A DNA stretch of 64,000 nucleotides from Euprymna scolopes (Eukaryota). Shown here in pieces: positions 1 to 64,000 of the stretch. Within the stretch, counting starts at the first letter, position 1, and every line of letters begins with the position of its first letter. Both the position numbers and the translations under genes were made by a program. The stretch is from assembly GCA_053919585.1 (NCBI GenBank), contig CM132813.1; one strand, given 5' to 3'. The notes below the pieces were generated by a model, which worked only from the letters and a program-made list of their open reading frames with translations, was not told the origin of the DNA and did no database searches.

Positions 1-402
1 TCACCGTTTTTTCGGGGTTTTTTTAAGCCTTAATTTTTTGGATTCATCCAGCCTTGACAGACGTGTTTCAAATATTATCTCTAGTACTTTTCTTTTAATG
101 ATTTGGAATTCATTCCATTTGCACTTTTTTCCAAGGAACTCTGCCTTTTGGATGATTTTGGACCATTTGGAATTTACCCAGTGGATTGAAATTTTAAATT
201 CGACCCTTTTGGATTTTACCATTTTTGGATTTTTACCCTTCACCGGACTATCCATTCATGTGAAATCTTTTTATTATTTTTCTTTTGCCTCCTGTTCCCC
301 TTACCTCACCCTTTTTTTTAACCAAGTAAGATCTTTGACTTACTTGTAGTTTCATTAAATACTTTTATATGCAAAATCCGATCCTGCATTTTGCTAATTC
401 CT

Positions 403-453
403 GCCCTCTGATGAGAAGGAGAGTATTTCTTCGAAACTCCGTGGATTAAGGAC
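403..453 (+). ncRNA. Type I hammerhead ribozyme motif (slightly degenerate), probably Penelope-like-element associated
   Basis: gccct-CTGATGA-GAAGGA(gagtat)TTCTTC-GAAA-CTCCgtGGAT-TA-aggac: intact core, 6-bp stem II, single mismatches in stems I and III. Confidence 0.65.
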
Positions 454-692
454 TATCCACTTATCTTGTGCTTCCTTTTTTAAAATTAAATATGTTTCTA
501 ACTCTTTTTCAAGATGTCTTTTAACATATTTTATTAATCATTTGTTCATATTATAAGCTCTATTTCCTTTTCGGTTTTATTGAGCTTTTTATATCTGGCT
601 GAGTTTATTTTACTTGTAAATATTAACTCTTTAATATTTATAATATATTTTAAGTTTACCATTTTGATTACCTTAGTAAACTTATTGTAACT

Positions 693-734
<42 letters not shown>

Positions 735-1029
735 TAAAAGACGTCACGATATTGTAGTATTAAATTTACAACAGTTTATTCAAAATAAGGAATACGAGAT
801 AAATGTTAAAAAATTCCTATATGTACACACACGTACACACACACGCGCACACACACACAATCTGATTTGTATATACAAATAAAATTAGTGCCTCACGGCG
901 AATCTTATAACTTGTTAACATTTTCATTATTTTGCTGATTTCGGTGATAAATTTTAAAGAACTCAATAAAACAAGACTTAAATAATAAAAATAGCAAATA
1001 TGATTTAATATGTAAATTCAGTAAATTTT

Positions 1030-1480
1030 TACATTATGCCCAGCTCCACAAGTTTCTTTAAAATGACGTCTTTTGGATGGTTTTCGACTATACTGAATAC
1101 GAAAATCGCATTGGAATTTTGCAGAGGCAAGTAGTTATCAAGATATAAAAAAAAATCTGTATTATGCACTGTATTCTTTGGTGGCCATGTTTTTACGCGC
1201 ATGGTCGCGTGCCGTAAACAAATCTACTTCTTTACGACCGATACTGCCACCTAGTGGAAACAAAATACACTTTTCTGGGGCGCGCATTTTAGGAGGTAGG
1301 CACTCTCGTACAGATCCGCCAAAACTCCACTTTTCTAAAACTGACACTACCCCCCCCCTCCAAAGAATTGTTCACTTTTATCTTTATATCTCGATAACTA
1401 CTTGTCTCTGCAAAATTTCAATATGATTTTCGTATTCAGCATATTTGAAAACCTGTAAAGTCGTCATTTAAATAAAATGA
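1030..1480. mobile_element. Non-autonomous DNA transposon/MITE with ~100-bp inverted arms, copy 1 (approximate ends)
   Basis: Arms ...gaatacgaaaatcgcattggaattttgcagaggcaagtagttatc / gataactacttgtctctgcaaaatttcaatatgattttcgtattc; inverted sister copy at ~2760-3165; arm fragments at ~1525, 1965, 3585. Confidence 0.6.
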
Positions 1481-2759
1481 GAGAACATTCAAATTCAACA
1501 CTCGCCTTAAAAATTACTTTCATTGGTTTTCGAGTATGCTGAAAACGAATATCACGTGTAGATGATCGTTTCTCCATTCGTTGGGACCTGTCAGAGTAAT
1601 CACGAAATTCCGTTTTGAAATCCTCTCGATACCCTCAAAAAGGCCAAATTTGACTCGGGACTCTTCCTCACTTATATTTTCGTCGAACGATAAAGTTTCA
1701 TCGATTTTGACCTCAATACGTTGGCCTCCTGTTGGGTCTTAATTTTGTAACAAGTTGTTACAAACTTCCGAACAGAAAGATCGCCAGTTAACAGCAAAAC
1801 AGCTGAAAATGTCTAATTTTTCCGTGAACGTTTTGTGATTCCACAAGTGGCTCAAAAAAATGAACATGCGATGCGCGCGCCAATCACACTGAAGTGTGTT
1901 ATAAACAAATCTCTCTGCCACCAACAATCTATAAATTTATTTCAAATTGTGACTAAAGCGGTTTGCGACTATGCTGAAGACGAAAATCTTTAAATTTTAC
2001 AGAAACAAGTAATTTGTGAGATATAAAGACCTGTATTATAGAATTTCTGATGCTCGTGCACTGTAAACAAACCTGCTAGAAAAATTCACATACCAAACGA
2101 TTTTTCCGACTAAACAGTTACATCGTTTCATTCAAAATATCAACAACACTTTTTTTTACACATTTGTTTAGAAGAATTTCATTTTTTTTCTTCACTTTAT
2201 TATATTTTATTTAAAAAATCGCTGACAATTTTTGCACATTTTTATCATAAGAATTTCATTTTTTTTTCTTCACATATATTCCATTTAAATAAAACGCCGA
2301 CATTTCTGCACAGTTCTACGTTATAAAAATCCAATGTTGCTTTTTAATTCAAAAATTGTTTTATTAAAATAGTATTTTCTTACGCATTTTCTTGGTTTTC
2401 AAATATTTTTCTGTTCAAAAAAAAAATCTTGTTTGTTACTTATTTGCCGTGTTATTTGACCAATGTGACTTCATACCCAGAGTCCATAGAAAGTTTAAAT
2501 GTGATATTCGTTTTCAGCTTATCCGAAAACCAATAATAGTCGTAATTTTAAAGGTGAGTGTTGAGTTTGAATGTTCTCTCCTTTTATTTATTTATTTTCT
2601 TGCTGACCTGAAATATTATTTATTTAGTGACACACACTTAAGATGGAGAGAGTAACTATTCTGTACTTTCAGCTTACAGATATCGTAAAAATTGAATTTA
2701 ATTTAGTGGGGGCAGTTTTTATATTTTAAACTACTTGTCGCTGCAAAATTTAAATGACA

Positions 2760-3165
2760 TTTTCTTATCCAGCATAGTCGAAAGCTTATGAAGTCGTCAT
2801 TTAAAAGAAAATCGTCCAGGTGGACCAAATGTATAAAAAAAAAAAAAAAAAAAAACAATTTGGGAAGATAGGTCTCAGAAAAGCGGATTTTTTCCGCAAT
2901 GTGGAAGGAGGCAGTCTCAGAAAAATGCATTTTGTTTCCACTAAGTGGCAGTGTCGGTCGTAGAGATGTAGATTTGTTTATGGCGCACGCACGTAAAAAA
3001 CATGGCCGCCAAAGAATAAAATGCATAATACAGTTTTCTATATCTCGATAACTACTTGTCTCTGCAAAATTTCAATGCGATTTTCGTATGCAGCATATTC
3101 GAAAACCTACCCAGTAGTCATTTAAAAAAAAATTGTAGAGGTGGAGGTGGACCTAATGTAAAAAA
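2760..3165. mobile_element. Same MITE family, copy 2, inverted relative to copy 1 (approximate ends)
   Basis: 2915-3130 is close to the reverse complement of 1060-1280. Confidence 0.6.
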
Positions 3166-3936
3166 TGCTGTAAATTCCATAAATTTTATGGCGAAATATA
3201 GTATACATAACGACTAAAGAATGCAAGGGAGACAATCCTGATGCGTATTTTTGTACTTATGTTGCAAAGTTGTTTCCCTTGCATCGAGTCCTTTGACAAT
3301 TTCTTTTTTTTTTTTTTTTTTAGTTAATTTTTCATGCGCAAATCAAGACTAAAATGTTTTAGCAATTGTACAGTATAGTTAACATGTGAAAAATAAATAG
3401 ACAAATGAATCAAACGAGAGAAAATTTAATATTCGAATTGTTGACTGAGAAAAGTTTAAGTTTTCCTACATCACTTAACCGAAAAAGTAACGGACGCGTT
3501 TCTATCGTCATTGATTTGATGTAATTTTTTTTTTTTTTTTTTTTTTACCTTCACACTCACTTTAAAGATGACTATTACACTAGGTTTTCGGGTATGCTGA
3601 AATATCACATTTAAGTTTTGCACAGACAAGTAGTTTTCTGAATATTCGGAACTTAATTATCCGAGGTAATTCATTAAGTTTTAGGTACGGTCATAATAAA
3701 GGCAGATTTTCGACCACCACCATAGCAAATAATAAAAGTAAAAACTTGTAAAATAAAATCGATTCATCGTAATATTTTTTGCTGTATGCTCAAGAAAAAA
3801 GATTATAAAAATCTTTTCTTTTCCTAGGTGGGGGGGGCGCTTATGTCAACGGATCATTAAATCTAAGGGAGATAACCAGCATAAACATAACAAAAAAAAA
3901 AACAACAAAAAAAGCCACACACACCAAACTTCTTAC

Positions 3937-4200
3937 CTTTTCGGATTAATAAATGCTCCATCGAACGAACTGCATACAACATCGGAGTCAATGCGTGTAC
4001 ATCAACCAAAATAAAAACTTGCTTAAATTATTTATTTTAAAAACGTTAAAGTTTTTTCATTTTAGAATTTCCGAGTTGTCAATTTGGTCTCATTTCGTTT
4101 TCCGGTACGCTCGATCTGACTTTTTGATCACCCGTCTCGTCTTCAGAACGTCGGCCATATTACATATTCATCGTTAGTTATTTAGACGAGACATACACAT
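3937..4200 (-). other. Possible first exon/promoter region of a neighbouring minus-strand gene
   Basis: Locally CpG-rich unique-looking sequence ending in a strong donor AAG|GTAAGA (3937/3936); product not recognised. Confidence 0.25.
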
Positions 4201-4585
4201 TTCAATCATGATTATCTATAGTTCAGATGGGTGCAGTAAATAAACTTCTAACTCGAAATGACCCCTAATGTACTAATGTATAACGTAAGACACAGAAAAG
4301 AAACATTTATAATGCGTACACAGCTTTATTTTCTCATAGAACCACAATACGCTCTGAAGGAATTTTACACATGTTTTGCAAGATATAATTTGGAACGCTG
4401 AAATAATCAGTAGAACAATGAAAGAATGTTAAATGAAAAAAAAATGATTACACGATTACTGTAGCTGATTTCCAGAAATTGCTGAAGCAGTTTACGAAAA
4501 AGGAAACAAGTTAGCGAAGTTAATCAACAAACTTAAAAATATAACCATGTTAACAAAATAAACTTATTAATTAACGTATTACACA

Positions 4586-4779
4586 ATCGTACTTGGCCTT
4601 CGGGACAAGATCACAGTGTAGTATGTGTTCTTCGGATGCTGCACTTCAATTTCTTGTTCTCTGTCAGTGGACGAGAAATCCTTCACGACTGAGACACTTT
4701 TTGTTTTTGTTCCTTTTCTCTACGTTAAAAAACGACCTTGGTGTCTAACTCAGTCCCGTGGGGAGGCGTTGTAAATAGG
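4586..4779 (+). mobile_element. U2 snRNA-headed retroposon (SINE-like), full-length copy
   Basis: Begins ATCGtacttGGCCTTcgGGacAAGATCAcAGTGTAGTATgTGTTCTT (U2 5' end); flanked by 13-bp direct repeat aacgtattacaca (4573-4585, 4780-4792). Confidence 0.85.
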
Positions 4780-5223
4780 AACGTATTACACAAAACAAAA
4801 GTAAACAAGCTCTTACAATGAAACGATGTTAATGTTAATTAATTAAAAAAAAATTAAATAAACTCACTTAATCAAGAAGTTGTTGTCCAATTAACCAAAG
4901 AAAAATGCTTCCCTTATTTAAGAGAAAAAACAAAACAAAAAACAAACCGAACACTTTATCTTGTGCAGAATCTTTGAACGTTGTAATTTTTTTTTTGTTT
5001 TCAATACATTTGTACATAATAGTAGAAAAAAAAAGAAACTTTAATCAAAGACAGAAATGACTGATTACCTAAAATAAGGAAAAACAATTTTTTTTTTTTT
5101 TTTTTTTTTTACTTTCATTTAAAAAAATGACATCGATGGTTTAAATACGTCAAAATCTCCTTCAAAAGCGTTTTCTATTTCCGTTGTTTTGTGTACGTTA
5201 ATTATTATGCGCCTCAAATCATA

Positions 5224-6353
5224 CAGTAGCGTCCAAAAGTTAAGGAACGGTCGATCATTTTCTTCTAAAATGGCTTCTAACTTTATCTATGAAAAAGGGG
5301 AAACATTTTTTGGTGAATTTTCCAATGTTTAATAATGTTAGTAAAATATTTTTTTATTTATTTTTTTTTTTAATACATTTTAGTTTTTTTACATATAAAC
5401 AAATTTAAGGTGTCCAAAAGTTAAGGGACGGGGAAAATTATTAATGAAAAAAACAAAGAATCCTTTCAGTATTTAGTGAAAAGCCCCTTGTTTTCAATCA
5501 CCTTATGGCATCTTTTGCTGCAAGACAGAACTAATCGTTTACATGTTATAACGGAGATATTATTCCAGGATTTACTTATGCATTCCCATAAATCATCAAG
5601 ATTTGGGGGGGGGGGCGTCTGTGATCTTATCACCAATAATTTTCCAAACATTTTCAATTGGCTTAAGGTCGGATCTCTGAGCTGGCCAATCCATAACGCA
5701 AATATTGGATCTATTTAGCTCTTCTAAAACTATTTTTGCTTTATGGCACGGTGCGTTATCTTGCATAAAGATATCAGAATCAGAAAAATTAGGAACCACA
5801 TGTTCTCTAATCAATTCTCTGTACATTCGGGCATTTACTTTTCCATGAATCCTCACAAAGGGGCCAGTTCCTTTTGAATATATCATGCCCCATACCATTA
5901 TACTGCCCCCTTCAAATTTTACTGTACTTTTAACGCACTTAGGGGACAGTCTTTCTCCATTTTTTGTTCTGACATGTGGTCTTTTGTCTGATGCGAAAAG
6001 AGTGAATTTAGATTCATCACTAAAATTAATCTTATCCCACCCCCACCCCAAACAAATGTTTTTCAGCGAATAACAATCTGGCTTTTTTATTTTTAATAGA
6101 CATTAAAGGCTTTGAGCATGGACGTCTTGAAAATAATCAAACTTCGTTTAATCTTTGTGAGATCGTTTGTCTGGAAATATTTTGTCCAGTTTCGGATGTA
6201 AAATCTCGGGATATCGAAGCTGCAGTTTTAAAGCGATCAGAACGAGATGATCGAGTGATTTTTCTATCCTCCCTCTTAGTTGTTATTCGGGGTCGGCCAG
6301 ATTTTTTTCTTTTCAGTCAATGGTAAACCTTTTTTTATATATTTTCAATAACT

Positions 6354-6391
<38 letters not shown>

Positions 6392-6803
6392 AACGCTTTT
6401 AGACCTTTTCAATATTTTAGCAATCACCCCTATGGTTTATTTTAGTTTATTTTTTATTTTTTTTTTTTCATCATAATGGTCACAAATAAGCTGTTTTTCT
6501 TGGAGATATAGATTTTTCGAATATTCGGAGTCGACATTTTGTTAAGTTGTTATTAAAATTGCTAAAGTTTGTATTAATTTTCCCCGTTCCTTAACTTTTG
6601 GACGCCTGTAATTTAATTAAAATTATTTATATGTAAAAAAAAACTAATATGTATTCAAAATAAAAAAAATTATTTTTTATTTAACTACCATTATTAAACA
6701 TTGGAAATTTCACCAAAAAAATTGTTTTCCCGTTTTCATAGATAAAGTTAGAAGCCATTTAAAAGAAAATGATCGACCGTTCCTTAACTTTTGGACGCTA
6801 CTG
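5224..6803 (-). mobile_element. Tc1-family DNA transposon, IR/DR type, DD34E transposase disrupted
   Basis: TA|CAGTAGCGTCCAAAAGTTAAGGAACGG...CCGTTCCTTAACTTTTGGACGCTACTG|TA; ~210-bp TIRs each with an inner copy of the 20-mer; SDESKF, QDNAPCH and PIEN with 34-aa D-E spacing; frameshifts at a poly-G run (~5605) and poly-A/T expansions in the 5' half. Confidence 0.93.
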
Positions 6804-7403
6804 TACATTGAAAAATGAAACTACAGAATAGTAAAACAAAAAATATAAATAAAAACGTCATTCATAGCCAGAAACTGACAGTTTTAATACTTCAAAAAAG
6901 TTTTTATCATCTTGACACTGACTTATTATTATAAGGAAAAACAATTTTTTTTGTCTCATTTAACATTTCAGCGTCCCAAATTATATCTGCAAAATATACT
7001 TAGTTTTGCTATATTTATGCTGGTTATCTCCCTTAGATTTAATTATTCGCTGATAAGCGCCCCTTTTTTTTTTTATTTACTCTCCGTAAAAATCAGTGAA
7101 TTTTCAAAACACTTCCCACAAAGCTAAAAACGAGGGAAAAAATGAAACCGATTGTTATTTCTACGTATTTTAATATAAACAATGAAAACAGCACGATTTT
7201 TTAAAATTATCTCAAAATAAAATAATTGATCAATTTCGTTAATTTTTTTTACAGGCTTATTTTAAAATAAGCTGGACTATATATAAACTGAAATAAAAGA
7301 AGATACAAAAAAAAATTAAATGTTGATTACATTTGATTATCGTGAAAAAAAATGATTTCTCTCTTTTTTAAAATTTCGAGTTAGAATGCGTGCTAAAATC
7401 CTT

Positions 7404-8327
7404 GGTGTTTCTACACTTTATTGCCGAAATTGGAGATGCCATTTTTTTTTCAGGCACTTGCTGTCTAAATCCAGGGGAGACTCATTATATTGCCGAACGA
7501 TTGCTTCCGGAAAGGGAAAGAATAAATTTAACAAAATTAACATTTATTACTTCCGGAAACGTTAAATTAAACTAAAATTATCATTTATTACTTCCAGAAA
7601 CTTGGTAAAATGAATCTTGACAATTCAAAATGTTTAAAATTATTTATTTGTTCGAAAAAAAAAAAAAAAAAAAAACTATTTTATGAAAATCCAATGTTGC
7701 TTTCATTTCAAAATTGTTTTCTTAAAATTATATTTTTTCACGCAAACTTTTCAATGTTTTTACAATTATATTTCGATTCCAGTAAAAAAATAAAAAATAA
7801 AAAACAACCCACTTCCCCGTTAAAAAAATCATTTAAATTAATTTGTTGTTGTCCTTTCAAATTTGCTTTAATTAAAAAAAAAAAAAATGTATAAAATTAT
7901 TTATTGGTTCGAAAAAAAAAAAAAAAGAAAAAAGAAACACACACACAAACGAAAAAATAAACAAAAAAAAACTAATAAATGTTTTGCTTTTCAAATGGCG
8001 CTCTCGGCCAGTTTAAACTATTATGAATATGCCATTTCATTTTCTGTTTTTAATAATAAAAAAAAATGTTCTATGGAAAACTTTCCCGTTCTCATTAATT
8101 AAATTGAAACATTTCCAATTAAACAATTACAGATATATGCTCTCTTTCACTTTATTTACCTTTTTTTCATAGTTCTTTCCGGAAGTTTAATTTTTTTGTT
8201 ATTTATTTCATGCTTCGGCCATAGTTTGATATAATGATGTCTCCCCTGGATTTGGAAAGCAAGTGCGTCAAAAAAAAAAAAAAAAAAAATGGCGTCTCCA
8301 ATTTCGGCATTAAAGTGTAGAAGCACC
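7404..8327. mobile_element. Non-autonomous Merlin-like DNA transposon (MITE)
   Basis: TIRs GGTGTTTCTACACTTTATTGCCGAAATTGGAGA / TCTCCAATTTCGGCATTAAAGTGTAGAAGCACC extending ~90 bp; perfect 8-bp TSD aaatcctt; no ORF. Confidence 0.75.
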
Positions 8328-8887
8328 AAATCCTTAACTAATTAATATTACAAATCAAAAATTAAAAATGTAAACAAAAATAATAATGAATACATTAATT
8401 TCCATATTATCGTTACGCAGAGTGAGGGATCGATCTAGAATATTCCCTTCCACATTCCAAGGTTGCTTTACCTTCTCCATGGATAACTTGCATATTTTAT
8501 TATTATTATTGATTTATTTATTTATTGCATTATTTGTGATTATATTTTCAGTCTCAGCCTTGAAGACTAAAAAAAAAAAAAATATTTCGACACCAATTAT
8601 TTTTTTTAACGAAATCCAATGTCTGAAAGTAACGACAAATTTTGAAATAAAGTTACGCATGGTTTCCAAAATTTGAAAACCAACGGGTCAATAGAATATT
8701 ACATTTTCTGTCGTTTGGTAACAGGTTTTTTTATTTTATTTTTTGTCGATTTGCTTTTTATTTTTCTTGGGGGGGGGTCTATATTTTCTTGTTAACTACA
8801 AACTGCACGCTCAAAGAGTTTTCTTTAATTCGTTGCCAATTTGTTTAATGTTTTTAACCCAAAGTCAAATATAACAGACATGTAGAT

Positions 8888-9095
8888 AGAAGATTTACTG
8901 GCCTTCCCACAAGGGCAGTATTAGACACAAGGTTGGTTTTTAATATGGGGCAAAATTTACCTCCCCAACAAAGGCTTCTTACTCTTTATCAAGACAAAAA
9001 TAAAAAATTGTTTCAGTCTAGGATTTCTCCTTCACTGACCGAAGAAAAGAAAAGATTATGAAGTATAATATCAGAACATATATTACACAATTGCA
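8888..9095 (-). mobile_element. U2-headed retroposon, diverged copy
   Basis: Reverse complement reads tgtgtaatatatgttct...gtcagtgaaggagaaatcc...aattttttatttttgtc...accttgtgtctaatactgcccttgtgggaaggccagtaaat. Confidence 0.75.
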
Positions 9096-9267
9096 ATTTA
9101 AAAAGTCAGACACAAGGCCATCAAACGTATGGGAGTGTCGGTGATCATCATTTGACTATCCTTCTCTTGGTTTCAATCACCACAATACCACATTTACTCT
9201 ACAGGCCATCCTATTTACAATATCCCAATCACATTGAATTTGTATTTGCCAAAAATGTAAAGGTGAC

Positions 9268-9420
9268 TTTTTTTCTTTTTTTTTTTTTACATAGGCATCA
9301 CCACTTATCAAGGCCCAAAGGCCATTTGAGGATAAGGGTTAAAGTAGTTAATTGGACAATGTAGTAATCATTAGTAATGGAAATTTGGTAAATTTGTTAA
9401 CTAGTGGAACGGCTCATCAA
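9268..9420 (-). mobile_element. 3' tail fragment of the CR1/L2-group LINE family
   Basis: Matches 30807-30960, including poly(A) tail. Confidence 0.8.
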
Positions 9421-9760
9421 AATCCATTCTTTCACTGTGACCAAACAAATGAAGTCTCCTGTTTTGCACACAACACCCGATATAAACAGAATCAAATACC
9501 AACAGGTCATATGTGATGCTATTTGGGTTTAAGTTCTAAAAACTTTAACATCATGTTTAAATTAGGCACAAGACCATTAGAAGTGTAGGTCGTTTGTCAT
9601 CCTTTGTCTATGATAAACTATTTGAATATCTACTCTTAGAACCATTGCAAGCATCACAATACCACATTTACTTTAAAGAGTCATCTTACTTAACAACAAC
9701 CCCAATAACAAATAATGCACTCTGATTCTAGCTGTAGACAAAAGAAATTTGGATTCATAT

Positions 9761-10237
9761 TTGGATTCTTCGAACTACTGTTTTCATCTTGAGTGTTATT
9801 TTCACAAATGTCAATGTAATTGCCGACCTTCTACAGATGTGTCTTGTTGAACTCGAGAATCTGCACGGAATTTTGAATGCAGTCTTCATTTAATCCACGA
9901 GGGTAGCATGCTCTCGTTCCATCATCCATGACAGGGTAAAAGTTCTAAATAATTTGCGATTGTGTTTCAAGTGTTTCCCACACTGAGTATTAAACCCTCA
10001 ACCTCTAAAAGAGAATAACTTACAATTGAATTTTACCAAGTACTTTATCCACAAGTAAAAGGTTCATTTTGAAATTCCATGCAGATTGCCCGAGATCAAG
10101 AGAAAGTTTCCTCAAGTTCAACAAAGATACACCTGAAAAAGGTTGGAGGTTACATCGACCGAAACGTTGCGAAAATAACACTCAAGATGAGAACAGTAGT
10201 CTTCAGAATCCAAATAAACAATTCTCATCTCAAAAAT
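9761..10237. mobile_element. Inverted pair of tRNA-headed, hammerhead-bearing repeat (retrozyme/Penelope pLTR-like)
   Basis: 9761-9880 is inverted relative to 10070-10215; acac-CTGAAAAA-GGTTG..CGACC-GAAACGTT at ~10128-10168; tRNA-like head on minus strand ~9980-10052. Confidence 0.7.
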
Positions 10238-10649
10238 GTAAAATTTTTTCTTAATTCTTGTAAAAACCGACTTAAGCAAAATTAATCAGCGATGGCAAAA
10301 TTGATTTGCATACAGATCAAACAAATAAAGGCAATATTGCAACGTATGCTCCCCATCTTAACATTAACCTATAAATCATTTTAAACAATCACAGGGTAAA
10401 CTTGAACAAACTTGAAATAAAATAAATAGTTCTTACGCAGATAACTTTTTGGAACCCCATTTCTTAACAAGTGGAGGAGAGGGTGTTTTTCTAACTAATC
10501 TATACTTTCATCTAACAATTTAATAAACAATACAAAAATGTTTTGCGCCAGAAACATTGAAAATGAACAACTGAAGTTTTTTTTTCTCTCAATGTGTTTG
10601 ACTGAAAAAGGGGTTGAGTAAATCACCTCAAATGGACCTATGTGATCAG

Positions 10650-10952
10650 TGCCAAACGAAGAATTCAACAGAATCGCAAAGAAATAACAATTGTATAACT
10701 CTATAGCCTTTAACCCTCTTTTTGTTTAGGCACATTTTTATCACTTCCTCGCATGTTTTGTTTGGCTTTTTCTGTGAAATGAATCCGAGACCATAACTGT
10801 TGTACATCTAGCGCAAGAACTCTCATCCATTCTTTCACTGTGACCAAACAAATGAAGTCTCCTGTTCTGCACATAACACCCGATATAAACAGAATCAAAT
10901 ACCAACATGTCATATGTGATGCTATTTGGGTCCAAGTTCTAAAAACTTTAAC
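10650..10952 (-). mobile_element. Degenerate RTE-type LINE 3' coding fragment
   Basis: RRLHLFGHSERMDE resembles the RRLRWFGHV.RM motif of RTE ORF C-termini. Confidence 0.6.
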
Positions 10953-11524
10953 AGTATAACATGCATATAAAATAAGAAACTAAGCTATACATGTACTAAT
11001 CAAGGATGTAATTAGACAATGACAAAAAAGTTGAAATCTAGGCGATTTTCCCAACCCAAGCACCAGGACCCCCTTCTCACCAATGTGCGTGTGTGTGGAA
11101 AGAGAGAGCAGCAGCACAAAATAAAAACAACTTTTTTCGTAAACAACTCCAATCAGTTTCAAGTAAAGAATATCTAAATTAAGGGAGAGATACCTAGTCC
11201 ATATGCGGGGAGAGGGACAGGAAGTCGTTCTTTGCTGAAACAACAGTCATCTAACAACACTACCCTCTTCATGAAGTCTAAACCTTCATGGCAAAATGAA
11301 GATTCTCAATCTGAAATAAGATTGAAGTTCAGCTTTTTCTTAAAATCAAAAATAAAAAAAGCAGATTTTGATCAAAATGTTGAGAACTCACATTTATTGG
11401 ATATGATTAAAGCAAATACTTCTCTTTTTTTTTTGATAAAAAAACGCGAAAATTCGTTAAAAATCAGATGTATTTATAGCAGAAAAAAAATTAGAAATTG
11501 CACACAAAACAAATAGATAACATG

Positions 11525-11800
11525 TTTGAAGAAAAAGGAGAAAAGAGGAAAAAGAAAAAGGAGAAAAGAGAGAAAAGAGAAAAAGAGAAAGAAAAGAGAG
11601 AAAGAGAAAGAAAAGAGAGAAAGAGAAAGAAAAGCGAGAAAGAGAAAGAAAGAAAAGAGAAAAAGAAAACGTGAAACAGGAAAAACAAAACGGGAAAAAG
11701 AAAAGAAAAGAAAAAAAGAAAGAAGAAAGAAAAAGATGAAGAACAATAGAAGATCCGAATAAACAACAACAAAAAAAAAAAGCAAAAAAGGAAAAAAACA
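11525..11800. repeat. GA-rich low-complexity tract
   Basis: Irregular (GAAA/GAGAAA)n; source of spurious F/S- and K/R/E-rich ORFs. Confidence 0.9.
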
Positions 11801-12499
11801 CGTTTTAGGAGGTTTTAAACATTTTTATTTTAGTTTTGTTTTCTTTTTATTAAAATTTGTTAAATTTGTTATCATTAATTAATTTATTTTTTCCTAAAAA
11901 AAAAAAAAATCAATTCTTTTACAGAAACTTTTTTTTTTTTAATTAAAAGTAAAAAGTTTTGCTTATTTTTTCATTCATTCAAATTTGGTTTATTTCATAA
12001 AAAAGAAAAAAAAGAACAAAATGTTACAAAAAAAAATACAAAAAAAAACGAGGGATGGTATATGAAGGGGTGGGTGAAGAGAGAGACGTTAATTCGATGC
12101 GAATCTGTCGTCATATCTTTTGGGAGATAGACAAGAGTAGATGTGTGCAAGAGGGCGCAAGTTGTCTCTCCTTAGCACTTCCACAATGCAAAGACCCTTA
12201 GATCAGACAGATTGAGAGAAACAGACAATGTGATATTCTAGTAAAAACCAAAAATGAGGCGGGATGGAGGGGGGGGGGGGCATCGTAATGCTTTATTTTA
12301 ATCATTCCGATGAACGAAGGGTTGGTTTGCGGTTAGTCTGAATATTAGGTTATTATTAGAGAGCGAAAAGAAATGGAACTGAAATGTTGCCTTTAACCAA
12401 AAATAAAAGACTTGAAATAAAGATGTTTAGAAATCGATGATGAAAAATAGGAAAAATAAAAAAAGGAAAAAAAAACGGGGGGGGGGTAAAAATTAGTCT

Positions 12500-12663
12500 C
12501 TATTTGTCTTCCCACGAGGGTAAAAATACAAACAACATTTTTTAAATTTTTTTTTTATTATGGTATACCCAACCCCTCTCCCTAAAAAGAGGAACATTCC
12601 AGATCAGGACAAAGATAAAATTGCCTAAGATGATTGCTTTTTCTCTCACCGACGCTACACTTT
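12500..12663 (-). mobile_element. U2-headed retroposon, diverged copy (head-to-head with next)
   Basis: Reverse complement reads aaagtgtagcgtcggtgag...caattttatctttgtcc...ccctcgtgggaagacaaata. Confidence 0.55.
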
Positions 12664-12711
12664 ATACTATTCAGAATACCAGAAAAAAAAAAATCTAGAT
12701 TTTTAATCTAT

Positions 12712-12935
12712 GATCAAAGTGTAGTATCTGTTCAGTCAGTGGGAGCCATTCTGCAAGGGATTACTTTCTCCTTTCGGAAGTGATGGGTTTATTTCTTTTG
12801 TTTGCAGTGTCCTCATTTACCAAGGTTATTGCTTTCTTTTTAGTAGAGGCAGGAGGAATGTTGGATATAAACCACTTAAAAAAAAAAAAATTGATCTTGT
12901 GTCTAACATTCGCCCTCGCGGGAAGGAACAGGTCT
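12712..12935 (+). mobile_element. U2-headed retroposon, diverged copy
   Basis: GATCAAAGTGTAGTATCTGTTC head (exact U2-type stretch); tail aaaaattgatcttgtgtctaacattcgccctcgcgggaagg. Confidence 0.7.
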
Positions 12936-13026
12936 CTCAAACCTTGGCACATAAAATTTTCGGTGAAAGTTGTAACTGCTTAAAGAATTTGCCGTACATC
13001 TACAACCTTCCATTAGGACACAAAAA

Positions 13027-13089
<63 letters not shown>

Positions 13090-13394
13090 AACGTTTCATT
13101 TTTTTTTTATAACTCAAAAAAGATGAATTTCTTCAATAAACATAATTCAACATTTCACAAAATTTGAAAAAATTCATTTCAACGATTAAACTTTTAAAAA
13201 GCCTATATCTGGAAGTTTCAACAGATATCCTGCTGGAACGATAAGCCAAGAACAGGTTCGAGCCATTTGCTGGAATAGAGGTAACGGAGAGGCGCTTGTA
13301 AAAGTGAAGCAAATTCTCAATGGTCTCTTGTGTGACATACTACAAATAGACCAATTTCCCCACTCTCTAACTATACATAAATAATAACGCTGAC

Positions 13395-13640
13395 TCCATG
13401 AACAAAGCTTATTTCCTAGAGCTGCCCACCTATTGAACAGTTCTACTGATCTGCTTTCTGGCTAACTACAACATTGCAGTCTTCAAATCCAATGCAACAA
13501 GTTCAATTATCAAATTATACCCAATTTTCACCACTTATGCTGTGCTGTTGTACTGGTGACCACCATCCACTCTTTAACCCTTATCTTCGAGTGGTTTTTA
13601 GGCCTTGATAAGTAGTGACGCCTTTGTAAAAAAACAAAAA
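13395..13640 (+). mobile_element. CR1/L2-group LINE 3' relic
   Basis: Similar to the reverse complement of 30815-31075. Confidence 0.75.
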
Positions 13641-13659
13641 AGCTCATTTTATTTGGACT

Positions 13660-13830
13660 TTTACTGTTCTCATTGTTATTGCAATGTTTCAGTTGATGTA
13701 ACCTCCGACCTTCTTGAAGTGTACATCTTGTGGCACTTGGGAATCTGCACAGAATTCCAAATGAAACCGTTTAAGAACAGTATTTTGTAGAATACACATA
13801 ACACAATTAATCCTCATCTCAAAAATCTAG
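13660..13830 (-). mobile_element. Fragment of hammerhead-bearing repeat family
   Basis: Reverse complement reads ...aagaaggtcggaggttacatcaactgaaacattgcaataacaatgagaacag. Confidence 0.65.
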
Positions 13831-16562
13831 AACCGTAGATCAGGGCTGTTGAAGTCATATTTAGTTTAATGTAAAAATATTTTTTTGTTTTGTTTTTTTT
13901 TTTTTAATGTATCTCCGCCTGTTCTTCTAACAAGGCTCTATGGACAAATTTATCTATAGTTAACCTTTGACAACTAAATATTTTCGTTTACTAGCCAAAT
14001 AAAAAAGTTACTAGCTAAACCCACATGATTTTTAGAATATGACATCTTCATTCTATGATGAGTATGTACATCAAAGATTTTTCTGTATTTTTTTTTTTAA
14101 TAGGTGTAATTCTAAATATACACCAAATTTTATGTTGATACGTGAACGTATAAATATTCAAATTTCCTCAGATGTTTTTTAAAACAGCCTTTGTTTAAAA
14201 AAAGTATACTGCTTTGTTAAATCTTTTATTGTTTAAAAATAGGACTTTGCTCGTTTTATGAAAAAAAAAAAGTTGAAAAGATTTTTCACTCATTAGTGAG
14301 CTTTGCAAGATTATCAGTGAAAGAAATACAATCGTCAAAAGATAAGCGTTTCATTATTTCTAGTCGCCACTTTGAAAAATCATTCGCAAATGCCACTTTC
14401 ACTCACAATGTAGAGCCCTATCTAATTTGCGAGAAGTTCAATGTTTTTGTTAAAAGCACATTATTTAGTTAGCATAGGCAGTTATTTTACTGATATTAAA
14501 TGCATTTCACATTTTATGGTTGCAATTAAATTGACACATATCTATTATTTAATGATGATTGCACAGACTTTAAAGTTATGTTTTTTTTTGTTTTAATTTT
14601 TATCATTTCAGCATCACTGCCAGAATCTTGTAGATGTCTCCGACTTTTTATTCACCGAAAATGTTCTTATCATTCTTAAGAATGACTCTTTCTCTTCATT
14701 TCTTTCTTATTTTTCACATTAAAACATTTTTGGGGCATAAAAAGTAAAAGTAAAAATTAATACAAAAACATTAAAAAAACAAAAAACAAACAAAAGTATG
14801 AAACGTAAACGATGAAGTTAAGCGCAGGAGTGGGGGAAAACGTACTGTTTGGGGAGGTGAGTATAAAGGGGGAGCAAAAAGCAAACGTAAAGTGAGAGGG
14901 GGCAAAGAGAATGAGAAAACAAACGGGAGAAAAACGAGTAAATGAACAAAACTTATTTCAAAAAGCAAAAGAAAAAATACATGAAGCTGGACTTTCAAAC
15001 AAAGGGTAATAACTCTTCTAGATTGAAGGTAAGAACTTAATAAAAAAATTAAAAAAAAAAAAACAGTGACTTATCAGCTTCTGTCAATCACTCACTTTTA
15101 TACCCAAAAAAGGATCCAAACAAACTTAGTATAGGAAGGGGAGGGATAGGGGTTCATTCTACACTATTAGACACCATAATGTTGTGTTCTCCAATTTGCA
15201 ATTTTCACAAAGATTAAAAAAAAAAAAAAAATATAGCAGTAAAACAAAATTTTAAAAAATGATGAAATTCACGAGGTAAAAAATTTCATTTCCCAAATCT
15301 GTTTTTCACTTCCCTTGAATTTGACAATAAAAAACATAAAAATATCGATTTTTACTCAAATTTTTTTTTTTTTTTATTAATTAAAAGAAAATAACTTTAG
15401 ATGGTTGTAGTTTACTTGAACCATTCTGCATGATTCTCGAATTTCGAGGAGCGTGAAAATGCAATGGTAATGGGTAGTGGATGAATTGAAAGACAGTCTG
15501 GGTGAAAAACGAGATAAGACATAATTAGAAAATACGGCTAACACACGGCATATACACAACATAAACTTAGTTTGAAAAGGGGATATTAACCTCAAAATAT
15601 TAGAAAAATAATTAGACACTGTATAAAACACGATAGATGAAGATGAAAATATAAAACAATGATTAGAAAATAAAAATTATAACATCAGTTTTTTTTTTTT
15701 TAATCCATTATCATCTCATTTTGCATCCAAACTTTTTTTTTCAATTCATCCGGTGCAGATAATTTTATTTTATCACAGCTTGTCTAACTTTGCATGTTTT
15801 TATAATAATTATGATTTCTAAACATTTGTAGGAGAGAGGTCCAATTATTTGCCATTTCATAAATTTCCGCTTTCTACAGCAACTTTAAAACACAATCGCA
15901 AGACATTAACTCAAGGGTTAAAAAAAAAAAAAAATTGTAATCATATTAAACCCAAAATATTGAAGAGATTTTAAATTTAACATCTGTCAGCTGCACAAAT
16001 TTATTTGCTGGTCCAGTTTGCCAATATCTGCATTTAATCAAGACATTTATGGAGTAAAATAGCAACGCACGTTTTTTTTTTTTGTTTTGTTTTCTCATTT
16101 TGGAGAGAAGAATACTTAATTTTTTTTATTTTCTTCAACTACGAAATGTTAACTTAGAAACAGATTGCTGTGCATTAAAAATTGCTAAGCACTATTTCAT
16201 TAATCACATAAGATTGTTAACATCGTAATTAGATATTCGTTAACAAAGTTGTCAATTCCAAGTTGTTCTAACTCAGCATTTGGTTTTAAAGTTTCTCTAA
16301 CTTTCTTTTATGTTCTCCTGCATTCGAGTAATGTCTGCATTTCCCTTGATATCACATGTGATTGAATAGGACTCGCCTCCGCACAAGGACAAAATTAAAT
16401 GCAGGCTTGGTTTTTCATGTGGACAAAATTCAGCTCACTTAAAAGAAGTACTTTGAATTAGGACGAAAAATTTAAATTACCTCAGTCTAGAGAGAGTTTT
16501 CTCCATTGACTGAGGATAGAAAAAGAAATGAAGTGCAGTATCATAAAACATACTATGCTTTT

Positions 16563-16758
16563 CTCCTACTCGGTAATCTGGGACAAGATCAAAGTGTAGT
16601 ATCTGCTCTTCAGATGCTGCATTTCAATTTCTTGTTCTCTGTCAGTGGAGGAGAAATCCTTCACGACTGAAACAATTTTTATTTTTGTCCCTTTTCTCCA
16701 CATTAAAAAACGACCCTGGTGTCTAACTGCCCCGTGGGAAGGCATTGTAAATAGGGAC
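16563..16758 (+). mobile_element. U2-headed retroposon copy
   Basis: ctcggtaatctgggacAAGATCAAAGTGTAGTATCTGcTCTT; body closely matches 4586-4779 and 47267-47447. Confidence 0.85.
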
Positions 16759-17555
16759 CTTTAACATGTTGGTTTCGGTTGACCAAACAAGTTTGATGTA
16801 GTTAGTTTTTAGTTTTTATGCCGTAAATGACTTAAATGTTTATCTGAGAGAAGAGATTGCTGGGGCATTTGAAAGTTACCTCCCTTGAGAATATTTCTTT
16901 TTGTAGATCGCACTTTAACTTAGTAGAAGCTCCTTTTTTTCAAAATAACAAATCTTTTACTTAATTAGTCGCCAAAGTTTGTTTTAATTTTTAAACTGAC
17001 TTTTATAAAAAAGGATATTCTTAAACTTGTGATCTTTTTAAATTAATGTTTTTTTAAATTTTGAGATGCTACAAAAAAGAATCTGAAGTTATACAAATAA
17101 ATGAACTAGATGTAATTAATTCTTCTTCATATTTTATTCATAGTTTTTATTAAGTATGTCTTACACGTGTATCATTGAATAGCAGAAGCCCACTAAACAA
17201 CTCAGACAAAAAAAATATATATTCCTAAAAAAATAGCTGGAAAGATCTTTTTCCCTTCCTTGCAATGGGAAAGGACTTAATCAGAGAAAAATGTTGATAA
17301 AATGAAATGGATATTTTTAAAATTCACACTAACATAAGAACCAAAAACACTTATTGCAGTGTTTATAGTCACCTACCCAAAAGAAAAGCCATTGAATTTA
17401 ACCCATGCATTGTGATGTGTGTATATATATATATATATAGGTTCAGGTTTATGATGTTCAAAAGTCAGGACTAATGAAAACAACGATGATAGGGCTCAAT
17501 AAAAAGAGCAAAATATATATATATTTGTTTATTAGAGGGTAAACAGTTACATATG

Positions 17556-17605
17556 GTCGCTACAAATAGCCATCTATTTCAGTCAATGAGACTTCCTCAG
17601 GCGAC
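17556..17605 (-). ncRNA. Type I hammerhead ribozyme motif (degenerate)
   Basis: Reverse complement GTCGC-CTGAGGA-AGTC(tcatt)GACT-GAAA-TAG(atgg)CTATTT-GTA-GCGAC; perfect stems I and II. Confidence 0.6.
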
Positions 17606-18277
17606 TTAGAACCTCTCGACACCACCAAAACATTTGATCTTGATATTTTTTCTTCTTCATGAAGAGGAGATATACCTCAAAAATTTGGTTTGACACATGT
17701 TGGTAAATAATTATTTTATAATAGAAATTTTTTTAAATCTTTTAATATTGTTATTGTTTTTACACTTGCCTTGTACCTAAGTGTTTTTCTACAGAACTGC
17801 ATTGTCATAGTCTTCAAAAACAACTATCTATACACTATGCACAATACTTCAAGCAAACTACAACATTCTTCTTAAATTAAACATGTTTTTAAAGGGCTTT
17901 CACAGTGATTTTTTTATGCCCATCAAATTAATTAAAACCATTGACATAAGAAAATTCATTAAAAAGTCACTTTGAAAATATTTTACAAAGAAAAAAATTG
18001 GCTTGAAAATCAGGCAGAAACAATTACATGAATAAAATGTCTTCTTAAAAAGAAATTCGGAACATTTATTAAATTTTTATATGGTTAGTTTTTTTGGAAA
18101 AAGAAATCCAGCAGAGTGCTCAATTAAAAGGAAAATCCGAAAAATAAGAGCATATTTATATTTTGTGTACAGAAAGTTGTTAGATGAGACAAGTCATTGG
18201 TACCGTCAGTTTCAAGCCCGATAATTAGGACCGTTTAAGATATCCATATCAAACTCTCTTCAACCAATACTTGTCTC

Positions 18278-18637
18278 NNNNNNNNNNNNNNNNNNNNNNN
18301 NNNNNNNNNNNNNNNNNNNNNNNNNNNNNNNNNNNNNNNNNNNNNNNNNNNNNNNNNNNNNNNNNNNNNNNNNNNNNNNNNNNNNNNNNNNNNNNNNNNN
18401 NNNNNNNNNNNNNNNNNNNNNNNNNNNNNNNNNNNNNNNNNNNNNNNNNNNNNNNNNNNNNNNNNNNNNNNNNNNNNNNNNNNNNNNNNNNNNNNNNNNN
18501 NNNNNNNNNNNNNNNNNNNNNNNNNNNNNNNNNNNNNNNNNNNNNNNNNNNNNNNNNNNNNNNNNNNNNNNNNNNNNNNNNNNNNNNNNNNNNNNNNNNN
18601 NNNNNNNNNNNNNNNNNNNNNNNNNNNNNNNNNNNNN
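18278..18637. other. Assembly gap
   Basis: Run of N. Confidence 1.
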
Positions 18638-19600
18638 CATGATAGGATTTCAGGATTGTCTTTTTTCTTTTCATTACAAAGAAGACACATTTTCAGGAAT
18701 TATGGAATCGGTTAAAAAGGAGGGTAAAATGAGTTGGAAGCAACAATGTTTGACGGAGTCAAGCGGATTTTGTCAGTAACAATTTTCGTTGAACGAGAGT
18801 TAACAAACAAGCCAGATATTTTGTGCGTAAAAAGGTGCCATTATATTTTTATGGGATGGGATGGGTCTTTCTTCATAGGGATCAGGTGTTTGGTGGAGGA
18901 GGTTGGCTTACTCCTGTACACTTCCCACCTGCTAAGTTAAGCAAAACTTTTTTATTTTCTTTTTAATATTTTTGTTATCTATACAGAAAATATATATCAA
19001 TACAATGAAAGAACATTTAACACAAGTTATTGACTACAACTTTTTTTTTTTGGTGGTGGGAGGGGTATATGAACATGTTCTTATAGTACAAAATTTTCAA
19101 TTACATTTATATGTGGAAACACCATAATAGGTAAAATTTTTTAATTAAAAAATAAATTTTTATACATTCTAGAAAAAAAAATTTTTTTTAAATACTTGAT
19201 AAAAATTTGTAGAAAAGTAAAAAAAAATTTCAGAAATTGAAATAAGAAAAAAAAGAAATTTTTTTTAAATTAAAAGAAAAAATAAAGAAAAATAATTAAT
19301 AACTAAAAAAAAAAAAAATATTTAAGTGATGCTACAGAGTTCCATTGAAGAAATACAAAAATAAATTCCTTTGATTTATAGAAATTTGTTCTAATAAATA
19401 AATAAATAATTTTTTTAAAAATCTACAAAAAAATAGTAATCTATAACATTTCAAAATTTTTTTTCTTTTTAAATGCTTCCAACAGATTTCTTTGAAATCG
19501 AAAAAAAATGCTACTTAATAATTTAAGCTAAAAATAAACTAAAAAAAAAAAATGCTTCCCTATTACGATGCATCTGAATATAAGTGTGTGCACGCATATA

Positions 19601-19783
19601 TATTTCCACAGTCAAAGAAAGTCGCAGTTCACATGAGCAGAGTACTCACCTCGCATACAAGAGATTTGGGTTTCGAATTCCGAGTTCAGATGTGTTCAAT
19701 TGACAAGCCCAAATAAGGGCGAACTTGAGTCTTGGACTTGGCTATCTGGGCTCATGTGAGTTGCAACTTTGACTGCGGAAATA
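19601..19783 (+). mobile_element. Small inverted-repeat-bounded element containing a tRNA-like segment and degenerate type I hammerhead
   Basis: ~33-bp imperfect terminal inverted repeats; tRNA-like agagtactcacctcgcat...gggtttcgaattcc; GTTCAA-tTGACaA-GCCC(aaataa)GGGC-GAA-CTTGAG-TC-TTGGAC at 19694-19737. Confidence 0.6.
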
Positions 19784-20571
19784 ATTATATCAGCATTCAC
19801 ATTCTGAAAATTGTAATAAGTTTTTGCTTAGTTTGCTGGGGCGGGGGATTAAGGAATAAGCACTAATGTCCATCTGTTCACACCCTCTCGATGTAGGCAT
19901 CATACACATCCACAAATCAAAACTAAAACTACTATTCTTCTTTTCACAACTTGCATCCATTTATATATATAAATGTATATATTTATATATATATATATAT
20001 ATATATTTTATATATAGGACAAATAAAGGATAAATTAAATCTGATGGTTATACGATAACGTGGAAAAATAAATATCTAAAACTCAAGGATGTATCTCAAC
20101 ATTTCAAACTGTTACAAAGGCCTTACAGCATGTGAAAGTTTGGGAAAAGTGGAAAAAGAAGAGAGGACTTACTTGTCACACCTGATAAAGCTCTCATAAC
20201 AATTGGGCGAAACGTTAAGATTTATTCTTCAGTTTTAGAGGTTCTCTTTTCTATTTTATCTCTTTATGTATCAATATACATTTGTATTTGTTGTAATTTT
20301 TTTTTTTTTTTTGCACAATCAGACATGCAACACGGCTCACACGTACCAACACATTTCCTTTGAAAAAAAAACAACTTAATTGTAACTATTCCATGCATTT
20401 ACATTCATATTACAAAATAAAATATTTCACATATAGTTTTGATATTTACTTCAACAGGGCTCAATATCTGCATAGAACTTTGTAGTAGTAGTATAAAAAT
20501 ATACTTATGGCAAGTAATCTACGTAGAAACGATTGGGTGTAGTTTACTTGCCATAAGTATATTTTCACACA

Positions 20572-20623
<52 letters not shown>

Positions 20624-21235
20624 GCAATATTGAGATAAGAGCCTTACAAATTTGTGATTTTCTTTTTCACAAAAAAGTTAATCAGAAAAGAAAAATCTCT
20701 GTTCCCCATTTTTCAGCATAAAAAGGACTTTTACGACAATTTTAAGATTGAAATGCAAAAAAATCTCTACACTGATTTCGCTAACAGAGTTCCGTTTGTC
20801 ATATATATTGCAAAACAAATGGATTTAAACTAGATTTGAGCAGTTCACCAAAAGACGAGCCGAGTTTCATTTTTGAAGCTACAACTAAATACAAACATGT
20901 AAATATAATTATCAGCCTCTGTAAGAAGAAAGTTCTTAAAGTTGAGCACTGTCTGAGATATAAAGGCGGTCAGCTGGCCTTGTGTGAAATTACGATTTCC
21001 CATTGTTTGATTGCTATTGATAATCTTAACATCGTGCTTGTATTTGGCATTTATAGTTGTTGAGTTCCCATAATTCTCATCGGCATCATTGTTGATGGCC
21101 TAGAAGTAATGTTCGTAGCAAATGGAGCCAAAGGTGGGTTTGTAGCTGGGTTAGAATCACTCGACCAGTAGCAATCGTCACTTCCTGTACTTATGATTGC
21201 AAAAACATGATTCACTAGTGTCTGTAACTATTAAA

Positions 21236-21320
<85 letters not shown>

Positions 21321-21943
21321 TTAAAAAGAGACAAATCAAGTCATGTGTTTATCAACATTTCGTCTTTATTGTAAGAAACATTGATGAACACATAACTTGG
21401 TATGTGTCTTTTTTATCTCTCTCTCATCGGAATTCTATTTCCATTAATCTCGTCACGTATATATTCATCACACACACTGGATCAAGTTTTAGCGAGTTTC
21501 TCAGAATTGTTCAATGCTCTTCTAGTATTGATAATTTTATTCCAACAGCATAGAACAATCAGGATTGAAACGAACGGCAAATTCTTGGTCTTATAGGTAA
21601 ACATCAAGTAGGCTATCCAGGGACAATAAATAAATTTTGATTTGAAATTGTACAACCCCAATGAATGATTACGTTCAAGACATAATTTTGTTTGAGGTTA
21701 TTTAAAAAAATGAAACGTGAGTGTTGAACTGAACAGGAAATGGGTGATCTTTTGGATCAATTTCATGTACACTATCCATGGACATAAATTTGTGTTGGAA
21801 ATGGTAGTGCTCAAGTCAATGAGAAACAGTGGAGAGTAAAATTTGTGAATTATTTCGTAAGATATGCTGAGTGATCTGTGGCTAGCAAAGAACACTTACA
21901 CTTTCATGGGCGCTGTTTTACAGTTTGTCACTGTGCAAAGGGA

Positions 21944-22122
21944 GGCAACTCTCGTTTACTGAAAGATTTGTTCATTTTTTTCATCTCATAATTAGGATGT
22001 GATATTTTTTATTAAATCAAAACATGAAAATCAAAGGGAGACAACTTTCGTTTACTAAAAGATTTGTTCATTTTTTTCATCTCATAATTTAGGATGTGAT
22101 ATTTTTTATTAAATCAAAACAT
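21944..22122. repeat. ~90-bp tandem duplication
   Basis: caact.tcgtttact.aaagatttgttcatttttttcatctcataat...aaatcaaaacat occurs twice in tandem. Confidence 0.85.
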
Positions 22123-23018
22123 TAAAAAAAGAAAGCTGCAACAAATTTCTTTAATGTAACAAAGTTGATAACAAATACAAAATATAGTCTTTACGCAACT
22201 ATTAAGAGAATCGTTTCTGTTTTCATATCATAATTTATGATACTAAAACCAACGAACAAACGATATTTGCATTAGATGAAAACATTAAAAATAGAATCTG
22301 CGGCAACTCTTTTTATTTTAATTAAAAAGTAAGTTTTATTGTAAGGGTTTTAAAAAATAGTCTTGAGCCTTAAGAAAATAAAAAGGATGAAACTTAAAGA
22401 TTCGGCAACTTTATTTTTTTACTGTAACAATGGTTCTTACAATGTGATCTGTAAAAGCAGTTGTGATTGACAAGTACTTAAGTAACATACCATATTCCAT
22501 ATGTGCCAAGTAACAACTTTTGTTATTGTACTATAGATACCTATATTGCCAACCTTTATTGGTGCTCTTTTCACATAATTATAAACCTTTATTGGCAAAC
22601 ATTTAGGTGCATGACTGCAGTTAAATATTTTAAGCAAAAACATTACTTGCATAATTGTTATCTCGAAAATACTAACATATTAAAAAATTACAAAATTTGA
22701 TCAAGTAGATAATTTTTTATATGTAAAAGTAATTTTTATGGAAAATTGGTTATTTCGCTCTTTTATTCATACTTATAGTCAGAATATGCCCGAAAACAGG
22801 GGAAACCGAATTATCTCCCTTGTTTCACACCAAGTAAATGGCAGCCATCAATTCTTACCATAATATCTATGAACTTTTTTTTTTTTTTAAACTAATAGCA
22901 GATCAAATTTCATAATTTTTTGGATATATTACTATTTTCGAAATGACAATTACGTAAATAATATTGTTTTGCTTTAAAAAAACTTTTTTTTTAAATTACC
23001 ACAGTAGACTAACTGTAA

Positions 23019-23475
23019 CCCCCTAGCTAGTGCAACCATGGCGTAGTTAGGGGGCTTTCGTGTCTCTAGGACCCAGATAGCTATGCTGGCGGGAGATTCG
23101 TCTCCTGGTAGGGTTACCCAAGCCAGACAGGTTAAAGGGTAGAGATCAGACTAAGAGCACTCACTGGTCCTCCAGGTTGGGGGTTAAAATAGGGTCAACA
23201 ACCCAATTCTGTAAAAGAAAGTTACAGAAACTGCAAAGACATCTTCTGTGGACTTCTTGGTCCAGTAAGGGTTCTCTCTAGTAGAGTTCACGATGAGAGC
23301 GTGTGAAAGCCTCCGGGAAGCCAGTGCGCCAACAACTGTACTGATGAAGCATTGAGGCTGAGACCAAGGCTGCTGGAATGACATGAGCCAAACTGAAGAA
23401 ACCCAGCTAGAATCAGGTCTATTGGAGAAGCATCGTTGCGGCCCTATGTTCCCCAAGGAATCAAGAGACCTAAAC
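23019..23475 (+). mobile_element. Bipartite non-autonomous RTE retroposon (5' UTR joined to 3' end)
   Basis: RTE-type 5' UTR motifs (GGGTTACCCAAGCCAGACAGG..., GGTCCTCCAGGTTGGGGGTT...ACAACCC) joined to an RTE-type 3' end (...GTTGCGGCCCTATGTTCC); 13-bp TSD agactaactgtaa (23006-23018, 23476-23488). Confidence 0.75.
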
Positions 23476-23497
23476 AGACTAACTGTAAACAAGCACC

Positions 23498-23782
23498 GAT
23501 GCCTCTGTATAGTTTCAAAAGACAATGGATACCTCCTGTAAAGGTAGCTGCGCGAGTAATTGTGAGGCAATCCCTAACCACACCTATTCCGAATGTGCAC
23601 TGTTGGAGTCCAGTGGCAAAGTGAAGTGCTAGACAACTGGAAACAATGCCAAGATAAGCAGAGAGCACATACTGCACCTGGAATTCCTAAATGGGCATAC
23701 ATTTTAGTACTGACCAGGCTCAAAGTTGCTTAATTTTGGTGATCTAATGGGAACCAGTGTGTCGATGTGATTGTGCCATATA
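23498..23782 (-). mobile_element. 5S rRNA-derived SINE (SINE3), family A
   Basis: Reverse complement of 23670-23780 aligns to 5S rRNA (GATCACC.AA.TTAAGCAAC..GAGCCTGGTCAGTACT...GGAATTCCAGGTGC); 12-bp TSD taaacaagcacc; body shared with 28207-28494. Confidence 0.85.
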
Positions 23783-23958
23783 TAAACAAGCACCAACATT
23801 TATGAAACTGGATATAAGATAAACTTCATAATAATATATTACATTTGTTCATTGCGACTACCATCATATGTAGTCGTGAGAATGACAAAACATTCCATAA
23901 AGCAAAAATGATGTAAATACGAAAATAGATTATTTTCAGTCAGTACCTTCTCTATCTC

Positions 23959-23990
<32 letters not shown>

Positions 23991-24514
23991 AGAATAATAT
24001 AAATGTAAATATTTTGTATTAAATACTATCCTTATAAAAAGGATGCAGAACATTATAAATATAGCATTAATAGGAGACAAAATAAAATGAAAAATAAAGA
24101 TGCTCATTAATTCATCAAAAGTTCAAAAACAAGGGATATAACGAAAGATTTTCCTTATTACATGGAGTTTAAAAAATTAATTTTTTTTTTTTTCCAGAAG
24201 AAATAGCTGAAGCAAAATAAAAGTATAGAATTACTAGTTAGCAGAAAACCGTAAACTTTGAAAATTGCATTTTTATGATGATAGCCATTTGAAATTAATT
24301 CCAACTTGAACAAAGTATTTTCTGAAAAGAACCAAATAGAATCATATTTCATTTTGAATATGTTGCAGCAATCTAACTGATGTACCAGAATCAAATATTA
24401 ATTTTGTAGGAAGAAATCTATCATCAGCATCATATGAAATACACCCAAATAAAGATCAGGCGAGACATAAGAAAATTTAAAAATAAGAAAATTTTTACAA
24501 ACATTTCCCCAACA

Positions 24515-24995
24515 AAACCGGCTTCGAAACCTAGTAGGTGATGCCCTTTTCTCTTCCCGCAACCTCTTTCCCCACAGAGATGTTGCAAACCTGTCTTTGC
24601 TGTATCATTATTTTCATGGCAAATGCTCGACTGAACTCCAATCTATGGTTCTCCTTGCCAAATTTTCACAAAAAAAACACCCGACTAGCTACAACCACTA
24701 TAAACGATTTTCCCTACTACCTGTGCCTAAATCTAAATGCAGATTCCATGAACAAAGCTTCCTTCCAAGAACTGCCTGCCTGTGGAACACTGTTCCACTG
24801 TCCTGCTTCCCAGTTGAATACAACATGGTAACTTTCAAATCCAATATAAACAAGTTCTCATTGAAACGTCCCCATAAATAATCAAGTTCTACCCAATTTA
24901 CACCATTCACAAATACTACACTGTACCACCTTACATGCATTAATCCTTATCCTCGAATGGACTTCAGACCTTGATAGGTGGTGACTATAAAGTAA
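24515..24995 (+). mobile_element. CR1/L2-group LINE 3' fragment (frameshifted)
   Basis: YHYFHGKCSTELQSMV...RFHEQSFLPRTACLWN matches the 30940-31578 protein. Confidence 0.85.
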
Positions 24996-27864
24996 ACAAA
25001 TATATGTTATATTATCCTTCTAGTTAGGTAACGCTTGACAGCCTTACTTGTTTCTAATAGAATTTGTGCATGTTAATTTCCTGTGTTTACATGCAATGAT
25101 TTTTCCTGCCTGTGTTGACCTCTTAAGAAATTTACAACCCCTCCCCCCTTTTTTTGTAATTTCTGATTGTGCTGTTTGGAAGGGGGAGGGGGTTGAGTTA
25201 ATCATATGCAAAGAAAGTTGGGTGGGGTAAAAAAATGAAAATCAAGTCCTGTTCATAGGTCCTTCATAAAGGAAAATGGCATAGATCAAGCAGGAAATGC
25301 TACGGAAGATTAAGTAGGCATTTGATTTTTTTATTATTAAAAAAAAAAAAACACAAATGAATAAAATAAAATAAACTCTTTAAAAAAAATTTTATTCCAA
25401 ATTTTCTTCTTTCAATACAAAAATTTATTTCTAAAAATGTCCATTTTTTTGTTGTTTTTCAAAATTTGTTAAATTAAACAAATTGTCTCCTTACCCAACT
25501 TAAAGAAAATGCTGGGTCTTATACAGAATTCAACTTAAGAAAAAATACAGAAAAATCTTTGATGTATATATCCTCAGAGAAAAAAATTTCATATTCTAAA
25601 AATCTTGTAATTCAGATTTTTTAATATAGAAAATCATATATTTTTACAATTTTTAGCGATTAATAATAGTATATTGTAGCTCAAGACTGATTTTAAAATC
25701 TCAATAAATCGAATTGAGTTAGCTCCCTTCATTAAACTTGATGCTGCAAGACTCACCATTCTCACTGTCAAAATTTGATTTTTTTCTGTTTAAAAATTAA
25801 AATTACTTGATCAATTTACATGATTTTTGGAATATGACATTTTCATTTTGTGACAGGTACATATATCATAAAAAAATTTCTACATTTTTGTTGTTTAATT
25901 AGGTTGAATTCTGGATTTACACTAAAATAATAATTATTCACCTCACTTCGTCAAAAGAGAAGTCAGGAGGAGAAAAAAGTTATGGGACATATATCATTTA
26001 TAATATAAACATTTTTCAATATTGACATACGTTTCATCTTAACCTAGACTCATTCAGCGTGGCTGTACCACCAGTGACAGGATTCGAACATCAGACTTAA
26101 GTCATCTTTGACTTCTATCAAACATTGCTGCTCCCACCCACCCTACCCGACAGTCACTGAGACAGCTATACGATGAAAAAATAGAAATATTCCTATTATT
26201 ACTCATTTAACAGTCATTCTCCATAGAGTGTTCAATCAAGGGGAGGAAAACTAATTCTACTGATCTGACATTGTCCGAGATCCATTATGTTCAATTTATA
26301 ACCGTGTGATTTTGTTATGTTCAATATATAAAGTTAAAATTGAACCTGGTTTTGATTTGATAAGAACGAAGCAAGACATAAGAATGAATTGGTCAATAAT
26401 TTATCAGCGTCTGAATTACAAATGAAACTTTGCTTTTGTTTGTATAAAAAAAAAAGAAAAGAAATGAGAAAAAGTAAATAATGATAACTCTTATTAAAAC
26501 CAAAAATAAAAGTTATTCCTCTTACATGATTTTTCCTTTTAAGGTGACTGTACAAATTTTTATGTCAGAAAATTGCCACTGAGTATTTGCTTTTATTATT
26601 TTCAATAAATTGTAATGTAATTGTTGCAAATAACATGGTACAACAATAACAAATGAAAGTTGGCTCGTCAGAAACAAAATTTAGTTTGTAAGCTTCACTG
26701 CTATTTTGGTTGAACTTTATTTTATGCTAGATTAGATATGTGTTAGAGAGGAGGGGGGATTGAAGAATGGGGTGAGAGATTTTGTTTCTCATTTTACGTT
26801 TGCCTAGTCATAATTTTCTAAATGCATAATTTTTTCTGTTATTACTTCTTTAAAAGATTAATTTATTTTTTCTCTACTGTTGGAAACCGTTTGAGGTTAA
26901 AAGAACAGTAGAGGGGGAGCAATTTTTCGGAGGGAGGAGGGTCTTGCTCCCCTTCCCCTCATTGCTGTAAGAATCTAATATATTTCTTTTTAAATATAGT
27001 TTTTAAAACTGTGTCTTTATTTAATATATTTTTTAAAGATAAAAAAAAAATGTAACAAAATATGTGGTGACAAAGGATTCAAATTATTTGTTTGTTTTTT
27101 TTTGGTTTTTTACATATTCTTTCCTTTTTAGCAGAAAATGATAAAGATATAAACAGAGAAAACAGGGAATTCAGTTTCATGCCTTTTTATATAAATGACA
27201 TTTTTTTTTTAAATTTTTTTCAGAGATCACTGTGTGTGGGAGAGAAAGGGGTGGGACACATACATAAATCGACACACATACACACACACACAAAAAAAAA
27301 TTTCCTCAAACATACATAAGAAAGACATTCATGCCCATACATATCTATGTATCGCAATGCTTAAATAAAAATAAATGATTTCTTTCCTTCTTTTTCAATA
27401 ATTCTTGGAAGGTAAGGTGGGGTGGGGTGAGACAATTATGTTGGTAATGATCCCATCGAGTTTAAACAGCCACTGGAGCCTGGTAAAATCCAATGAAGGA
27501 AGTTAGCAGAAGAGATAGAGACAGAAAAGTTGATAATTTCCTTCCACATTTTGGGCCACTAGTGGTCAACCGATCATCTGATCATCATCATCGTCATCGT
27601 CGCAGGCACAAACCAACATTAAAATCGTCATAAAAATCTGGAATATCTCCAGCATTCAGATCTCAAAGGTCAGTGCAGGACGGATCACCAGTGCCAGACC
27701 CCACCCATCCCCATTTATTTTTGAGTGAACAGGGATTTTTTTTTTATTTGTTTTGTTTTTTGGCGAGGGGAGGTTGATTTCAAAGAAAAAAAAAAAAGAA
27801 GTTTTTTTGTTTATTTTGTTTTTCTTCTGCAAAAAACAGATTTCTCACAGCAACACCTTCCCTA

Positions 27865-28029
27865 CTACACCACTTCTTCGGCAATCCCCCCCCAGCGAAC
27901 CTTATATCGTCGGTTCCGCCATACTATAGTCCAATCACGGTGTGACTGTATTGTTAGATAAAACGTCATCACTTCTCGTAAAAGCCAGCAGACGAGGAAT
28001 TCAAACTTGGACATTGTGAGTGAATCGTT
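27865..28029 (-). CDS. UGCG: UGCG last coding exon ([54 protein letters not shown])
   Basis: Not in ORF track; ttgcag| acceptor; W..RE, TI.WR..RY, GG.AEE C-terminal motifs; TAG TAG stop. Confidence 0.94.
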   Translation of the reverse strand, partial: NDSLTMSKFEFLVCWLLREVMTFYLTIQSHRDWTIVWRNRRYKVRWGGIAEEVV

Positions 28030-28494
28030 CTGCAAAAGAAAACAAGTCAGAGGTTAATGACAAAGAACATTCATTTGCTTTAAAAATAAATGAAACAAAA
28101 ACGTTTAGTTTGAGAATTTTTTAGATGAGGATCAATAATTTGTATCTTTTCGACTATTGCTCTCATCATTGATTACAGACAAAGTCACAATTAAAAAAAC
28201 AACAAACGCCACTGTTCAGTTTCGAAAGAGGACAGGTATTCCCTGTAGAGGTGGTTGGATGTGTAATTGTGAGGTAAGGGTTGCACAATCTCCAGCCACA
28301 CCTGCCCTTAATCAGCACTGCTTGGTCCAGTGGTAAGGAGAAGTCCAGGACAACTGGAAACAATGCCGAGATAAGCAGAGAGCACATACAGCACCTGGAA
28401 TTCCAAAATGGTCACCCATTTTAGTACTGACCCGGCTCAATATTGCTTAACTTTGGTAATCTGACAGGAACCGGTGTGTCAACATTATGCCATA

Positions 28495-28536
<42 letters not shown>

Positions 28537-31500
28537 AATTAGTTATGTGCAAAATGAATGCAGATGCTCAAATGTATAAACATTTTTACCCCTCCCTTTA
28601 CTTAAAAATTCACCAAAACTCAGGAAATTGACCAATTTTAATGAAATTTTCAGTATTTATGAAATAATGATCAAAAAATCTAACGAACCCATTAGTTTTA
28701 TTTAAATCATAGTGAAAATGTATTATTTTGTTTAATTAAAAAACACATTTACTAAAGTTATGGTTTTCAGTAGTAAAAAAAAAAATGCATGAATTTATTT
28801 TTGCTTTTTTATGAAAATAAAATATCGTAAATTATAACTAAAAGAAAAATATATAATTTTTACAGGAACGTTACGAAAAAAAAAAGCCCCTAAAGTCCAT
28901 ATTAATGAATTTGATATAACTAAAAGAAAAATTAATTTCTCAAACTATCAATATTATCATTGAATTAAGCATTATTTTTTTTAATATCTTCACACAAAAA
29001 AATTATCATTACAAAAAATATTTCTATTTGGTTTTTTTTTTAGGTTTCGCATGATTTTGACATGCGAGATTCTAATATTTTCCTTGCTTGCATGAATGTG
29101 AAACTTTCAGCGTAACATAATTTTTATATAATCTTGAAAAATAAAAAGAAAACAATTCTGATTTAAAAGCAGCAACATAGAAAAATAATTAAATTATAAA
29201 TCGTAAAAATTCTACAAACGTTCATGATAGGAATGTACAGATGCATGGCTGGGAAAAAAAGACAAACAGTACTCCCTACCCACCATTAACTACCTGACAT
29301 CATTTTCAGACATCCTTTCGACTGTCTGAGATTTTCAGATTCCGTATAATCCATGTGACAAGGACTTGGTTTTGTTTTGGTTGAACAAAGAGAGAATCTC
29401 TTGCTTTTGGGGACTAATTAAGCTATTTTTTTGTTCAAATAAGATGGGTTTTTTTTAAAATTTAATTCAATATCTTAGGACATTACTTTAGTAATTATCT
29501 TTGAAATAGACCCAGAAAACTAATACTTATCTTTCAAAGGATTTTTACAATGAATTTATTTAACTTCAAAATTTAGCTGAATTTGTTAGCTCACCGTGAA
29601 AACATTTTTCATAAATTTATTTTTCATGTGTACAAATATTTTTTTTCTTTTTGGAAATTAACTTTAGTTTTTAATCTTCCAAATACAATCAAAAAGTAGT
29701 CGGAAACCTACAAAAGAATTATGATAAAATGGCTTTCAAAACTAGGTTCCCCCATCTTTATTCCACCATTTTTGCTTGTACCTAAATTAATAATAATTAT
29801 AAATAGTGTTTCATGCTTATGCAATCAGCACTGTAGGATCACAATTCCTGCCAGCCAAGCAATTCAAACAAAGACACAAAGTCACCTTTGACTCCATTTG
29901 CTAAGCCTTCATCTCTGGGCTACCAAACAATTGCCATGAGAATAAACGAAATTAACAACTAATAAATGCTCAATTTGGGCGCAGATATTAGACAATCCAG
30001 TGTTCGAACGATGGAAATCATGAACATTACATATATAAGATCTGTGTTTTTTTTGTTTTGTTTTTTATTAGTGATATTAGCAGTTTTGAAATGCTTTTTG
30101 TATTTAATTTAGCTTCCTTAGCGACGAGGGAGTTACCTTCCCGTTTGTTTTGCTTCTTTTGACGGAACATTTTTTATGAGGTACCTTCAATAAGTTTCCA
30201 GACTTTTTTTTGTATGAGCACTTTCATTGATAGTGCACACATGGAACTCTAGTCTGCTTCAAAGTAATCTCCTCTGGCTGCAATGCACTTGTACCATTTT
30301 AACAACTGGAAGGCCCCATGAAAGTCCTCATGTGAGCGTGTCAATGACTCGCCACATTTTAATTTTTAAATATTTTTATGTACATAAAAGATATGCATGG
30401 TCACTTGTTTCAAACTATCATCTACCGTCAGCATGTCAGACTTTTTTACAAGGATCAAACCCATAACTACATAATTAGCAATCTGGCGTTTTACCACTGA
30501 GCCACGATGCCTTGTCAGATTTGATGCACGATTTTATCACTTAAATATAGGATTTTTTTTTTTTATTAGAAATATTATCAATCTTGAAACACTGCTTTTT
30601 GTATTTAATTTCACTTCGTAAGTGATGATCGAGTTCATATATATATAATAAAAAAAAAAAAATAAAAATAAAAAAAGTTTTTAAATATTTTTTTCATCAT
30701 ATTATTTTGTATTCCTGCACGTCACCAATTGAAAACGAATAAAGAAAAGTTATAAGCTTTTATACTTTTTGTATTCTTTTTTATACATTTCCATTCATAT
30801 ATATATTTTTTTTTTTTACAAAGGCATCACCACATTATCAAGACCAAGAGGCCACTCAAGGATAAGGGTTAAAGAGTGTACAGTAGAAATTGGACATTAT
30901 AGTAATCATTAGTAATGAAAATTTGGTAAAGTTGATAACTTATATGGAACGGCTCATCAAGAACTTATTTACATTAGACTTGAAGACAACCATATTGTAG
31001 TCAGCCGGAAAGCAGGAAAACGGAAGACAATTCCACAGGCGTGCAGTTCTAAGAAAAAAGCTTTGTTCATGGAATCTACATTTAGGTTTAGGCACAGATA
31101 AAGAGTGGGGGGAATTATTGATAGTGTTTACAGCTAGACGAGTGTTTCTTGTGAAAGTTTGGCGAGGGGGGACCATAGATTGAAGCTCATTCGAACACTT
31201 TCCATGAAAATAACGATACATCAGAGACAAACTCGCAACATCTCTTCTGTGAGATAAAGGTTGCAAGGAAGAGAAAAGGACATCTCCTACGAGGCTACGA
31301 AGTCTATTTTGAACTCTATCAAAGCAGGCCAAGTCCTTTCTAGCAGCTCCTGCCCAGATGTGGCAACAGTATTCCATCCTTGGACGTACCTGGCTCTTAT
31401 ATAGATAGAGAATAGCATCAGCAGTGAGATATCTACTGGATCGATAGAAAGATCCCACCATTTTTCCAGCGGCCTTGGCAACAGATTTGATGTACGTATT

Positions 31501-32650
31501 CCATTTAAGATCAGGAGTAATGGTCAAGCCAAGAAGTTTGTCAAAACTTGAGGCCTCCTGAAGACGAGAGCCATTCATTTCAATTGATGTCAGATGTGGA
31601 TCAGAATGTTGATGATGTAAAGAGAGAAGCTTGGTTTTAGATGCATTAAAAGTAACCAGCCATTCTTTACCCCATTGTACTACGTGCTCAAGATCAGAGG
31701 AGAGAGAATTGGAGAGAACTTGGTCGTTTACTGTCTTAAATGTGCTACCATAAATGGTAGTGTCGTCAGCATAGATGTCTACAAATGATGTAAGGATGTG
31801 ATTTGGACGATCATTAATGTAGATCAGGAAAAGAGTTGAAGTAGTGATGTTTACTTATAAGTAATTAGATTATACATTTACAAACAAAAATAGATTTTAG
31901 GCTCCCAAAATTCATACTAGAATTGCCCATAAGGGCCTGTGGCATAGTGGATAAAGCACTTGGTAAAATTCAGTTATACGTTACACTCTTCTGGAGGTTG
32001 AAGTGTGAACGACACTTAAAATTATGAATTATTTAGCACTTCTATCCAGTCATGGCTGACAGGACAAGAGCATGCTACCTCTGTGGATTAAATAAAGGGT
32101 CCCATTCGAAATTCCTTGCAGATTTTAGAGTTTAACTAGATATACCTAAAGAAGATGAGAAGTTATATCAACTTAGTCACGATGAGAGCAATATATTTGA
32201 ATAATACAAAAATATTTTTTTTAGATGTGGATCAATTATTTGGATTATTTTACACAATCTAACAACTAAGAATTTAAAAAAATATACATTTCTGCATGGA
32301 ACAAGAACATGGGGTGCTTATTTAGCTTGGCACTTACGCTGATAAACAAAAATGAAAAAAAACTTTTACCGTGTACCTATTTGTCAGAGAATGAAGATAG
32401 CATATTCCAAAATTCACAAAAATTGATCAAGTACTTTTTTTTCTGAAAAAACAACTTTGCCGTTTTTTTCGATAAGTGAACGCCAAAGCCATTTTAATAT
32501 TCTTCAAATTTTGTTTTTAACTTTTATAAAATGGCCCTTCTAAAATAATGTTTTCATTATTTTAAAATTTTATGTTTTGAAAATTAAAAAATACACATTA
32601 TGTTAATAAATTATTATTGGTTTTAAATCTTACATTTTGGTTGTCTTTCC

Positions 32651-32690
<40 letters not shown>

Positions 32691-35600
32691 TTGGAATGAA
32701 AGGTGGTTATCTGCCTTTGATTTTACCATCACCAGTACTTTTTACATCCCCTCCTTATGGGCATGGAGTGAAATTTGATTTTCTTAAATGATAAAAGACT
32801 AATTGATCAAATTACATGAATTTTTTAATATTTCATCTTCGTTCCGTGACTGGTACATACATCATACAGACATTTCTGTATTTTCTTTATTTGGAATTGC
32901 TGCCAATTCCAAATAAGTGCCAATCTAAATAAACACTGACCATGGATTAAATGAAATTTCATACAAATTCCTAAGTTCAAAAATGTACCTAAAGAAGGTT
33001 CAGGGTTACATCAGTCAAAACGTTGCAAAATTAACGAAAATGAGAACAGCAATCTAAAGAATCTTAATGACACTTTTATATATTTAAAAAAATAAAAAAA
33101 ATTAAAAAAAACATTCATGGATACCAGCTCTTCATAGGATGAAAGAACTGTGTTGGTTGGTTATTTTTGTTTTACGGCATATCAACCATTTTCGGGTTAT
33201 TTAATGTTGAATCCAGTAATTTGGGAAAAGGTTTTTATTCTTCAAGTTCTTTATGTTTTCAAATATTCATTCATGGTGTTTAATTTTGATTGTATAATAG
33301 AAAAAAAAAAGTTTTTGTGTTTGACTTTGCAGAACATGATTGAGTTTTGCAAAAGGAATGGTAAAAAACAATAACATCAATGTTTGGTCCATTTTTGGCC
33401 AGAAAGCAATTATCTTCACACAGCTTGATCTGGTAGAACCAGATGTCCCAACAAGAATTACTCCTCTGGGCCAAAGTGGATCTGGGAGCAATGTTAACTA
33501 AGACGCAACTCCACATTCCCTCTCACTAAATATCTTTTAAGCTCATACACAGGACCAATAACCGTATTAAAAAATTAAACTGATTTCATTGATGCCTTAA
33601 AGTCTACTTTCATTGGTCTGGGCTCTAACAATGGTGAAACCATCAGAGCACATTTCTGTTAAATCTGTTGAAAAAAGAATCAGATTCAAAATTTTCCTTT
33701 TTTTTTTTTTTTTTTTTTTTTCCAACTGTTTACTATTAATATAAAAGTCCAGCTTGATTCTATTGTGTTATGAATAATATTAAAAGACTGTCAGCTACTG
33801 CAACTTATGAATTGTCAAAGTTGTGCTTCTGTGTCAGAAGAGAAGGTCTTACTCCTATGCAGAGGTGCATTTAAGGATGATTCAAAGATCAAAAGTTTTG
33901 GGTTTTTTTTTTAATTCTTGAGTAAAAGAAACAAAACAAAAAACAAACAAAAGAGATTGGAAAAAGAAAAAAAAGACTTACTTCAACAATTTGCATTAAA
34001 ATATAATCAAGAAGAAACCAAACTAGAACATGAAGTAGAAAGAAAGCCATGGGGCTGATGTCAAAGAGATATTCAGCTGCTAAAGAGGCAAGGATCCCAA
34101 GCATCATGCATTCCGATAACGGTTCTAGGATGATAAACATTGGAATCATAGATGTGCGCAACTGAGACCATCTGAAATGAAAATTGGGGAAACAGTCAGA
34201 AACAAATATGTTTTTAGATCGATCATAATCAAATATATCATAAGAATTTATCACTCATGATAAATGGGAAAAGAGAGGGAAAGGGGGCATAAAAAAAAAA
34301 ACTTTTAAACTGTCAAATAACAAGTCATATCTATTTCTTTTTTTTAATTCTTCATAAAAAATCCAAAGTTTATGAAGCTTTTTACATCCAATCATTTTAT
34401 GGTTGGTTCAATTAATTTAATGATCAAAGACTACTGTAAGAATTAAAACTAGTTTTAAAAAATCATATTTAAAAGTAATAATTTGGTAAAAATAAAAATT
34501 TGAAAATTAAAAAAAAAAGTGAAAGAAAAATGTAAAAATAAAAAAATCCTTGGCAATAAGTAGATTTTCTTTTTTAATGGGAGCATTAAAAAAACCTTTA
34601 AACTGTCGAATAGAAAGTCATTTCTGGTTTTTAAATTCTTAGCAAATTCTCATGCATTAAAAAAATTGAGCATTTTGGAAACTCTTTACATCCCATCATT
34701 TCATAACAAGTTGGTTCTATTAATTTTAATAAGAAAATCTTATTTCAAAGAAAATAATAATTCAGTAAAAATGAAATTACAAAAAATTTTTTTTTTTAAA
34801 GCATGGTTAAAAGAAAAGAAAAAATGCCAAAGATAAATGAATATTAAAAAAAAAAAAATCCCAGGAAACATCACAGAAATACAGTTTTCTTTTGTTATAT
34901 AAAAGTTTTCTATCTCCAATTTTAATGAAAAACAATTTCTATATATTTTGGAACTCGTTAGATGAAGATTAATAATTTGGATCATTTGAATTACTACTCT
35001 CATTTCATACAAAATCCACCCGAAAAAGTTGATTACATCGGATGAAATATTTGGAAATTAGTACCCATAATGAGAGAAGTAATCTGAATAATCCAAATAA
35101 TACTATTTTCACACAATAATCATAGTTGTCGTTCTTCTAAATCAACACCTATAACATCGGCAATACACAGGCTTTACTTCAAAGGGAGATAACTCATTCA
35201 AATTAAGAATTTTGTATTAAACAAGAATTAGATGACAATTTTTTTTATTTCAATGATAATTTAAAGTTTTAACTAAATTTTAACAAATTATTAATAGAAA
35301 TTTTAATTAAAAATGCTTAAAAACAAAGCAAAATACATATATTTGCTATAAAATCAAATTATCACCTAAATTTTTTTTTACATTTCATTAAATTGTGACC
35401 TATTACAAAAAAAACATTTGTTTCAATGTAAAAAAATCCACCATTAAATTTCTATAAGTTTTTGCTAGTCATCTGTTATTTTTCATTGTAAGCATAGAGA
35501 AATATATACAAGCCATTAAATAACAGTTACTGAATTGAGCTAGTTTACAATTTTTTGCTGAAAATTTTCATACGTTTAAAACTAAAATAAAAAATGAATA

Positions 35601-38600
35601 AATGTCCGATATGTTTTATTTTAAATGTTAGTTGACATTTTTCTTTCATAAATTGGGCTACTTGTACAAACCTAATGAGTCGTTTATGAAATTCTGCAAT
35701 GGAATATGAGCCGGAGTTTTGCATTCCTGGTTGACTGCAAATGACCGTCTGGTAACCTCTGCAGAAAAAGAGAGAGAGAGAAAGAGAAGAAAGAGAATTT
35801 TAAATATATATGCAAAATACTAAATGCATATTTTATAAAGAATAACATGGTAAACTCTTAAGACACTCTTAACCTTTTGTCTAGGAGCAATGTGTAGTAT
35901 CTGTTTTAATATTATATTCATCGTTTTTGTCTTCAGTGAAAGAGCAAATTATTCTTGAATAAAAGAATTTTTATTTTTGTCCCATTCCAGAAATTTTCCC
36001 CACATTCAAAACCGACCTTGCGTCTTAATCTGCCCTTGTGGCATGTAAATAACGAACGTGTTAGGAAAATAAGAAACATAAAATTTTGAATAAAATCCGT
36101 TAACTCCCAGAACTTAAATGATCTGTTTCGGACTGCTTCCTTTTTCACAAAGAGGTATTTAATTTAAAATACTGATTTATTCAACTATTCAAGATGTATT
36201 AAACTCATGAAATACTGAACATGTTGTCTTTACCAAGACTGAATGGTTGAAGGTGTTATTGGAAATATTATTTCATAAAAGAATGACAGATATGAACAGG
36301 GTTAGGGTTTAGCGTTAGGGTCATAAAATATGCTTAAATATATTTTAATCCATGCAGATTTCATAATTATAAACCAATTCTCTATTGTTCCAAAGTTTAA
36401 AAAAAAAAAAAAAAATGACTTTGGCATCATCAGCTAACATTAAATATAAAACATTTAGCACTCCAGCCGTGTCTCCTAACGACGTGGCTATTGAGAGATA
36501 GGGAAGAAAGATTTAATATTAAACAACTTGATGAAATTTATTGAATTTGGGCATGTGCAAAAAAATGTTTAAAAATGTCGATAAGTTGAAATGAACATTT
36601 TGCATTTCAAGTTGCCGATATATGTCTGCACATATTATTTATCCATCCAAACAAAGATTTCACTCGTTATAAATCATCCTTGATGTATAATTACTATTTC
36701 TTGTTAATTCGTGTTATGTGACCAGTAGTTGAAGAATTTATAAGTTAAATATTTTAACATAGACGCACATACATCTACTGTATTATTTATAAATATCACA
36801 TCTCTGAATGATCCTGGCATAACTAATTAAAATAATTTATTCATCAACAGTCATCTTCCAGGATGATACACTGAATCCAATGTTTCAGTAATTCAGTGGC
36901 TTTTCATAGAACAATCAAATTACATGGTACTAACAAGGAGACCTGACATTGCCTGGAATTGAATGATGATCAACGAATCTTTCACACTCCCATATTTTTT
37001 ATTGTTACTGAAATCGACCATTTTTCAATTAAATCGATTGATTGCCTGCTCTAGTTGGGGACCCATTCCACACAGTGACTTAGTTCACAATATATTGTAC
37101 TCTACATGCACTGTAGAGAACCTACTGTCGATTTTAGAAAAAATCTTTTATATAAAAATGTCTGGAATTAAAGTTTAAAACGCTTCAGTTTATTATGCTT
37201 CACTTGTGCCCTAAACAGAAACATTCATTTCAAATGTGCCCCTGTCATATCAAAGAACCTACTATTGATTTTATATGCCTGGCCTTACTGCTTGTATGGT
37301 GATAATAGCTTAAATTTAAGTTTAAAATAAAAAGTTAAGTATCATGGTGCAATTATGGTTTAAATAGAAACATTCATTTCAAATGCACCTCTGTCATATC
37401 AAAGAACCTACTGTTGGTTTTATACATCAGGTCTTTCGGTTTGTGTGGCAATAAAACTTCTCAAATGCACTTGTGGTGTTAGGCTGTGTAAGGTTTGATC
37501 AAAATCGCCTGTTCTTTCTTTCATCAAATTATTTCAATTATGGATCATCGATACTTATCAAAGACCTTCCGATAGAAAAACTATCTAAGAACACTGCCAT
37601 GCACATAAACTCCATGTGAAATTTCATAAAAATCAACTTAGCCATTTTGGAGTCCATAGAGAACGAACACACACACAAAGTTCTTTTTATATAATAGCAG
37701 AGATAGAAATGATTTTCATTATGTTGTCTTTACCAAGACTGAATGGTTGAAGGTGTTATTGGAAATATTATTTCATAAAAGAATGACAGATATGAAACCC
37801 AGGTGTGTGGAGGGAGGGATCAGCAGAAAAAAGAAAACGGAAATGTGGAATTTAAATGTTACTTGCACACATTCAAAGTGCCAATCTCATTATAATACAG
37901 TATGAACAGAGATTCTTCCAGAAATTTGGGCCATCATACTCCTACCTCAATTCACTTTTGTGCACAACCAATGCAAAACAGGAAAGTGTCACACAAATTA
38001 GCAAAACATTTTCCCCAGTGTAATATGTGCAGGAGTTCCTTCCAAAATTGAGCTCATTATTGAAACCATTTTTATGGATAGAGAAGATTTATACACATTT
38101 TTGTTCACAGGTTATTTCAACATAAAATGAATAGTTGGTTCTACTTATAAATTATTCCCAAATTTTATCAAACTGGAGCAGTTGATTAAGAAATAATTCA
38201 AGCAATTGCAAGAGTATTTTGGTTTCGATAAGTTCTTTCCAGTGCTTTTTAGAAGTGTTGGTTGAATAGGAGTTCTTCTTGCAGTTTGGATCATCATTAT
38301 GACCTTATTACAGCTACAAGATATTTAGATCTTTATTCAGAATTCCTTCTATATTAAAAAACAAAAATAAAGAAAACTATGTATGATGTACGTGCATGTG
38401 ACAAAACCAAAACTATATCATATTCCAAAAATCATATAAATTGATCAAATAGTTTTATTTCTAAATAAGAAAATCAAATTTTATGAGTAACAGGAGTGAC
38501 TGTCTTGTATCTCCATTTTGAAAATCTCATGAAACAGATAACTCAACAATAATTCAAACTTGCAAGATTTTTGTTGTAATGCCTACAAACTTGCATTAAT

Positions 38601-41600
38601 TGCTTAAAAATGATTTTCTTTATAAAAATAAAACTACTTGATCAATTTAGTGATTTTTGGAATGCGTTATGGTGTTTAGTAAGATAGTGTTGACAGATCG
38701 ATTTTTTAAGTGTGTAGTTTTAAGTGAAAACAACAGTACTTACTTGTCATGTCGAAAATAGTAATATATCCAAATATTATGAAAATTCATCAAGTGGAAC
38801 AACTGCTATTGTGTTTTAAGTTAAAAAAAAAAAATCTATCACTATGGCCCACACACCCCTAAAAATATGTCAGCACTTTAAGTTGTGATAAGGGAGATAA
38901 GTATATACTGTATTCGCAATCATCAAGGTGTTTACATCTGAGGAAATGCAACCTGCCCCTCCCATTTTCCATAAAAATTACCTTTACCTATAAATAATTT
39001 TCTATTCAATGAATTTTTGTAACTATTTTTCGACACACTTAAGTATTGTTGTTTTTGTTTAAAATTAGATATTTAACAAAAAAAAAAAAAAAAAAAAAAA
39101 AAATCGATCCGTCAACTATCTTAACAAGCACATACAATATTTTTGTTTTGCCATGCGTATGTACATTAGATTTTTTTTTTTCTTTAATTTATTTTTTTGT
39201 GCTTTTAATACATAAGTGAATTCTGGACAAGAACCAGTATTTATCTACATTTCTGTTTACTGCACAAGTTGACTGGTGAAAGGATGTAATAAAAGGCGAG
39301 AGGGAGGGATAGACGTGTGGTTTACTGGTTGTTACTCACTTTTCTCGAATCGCTTCAGCAAAGAAGTAATCCTCTGCCAGGTACTTTCCAAACGCTGACA
39401 TGCCTCCAGCCTGGTCAATCAGGTCTTTCCTCATCAGGCACGACATACCTGTGGTGCAGTTGATGCCTATAGAATTTGCACTCAAATACACCCGAGACTG
39501 CTGAGTGCCAAAAAAAACCTGAAAAAAGAAAAAAAAAATCATTTAGAGAAGTCAGAATAAGTTTTACCAAACAGGAAAAATTTTTTTTAATTTTTTAAAA
39601 CTATTGTCCATCTTCAACAAGGTATATTGCCACTTGCACACAAGCAACTACTATTTGGGATCATGTTTAAGAAACTGTGGAGAGTTGAGCAGCAAGATGC
39701 CTGTTCACATTACATTTAAATTTCTGTATGTTAGTACTGTCAGGAAAGCAGGAAACTGTCCGCTGAGGAAAAAAAAAACTATTAGAGTAGAAGACTTTCT
39801 GGCATCTAGGGATATCAATAGTGAAGAGGGTCTAATTCATAGTAGTTCATTATGTCTCAATAGCAATGTGCCTTTTTTGGAGTAAACTAAAGTAAAAAGA
39901 AAATAAACAAGCCAAGCATGCGGGGTACACCTCCACGAGTGAAAAATTCACTTTCACTATGACTAATGATTGCACAAAATTTTTTTTTTAATTCAAAGAG
40001 TGGTTATTAAAAAAAAGTGCAAATAAACAAACGGACAAACAATTTTAGGGCAATTTTGCTCCTATAATGGCCTCTTGCAGGGCAACCAGAGTTATCCCGG
40101 AAAATCCATTCTGGAAAAAATTTACTTTCACCATGACTAATGTTTGTGCAAAATTTTTTTTTTTTAAATCCAACGCATGGATATTGATAAAAGTGCAAAC
40201 AAACGAACGGACGAATGGGTGTGAATTACTAGATCCAATCCCTCCTCTGTGCGGGGACCAATTAAAAATTAAAATTTTTAAAAAGCAGAGGGGGAGAGGT
40301 AAGAAGAGGAAGGTGCTATTTAATAAAATACTGACCTGATGGGTCAGAATTTATTTTGTTCAAAGTTAAAATTACCTTTTCATAGACAGAAGCAAATCCC
40401 TTTCTGTTACAGCAGTAAGGCATTTGATGAACCAAGCCAACTTTTTCTGTGAGGGCAGATACCATATCTAATAAGGTGTCTGGGTTCACTAGAACAAATG
40501 AATTGAAAAAAAAAAAAAAATGATCAACAAAAATAAAAAATGAATAAATCAACAACTAAAATAATATTTTTTTATATGAATAAATACAGTTTTGATATGT
40601 TTTAAACTTGTCTTCATTTGGGTTAATATGTTTCCACTATTGTATTCTCTGCTTACGTTCTAAAGACATCTTTTTGAATATAAAGCTACCAACATTTATT
40701 CACCAAGGTAGAGATGGTGGCAACATAGTAGTTTCAGAACTACCAGACTAAACATTAAGTTTCTTTAATGAAGATAGGGGTTGTAGAGTACTTAATTCAA
40801 CAGGCCTCATATCCCACATATTCTGACACTGCTGGTATCAAAGATTAACTGAATTTTCAATGTATATTTCTACCTAAAATATATTAAAAAGATTGTGTTT
40901 TTAGTGCTTTTTTTTTTTTTTTTTTAGTTAATTTCAAAAGAAATTCAAAACTAGTCCTTCTACAACTGTTCAAAGTCAATTTATTNNNNNNNNNNNNNNN
41001 NNNNNNNNNNNNNNNNNNNNNNNNNNNNNNNNNNNNNNNNNNNNNNNNNNNNNNNNNNNNNNNNNNNNNNNNNNNNNNNNNNNNNNNNNNNNNNNNNNNN
41101 NNNNNNNNNNNNNNNNNNNNNNNNNNNNNNNNATTCACTCATAAACCAATTAACCGATTATGAGTTTTGGAACATAGCTAATAGATATAAAGTGTCTCAA
41201 ATGTAGGCTATATTTAGCTTCATTGACTTCTATACAAAGGAGGTAAAAAGGGGTGGAACCCCCTTATGAAAAGTATGATACCAACGATTTTTGTGAAATT
41301 TTACCAATAGATATTAAACATCAATAAATCTTTCAAATTTCAGTTTCTTTTAACTATTTTTAAAGGTAATAATATAGGCACAACATTTCATTTGGAAGTC
41401 GAAATATTTCAGATTTGTATTGAATTTTACCTATAATCATTAAGCAAGATTTGATGAATTTCAAATTTTCTTAAAATCCTTTAAATGTAAGCCTTAAATT
41501 TGAAACATTTTCAAAAATGAAATCCTATAATGAATTTGGATTAAAAATTGGTTTGGTTGTTTTGTTTTACGGCATATCAACCCTTTTCAGGTTAATTAAT

Positions 41601-44600
41601 GCCGAATCCAGTTATTTTGGAAATAGTATTCATGTTGCATCCAGTTATTTTGTAGAAGGTCTTTATTCTTCAAGCTTTTTGTATCTTTAATCGCTAGTTT
41701 GTAGTGTTTGGTTTGGTTGTTTTATAGTGGATTTTAACATTTTTGTTCCTTGCCCTGCGGAACATGAGTTTTGCAATGGAAGAGGGAAAAGGGTAACAGT
41801 ATTAATGTTTGGTACATTTTAAGTTAGAAAACCAGTCAGGAAAGTCGGGTGATAGAAAGACAAAAGGGAAATGGGAAGAAGGAAAAAGGGGATAAAGGTG
41901 GGTTGTTGTTTTTTTGGTTTTGCAGAACATAAGTTTTGCAAAAAGAAGTAGAAGAACAAAACGCATCAATGTTAAGTGCATTTCATTTCAGGAAGCGAAT
42001 ATCTAAAGACAGCCGGATCTGGTAACACCAGGATTAAAAATAGAATAAGGATTCTAGTCATAAGGTTTTGTATCATTACTCGATTTTAATCTGTGTAAGG
42101 GAACATGAAAGTGACGAAAAAAAAAAAAAAAAGTTTTTTTTCCCAATGAGATTTTATTTAAAAAATATTTATGCAATATTTTTAAATATATTTATCAAAT
42201 GTTTTTTGTTTGATAGAAAAGAATAGAGAGATAGAAAAGAATAGAGGAATAGAAACGAATAGAGAGATAGAAAAGAATAGAGAGATAGAAAAGAATAGAG
42301 AGATAGAAAAGAATAGAGAGATAGAAAAGAATAGAGAGATAGAAAAGAATAGAGAGATAGAAAAGAATAGAGAGATAGAAAAGAATAGAGAGATAGAAAA
42401 GAATAGAGGAATAGAAAAGAATAGAGGAATAGAAAAGAATAGAGGAATAGAAAAGAATAGAGGAATAGAAATAGTTTTCAAGTTGAAACCAAGTTATGTT
42501 ACCTGAATATATTGCTTACCCTAAAATGATTGATTTTTGTTTGACAGATGTTTTTTATGTACACAAACACTATTAGCACCCTTCCTTACATCCCCAACTA
42601 AAATGTCCATGTGCACAGGTGTCTCTGAATGAAGGCAAAGCCAAATTATTTCCCAGTCTAGCGCAGAAACCTTCAAAAGAATAAAAACTAAATAATAAAG
42701 CATTCTGCTCACTTCTCATGCCGCTGTCATTGATTGCTACGAGTTCGTATTTTGCCGCCTCGTAAGCACGCACCATGTTGTTGATTTTGCCATTGGGCCC
42801 CACATTTTTGGAACCTGTTGAGAAGAAATGTGCAATATTAAAATAAGAAAAAAAAAAAAAACAAAGTTTCAATAAAAATCAGTTTTATCTTAAAATTTCT
42901 CAAATTTATTTTTTTTTAAAACACAAACAACTTTTTCATGGAAATTTCGTTCTTATATAAATCGATCATAAACAACTTTTTCATGGAAATTTCGTTCTTA
43001 TATAAATCGATCATAAACAACTTTTTCATGGAAATTTCGTTCTTATATAAATCGATCATAAACAACTTTTTCATGGAAATTTCGTTCTTATATAAATCGA
43101 TCATAAACAACTTTTTCATGGAAATTTCGTTCTTATATAAATCGATCATAAACAACTTTTTCATGGAAATTTCGTTCTTATATAAATCGATAATAACTTT
43201 TTCATGGAAATTTCTTTTTTATATAAATCGATCATAACTTTTTCATGGAAATTTCGTTCGTTCTTATATAAATCGATCATAACTTTTTCATGGAAATTTC
43301 GTTCTTATATAAATCGATCATAACTTTTTCATGGAAATTTCTTTTTTATATAAATCGATCATAACTTTTTCATGGAAATTTCTTTTTTATATAAATCGAT
43401 CATAACTTTTTCATGGAAATTTCTTTTTTATATAAATCGATCATAACTTTTTCATGGAAATTTCTTTTTTATATAAATCGATCATAACTTTTTCATGGAA
43501 ATTTCGTTCTTATATAAATCGATCATAACTTTTTCATGGAAATTTCGTTCTTATATAAATCGATCCCATTTTTTAATTTTTGAGATGAGGATTCTTTTAT
43601 TCTCCTTGGAAGTATCTTGGCAAACTCGGGAATCTGCACAAAATTCTGAATGAAACTCTTTGATTAAATAAAAGGTTCCATTCAAAATTCTGTGCAAATT
43701 GCCGAGTTCGACAAGACACACCTGAAGAAGGTTACATTGATCGAAACGTCATAAAAATAACTCAAAATGAGACTAGCAGTCAGCAGAATTCAAATAAAAT
43801 AATCAAATCAAAAATAACACTGCATGCACATTTTAGTAAACCTAAAATTATTACGATAGGAGCTTATGTAAATTTAATGTAACCACTTTTAGTAACACTA
43901 ACCCATTTGGCATTATAGTCAAGTGTCAGTTGATGAATCAGGAGACTATGGTTCAATCCTTGGTAGAGTTATACCGTAGACTTAAAAAAAAAAAAAAAAA
44001 AAAAAAAAAACGGGGCTTGATGCCACTTTGCTTAAACACTCAGCATTATAAAGTGATGGTAATGGGTAAATGGGGGATTCCTGGGAAATCTTGCCGTTTT
44101 ATGATGTTCACATTTTTATCACTTTATTTACTTCAAACTCTAAAAATATATAATGTATATTATTATTTACTAATTCATTTGAAAGTATATTCATTTCCAA
44201 ACAAAACCGTGATATTTTGAAAACTTAAAGTGCTTTGATTTTTAAAATATGACTATTTTAGCAGAAACCCCTTTAAATTTGTGATTATCTAAAGCGTTTT
44301 ATCAGCCATGTGTATTGCTAATTAGAGCCAAATGATATTTCAAATATAAATAAGTTTTACTAAATGTATTTAAATAAATTCTTGTATCCTGTGTCACTCA
44401 AATGTGGTGTTGTGTGGATTATATGGTATAATCACGTTGATACATTGGTTTTTGTTAGATCACTGAAGTTAAGCAACATTAGTATCAGACGAGTGACCAT
44501 TTGGGAATACCAAGCATATATAGGAGGATGTAAACACTTATGGCAGCTCCTGCATCCCACTTGGCCTCCAGCTATTTTGACTCTGCCTTGGTGCTGGATC

Positions 44601-47600
44601 AGGTTTGTTTGAATGAGAGAGTGAGATTGGCTCTGCACCAGCCAGCTTCACTTTAAACAAACTCCCAGCGAGAGTCATCTATCATCAAACTGATTAATAT
44701 GGATTCTATCTTGGGTGGGTTATAGACTACGGTTACGTCTTAGAAATATGCTATGACATACACTGGTGGTTAAGATGGTATAACTGTTGGAAACATAAAA
44801 ACTTTAATAGTGACTGAAATGATTGCTAATGAAAACAATATATTTACACATTTCTGAAGAATTGGAAGTTATTTATGAGTAAATTGTTTATTTTTTTCTT
44901 TCTGTGTTTGTACAGGCTTCATACAAATTTTCAATAATCTGTTTCCAAGGACTTTTCCAGACAAAAGTCAAGTTTTATAAACAAAATTTGATATATAAGT
45001 AATCATATAATAACGCTAAAAATTATAATTAAAAAAATATTTTAACAGTATTTCGAGTTGGCATTTCACTTCGGCTTTATCAATAAGGTATATGGATAAA
45101 ATTGGGTAGTTTCCTGATAAAGGGGCATAACTCTTGTATTGACACTCCCGGGAATATGATGCCATTTCAGAAGAATGTATTTGTTTAATATTTTTAAAAT
45201 ATTTTAATAGTATTTCGATTCTAATTTTAATATTCAAATTTTTATTGGACATCAAGAATACGATTAAGCCCTGTTCAAGGAGTTTTTCATATTTTCAAGG
45301 CCTTTTCAAGGTAATAATATAAATAAGATCTTTTCAAAATAAAGCTCATAGTTCAAGGCCTTTACAAGCCAGTGCAAACCTCGTATTATGTGTGTGACAG
45401 TGTAATGGACTTCAATGTGCGTGCATGCGTGCAGCCTTTGTCAGTGTGTATATATGAGCAAGTTGAGACTAATCATTCTCTTTTTCTAACCTTGAAAGCT
45501 AACTGAACGTAATAGTGTGTTGACTTGTTTTGTTTTGAGCTCTACTGTGCGAAATCCTGATCCTTTTATGCTGTGCAATTGGATAAAATAGTAAACTTGA
45601 TTTCGGTTGAGAAAAGCAATTTTCACCTGCAAACATATTTTCACGTACTCCGATCTCTTGCTACCATTAAAAACATTCCAAACGTTAGATTTTTTTGACC
45701 TCTCATACGAATGGCTTTGTTAAAAATAGAATTGTGAGAAAAAGTGAGAAAAAAAGGTTATTAGTGACTCACCAATGAACAACTTGCTGTCATGTTTTGG
45801 ATATTTAGCGAGAAGGCTTTTCACAACGAAAATCGCTGGATCCTGATCGTGGGCAACACAGAAAAGGATTTCATACTGCAAAGAGAAGAAAATAAAAAAA
45901 GAGTTCAAAAGAAATGTAAAATTTCCATATAAACAAAACTTTAAGTGAACATCAAACGAACTGTTAGCACTTATCATTTCCAACAAACGCATACTTGGTT
46001 TCGCTGGTGAGCAATCAAAAAGTAATCAATTATTAAAAGTCTTTTTTACATGTGCATGGCCATCACTTTTTCCCTGTACAAGGATTTTCAAGGTTCATAC
46101 ACATTTTCAAAGTTTTTCAAAGCCTTCTCCAGACAAAATTCAAGTTTTCAAAACAAAATTTGGGGTTTGTTTTATAATCCACAGTGATTTGAAAAAATGG
46201 TAAAAAAATCAAGTATACAACAAGTAAATGTTATTATAGCTAATAAAAGTTACTTTGCAACCTACTTACCTTTTGGTATTTTAAAGTAGTTTTAAATGCT
46301 ATTAACTCTCTATACAGCTTTTAAATTTCCAACCAAGATGGCTGCCATCTTGTCCATTTTTTTTTTTGGCTCAGACGGCCTCATTTCAATTATCACAATT
46401 TTGGAAGAGGGGGGGGGTCACTATCAGAGAGTATCGTGCGTGCAAGGAAAGTGGGGGCATAGGGGGTACTATGGCGGCCACAACCACTCCTCCACCTTGT
46501 ACTCCCATACAAAAACAAAAAAAATTAAATTATAAATGAGAATAAAAATAGAAGATTTGAATCCCCCCTCCCCCAAAAAAAAAGAAACCAGAAAAAAAAT
46601 TTTGCTAATTGAAAACAATGGAAAAAATGAAGTTACACCCCTTTCTCATGAAACTACCCAATGTAGCTTTGTGATAAAAGAACTTAACTCTTGTATCCAC
46701 AATACTATGCAATTTCAGACCAATGTATTTCAATTCTATTTTCAATATTTTGCCTAATTTCCAAATTTAATAATTTGATTTTATGTTCAGTAAAAATTTG
46801 TTGAAATAACAAATTTTTATTGAACATAAAAAATACAATTTTCAAGGCTTTAAGAAATTTTCAAGACATTTTCCATATTTTCAAGGATTTTTCAAGGTAA
46901 TAATAGAAATAAGGCCTTTTCAAGGCAAAAATAATAATTCATGGACTTTTCAAATCTGTGTGAATCCGGCTACATGGTTGTGTCATCCAGTGGCTGTTGA
47001 TGGGTTGTTTAAGCAAATAAAACTAATGCATGGAGGCACAATGAAAACATGTAGCAGTTTCAAAGGTTTTAATTGGGGGAGAGAAGTTTGTTTACAAGAG
47101 GAGAGATTAAAAGAGGCTAAAATTAATTCCTTCTTAATTTTCTTACTTAAACTTGGAATGGTTGACAGACAGTCTCAGAAATATTCACTTCAATTTTACT
47201 TTTGCCAATTAATAGAGGTTTCAGTGGATCTACATTTGGGAATCCAAACAATACAATCATACACACTCGGGTTCAGATCAAAGTGTAGTATCTGTTCTTC
47301 AGATACTGCATTTCAATTTCTTGTTCTCTGTCCGTGTAGGAGAAATCCTTCACGACTGAGACAATTTTTATTTTTGTTCCTTTTCTCCACGTTAAAAAAC
47401 GACCCTGGTGTCTAACTCTGTCCCGTGGGGAGGCATAGTAAATAGGAACAACCATACACACGCAAACACACACTAGTCATTATTATAGAATTTAAAGGAT
47501 ATAATTTATACCCACACAATCCAGATTTGTGAAAAAAGAAAAAATCTTATTAACAACCTTTAATATAGACGTAGTTTCTTTGTTTCTATAGCTCTCTCCA

Positions 47601-48377
47601 AATAAAAAGCAGTGTTTTTACCTGTAATAGCAAGGGAGATAATTCAGTATATATGCAAGTAAACACGAGCACCAATCAACAGCAGCTAGATAAAGTATTA
47701 ACATTGTTTCCAAACAAAACAATTATTTCTTCCAAGTAACTTTCATTTTATAAAAAATTTTTAAAATATCTATCTTTGCGCCTATAATTTTTTTGCGCAT
47801 TGATATTCATATTAAAAACTCTTTTTCTATTTATTTAAAAAGAAAATACAACTTTGTTATATATGGATTGTGGAATTGCATTAATCTGCAAAAGATCTAG
47901 CTAATTTGCATATTCTTTTAAAACATTTATTTTAATTAATTCCCTATTAGTTTTTTCGGGGTTTTTTATGGGATGATCATCTTTAGTTTATTATTATGCG
48001 TACTTATATTCATGCAGAAAAACTAATTTCTATATATATATATTTATGTATGCGTATATATTTTTGTTTAAAAAAATTTTGCCTTCCAAGCTCCTGTTAG
48101 CTTTTGGTCTACAGACATGAAACTTAATATATAATCTGCATTAATCAAAATATCATATTTAAGCATATTTTATGACTGAGCAATGCTGGGTAGCCTGCTA
48201 CTATAAATATAGAACTTTGTGGATCTTGCTTCTTGTCTTCAACAATCCGGTGATTCTATCTTTTATAAAAGGAATGACAGGTGAATTTACATGTATATGT
48301 GTGTGGTTGAGAGGCTAAGGAATAAGGGTGGAGAGTTTTATGCTTTGGTTTCGATTCTAACTGATGGCACCAAAGTC

Positions 48378-48408
<31 letters not shown>

Positions 48409-49734
48409 CTTTGATCTCACTACCATATATTGGGTTCATATATATATACGAGGGGGGTGCAATAAGTAATGTCCCTGACCCACTTCCCATAGCAGTAGAG
48501 CAACAAAACTTGGCACAGTTATTAGTCTTTCTCTACATAGGAACCATACAGAGTTGTGCATTTCTCCCATCGTTTGATGCAGCTCTGGAGACCATTTTTG
48601 TAGAACACCCCAGGTTGGTCCTCCAACCATGACATGACTTCAGAAATCAAGGCTGCATCATCTGGGAAACGCTTTCCTTTCAAAAACAACTTCATGGCTG
48701 GAAAGAGGTGAAAGTCAGAGGGCGCAAGGTCAGGAGAGTAGGGAGGATGGGTTATGATTTCATAACCACACGCCCGTGCTTCTGATCTGGCAACATGAGA
48801 GTTGTGGACCGGAGCGTTGTCCTGCAGGAGGAGGGTACCTTTGCTAATCTTGCCCCGCCTCTTGATTTTGATAGCTTCCCTTAATTTCCTCAAAAGTGAA
48901 GCATAATAGGCTCCTGTAATTGTGGTACCCTTTGCCAGGAAATCTCTCATCACTACTCTGTCCTGGTCCCAGAAGACTTTGAGCATGACCTTGCCAGCGG
49001 AGGGCTGCACCCTTGCCTTCTTTGAAGGTGGTGAGTCCAAGTGCTTCCACTGCATTGACTGGGCTTTGGTCTCTGGATCATAGTGATGGATCCAGGTTTC
49101 ATTCTGTATAATCAGTCTTCTGAAAAACTTTGACTCATCTTCTTGGCACATCTCCAAATTCATCTTCGAGCACTCGGCGTGTTCTCGCTTCTGAAATGGT
49201 ATGAGCAACCTGGGAATCCATCTGGCAGACACCTTAAGCATATGCAAATGGTCATGAATGATAGTTTCCACAGACCCTGTACTAATCTTGATATCTTGGG
49301 CTATTTGGCGAATAGTAATGCGCCGATCTTCCAAAATGGCAGGCTCAACTTGACGGACAGATGCTTCATCAATGGCAGAAGAGGTGCGACCAGGTCTGGG
49401 AGCTGTTTCCACAGACTTCCAGCCATGTTTGAATTCACAATGTCAGCATTTTACAAGGTCATATGATGGGGCATTATCACCATAAGTTTCTTTCATTTCA
49501 TCAAAAGTCTCCTGTGGTGTGCGTCCTTTATAATACAAAAACAGGATCAGTGCCCAATATTCAACAGGCTCCATTTCACACCTGACTCAGTTCAAATACC
49601 TGTAAAACAGAAACCACAATTAGTTCAGAGCTGTAATTTGCCACATAACCCATAGAGATATAAATCATTGTACATACAAAATTTCAGCTAGATCAGACCA
49701 CTGGAAGTGGGTCAGGGGCATTACTTATTGCATG

Positions 49735-49814
<80 letters not shown>

Positions 49815-52800
49815 GGGCTTTACATCTTTGAAAACATTTCATAAGGTTAATTTGAAAAATCTTTGAAAACCAATAAACGTTTATTAAATGATTAGAAACA
49901 ATTTTTTTCTGAGATTTGCAGTGTAATACACATTTTGATAAAGACTTTCGGTTTTTTTTTTTCATTTTTTTTTTTTTTTCATTTTTTTGGAAGTATTAAT
50001 CTTGAGATGTCAGTCCCTCAGGGACAGAAAAAAAAGCATATGTCCAGTGTTGTTGATGTGTACATGCATAGTTTGGCAAGAATTTTAAATAAGAGTTCGA
50101 TCACATGTTTGAAAGCATTTTGTAAGCTAAATTTGAAAATATTAGAAATTACAAAATGTTTTCAAAGATGTGATGAAACTTCCATTTAAAGCACGAATAT
50201 ACACATCAATTTCAAACTTGCAACCATCAACATCGGACATATCCTTCTCTATCTCACTCTGAGTGTCCGACCTCCCCCCCAGGGTTAATACCACCAGAAA
50301 CATGAAGAGGAAAAAATTAAAAAAACTAAGCCTTTACTGAAGGTGTTAGAAAAAAATTTTTTTTTTTTTTAATTATTTTAATTTAATAAAATATTTCATA
50401 GAATTTTTTTGGTTTTCTAATATTTTCAAATTAACTTTACAAAATGTTTTCAAAGATGTTTATGCCAAACGACATTTATAATATACACAACTTCAATCTT
50501 ACAACTACTGTTAACAACAGCGAACATATCCTTTCCTTTCTCTCGAGGATGGGCTGACCCTCAGTGTTAATACCATCAGAAAAATGAAGAGAAAAAAAAC
50601 AAAGGAAAGATAACTAAAAAAAAAAAAAAACCAACAGAATTTTTTTAAAATGGTGTATTACAAGTCTCAGAAATTTAAGAAAAAAAAAAAACATTGAATA
50701 AAATATTTTTCAATTTTTTAATATTTTCATATTAATCTATATACTATAAAGTTTTTTGGTTTTTTTTTTTTTTTTTTTTTTCGCTCTGACATTAATATTA
50801 AAAACCAATGTGTTTTTATTTAACAATTTCTAAAACAAATTTCTTAATATATCAAGCCATGAATATTTGAGTAAGTTCAAAGAAGGTTAACTAATTTGCA
50901 TATTCCTTTGAAAAATGAGTGTTCATTAATTATTCATTTTCCTTATTTCTTACTAAATAATTTCATTTCACTACCACACCTAATTTTGTTTATCTATAGT
51001 TTCTATATTGAGCACTAGTGAGTAGAATTTAGGATAAAAACGTTCTAGCACACGGACCTGTTTTTATATAAGTGGCCTTGTCTGCATATGCCAAAATTCT
51101 CTACCAAACTCCTCTTTAAATATTAAGTCTAGAGACTTGAATCTTGATATATAGGGTATTTAGACCATGGGAACACTTTGATTTGGTTTTTAGCCTGTAG
51201 AAATAGCTGTTATTGGGTCCAAATTTAAAACAAAACAATTGACCTTGGCAGAAGTAAATAGACTAACTTCTGAGCATGCATACATATACATTTTTTTAGC
51301 TGGAAATCGTTTAAGTTTTAGCCTTCTTTTATCCGCCTGATAATAGCTTGGAGGGTAACAACAAAAGCTGAAGCGCTAAATAACAATTAAGGCTGGAGCA
51401 CTGAAAGTTTTGATTCTAGCTGTTGGCACCAAAGTATTTTTTCTTTTTAAAACTTTTAAAACAATGACAATATATATTGGTACAATATAATAATCAATAA
51501 AGAATTTGCTCACTAATAATAAATACAAAATCTGCATAAATTAAAATAACATATTTAAGCATATTTTATGTCTGGCCAATGCTGGGTAGCTTGCTAGTTT
51601 TCAGAATTTTGTATTCAGATATAAATATTAATAACACAAAATCCATTTAGATAGCTCGATAGTGCAATACTAGAGCTCTAAAAACTTTAATATACTGCTT
51701 CACTGCAAACAGATAAACATTTTTATACTCATCTCCAAACCGGTCCAGTTTTATTTACTGTAGTAAATAAATCTNNNNNNNNNNNNNNNNNNNNNNNNNN
51801 NNNNNNNNNNNNNNNNNNNNNNNNNNNNNNNNNNNNNNNNNNNNNNNNNNNNNNNNNNNNNNNNNNNNNNNNNNNNNNNNNNNNNNNNNNNNNNNNNNNN
51901 NNNNNNNNNNNNNNNNNNNNNNNNNNNNNNNNNNNNNNNNNNNNNNNNNNNNNNNNNNNNNNNNNNNNNNNNNNNNNNNNNNNNNNNNNNNNNNNNNNNN
52001 NNNNNNNNNNNNNNNNNNNNNNNNNNNNNNNNNNNNNNNNNNNNNNNNNNNNNNNNNNNNNNNNNNNNNNNNNNNNNNNNNNNNNNNNNNNNNNNNNNNN
52101 NNNNNNNNNNNNNNNNNNNNNNNNNNNNNNNNNNNNNNNNNNNNNNNNNNNNNNNNNNNNNNNNNNNNNNNNNNNNNNNNNNNNNNNNNNNNNNNNNNNN
52201 NNNNNNNNNNNNNNNNNNNNNNNNNNNNNNNNNNNNNNNNNNNNNNNNNNNNNNNNNNNNNNNNNNNNNNNNNNNNNNNNNNNNNNNNNNNNNNNNNNNC
52301 CGCATGGACACACAGCTAAGTCTAAAACTATTCAACTAAAACATGATACACACTCTACAAGAAACGGCCTTTACTACTGATGTGGCTTGCATATTATTTT
52401 AACCAATTTCAATTAACGATTGCACTGCTCGCCTTTTTAATTATATAACAACGGCAAGAAAAGATCAGTTTCAGCGTCTGCCATTTCCTCCATTCATCGG
52501 TGGAATTCTTTTGAGGCGACACACCTCAAAACACGGCGCACCAAATATGCATGGGGTTAAGGAGGTGGCGAGTGACGTCCTACATGCAGCCATTCCTTCA
52601 GGCTCGATTTCAGACTCTGCCTTTAGACACGATAAATAATTAAAAGGAGTGTTGTTCTCAAATACAAACAATGACGTCTTTTGCCACTGACCCCTAAGTC
52701 TAGGGATTAGCCTTCAGGCAGGGATCAGAGGATAGTACCTGTTTCCAGTTAGTTCAAGTTAGAGAGCTTTTTCTAGACTGAGATAGGTTTTATTTTTATT

Positions 52801-53316
52801 CCAATACTTAATTTTAAGTTGGTTTTTCCTTCCATTACAAGATAAACAAAAAAACTTATATTTAATTTGACTCTCACAGACATTGGGAAAGCAGATAAGT
52901 AGGATTCTTTCGGATTATAATCAAAGCAAAGTATCTGTTCTGTTCTTGGTAAGATGAGGAGTGTTCTGAAGTTAAGACAATTTCTAAAATAAATTTTGTC
53001 ATAATCCAAACTAAGCTGGATTTGATCTACATTAAAAACTAAACTCGTGTCTAATACTGGTTTAGTCAAAAGGCAAGTAAATAATTACTAATATATAAGT
53101 ATTTGATCTAAAAAAAAACTAAGAAAAAAAAACTCACAAAGTTGGTATATTTTTGATCAACACTGCCCTGTATTATTAACATAAAAAAAAAATTATTCTT
53201 TAGAGGTCAACTGAGCACGGTTCTGCCAGAGAAGGTCGGTTTTTTTTTTTTTTCAGTGTTATGTACAAATTTGGAAAGAAAATGTAGACTCATTACTCGG
53301 AAAATCTGATATACAA

Positions 53317-53396
<80 letters not shown>

Positions 53397-56300
53397 GTGT
53401 CCAGCTAGAGATAGAATCGGTTGGATAGAGAAGAGGGGTTGGAGAGAAATGGATAAAGAGAGGTAGAGAGATATAAGTTTTTAATAGAAATAAGTTCTTC
53501 TTTTGTCCCAGGCAATGCCGAGTAACCCTGCTAGTAATATATAAAATTCTATTTTTTTTCTCTTCCATCCATCTTTTATTTTCTTATCATAGATATCAAC
53601 TGAGTGCACTTCTTCAATCATATTCAGTGTGTAGATCGCACTTTGAATAGATGATGTGCTGTCTATTCTACTCAATCCTGAATACAAGCAACTTTCTTTT
53701 TCTTTTTTTTTATTATGTACTAACCTGAGTGCCCGGCGTTGCACAGGTGCTTGGAGGTGTGTGTGTGTTGAGAAAAAAAAAAAAAAAAAGTGGTAGTAGG
53801 CAGGCTTGAACTCATACCATGGGCGGGGAGAAATAAAAAAAAAAAAAAGTGAAATCTTTGCTGTTGCGACCATCGCCAAATCGGAAGTGACAAATGTTTA
53901 AATTAAGACTAGTCAATCGAAAAGAGGGGATGACTTTCGAAAATATCAGCAAAAAAAGCGACCCCTCCCTGTAGAAAAGTGCCCAGTTGAGGGTGAAGAA
54001 ATTAATGTTTTTGGCCAATTTTTTTATATTTGTCGTCCCAAGGGTCGAGCTTAAAAACGATACCAATCTTGTGAAAACCTGTCGCTCTGTCGAAAGTTTT
54101 GCAAGACATACATGCATACATTTAAACAGACAGGTGAGATTTATATTATAGATGGGAGTTACTTATCAGGGCCCAAAGGCCACTTGAGGATAAGGGTAAA
54201 TAATTGTATGGTAGTAAATGAAACAGCATATTAATAGTTATTGGTAGAAATGGATTATTTAGGGGGACAGCTTGACAAGAATTTTTTCACATTGGACTCT
54301 AGGATTACCATATCGTAGTCAGCTGGAAAGCAGGCCAGTAGAACGGAATTCCACAGGCGGGCAGTTCTAAGAAAAAAACTTTGTTCACGGAATTTGCATT
54401 TAGATTTAGGCGCAGATAGAGTGAGGGAAACTGTTAGTAGTCGGTGTAGCTGGGCGAGAGTTTTTTGTGAAAATTTAGCAAAGAGGGGAACCATATATTG
54501 AAGCTCAGACTGAACACAGGAATTGGAATAGAATCAGGCAAGTTTTAAGCACAGCAAAAATATAGTGTCAACTTGTGATATCTCGTTTATTTAGCATTTT
54601 ATAAATACGCAATGTGTGATTAGTCCCCCCCCCCCGGAACTAGATCAAATTAGGTTATTTTTGGTGATTTATTCATTATTTTTTTTTTTTTTTTTTTGCA
54701 TGAAAAAAAAAAAAAAAAAGTTTCACAAATTTGGTGTGCATGATATAGTGTCTATGCATATAAAGACAGTTCCATCTAATATATTTTCTTCTCTAGTCGT
54801 CTAATGCAGATGACGCCAAATCAATTTTGATTTAAAATTTTTTTGTAAAGTTAAACTTTTTAATGTTTATATGTACATGTTTTTTTTTTTGTTATTTTCT
54901 TTGTTTCCTATTTATTATTCATTTACTATAAATTTTTATTTTCTATTTTAGTTTTATTTTAATTTAAGTTTTTTTTAACTCTTTATTAAAATGGACAGTT
55001 TAAGTACAGTTTTTATGCCTTTCAAAGATCTATCCGTCTACATAAACAGTTCTTAGATATAAAATTTTGGTTTGGTATAGCCAGTAATCGCACAATTCGA
55101 AGCTGTATAAAGAATAAAGATATTAATGAAAACAATAGGTGGGGACCCTTAAGTTTAACTACTTTAATAGGGATTAGGGCACTTATTTTTTTTTTCATAA
55201 TTTTCTTTATTTGAAAGGTAATTTTTCATTTAAAAAAAAAAAAAACATTAAACAAAAGGATTTTTTTTTTTAATAACTCAAATTTTTTTGTGTTTTACAA
55301 ATTACATCATCAGGATATAGAATTTCAAGCCTTTGGTTTCTTCAGCCTACTGTTCTCATCTCGAGTTATTCTCACAACATTTCAGCCAATTTAACCTCTG
55401 ATCATCTTCATGTGTATCTTGTTGAACTCATGGAATCTGCATTGAATTTGGAACAGAACTGTTGCAATATTTTGGACTTGTAATGGGGTATGATCCCACA
55501 CAGTCGGACGATTCTATTTATAAACGATGCTGCTAAGAACTGACGAATCAAACTAATTCACGTTCTGCTACCAAACCAATCAGAAACCAGAATTGCTTCA
55601 TAAATATTAAACCTTTTCTGGAGCAATTTCACATGTTCTTTTCCCGGGTTTCGACACGGTAAGAATATTTTGTTCTGTGGAACTGTCTACTACAAATAAG
55701 TCACCTCCCAGGACTTGTGTGTAACAGCGAACCATCTGAAACTGTTCTGAAACTCAAAATGGCTTACACTTCTAGAAGAACTCTTTATTTAATCTGCGAG
55801 GGTAGCAAGCTCGTGTTCTATCAGCCGTGACCAGGTAGAAGTGTTAAGTAATTCGCAATTATATTCTTAGTATCACCCGCACTGAGGACTGAACCATTCA
55901 GCCTCCAAAAGAGTGTCACTTAAACCTGAATTTTACTATGTACTTTATCCATTATGTAGTGAGCTATTGCTACCCCTCACTCTGGATTCAATAAAGAGTT
56001 CTCTTCAAAATTCCATGCAGATTCCCCACTTCAACAAAACGTACCTGGAGAAGATCAGAGATTACATCGGTTGAAATGTAAGAACAATACTTAAGATGAG
56101 AACAGTAGTTTGAATAATACAAATTATCAATCTTCATTTCAAAAATTCAGAAACAATTTTAGGCAGTCAAATTGATTTCCTAAGCATTTTAAAATCTTAA
56201 AGTCTGTTCTGACCTTTTGACCTTCGTGAATACATCACATTTTGCGGCACTAGAAAAATGTGCTATCTGTATAAAATGCTTTCATAAGACAATGTGTGCA

Positions 56301-56499
56301 TGTATGTGCAAGTATAAAATAGCAACATGAAAAGTGTATGTGTTGCTATCTTTTCTCTACTTATTTCTTATTTGGTGACATGTAGGAAAACAATGTTTTT
56401 TGAAAAGACACAGTTGAAAATTTTGTTTTCCTACATGTCACCAAATAAGAAATAAGTAGAAGATATAAACATATACACTTTTCATGTTGCTATTTTATA

Positions 56500-56562
<63 letters not shown>

Positions 56563-59500
56563 CTGTGTGTGTAAGGAGTTAGTGGTGGAATCCAATCAAA
56601 AATAAAATTACAAATATAGCAGGAAGCAATTGGAAAAAAAGTAATTCCACAAGTGGGGAAAATTGCAAGTTTATTAGCAGTTCTTTATCTGAATGCATCT
56701 TAAAATGTCGGTGTATGGAGGGGGGGGAGGCTGAACTATTATTGGTCAGGAGAGATAGAGAGAGACAGAAGAAATGTGAAAGCGAGTAAGCAGAGTGATA
56801 GAAGGAAAGAGTGTGTTCCAATCAGAATTGATATTGGGTTTTTCTGCTGCCAATGAGAAATATGCCAACCATTAATACAAATGCACTGGAAATAGGAAGG
56901 AGGTGTGTGTGTGGCGAGGGTGGGGGCACATTATATTAAAAAAAAAAAACAATCCCCCCCCCCTGTACTTTACAAACATTTAAAGCATCAAACATCTTTT
57001 GAGACATAGAGAAAAGGCTAGAGAGAGACAGAGAAAAGGCTAGAGAGAGACAGAGAAAAGGCTAGAGAGAGACAGAGAAAAGGCTAGAGAGAGACAGAGA
57101 AAAGGCTAGAGAGAGACAGAGAAAAGGCTAGAGAGAGACAGAGAAAAGGCTAGAGAGAGACAGAGAAAAGGCTAGAGAGAGACAGAGAAAAGGCTAGAGA
57201 GAGACAGAGAAAAGGCTAGAGAGAGACAGAGAAAAGGCTAGAGAGACAGAGAAAAGGCTAGAGAGAGACAGAGAAAAGGCTAGAGAGAGACAGAGAAAAG
57301 GCTAGAGAGAGACAGAGAAAAGGCTAGAGAGAGACAGAGAAAAGGCTAGAGAGAGACAGAGAAAAGGCTAGAGAGAGACAGAGAAAAGGCTAGAGAGAGA
57401 CAGAGATAGAGAAAAGGCTAGAGAGAGACAGAGATAGAGAAAAGGCTAGAGAGAGACAGAGATAGAGAAAAGGCTAGAGAGAGACAGAGATAGAGAAAAG
57501 GCTAGAGAGAGACAGAGATAGAAAAAGACTAGAGAGAGACAAAGAGAGACAAAGAGAGAGAGGCAGACAGACAAAGAGACATAAATAGAGAGAGAAAGTG
57601 ACAGAAGAAACGTGAGAGAGACAGAAAGAGAGAGAAAATGCACATATGTAAAAGCGTGTGCATACACAAGAAGAGAGCAAGTGTTTCCTGTGCAATATGC
57701 AACTCCCAAAATGGAGGTGGTTTATGAGCTTATCTTTGAGCATAGACATTTAACCCGATTCCAGCAGCAATTACTCCTAGATGGGTTGAACTAGCTTCCC
57801 TCGAAGGAAAAAGTGTCAAGGAATATTAAATTCACATATGCAGTCGCATGTATATCCCGATCAGAGGATATGATGACATTTTTGTAGTTCTTGCAGAGAA
57901 AGATGTCAACATCCTCCTACATACATACATACATACATACATACATACATACATACATACATACATACATACATACATTGCCTGGTATTTCTAAATTAGT
58001 CACCAATCTGGTAGTCAATGTTGCTTAACTTTGGTAATCTCACGAGAACCCTCGTGTCAATGTGATTATGCTGTATATTCAATACATGGCCCCTCTATGC
58101 CTTACATCATCAATTGCTATTCGTTGTTTTAACTTGAGACACTTGTCTTAGAACTTTCCAATAGCATCTCATATCATGGCAATAAGTGCAGGCTCTGTCA
58201 CATACAAGTAGAGAGTGTGAGCCGTTTGACATGTAATTGTAAAGTTCTGCTCCTCACTCATAAGTAACAAAATTTTGTTCATTTCATTCATCATTTTCAA
58301 TAATATCTCATCATATTTTTCATCATTTAACTGAGAATACGCGCAGGACATGAATCCTCATCCTCAAATGGTTTTTGGCCTTAAGTGGTGACTTAATATA
58401 AAACAAAAAAGCAACAGATTAGATATATTTTTTATGCTACCCATGAGTCTAATAATACAACTCTTTTAAAAAGCATAAGACAAACAGAATTAGTTGGCAT
58501 CGATAGTCAATTCTCTAGAGTTTTGAAACTGATTAAACTTAAGGTCATCTAATTAAGTCCAGTAAGTAATTGTATCATAGTTTGACCTCTGATGTCGGTT
58601 GACATCAATCTGAGAATGTTGAGTAGCAATATAGAGTGTGCGCATTTGTTGCATGCGTGCTTGCTCAATTAAAGACTGGCGACATGCTATAAAAAGTAAA
58701 AGCCTGAGAGTCAATGTTGCCAAAACTAAAGTGATGATCAGTGGTTGCACATGGTGGAACAATAAGTGTTGTCCTAAAGAAAACAACACTACAGCTTTAG
58801 TTTTAAACTTTTATTGAAAAAAAAAAGCAATTCAGGTAACTTGATTATGTAGTAGAGCTGACATCTATTCAATGTAACTGCCTTCAGCCTCAATCATCAC
58901 CTCTATACGGGTCCAGGATTGGGAGCATGCCTTTTCTACAAGCGCCGACTGGAGCTTAGCAAATACTCTGTGGATGGCGGCGATCAGGCTGGCTTTGGTG
59001 TTGTGGGAGGTCATGTTGGTGATGTTCTTGACATTTGACCAAACAAAGTAGTCCAGCGGGTTCAGGTCGGGGGAAGAGGGGAGCAGTGAGAGAAAGATAC
59101 AAAGTCATAGCACTCCGTCTGAAGCCAAGCCTGGGTCTCTTTGGACTTGTGGGGGCAACGTCAAGTCCTGCTGCAACACCTAGAATCTGCCAGCAGTCAC
59201 GTGATTGCATCAGGGGATCACCACACATCAGCGTATTTGGTGTTGACTTTCAAGACAACTTCAAAGATGTGAAGTGGCATGATGTTGCTCTTAATTGAAA
59301 CTACACCAAAGACCATGACTGTGGCGGTAAACTTCGTTTTCATCACACTGGGCACGTCCTTATTATTTGTGGCAATCTAGCGATGCATTTTGAGGGCGCT
59401 GGCAATGGTCTTGTTGTCATAACTTGGATCAGTAGAGAGCATGAGTTGTACAGCGGCGCATCTCCAATCTTGCTCGTTGAAAATTGTGTCACTTTCAGAC

Positions 59501-60262
59501 ATGATAGAAGGCTATTATCGCTGTTGGGATTTGTACACAACTGGCCAACTAATATAGGGTAGCAACAAAAAAAAACAAAAAAAAAACGATTTTCATTAAA
59601 CAGAAATGGAATCATGTCTTTTCTAGGGCGACAATTTTATCATTCCACCCTGTAGTGTTGGAGAGCCTACAGGAAGAGGAAAGTTTCCCTGCTCAATTTG
59701 TGGAAAGTCAAGTGTAACTAATTTCGCGGTACTTTTAAGTATTGCATAGACAAAAAGTATAGTGGAATCATTGGTAAGCTAAAAGAGAATAACTAGTTTG
59801 TGTGTAAAAAGTCTAAGGCAATGGCGACGGATGAAAACTCAGAAATGGTGACAGTATATCTGCATGGCAAACTTATCAAGATTATTTAGAAATTTTGTTG
59901 CCTTCATGATATGACATGATAGAACAGGTGTAAGTGTTGTTGTAAGAGTTAACCATGAATGAAGTAAGTTTAAGAACATTCTGCCATTACTAACCAGCAG
60001 AGTATTGCCGGTCCACCTAGGAAATAGTGTATCATCAGGTATATGTATGCAGTGTGATGATGTATGAAAGTGAAACCTAATAACTGATGGCTGAGGACGA
60101 GTGTTCAATAAAGAAAAATTATACGAGAATGATATGATGATTGTGCAGCATTCATGTCTTAACGTTGCCAGTGATTTTTTTCAACTAGAAATAATAAAAC
60201 ACTTATCTTTTGGCGATTGTGTTTTTTTCGCCGACAATCTTACAAAGCTAAGTAAAAAATGT

Positions 60263-60295
<33 letters not shown>

Positions 60296-61445
60296 AAAAC
60301 TAGCAAAGTCAAATTATTTTAATAGTAAAAGGTTTAATAAAATAATATACTTTTATTTTTCTAACGAAGGCTGTTAAACATCTGAAGAAATTTAAATGTT
60401 TATACCTTCAAATGTTAAAATTAGGTGCTTATTTAAAATTACATTAATTTAAAAAAAAAAAAAAAAATACAGAAACATCTTTAATGTAGTACTCGTTACA
60501 GAATAAAGATGTCATATTCCAAAAATCAGATGGCTTGGCTAGTAACTTTTCTATTTGCCTAATAAATGAAAATATTTAGTCAAAGGTCAATTAAAAGATA
60601 AGTTTGTCTGTAGAATCCTGATATTAAAGATGGGTTTAGTTCTGATGATCTCAGAGGATAATTAAATGTGGAAATAAGAAAACGTGTGCAATGGATTAGA
60701 CTGCTCGAGTTAATCACTGACCAACAGTTGAAGTGACAGAAACATGGGAGGAAGTGATGAGGATAGATTTGAGAGAAAAGAAGAATAAAGATCTGACCAG
60801 AAGATGTGAGGTGGTATGATGTGGCTCTCAATTAAAACCACACTAAAGACCATAACCATGGCTGATAACTGTTTCATCACACTAGACACGTCCCTGTTAT
60901 TTGTGGAAATCTAGCAATACATTTTGAGGATGCTGGCAATGGTCCTGTTGTCATAACTTTGATCAGTAGAGAGTATGAGTTATACAGCGGCACATTTCCA
61001 ATCTTGCTCGTTGAACATTGTGTCACTTTCAGACAGGATAGAAGGCTCCTATCGCTGTTGGGATTTGTACACAGTTGGCCAACTAGTAGATGGTTTGCAA
61101 CAAAAAAGAAAAAAACAAAAACATTTTCATCAAATGGAAATGGAATCATGTCGTCTTTCCTAGGGTGACAATTTTATCATTCCACCCTGTAATGTTGAAG
61201 AGCCTACAGGAAGGGGAAAGTTTCTCTGCTCAGTTTGTGGAAAGTCAATTCCTAGAAGCAGTCCGACACACATTAGCATGTAAAATATGAATATGGTGAT
61301 ACCTACCGCAGGATAGTCCAGCTTGAAGAAAGTTTCCAAGTTACTGTAGAGGTGAGGATCGACACCTGTTAAAGGCTTGATGATAGACACACCTCGCAAG
61401 TCTTCAGCAGAAGGGACAGGATTTGGACGATGAAGTCGATATTTC
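27865..61445 (-). CDS. UGCG: Ceramide glucosyltransferase (glucosylceramide synthase, GT21); 8 coding exons in window, first exon upstream of window
   Basis: Exons 61445-61307, 45875-45773, 42814-42713, 40488-40376, 39518-39340, 35758-35672, 34171-33982 and 28029-27865 all have AG/GT boundaries and compatible phases. Spliced product carries [46 protein letters not shown] and the (Q/R)xxRW motif RLIRW. Confidence 0.96.
28207..28494 (-). mobile_element. 5S rRNA-derived SINE (SINE3), family A copy 2, in last UGCG intron
   Basis: 5S-like head at 28385-28494 plus the same body as 23498-23782. Confidence 0.85.
30177..30348 (-). mobile_element. Mariner 3'-end fragment
   Basis: Reverse complement translates ...[25 protein letters not shown], a mariner-type C-terminus, followed by a TIR-like end. 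Confidence 0.65.
30440..30511 (-). mobile_element. tRNA-derived SINE head
   Basis: Reverse complement ggcatcgTGGCTCAGTGGtaaaacgcc...atgGGTTTGATCC (A and B boxes). Confidence 0.55.
30807..31836 (-). mobile_element. 5'-truncated CR1/L2-group non-LTR retrotransposon; RT C-terminal part with open frame
   Basis: Frame open 31836-30940 (~298 codons): LFLIYIND...YADDT...[11 protein letters not shown]...LGLTI..DLKW...[15 protein letters not shown]; 3' UTR and poly(A) at ~30807-30817. Confidence 0.92.
31933..32190 (+). mobile_element. tRNA-headed hammerhead-family repeat, head intact, ribozyme decayed
   Basis: TGGCATAGTGGATAAAGCAC A box; body matches reverse complement of 9850-10052 and 55780-55955. 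Confidence 0.7.
32941..33065 (+). mobile_element. Fragment of hammerhead-bearing repeat family
   Basis: cctaaagaaggttcagggttacatcagtcaaaacgttgc...tgagaacagc. Confidence 0.6.
33150..33520 (+). repeat. Interspersed repeat (second copy ~41548-42030)
   Basis: Shared gttttacggcatatcaacc.ttttc.ggtt..ttaatg..gaatccagt...gcagaacat..gttttgcaa...gatctggta.aacca. Confidence 0.65.
33982..34171 (-). CDS. UGCG: UGCG exon ([22 protein letters not shown]...[13 protein letters not shown])
   Basis: tttcag| acceptor, |gtaagt donor; 190 nt; hydrophobic C-terminal segment. Confidence 0.94.
35672..35758 (-). CDS. UGCG: UGCG exon ([29 protein letters not shown])
   Basis: Not in ORF track; translated by hand. ctgcag| acceptor after a pyrimidine tract, |gtttgt donor; 87 nt; supplies QNSGSY and RLIR(W). 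Confidence 0.92.
35891..36057 (+). mobile_element. U2-headed retroposon, diverged copy in UGCG intron (antisense to gene)
   Basis: tGTGTAGTATCTGTT head; aatttttatttttgtcc; tail accgaccttgcgtcttaatctgcccttgtggcatgtaaata. Confidence 0.7.
36320..37706 (-). mobile_element. Helitron-related segment (3'-part at 36320-36470, 5'-like end at ~37480-37706)
   Basis: 36320-36470 matches the reverse complement of 51390-51570; 37560-37706 has a Helitron-like 5' end layout. Confidence 0.45.
39340..39518 (-). CDS. UGCG: UGCG exon ([15 protein letters not shown]...[15 protein letters not shown])
   Basis: tttcag| acceptor, |gtgagt donor; 179 nt. Confidence 0.95.
39906..40265 (+). mobile_element. Helentron/HINE-like non-autonomous element
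   Basis: Starts AACAAG; internal duplicated block; (caaa/cgga)n microsatellite; terminal hairpin-like ...gcgggga followed by an A-rich end. Confidence 0.4.
40376..40488 (-). CDS. UGCG: UGCG exon ([38 protein letters not shown])
   Basis: ttctag| acceptor, |gtaatt donor; 113 nt. Confidence 0.93.
40986..41132. other. Assembly gap
   Basis: Run of N. Confidence 1.
42211..42473. repeat. Minisatellite, 18-bp unit (gatagaaaagaatagaga)
   Basis: Direct tandem repeats; gives IEKNRE-type pseudo-ORF. Confidence 0.95.
42713..42814 (-). CDS. UGCG: UGCG exon ([34 protein letters not shown])
   Basis: caacag| acceptor, |gtgagc donor; 102 nt. Confidence 0.93.
42925..43565. repeat. Minisatellite, 45-bp unit switching to 41-bp unit
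   Basis: (aacaactttttcatggaaatttcgttcttatataaatcgatcata)n, then a variant 4 nt shorter. Confidence 0.95.
43580..43800. mobile_element. Inverted pair of hammerhead-family repeat
   Basis: 43615-43660 inverted to 43670-43720; acac-CTGAAGA-aggttacattgatc-GAAACGTC. Confidence 0.7.
43905..44090 (+). mobile_element. tRNA-derived SINE with Meta/MESC-like core
   Basis: B box GGTTCAATCC, then gagttataccgtagactt(A)n...ttgatgcc..tttgcttaaacactcagcatta, resembling the Meta domain as I recall it. Confidence 0.55.
44421..44750 (+). mobile_element. 5S rRNA-derived SINE, family B (3' end approximate)
   Basis: atcacgttga...gatcactgaagttaagcaac...gtgaccatttgggaatacc 5S-like head, then taggaggatgt body shared with 57900-58077. 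Confidence 0.65.
44913..45382. mobile_element. hAT-like MITE (related copy ~46089-46970)
   Basis: CAGG.TTCATACA-type start, multiple ttttcaagg subterminal repeats. Confidence 0.4.
45773..45875 (-). CDS. UGCG: UGCG exon ([35 protein letters not shown])
   Basis: ttgcag| acceptor, |gtgagt donor; 103 nt. Confidence 0.94.
47267..47447 (+). mobile_element. U2-headed retroposon copy in UGCG intron
   Basis: AGATCAAAGTGTAGTATCTGTTCTT; 14-bp TSD acaa(t/c)catacacac (47253-47266, 47448-47461). Confidence 0.85.
48029..48201 (+). mobile_element. Non-autonomous Helitron (short)
   Basis: TC start; 3' end gagcaatgctgggtagcctgCTAC shared with 51570-51597. Confidence 0.55.
48449..49741 (-). mobile_element. 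Full-length mariner (DD34D) transposon, defective
   Basis: ~39-bp TIRs CGAGGGG..TGCAATAAGTAATG.CCCTGACCCACTTCC; transposase frame 49574-48522 (351 codons) with WIPRLL and [10 protein letters not shown]; in-frame TGA at 49443-49445; first catalytic D reads N (IIQNETW). Confidence 0.95.
51060..51597 (+). mobile_element. Non-autonomous Helitron (5' end approximate)
   Basis: Subterminal ctggccaatgctgg hairpin-like motif and terminal CTAG|T. Confidence 0.55.
51775..52299. other. Assembly gap
   Basis: Run of N. Confidence 1.
52905..53085 (+). mobile_element. U2-headed retroposon, highly diverged copy
   Basis: atcaaagcaaagtatctgttct head; aaattttgtc; tail aaaaactaaactcgtgtctaatactgg...aaggcaagtaaata. 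Confidence 0.55.
53720..54152 (-). mobile_element. Non-autonomous Helitron (sister of 61618-62082)
   Basis: Similar along its length to the reverse complement of 61618-62082; TC start, GC hairpin near 3' end. Confidence 0.75.
54160..54520 (-). mobile_element. CR1/L2-group LINE 3' fragment
   Basis: [11 protein letters not shown]...[12 protein letters not shown] matches the 30940-31578 protein. Confidence 0.85.
55332..56150. mobile_element. Inverted pair of tRNA-headed hammerhead-family repeat, interrupted by ~320-bp insertion
   Basis: Same layout as 9761-10237; B box GGTTCAGTCC on minus strand ~55886-55895; unrelated insert ~55461-55775. Confidence 0.7.
56311..56501. repeat. Near-perfect palindrome / MITE
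   Basis: agtataaaatagcaacatgaaaagtgtatg...tacttatttcttatttggtgacatgtaggaaaacaa with its reverse complement ~30 nt downstream. Confidence 0.85.
57005..57540. repeat. Minisatellite, 22-bp unit (gagaaaaggctagagagagaca), later 28-bp variant
   Basis: Direct tandem repeats. Confidence 0.95.
57900..58077 (-). mobile_element. 5S rRNA-derived SINE, family B copy with internal (ATGT)n expansion
   Basis: Reverse complement reads atcacattgacacg..ggttctcgtgagattaccaaagttaagcaac...ggtgac...gaaataccaggc-(atgt)n-aggaggatgt. Confidence 0.65.
58640..60165 (+). mobile_element. Decayed RTE/RTE-X-type LINE fragment interrupted by a DNA transposon
   Basis: [23 protein letters not shown] [insertion] [18 protein letters not shown]...YSGIIGKL...[13 protein letters not shown]...SVMMYESET. 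Confidence 0.75.
58750..59652 (-). mobile_element. Internally deleted Tc1/mariner element, DD37D(maT)-like
   Basis: TIR CAGGGTGGAATGATAAAATTGTCGCCCTAG next to TA, degenerate match at 58750; remnants [11 protein letters not shown], (W)[15 protein letters not shown], ...IEAEGSYIE*. Confidence 0.8.
60800..61248 (-). repeat. Second copy of the transposon end plus LINE flank seen at 59263-59711
   Basis: Colinear, diverged copy including ~60 bp beyond the TIR. Confidence 0.85.
61307..61445 (-). CDS. UGCG: UGCG exon ([46 protein letters not shown])
   Basis: tttgtag| acceptor, |gtaggt donor; 139 nt. Confidence 0.93.
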
Positions 61446-61617
61446 CTACAAAGAAAAAGGGGGGGAAAATGATAATTCTAGTTTATTGAAAAAAAATAGC
61501 ATTTCATCTTGAATTCATGAAATTAAAAACTTGCTTTTGATATTTTTGGTTTGGAGAAATTTCTTTCACATAACTTTTTTTCACCCCCTCCCCTTAAAAA
61601 AAAAAAAAAAATGCTCA

Positions 61618-62082
61618 TCTATATCTACAATATAAACCTCACCTGTCTGTTTAAATGTATTTATGTATGTATGTTTATATGTCTGCCTAAAACTTTCGAC
61701 GGAAGTGATGGATTTTCACGAGATCAGTATCATTTTGAAGCTCGACCCTTCAGATGACAAACATCGAAAAATTGGTTAAAAACATTAATTCTTTCACCCT
61801 CAACTGGGCACTTTTTTATAGGGAGAGGTCGCTTTTTTTTTTTCACTGATATTTTCGAAAGTAATCCCATCTTTTCGATTGACTAGCCTTAATTTAAACC
61901 TTAACCACTTCCGGTTTGGCGATGAACACAACGGAAAAGATGTCACCCCCCCCCACATTCTTTTCCTCCTTCGCAGTACAGGCTCAAGCCTACCCTACCT
62001 ACTACCACTTTTTTTTTTTTTTTTTTTCTTTTGCTTAACACACACCTCCAAACATCTGGCCAATGCCGGGCTTCCATGCTAG
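61618..62082 (+). mobile_element. Non-autonomous Helitron
   Basis: A|TC...hairpin ctggccaatgccggg...CTAG|T; no TSD. Confidence 0.75.
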
Positions 62083-64000
62083 TCATCTTTAAAAGTGAAG
62101 TACTGTCTGTATAGCTAATACTAGCCTACTTTGCCAGCTTCGCAACGTTCGCCATTTGAAAGATTTATTGAAAATAAACATTTCATTCAAAATTTTGTAA
62201 ATACAAAACAAAATATTTCTCATTCATATAGATAAACCGTAACAGTTCGGCAATTTCAATCCAAATTTATTCATCTTTAAAGTATGACTAAAAAGGAAAA
62301 ATGAATCTGCCTTTACACCTGCAATTTAGAAATTGATCCCAAATTGTTAAAAATAAAAACAATCTCTCTAAATGAACATTGGAACACAAGTGCAATGTCA
62401 AACAGAACTATTTGATGTGTCTATCACGTGAAATATTAACTCAAAATAAGCCGTTTTGATTTTACCATTATTACAAGAAATAAGCCCAACTTTTGAGATT
62501 TATTCATTTAGAAGTTAAGACACTGTACCATCAGTGAGATTAAAATCATATTCATAATAGCACGATAGCTTTATAATATAGTGATCATTAGGGCAAGGAA
62601 ACAGCATATTCTTTTGATTGTTTTTACTCTCAAAAATATGTCAGACGCAAACAAAATAAACTGAGAATCAAAACAAGGAAAAGAATATGCTGTTGTCATA
62701 GCCCTAGTGATCATGTGTATGATCGATGCTTTAAGGTTAAGCAATTTGCCTTATTTTTATCTCCAGAACGTACCAAATACTGCAAATAAATTTAAGCTCA
62801 ATAGCTAACGTTAAATCAAACATAGCCTTTCTATTATAATTCATTTATTTATAACATTTTATAACCATGCTCTGAAAACATGTATGGATAGTGTTGATTT
62901 TCGGAACATGATTAAAAAAAATATCTCTTATAAATTCTGTTATATACTAAATTATTTATATATATAAGTTCAAATATATCAATAAAGTGAAGTAAAAGCA
63001 ATATTTTTTTTCAAAAATACTAAAAACAAAGAGCTAAATAAACTAAAACATTAAAAAACAGCCTACATAAATTTACTCATTTCTGTGTTAAACGCACATC
63101 ATTGGAGTTGCAACAATAATTATTGGTTGCATATTTCCAATATATTTAGCGTACAGAGACAAATATTTAAGGCCATAGGGTAACTTCCTAAAGCACATTA
63201 TAGACAAAAATTATTTTGGGAAAACAGGTCCTTATCAAGTCTGACCTCAGTCATCTTGCCTGTAGATGGAAATAATTGTCATATGTTAGAGAAAGTTACT
63301 ATCTATTATATTATAAAACTCAAATCGTCTTGCATAGGCGTTGAAACCATCCATCCGGTCTACAGCTTCCGGTTTGAAAAATTCTGCACATGTGTAAGTA
63401 AATAAAAACAAAGACATGAAAGCTGCTTGTTTTTTTTGTTTTGTTTTTTTTTTTAAATCGACATTTTTTTGCGTTTAAAATATGCAAATTAAAACAAAAC
63501 TAAATCCCTTTTACTTAAAAAAAAAAATTTTTTTACATCGGCATTTTACAAATTGTATTTGCATTTTTCATTACAAGTTGGAATCATTTTCAAACAAAAA
63601 CAAAGCAAATGTTTACGATTTTTATGTCTTTTATGTATTCTGTAATTGACAGTTTAAAGACAACAAAATTACCCAAAGCTGCTTGTTCAGTTGTTGAAAC
63701 CATATTAATAAAATAAAATTACTTAACTATCAACACATAACATCTACCTTTTTTTTATAAATATTTTTTTCATTAGTTTGCGTTAAAAATAATAATAAAA
63801 AAAAATTCGGGCAAGATTGTAGATCGAGTGGCAAAATACTTTCGATCCCTAAATCACATAAAAGGAACCAAATTCCTCTAATCACTGTTATGTTACTATG
63901 TTACTGTATAAACAATAAGAACTAATTTTTCAAAAATGAACAATATAAATAGAACTTTTGTTCCTTTTTTTTTAATAATAAACACTTTGTTTTAATATAC

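Follow-up and report, generated by a model that had tools for sequence, protein, structure and literature searches.

LINEs that insert at fixed places in multicopy RNA genes provide the nearest parallels to the elements described here. R2 and its rDNA-specific counterparts are transcribed together with the target gene, rely on its promoter and form precise junctions through the target sequence that their RNA carries at its ends; R2 frees its own 5′ end by a ribozyme and takes no target sequence to new places. Keno, a U2-specific LINE of the Tx1 clade, is recorded from vertebrates, lancelet and hydra (see PMC4494074 and PMC4640811), and Utopia, a LINE of the NeSL clade that carries a restriction-like endonuclease, also targets U2 (Kojima and Jurka 2015, PMC4640811). 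Short retroposons headed by snRNA sequence have been described as SINEU (SINEU-1, -2 and -3), which is crocodilian, none having been found outside crocodilians (Kojima 2015, PMC4494074). Squids and cuttlefish have Ceph-SINEs, which are reported to carry the Ceph-domain motif CCTTGGGAAAG and an RTE-derived tail (Akasaki 2010 in PMC5786205). Published annotations of decapod cephalopod genomes contain almost no SINEs (PMC13218726).

We analyzed a 64-kb window (the whole stretch of DNA under study) and the genome around it for a family of U2-headed retroposons, here called family A. A sequence-only reading of the window had claimed a dispersed, high-copy and long-lived family whose members combine a U2 head and a shared tail with a body unrelated to U2, and the genome-wide counts agree with it. 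An exact 23-letter word of the family A body occurs 20,398 times genome-wide (control 0), and the divergence of copies from the consensus spans 5% to 30%, which indicates a long-lived family. A first-look search gave 3,225 candidates over many contigs. Copies were present on each large contig sampled, so that the family is not confined to one locus, and runs under at least three other organism labels contain the family too. The family is not described in the searchable literature, where SINEU is crocodilian only; the expectation that it was uncatalogued thus held there.

Copies in the window were defined with a profile built from 30 genomic copies, followed by pairwise alignment to the consensus. 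This analysis identified three young copies, each about 5% off the family consensus, together with six or more relatives that are older and diverged. A 19-letter U2 word was found five times in the window with up to three mismatches, against 0.05 expected by chance. The young full-length copy (4587-4779, plus strand, 94.9% identity to the consensus) is made up of a U2-derived head (4587-4633), a post-head inverted repeat that extends to about 4650, a hairpin and T-rich stretch (4655-4716) and a tail (4722-4779). Loose read ends at this copy put the 3′ boundary of the family at 4779/4782 and its 5′ edge near 4592. The other two young copies are 5′-truncated, at consensus position 14 (47267-47446, plus strand, 95.6% identity) and at about position 15 (16580-16755, plus strand, 95.5% identity). 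For the latter no target site duplication (TSD) was found; it lies head to head with an old diverged copy with insertions (16374-16581, minus strand, 79% identity, profile E 6e-13). The remaining old copies are one that belongs to a related subfamily and has about 45 bp inserted ahead of the tail (8894-9101, minus strand, 87%, E 6e-15), one whose head, body and tail are still recognisable (35863-36057, plus strand, 79%, E 3e-12), a partial copy that retains head and body with the tail gone (52707-52808, plus strand, 75%, E 7e-5) and, 111 bp past it, a weak and very diverged copy (52919-53059, plus strand, E 0.35 for the whole model and 0.054 for the head). A relative at 12711-12926 (plus strand) combines U2 head letters 23-44 with another body and a related tail (12887-12926). 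To the eye, the neighboring segment 12560-12710 resembled a LINE 3′ end set in this head; this was rejected, local alignment being no better than with shuffled sequence.

Most of the copies that had been listed from the sequence alone were thereby recovered, namely those at 4586, 8888, 16563, 35891 and 47267. The copy listed at 52905 is weak and the one at 12712 has another body, while the minus-strand copy listed at 12500 has to be dropped: it consists of 50 tail-like letters visible by eye only, and no search retrieved any copy there. Conversely, the profile found copies that the list had omitted, at 16374-16581 (minus strand) and 52707-52808 (plus strand). Two gaps between neighboring copies, of 14 and 111 bp, are suggestive of clustering and no more than that (p about 0.04 by simulation). 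Assembly gaps in the window (18278-18637, 40986-41132 and 51775-52299), which bear only on the density of copies per 64 kb, overlap no copy, the closest copy being 408 bp off. At gathering score, Rfam finds no U2 in the whole window and only two 5S-like matches. No ORF of a LINE is present in the window, the larger ORFs being remnants of mariner/Tc1-type transposases or without a Pfam match.

The head of family A is the 5′ end of U2, comprising stem-loop I and the branch-point-pairing stretch, i.e. the first 47-48 letters. Host U2 genes, located by pattern, score 161-181 bits on the Rfam U2 model; family A aligns to them over letters 1-48 only, and its head has the host U2's own extra A (GATCAAAGTG). 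The family consensus and the full-length copies begin with ACCG, in register with ATCG at U2 +1. In the 4586 copy, which had been read as starting at U2 +1 (ATCG), the first A can be assigned equally to the duplication or to the element. In the LINE described below and in every SINE family examined, the leader stops at U2 letter 46-48. That family A represents ordinary U2 processed pseudogenes, or resembles U2 by chance, is scarcely credible. The Rfam U2 model does align end to end, at 17.4 bits, but this value lies far under the gathering threshold (46) and letters 1-47 alone account for it, the match in the 4587-4779 copy being to the head alone. Host U2 genes diverge from the element from letter 49 on and share nothing with it past letter 48, so that the copies are not U2 pseudogenes; the word that is present 20,398 times comes from the non-U2 body. 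The host U2 comparison and the body-word count together refute this reading.

We next consider how family A moves. The 4587-4779 copy is flanked by an exact TSD of 14 bp that begins with AAC (4573-4586 and 4780-4793), and the 47267-47446 copy by one of 13 bp with one mismatch (47254-47266 and 47449-47461). Duplications at both copies had been reported before, with lengths of 13 and 14 bp, respectively, and their presence is confirmed. With a threshold of 9 bp, 17 of 30 genomic family A copies have a TSD, the majority of which begin with AAC, and TSD lengths in the family range from 7 to 21 bp. In contigs of other runs the element is missing and 4576 is joined to 4787, which is the empty-site form. 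Copies end with AAATAGG right at the duplication and carry no polyA tail. We show that family A moves by target-primed reverse transcription into ordinary sites that usually start with AAC. Being 193 bp long, non-coding and TSD-flanked, it is a short retroposon in the sense applied to SINEU (<500 bp). Genome-wide, its 3′ end was found in no true U2 gene and only once in a U2 head, and at neither place in any of 30 sampled copies, indicating that family A is not itself U2-homing.

No signal of a Pol III promoter was found in family A: the best A-box and B-box matches have three and four mismatches, not better than those of shuffled sequence, two T5 runs lie inside the element, and Rfam detects no tRNA, 5S or 7SL likeness, only U2. 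A classical Pol III SINE with a tRNA, 7SL or 5S head was rejected on these three counts. In polyA RNA the element is seen solely as part of other transcripts: it is covered to a depth of about 1,000-1,300 in both read directions, but 88% of the reads on it extend into unlike flanks and there is no read-start pile. There is thus no sign of a discrete family A transcript in polyA RNA, a library that would miss a discrete non-polyA element RNA. No master locus of family A behind a U2 promoter was found, and no common promoter motif was found upstream of the host U2 genes, these loci being too unlike for a search pattern.

Family A RNA might nevertheless mimic an snRNA, with a Pol II snRNA-type promoter, the U2 5′ end, a GAAA-loop hairpin and the Sm-like site AUUUUUG; with such an snRNA-like make-up the RNA would be capped, Sm-bound and re-imported like U2. 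Several features are in line with this. Copies begin at U2 +1, the T-rich stretch, which is similar to an Sm site, has been retained in old subfamilies and in the related family B, the complete RNA of A (z -3.75) and of B (z -5.7) is more stably folded than shuffled sequence, and the hairpin ahead of the T-rich stretch, compared by eye, has changed on both sides between A and B. We still regard mimicry as rather improbable, since the discrete RNA was not seen (in a polyA library only), the middle hairpin was not recovered by RNAalifold, no promoter-bearing master copy was found and U2 upstream regions are unlike between loci.

A young L1-group LINE that carries the same leader was identified at locus L049. 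It is 7.1 kb long and encodes an ORF2 of 1,169 aa with the Pfam domains Exo_endo_phos (APE), RVT_1 and zf-RVT, whose closest relative of solved structure is human L1 ORF2p (E 2e-64; R2, E 4e-24). An intact ORF2, 100% identical between them, is present in at least 40 copies, some of which form arrays that repeat about every 7,126 bp. This LINE is active. It starts with the U2 leader, in the variant that the SINE also has (GACAAG); its 3′ end adjoins U2 letter 27/28, after which perfect U2 sequence follows. Three of the four LINE 3′ ends in the loci examined (L049, L026 and L034) lie at this letter, and the exact junction was counted 4,145 times genome-wide (control 0). Upstream of the L049 leader lies non-U2 DNA, so that its 5′ junction shows no intact target. 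The U2 leader and family A's tail are both missing from ORF2 relatives in other assemblies (L051-L053), and no LINE with that tail was found in the 234 kb of sequence searched. Taken together, a LINE with the same leader that lands inside U2 suggests a source for such heads.

U2 heads also serve as targets. The tail of a sister SINE is joined to head letter 38/39 in 6,181 junctions genome-wide (control 0), and to true U2 in none. Over the first 35 Mb of contig C1 there are 91 family A copies, and 16 of them carry this junction, called by a fixed 65-letter offset between two match lists, which gives an estimate of about 1 in 6. RNA and DNA reads from two species show a sister-type junction at 4626 too, and locus L048 holds a stack of five units whose leftmost head is an A-type variant. 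As to the relations between families, A and B can be aligned over their whole length, the tails of A and C have a module in common, and an exact 14-letter word is common to the family C tail and the LINE 3′ UTR, though not to family A. The link to U2-homing LINEs and the role of heads as landing pads are additions of the present analysis.

We propose that family A is a non-autonomous, SINEU-like retroposon of about 193 bp whose head is probably the captured landing-site flank of U2-homing LINEs. The U2 head would be the upstream flank of the LINE landing site. An element inside a U2 gene would be transcribed from U2 +1 under the external promoter of that gene, as a result of which the element RNA would start with U2 letters 1-47, and this leader would then be copied along with the element. 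Family A would be a branch that has gone from U2 to AAC sites via a partner LINE, and its tens of thousands of heads may now be extra landing pads for U2-homing relatives. Conceivably, though we put this forward only tentatively, a site-specific LINE escaped target scarcity: its landing-site flank, U2 letters 1-47, would travel as leader with the LINE itself and with several of the SINE families, each new copy planting another landing pad, the SINE RNA perhaps also being an snRNA mimic. Several observations stand against flank capture. Family A and the sister tail are both absent from true U2 genes, no family A master behind a U2 promoter was found, the L049 leader has non-U2 DNA upstream of it, no LINE with family A's exact 3′ end was found, and the likeness of family A to the tail of the L049 LINE is indirect, amounting to a general 3′-end pattern and the link through family C.

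Template switching, the mechanism known for human U6-L1 chimeras, would explain the head otherwise: the LINE enzyme, on finishing reverse transcription, would have jumped from element RNA to U2 snRNA, and the chimera would have become the master copy. The nucleus is rich in U2 RNA, one event in an ancestor, passed on to all families, would account for their common boundary, and this is the published favoured model for SINEU (Kojima, PMC4494074). Such jumps would however be expected to land at any internal point of U2, whereas all leaders examined here stop at 46-48, and the boundary lies 20 letters past the LINE's 27/28 site and nine past the sister SINE's 38/39. These offsets form the layout expected of a target flank plus duplication. 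As the LINE itself moreover homes to U2, we consider template switching unlikely. A somewhat less remote, though doubtful, alternative is that family A is an internally deleted LINE of the Bov-A/HAL1 kind, in which a U2-homing LINE would have its leader and 5′ hairpin joined to its 3′ UTR. Family A and the L049 LINE have in common the GACAAG leader variant, a branch-point stretch paired with an inverted copy just past the head, and the general 3′-end pattern. Yet apart from head letters 18-45, nothing in the consensus matches the 7.1-kb LINE significantly, and family A's exact 3′ end and AAC target are unlike those of that LINE.

Compared by description rather than by sequence, family A resembles crocodilian SINEU in that it is a short and non-coding retroposon, has a head from the U2 5′ end, contains T runs, lacks a Pol III promoter and shares its genome with LINEs that bear the same snRNA head. 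Some copies in both have short 5′ extensions, here at loci L005 and L011, which have one in common. In contrast, all SINEU groups have a polyA tail and family A has none; its tail belongs to a set of related 3′ ends and matches that of family C. The host of family A is a mollusc, the head has mollusc U2's extra A, and heads serve as landing pads at fixed letters. Since the head carries the host lineage's extra A and a polyA tail is lacking, unlike in all crocodilian SINEU, it is likely that family A arose independently of SINEU, as the sequence-only reading had proposed. Differences from Ceph-SINEs are the consensus, which is without the Ceph-domain motif reported for them, and the U2-derived head, while both are mollusc SINEs, possibly of the same animal group.

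The L049 LINE can be likened to Keno by its domains, its L1-group relative and its target site, in that it is APE-type, occupies a fixed place in U2 sequence and has a C-terminal zinc domain. It differs in that its 3′ flank starts at U2 letter 27/28 and that most targets here are heads of other elements, not U2 genes. The 38/39 site of the sister SINE is close to the Utopia/Keno site (letter 39 in Phytophthora numbering, PMC4640811). With Utopia the system shares a precise 3′ junction in U2 and occasional tandem insertion, and the 20 bp duplications of reptile Utopia families are of the size implied here by letters 28-47; the endonuclease of the L049 LINE is however of the APE type. Dependence on the target promoter, as in R2, is the model inferred here for the acquisition of the leader, but here the target flank would travel with the element and create new targets.

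SINEs with an snRNA head are otherwise known from one paper and one animal order. The present system is much larger and younger, with tens of thousands of copies and a LINE that has identical intact copies and the same leader, and thousands of exact junctions fix the landing sites to single letters. The copies, the intact same-leader LINE and the single-letter junctions together make flank capture directly testable. If the host is a decapod cephalopod, families like A probably sit among the 'unclassified' repeats of the annotations of such genomes. If true, a SINE that mimics an snRNA would represent a new route to expression and to the nucleus without a Pol III promoter.

We searched the window with a profile made from 30 genomic copies of family A, a U2-headed SINE of approximately 193 bp. 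Three young copies, at 4587-4779(+), 47267-47446(+) and 16580-16755(+), matched the profile with 94.9-95.6% identity to the consensus (Kimura distance ~0.05). The profile also matched older relatives at 8894-9101(-), 16374-16581(-), 35863-36057(+), 52707-52808(+), 52919-53059(+) and 12711-12926(+), which lie at distances of 0.14-0.30 from the consensus. Most of the positions listed in the sequence-only reading were recovered in this way, its copy at 12500(-) was picked up by no search, and those at 16374-16581 and 52707-52808 were absent from its list. Allowing up to three mismatches, the U2 word occurs 5 times in the window against 0.05 expected. The 4587 copy is flanked by exact 14-bp repeats (4573-4586 and 4780-4793) and the 47267 copy by 13-bp repeats with one mismatch; target-site duplications had been proposed for both and are indeed present, with lengths of 14 and 13 bp rather than 13 and 14. 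None of the three assembly gaps in the window overlaps a copy. The region upstream of the 4587 copy (4300-4450) is itself a high-copy repeat, with very high contig depth over it in all DNA runs examined.

Other elements were found in the same window. Two 5S rRNA-like segments, at 23666-23783(-) and 28383-28503(-), scored 63 and 55 bits with the Rfam 5S model. Both are followed by the same non-5S body, with common sequence downstream to ~23330 and 28190, and they look more like a 5S-headed SINE of the SINE3 type than like 5S genes. Remnants of mariner/Tc1-type transposases (Pfam Transposase_1, DDE_3) lie at 48522-49412(-) and 5596-6051(-).

The assembly containing the window comprises 5.9 Gb in 925 contigs. 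A first look with the 4587 copy gave 3,225 candidates, and the 40 that were scored showed 93-95% identity and were spread over many contigs, so the family is not confined to this locus. Exact matches to a 23-letter word of the non-U2 body number 20,398 in the genome; the reversed word, used as a control, gave 0. The copy number of family A must be higher than this, because at ~5% divergence such a word survives in only some copies. As judged from the 30 genomic copies, the element starts with ACCG and ends with ...AAATAGG, without polyA. Using a 9-bp threshold, a clear duplication of 9-21 bp was seen in 17 of them; these duplications almost always start with AAC, indicating that AAC is part of the target. 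In agreement with these limits, loose ends of raw reads accumulate near 4592 and at 4779 and 4782, and the flanks vary between reads. Contigs from other runs contain the empty-site form, in which 4576 is joined to 4787 without the element. The element was also present at high depth, with identical consensus letters, in runs under three additional organism labels, 'mollusc metagenome' being among the run labels. Two genomic copies (L005 and L011) have in common ~9-11 letters upstream of the head as well as internal changes. We take them for a subfamily with a 5' extension, that is, a master apparently transcribed from its flank; a 5' extension has likewise been reported for SINEU-2.

The host has real U2 genes of three types. 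Those of the first are dispersed and identical to one another (180.9 bits), those of the second form a tandem array with a period of 764 bp (161 bits; contig C9, ~168,867,000-168,891,000, locus L047), and the third is a variant carrying GATCGCG. The upstream regions of the three types are mutually unrelated. The element aligns to these genes over letters 1-48 only and bears no likeness to them beyond letter 48, so the host U2 does not match the full element. The extra A of the host U2 is also found in the element (GATCAAAGTG, compared with GATCAAGTG in the Rfam consensus), and stem-loop I is retained in an altered form. With the Rfam U2 model the element scored 17.4 bits, below the gathering score of 46. 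These findings rule out both U2 pseudogenes and a chance likeness.

Inspection of partial U2 matches brought up a LINE of 7.1 kb at locus L049, with ORFs of 975 and 1,169 aa. ORF2 contains APE, RT and zf-RVT domains, and the closest relative of solved structure is human L1 ORF2p (E 2e-64). The 5' leader is the SINE's own variant, with GACAAG and not GCTAAG. The LINE end ...TTTAATATC adjoins U2 letter 27/28 and is followed by U2 sequence 100% identical to the functional type. This exact 30-letter LINE/U2 junction occurs 4,145 times (control 0), and of the four LINE 3' ends present in loci chosen on other grounds, three meet letter 27/28 of a U2 or a U2 head. At least 40 LINE copies carry an identical intact ORF2, several of them arrayed with a period of ~7,126 bp. 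Just upstream of the leader, L049 8720-8860(-) is coding-like with paired cysteines and not U2-like, possibly a zinc-finger gene fragment. Relatives of ORF2 with 46-60% identity were observed in other organisms, in an ENA assembly (L051) and a TARA metagenome scaffold (L052). The same 22-letter word lies on both flanks of L051, and the contig of L052 wraps around onto itself; these relatives therefore probably have homing targets other than U2 and are likewise found in arrays.

U2 heads are themselves landing pads. Within the family A head at window 4626, reads show a second junction, in which a sister SINE tail ...GCAAATAAATACC is followed by ATCTGTTC, head letter 39. This junction, with the A/B-type post-head word after it, was counted 6,181 times (control 0). 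Over the first 35 Mb of contig C1, pairing the junction and body-word match lists via their fixed 65-letter offset placed it in 16 of the 91 copies of family A. A stack at L048 consists of A-type head letters 1-38, three sister-tail units and two family A units each starting from letter 39. Since the head farthest to the left is of the A-type variant, these units were inserted successively into one original head, which rules out a block copy. Families A and B align over their whole length, the tails of A and C have a common module, and an exact 14-letter word is common to the C tail and the LINE 3' UTR. The further U2-headed families C (~250 bp) and D were found at L034 1380-2480(-), L023 2390-2700(+) and L026; they form head-to-tail stacks and include 5'-truncated units, and some tails at these loci are followed by a complete head instead of letter 39. 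The 3' end of family A meets head letter 39 once and true U2 never genome-wide, and all 30 sampled copies lie outside heads. Self-stacking is thus not a property of this subfamily. Family A is therefore a target of U2-homing relatives and not U2-homing itself. Its partner LINE, expected to cut AAC sites, was not found in the sequences searched.

Directly after the head, families A, B, C and D and the L049 LINE all repeat U2 letters 31-43 in inverted orientation (window 4615-4650 and 47281-47313; L049 8660-8698(-)). The branch-point-pairing stretch would consequently be locked in an RNA hairpin of 9-14 bp, which is absent from real U2, where this stretch is single-stranded. At 4655-4716 in the window, and at the equivalent place in other copies, a GAAA-loop hairpin, with paired changes as judged by eye, precedes AATTTTTATTTTTG, a T-rich, Sm-site-like stretch kept in old subfamilies and in family B. 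From the resemblance of this stretch to an Sm site, family A RNA could be an snRNA mimic, a reading we consider rather unlikely. The element has two internal T5 runs and no Pol III boxes above the level of shuffled sequences. In polyA RNA its depth is similar in both read directions, 88% of the reads aligned to it continue into unlike flanks and no pile of read starts was seen on the element; this pattern indicates passive read-through, in a library type that would miss short non-polyA RNA.

SINEU elements have been described from crocodilians only and have polyA tails (PMC4494074), unlike family A; we found no report of mollusc elements of this kind in the papers searched. A recent cuttlefish genome paper describes almost no SINEs in decapod cephalopods (PMC13218726). 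Tx1 LINEs near Keno bear the same heads as SINEU (PMC4494074), and Keno and Utopia both target one U2 site (PMC4640811). Family A spread by retroposition with duplications, and its U2 head is in register with +1. The head boundary falls at letter 46-48 in every family examined and in the LINE. The LINE lands at 27/28 and the sister SINE at 38/39. A template switch onto U2 RNA, the published alternative (PMC4494074), is possible if the head arose in a single event in a common ancestor. We propose instead that the head represents the target flank on the upstream side together with the duplication, acquired when the external promoter of a U2 gene drove transcription of an element lying inside that gene.
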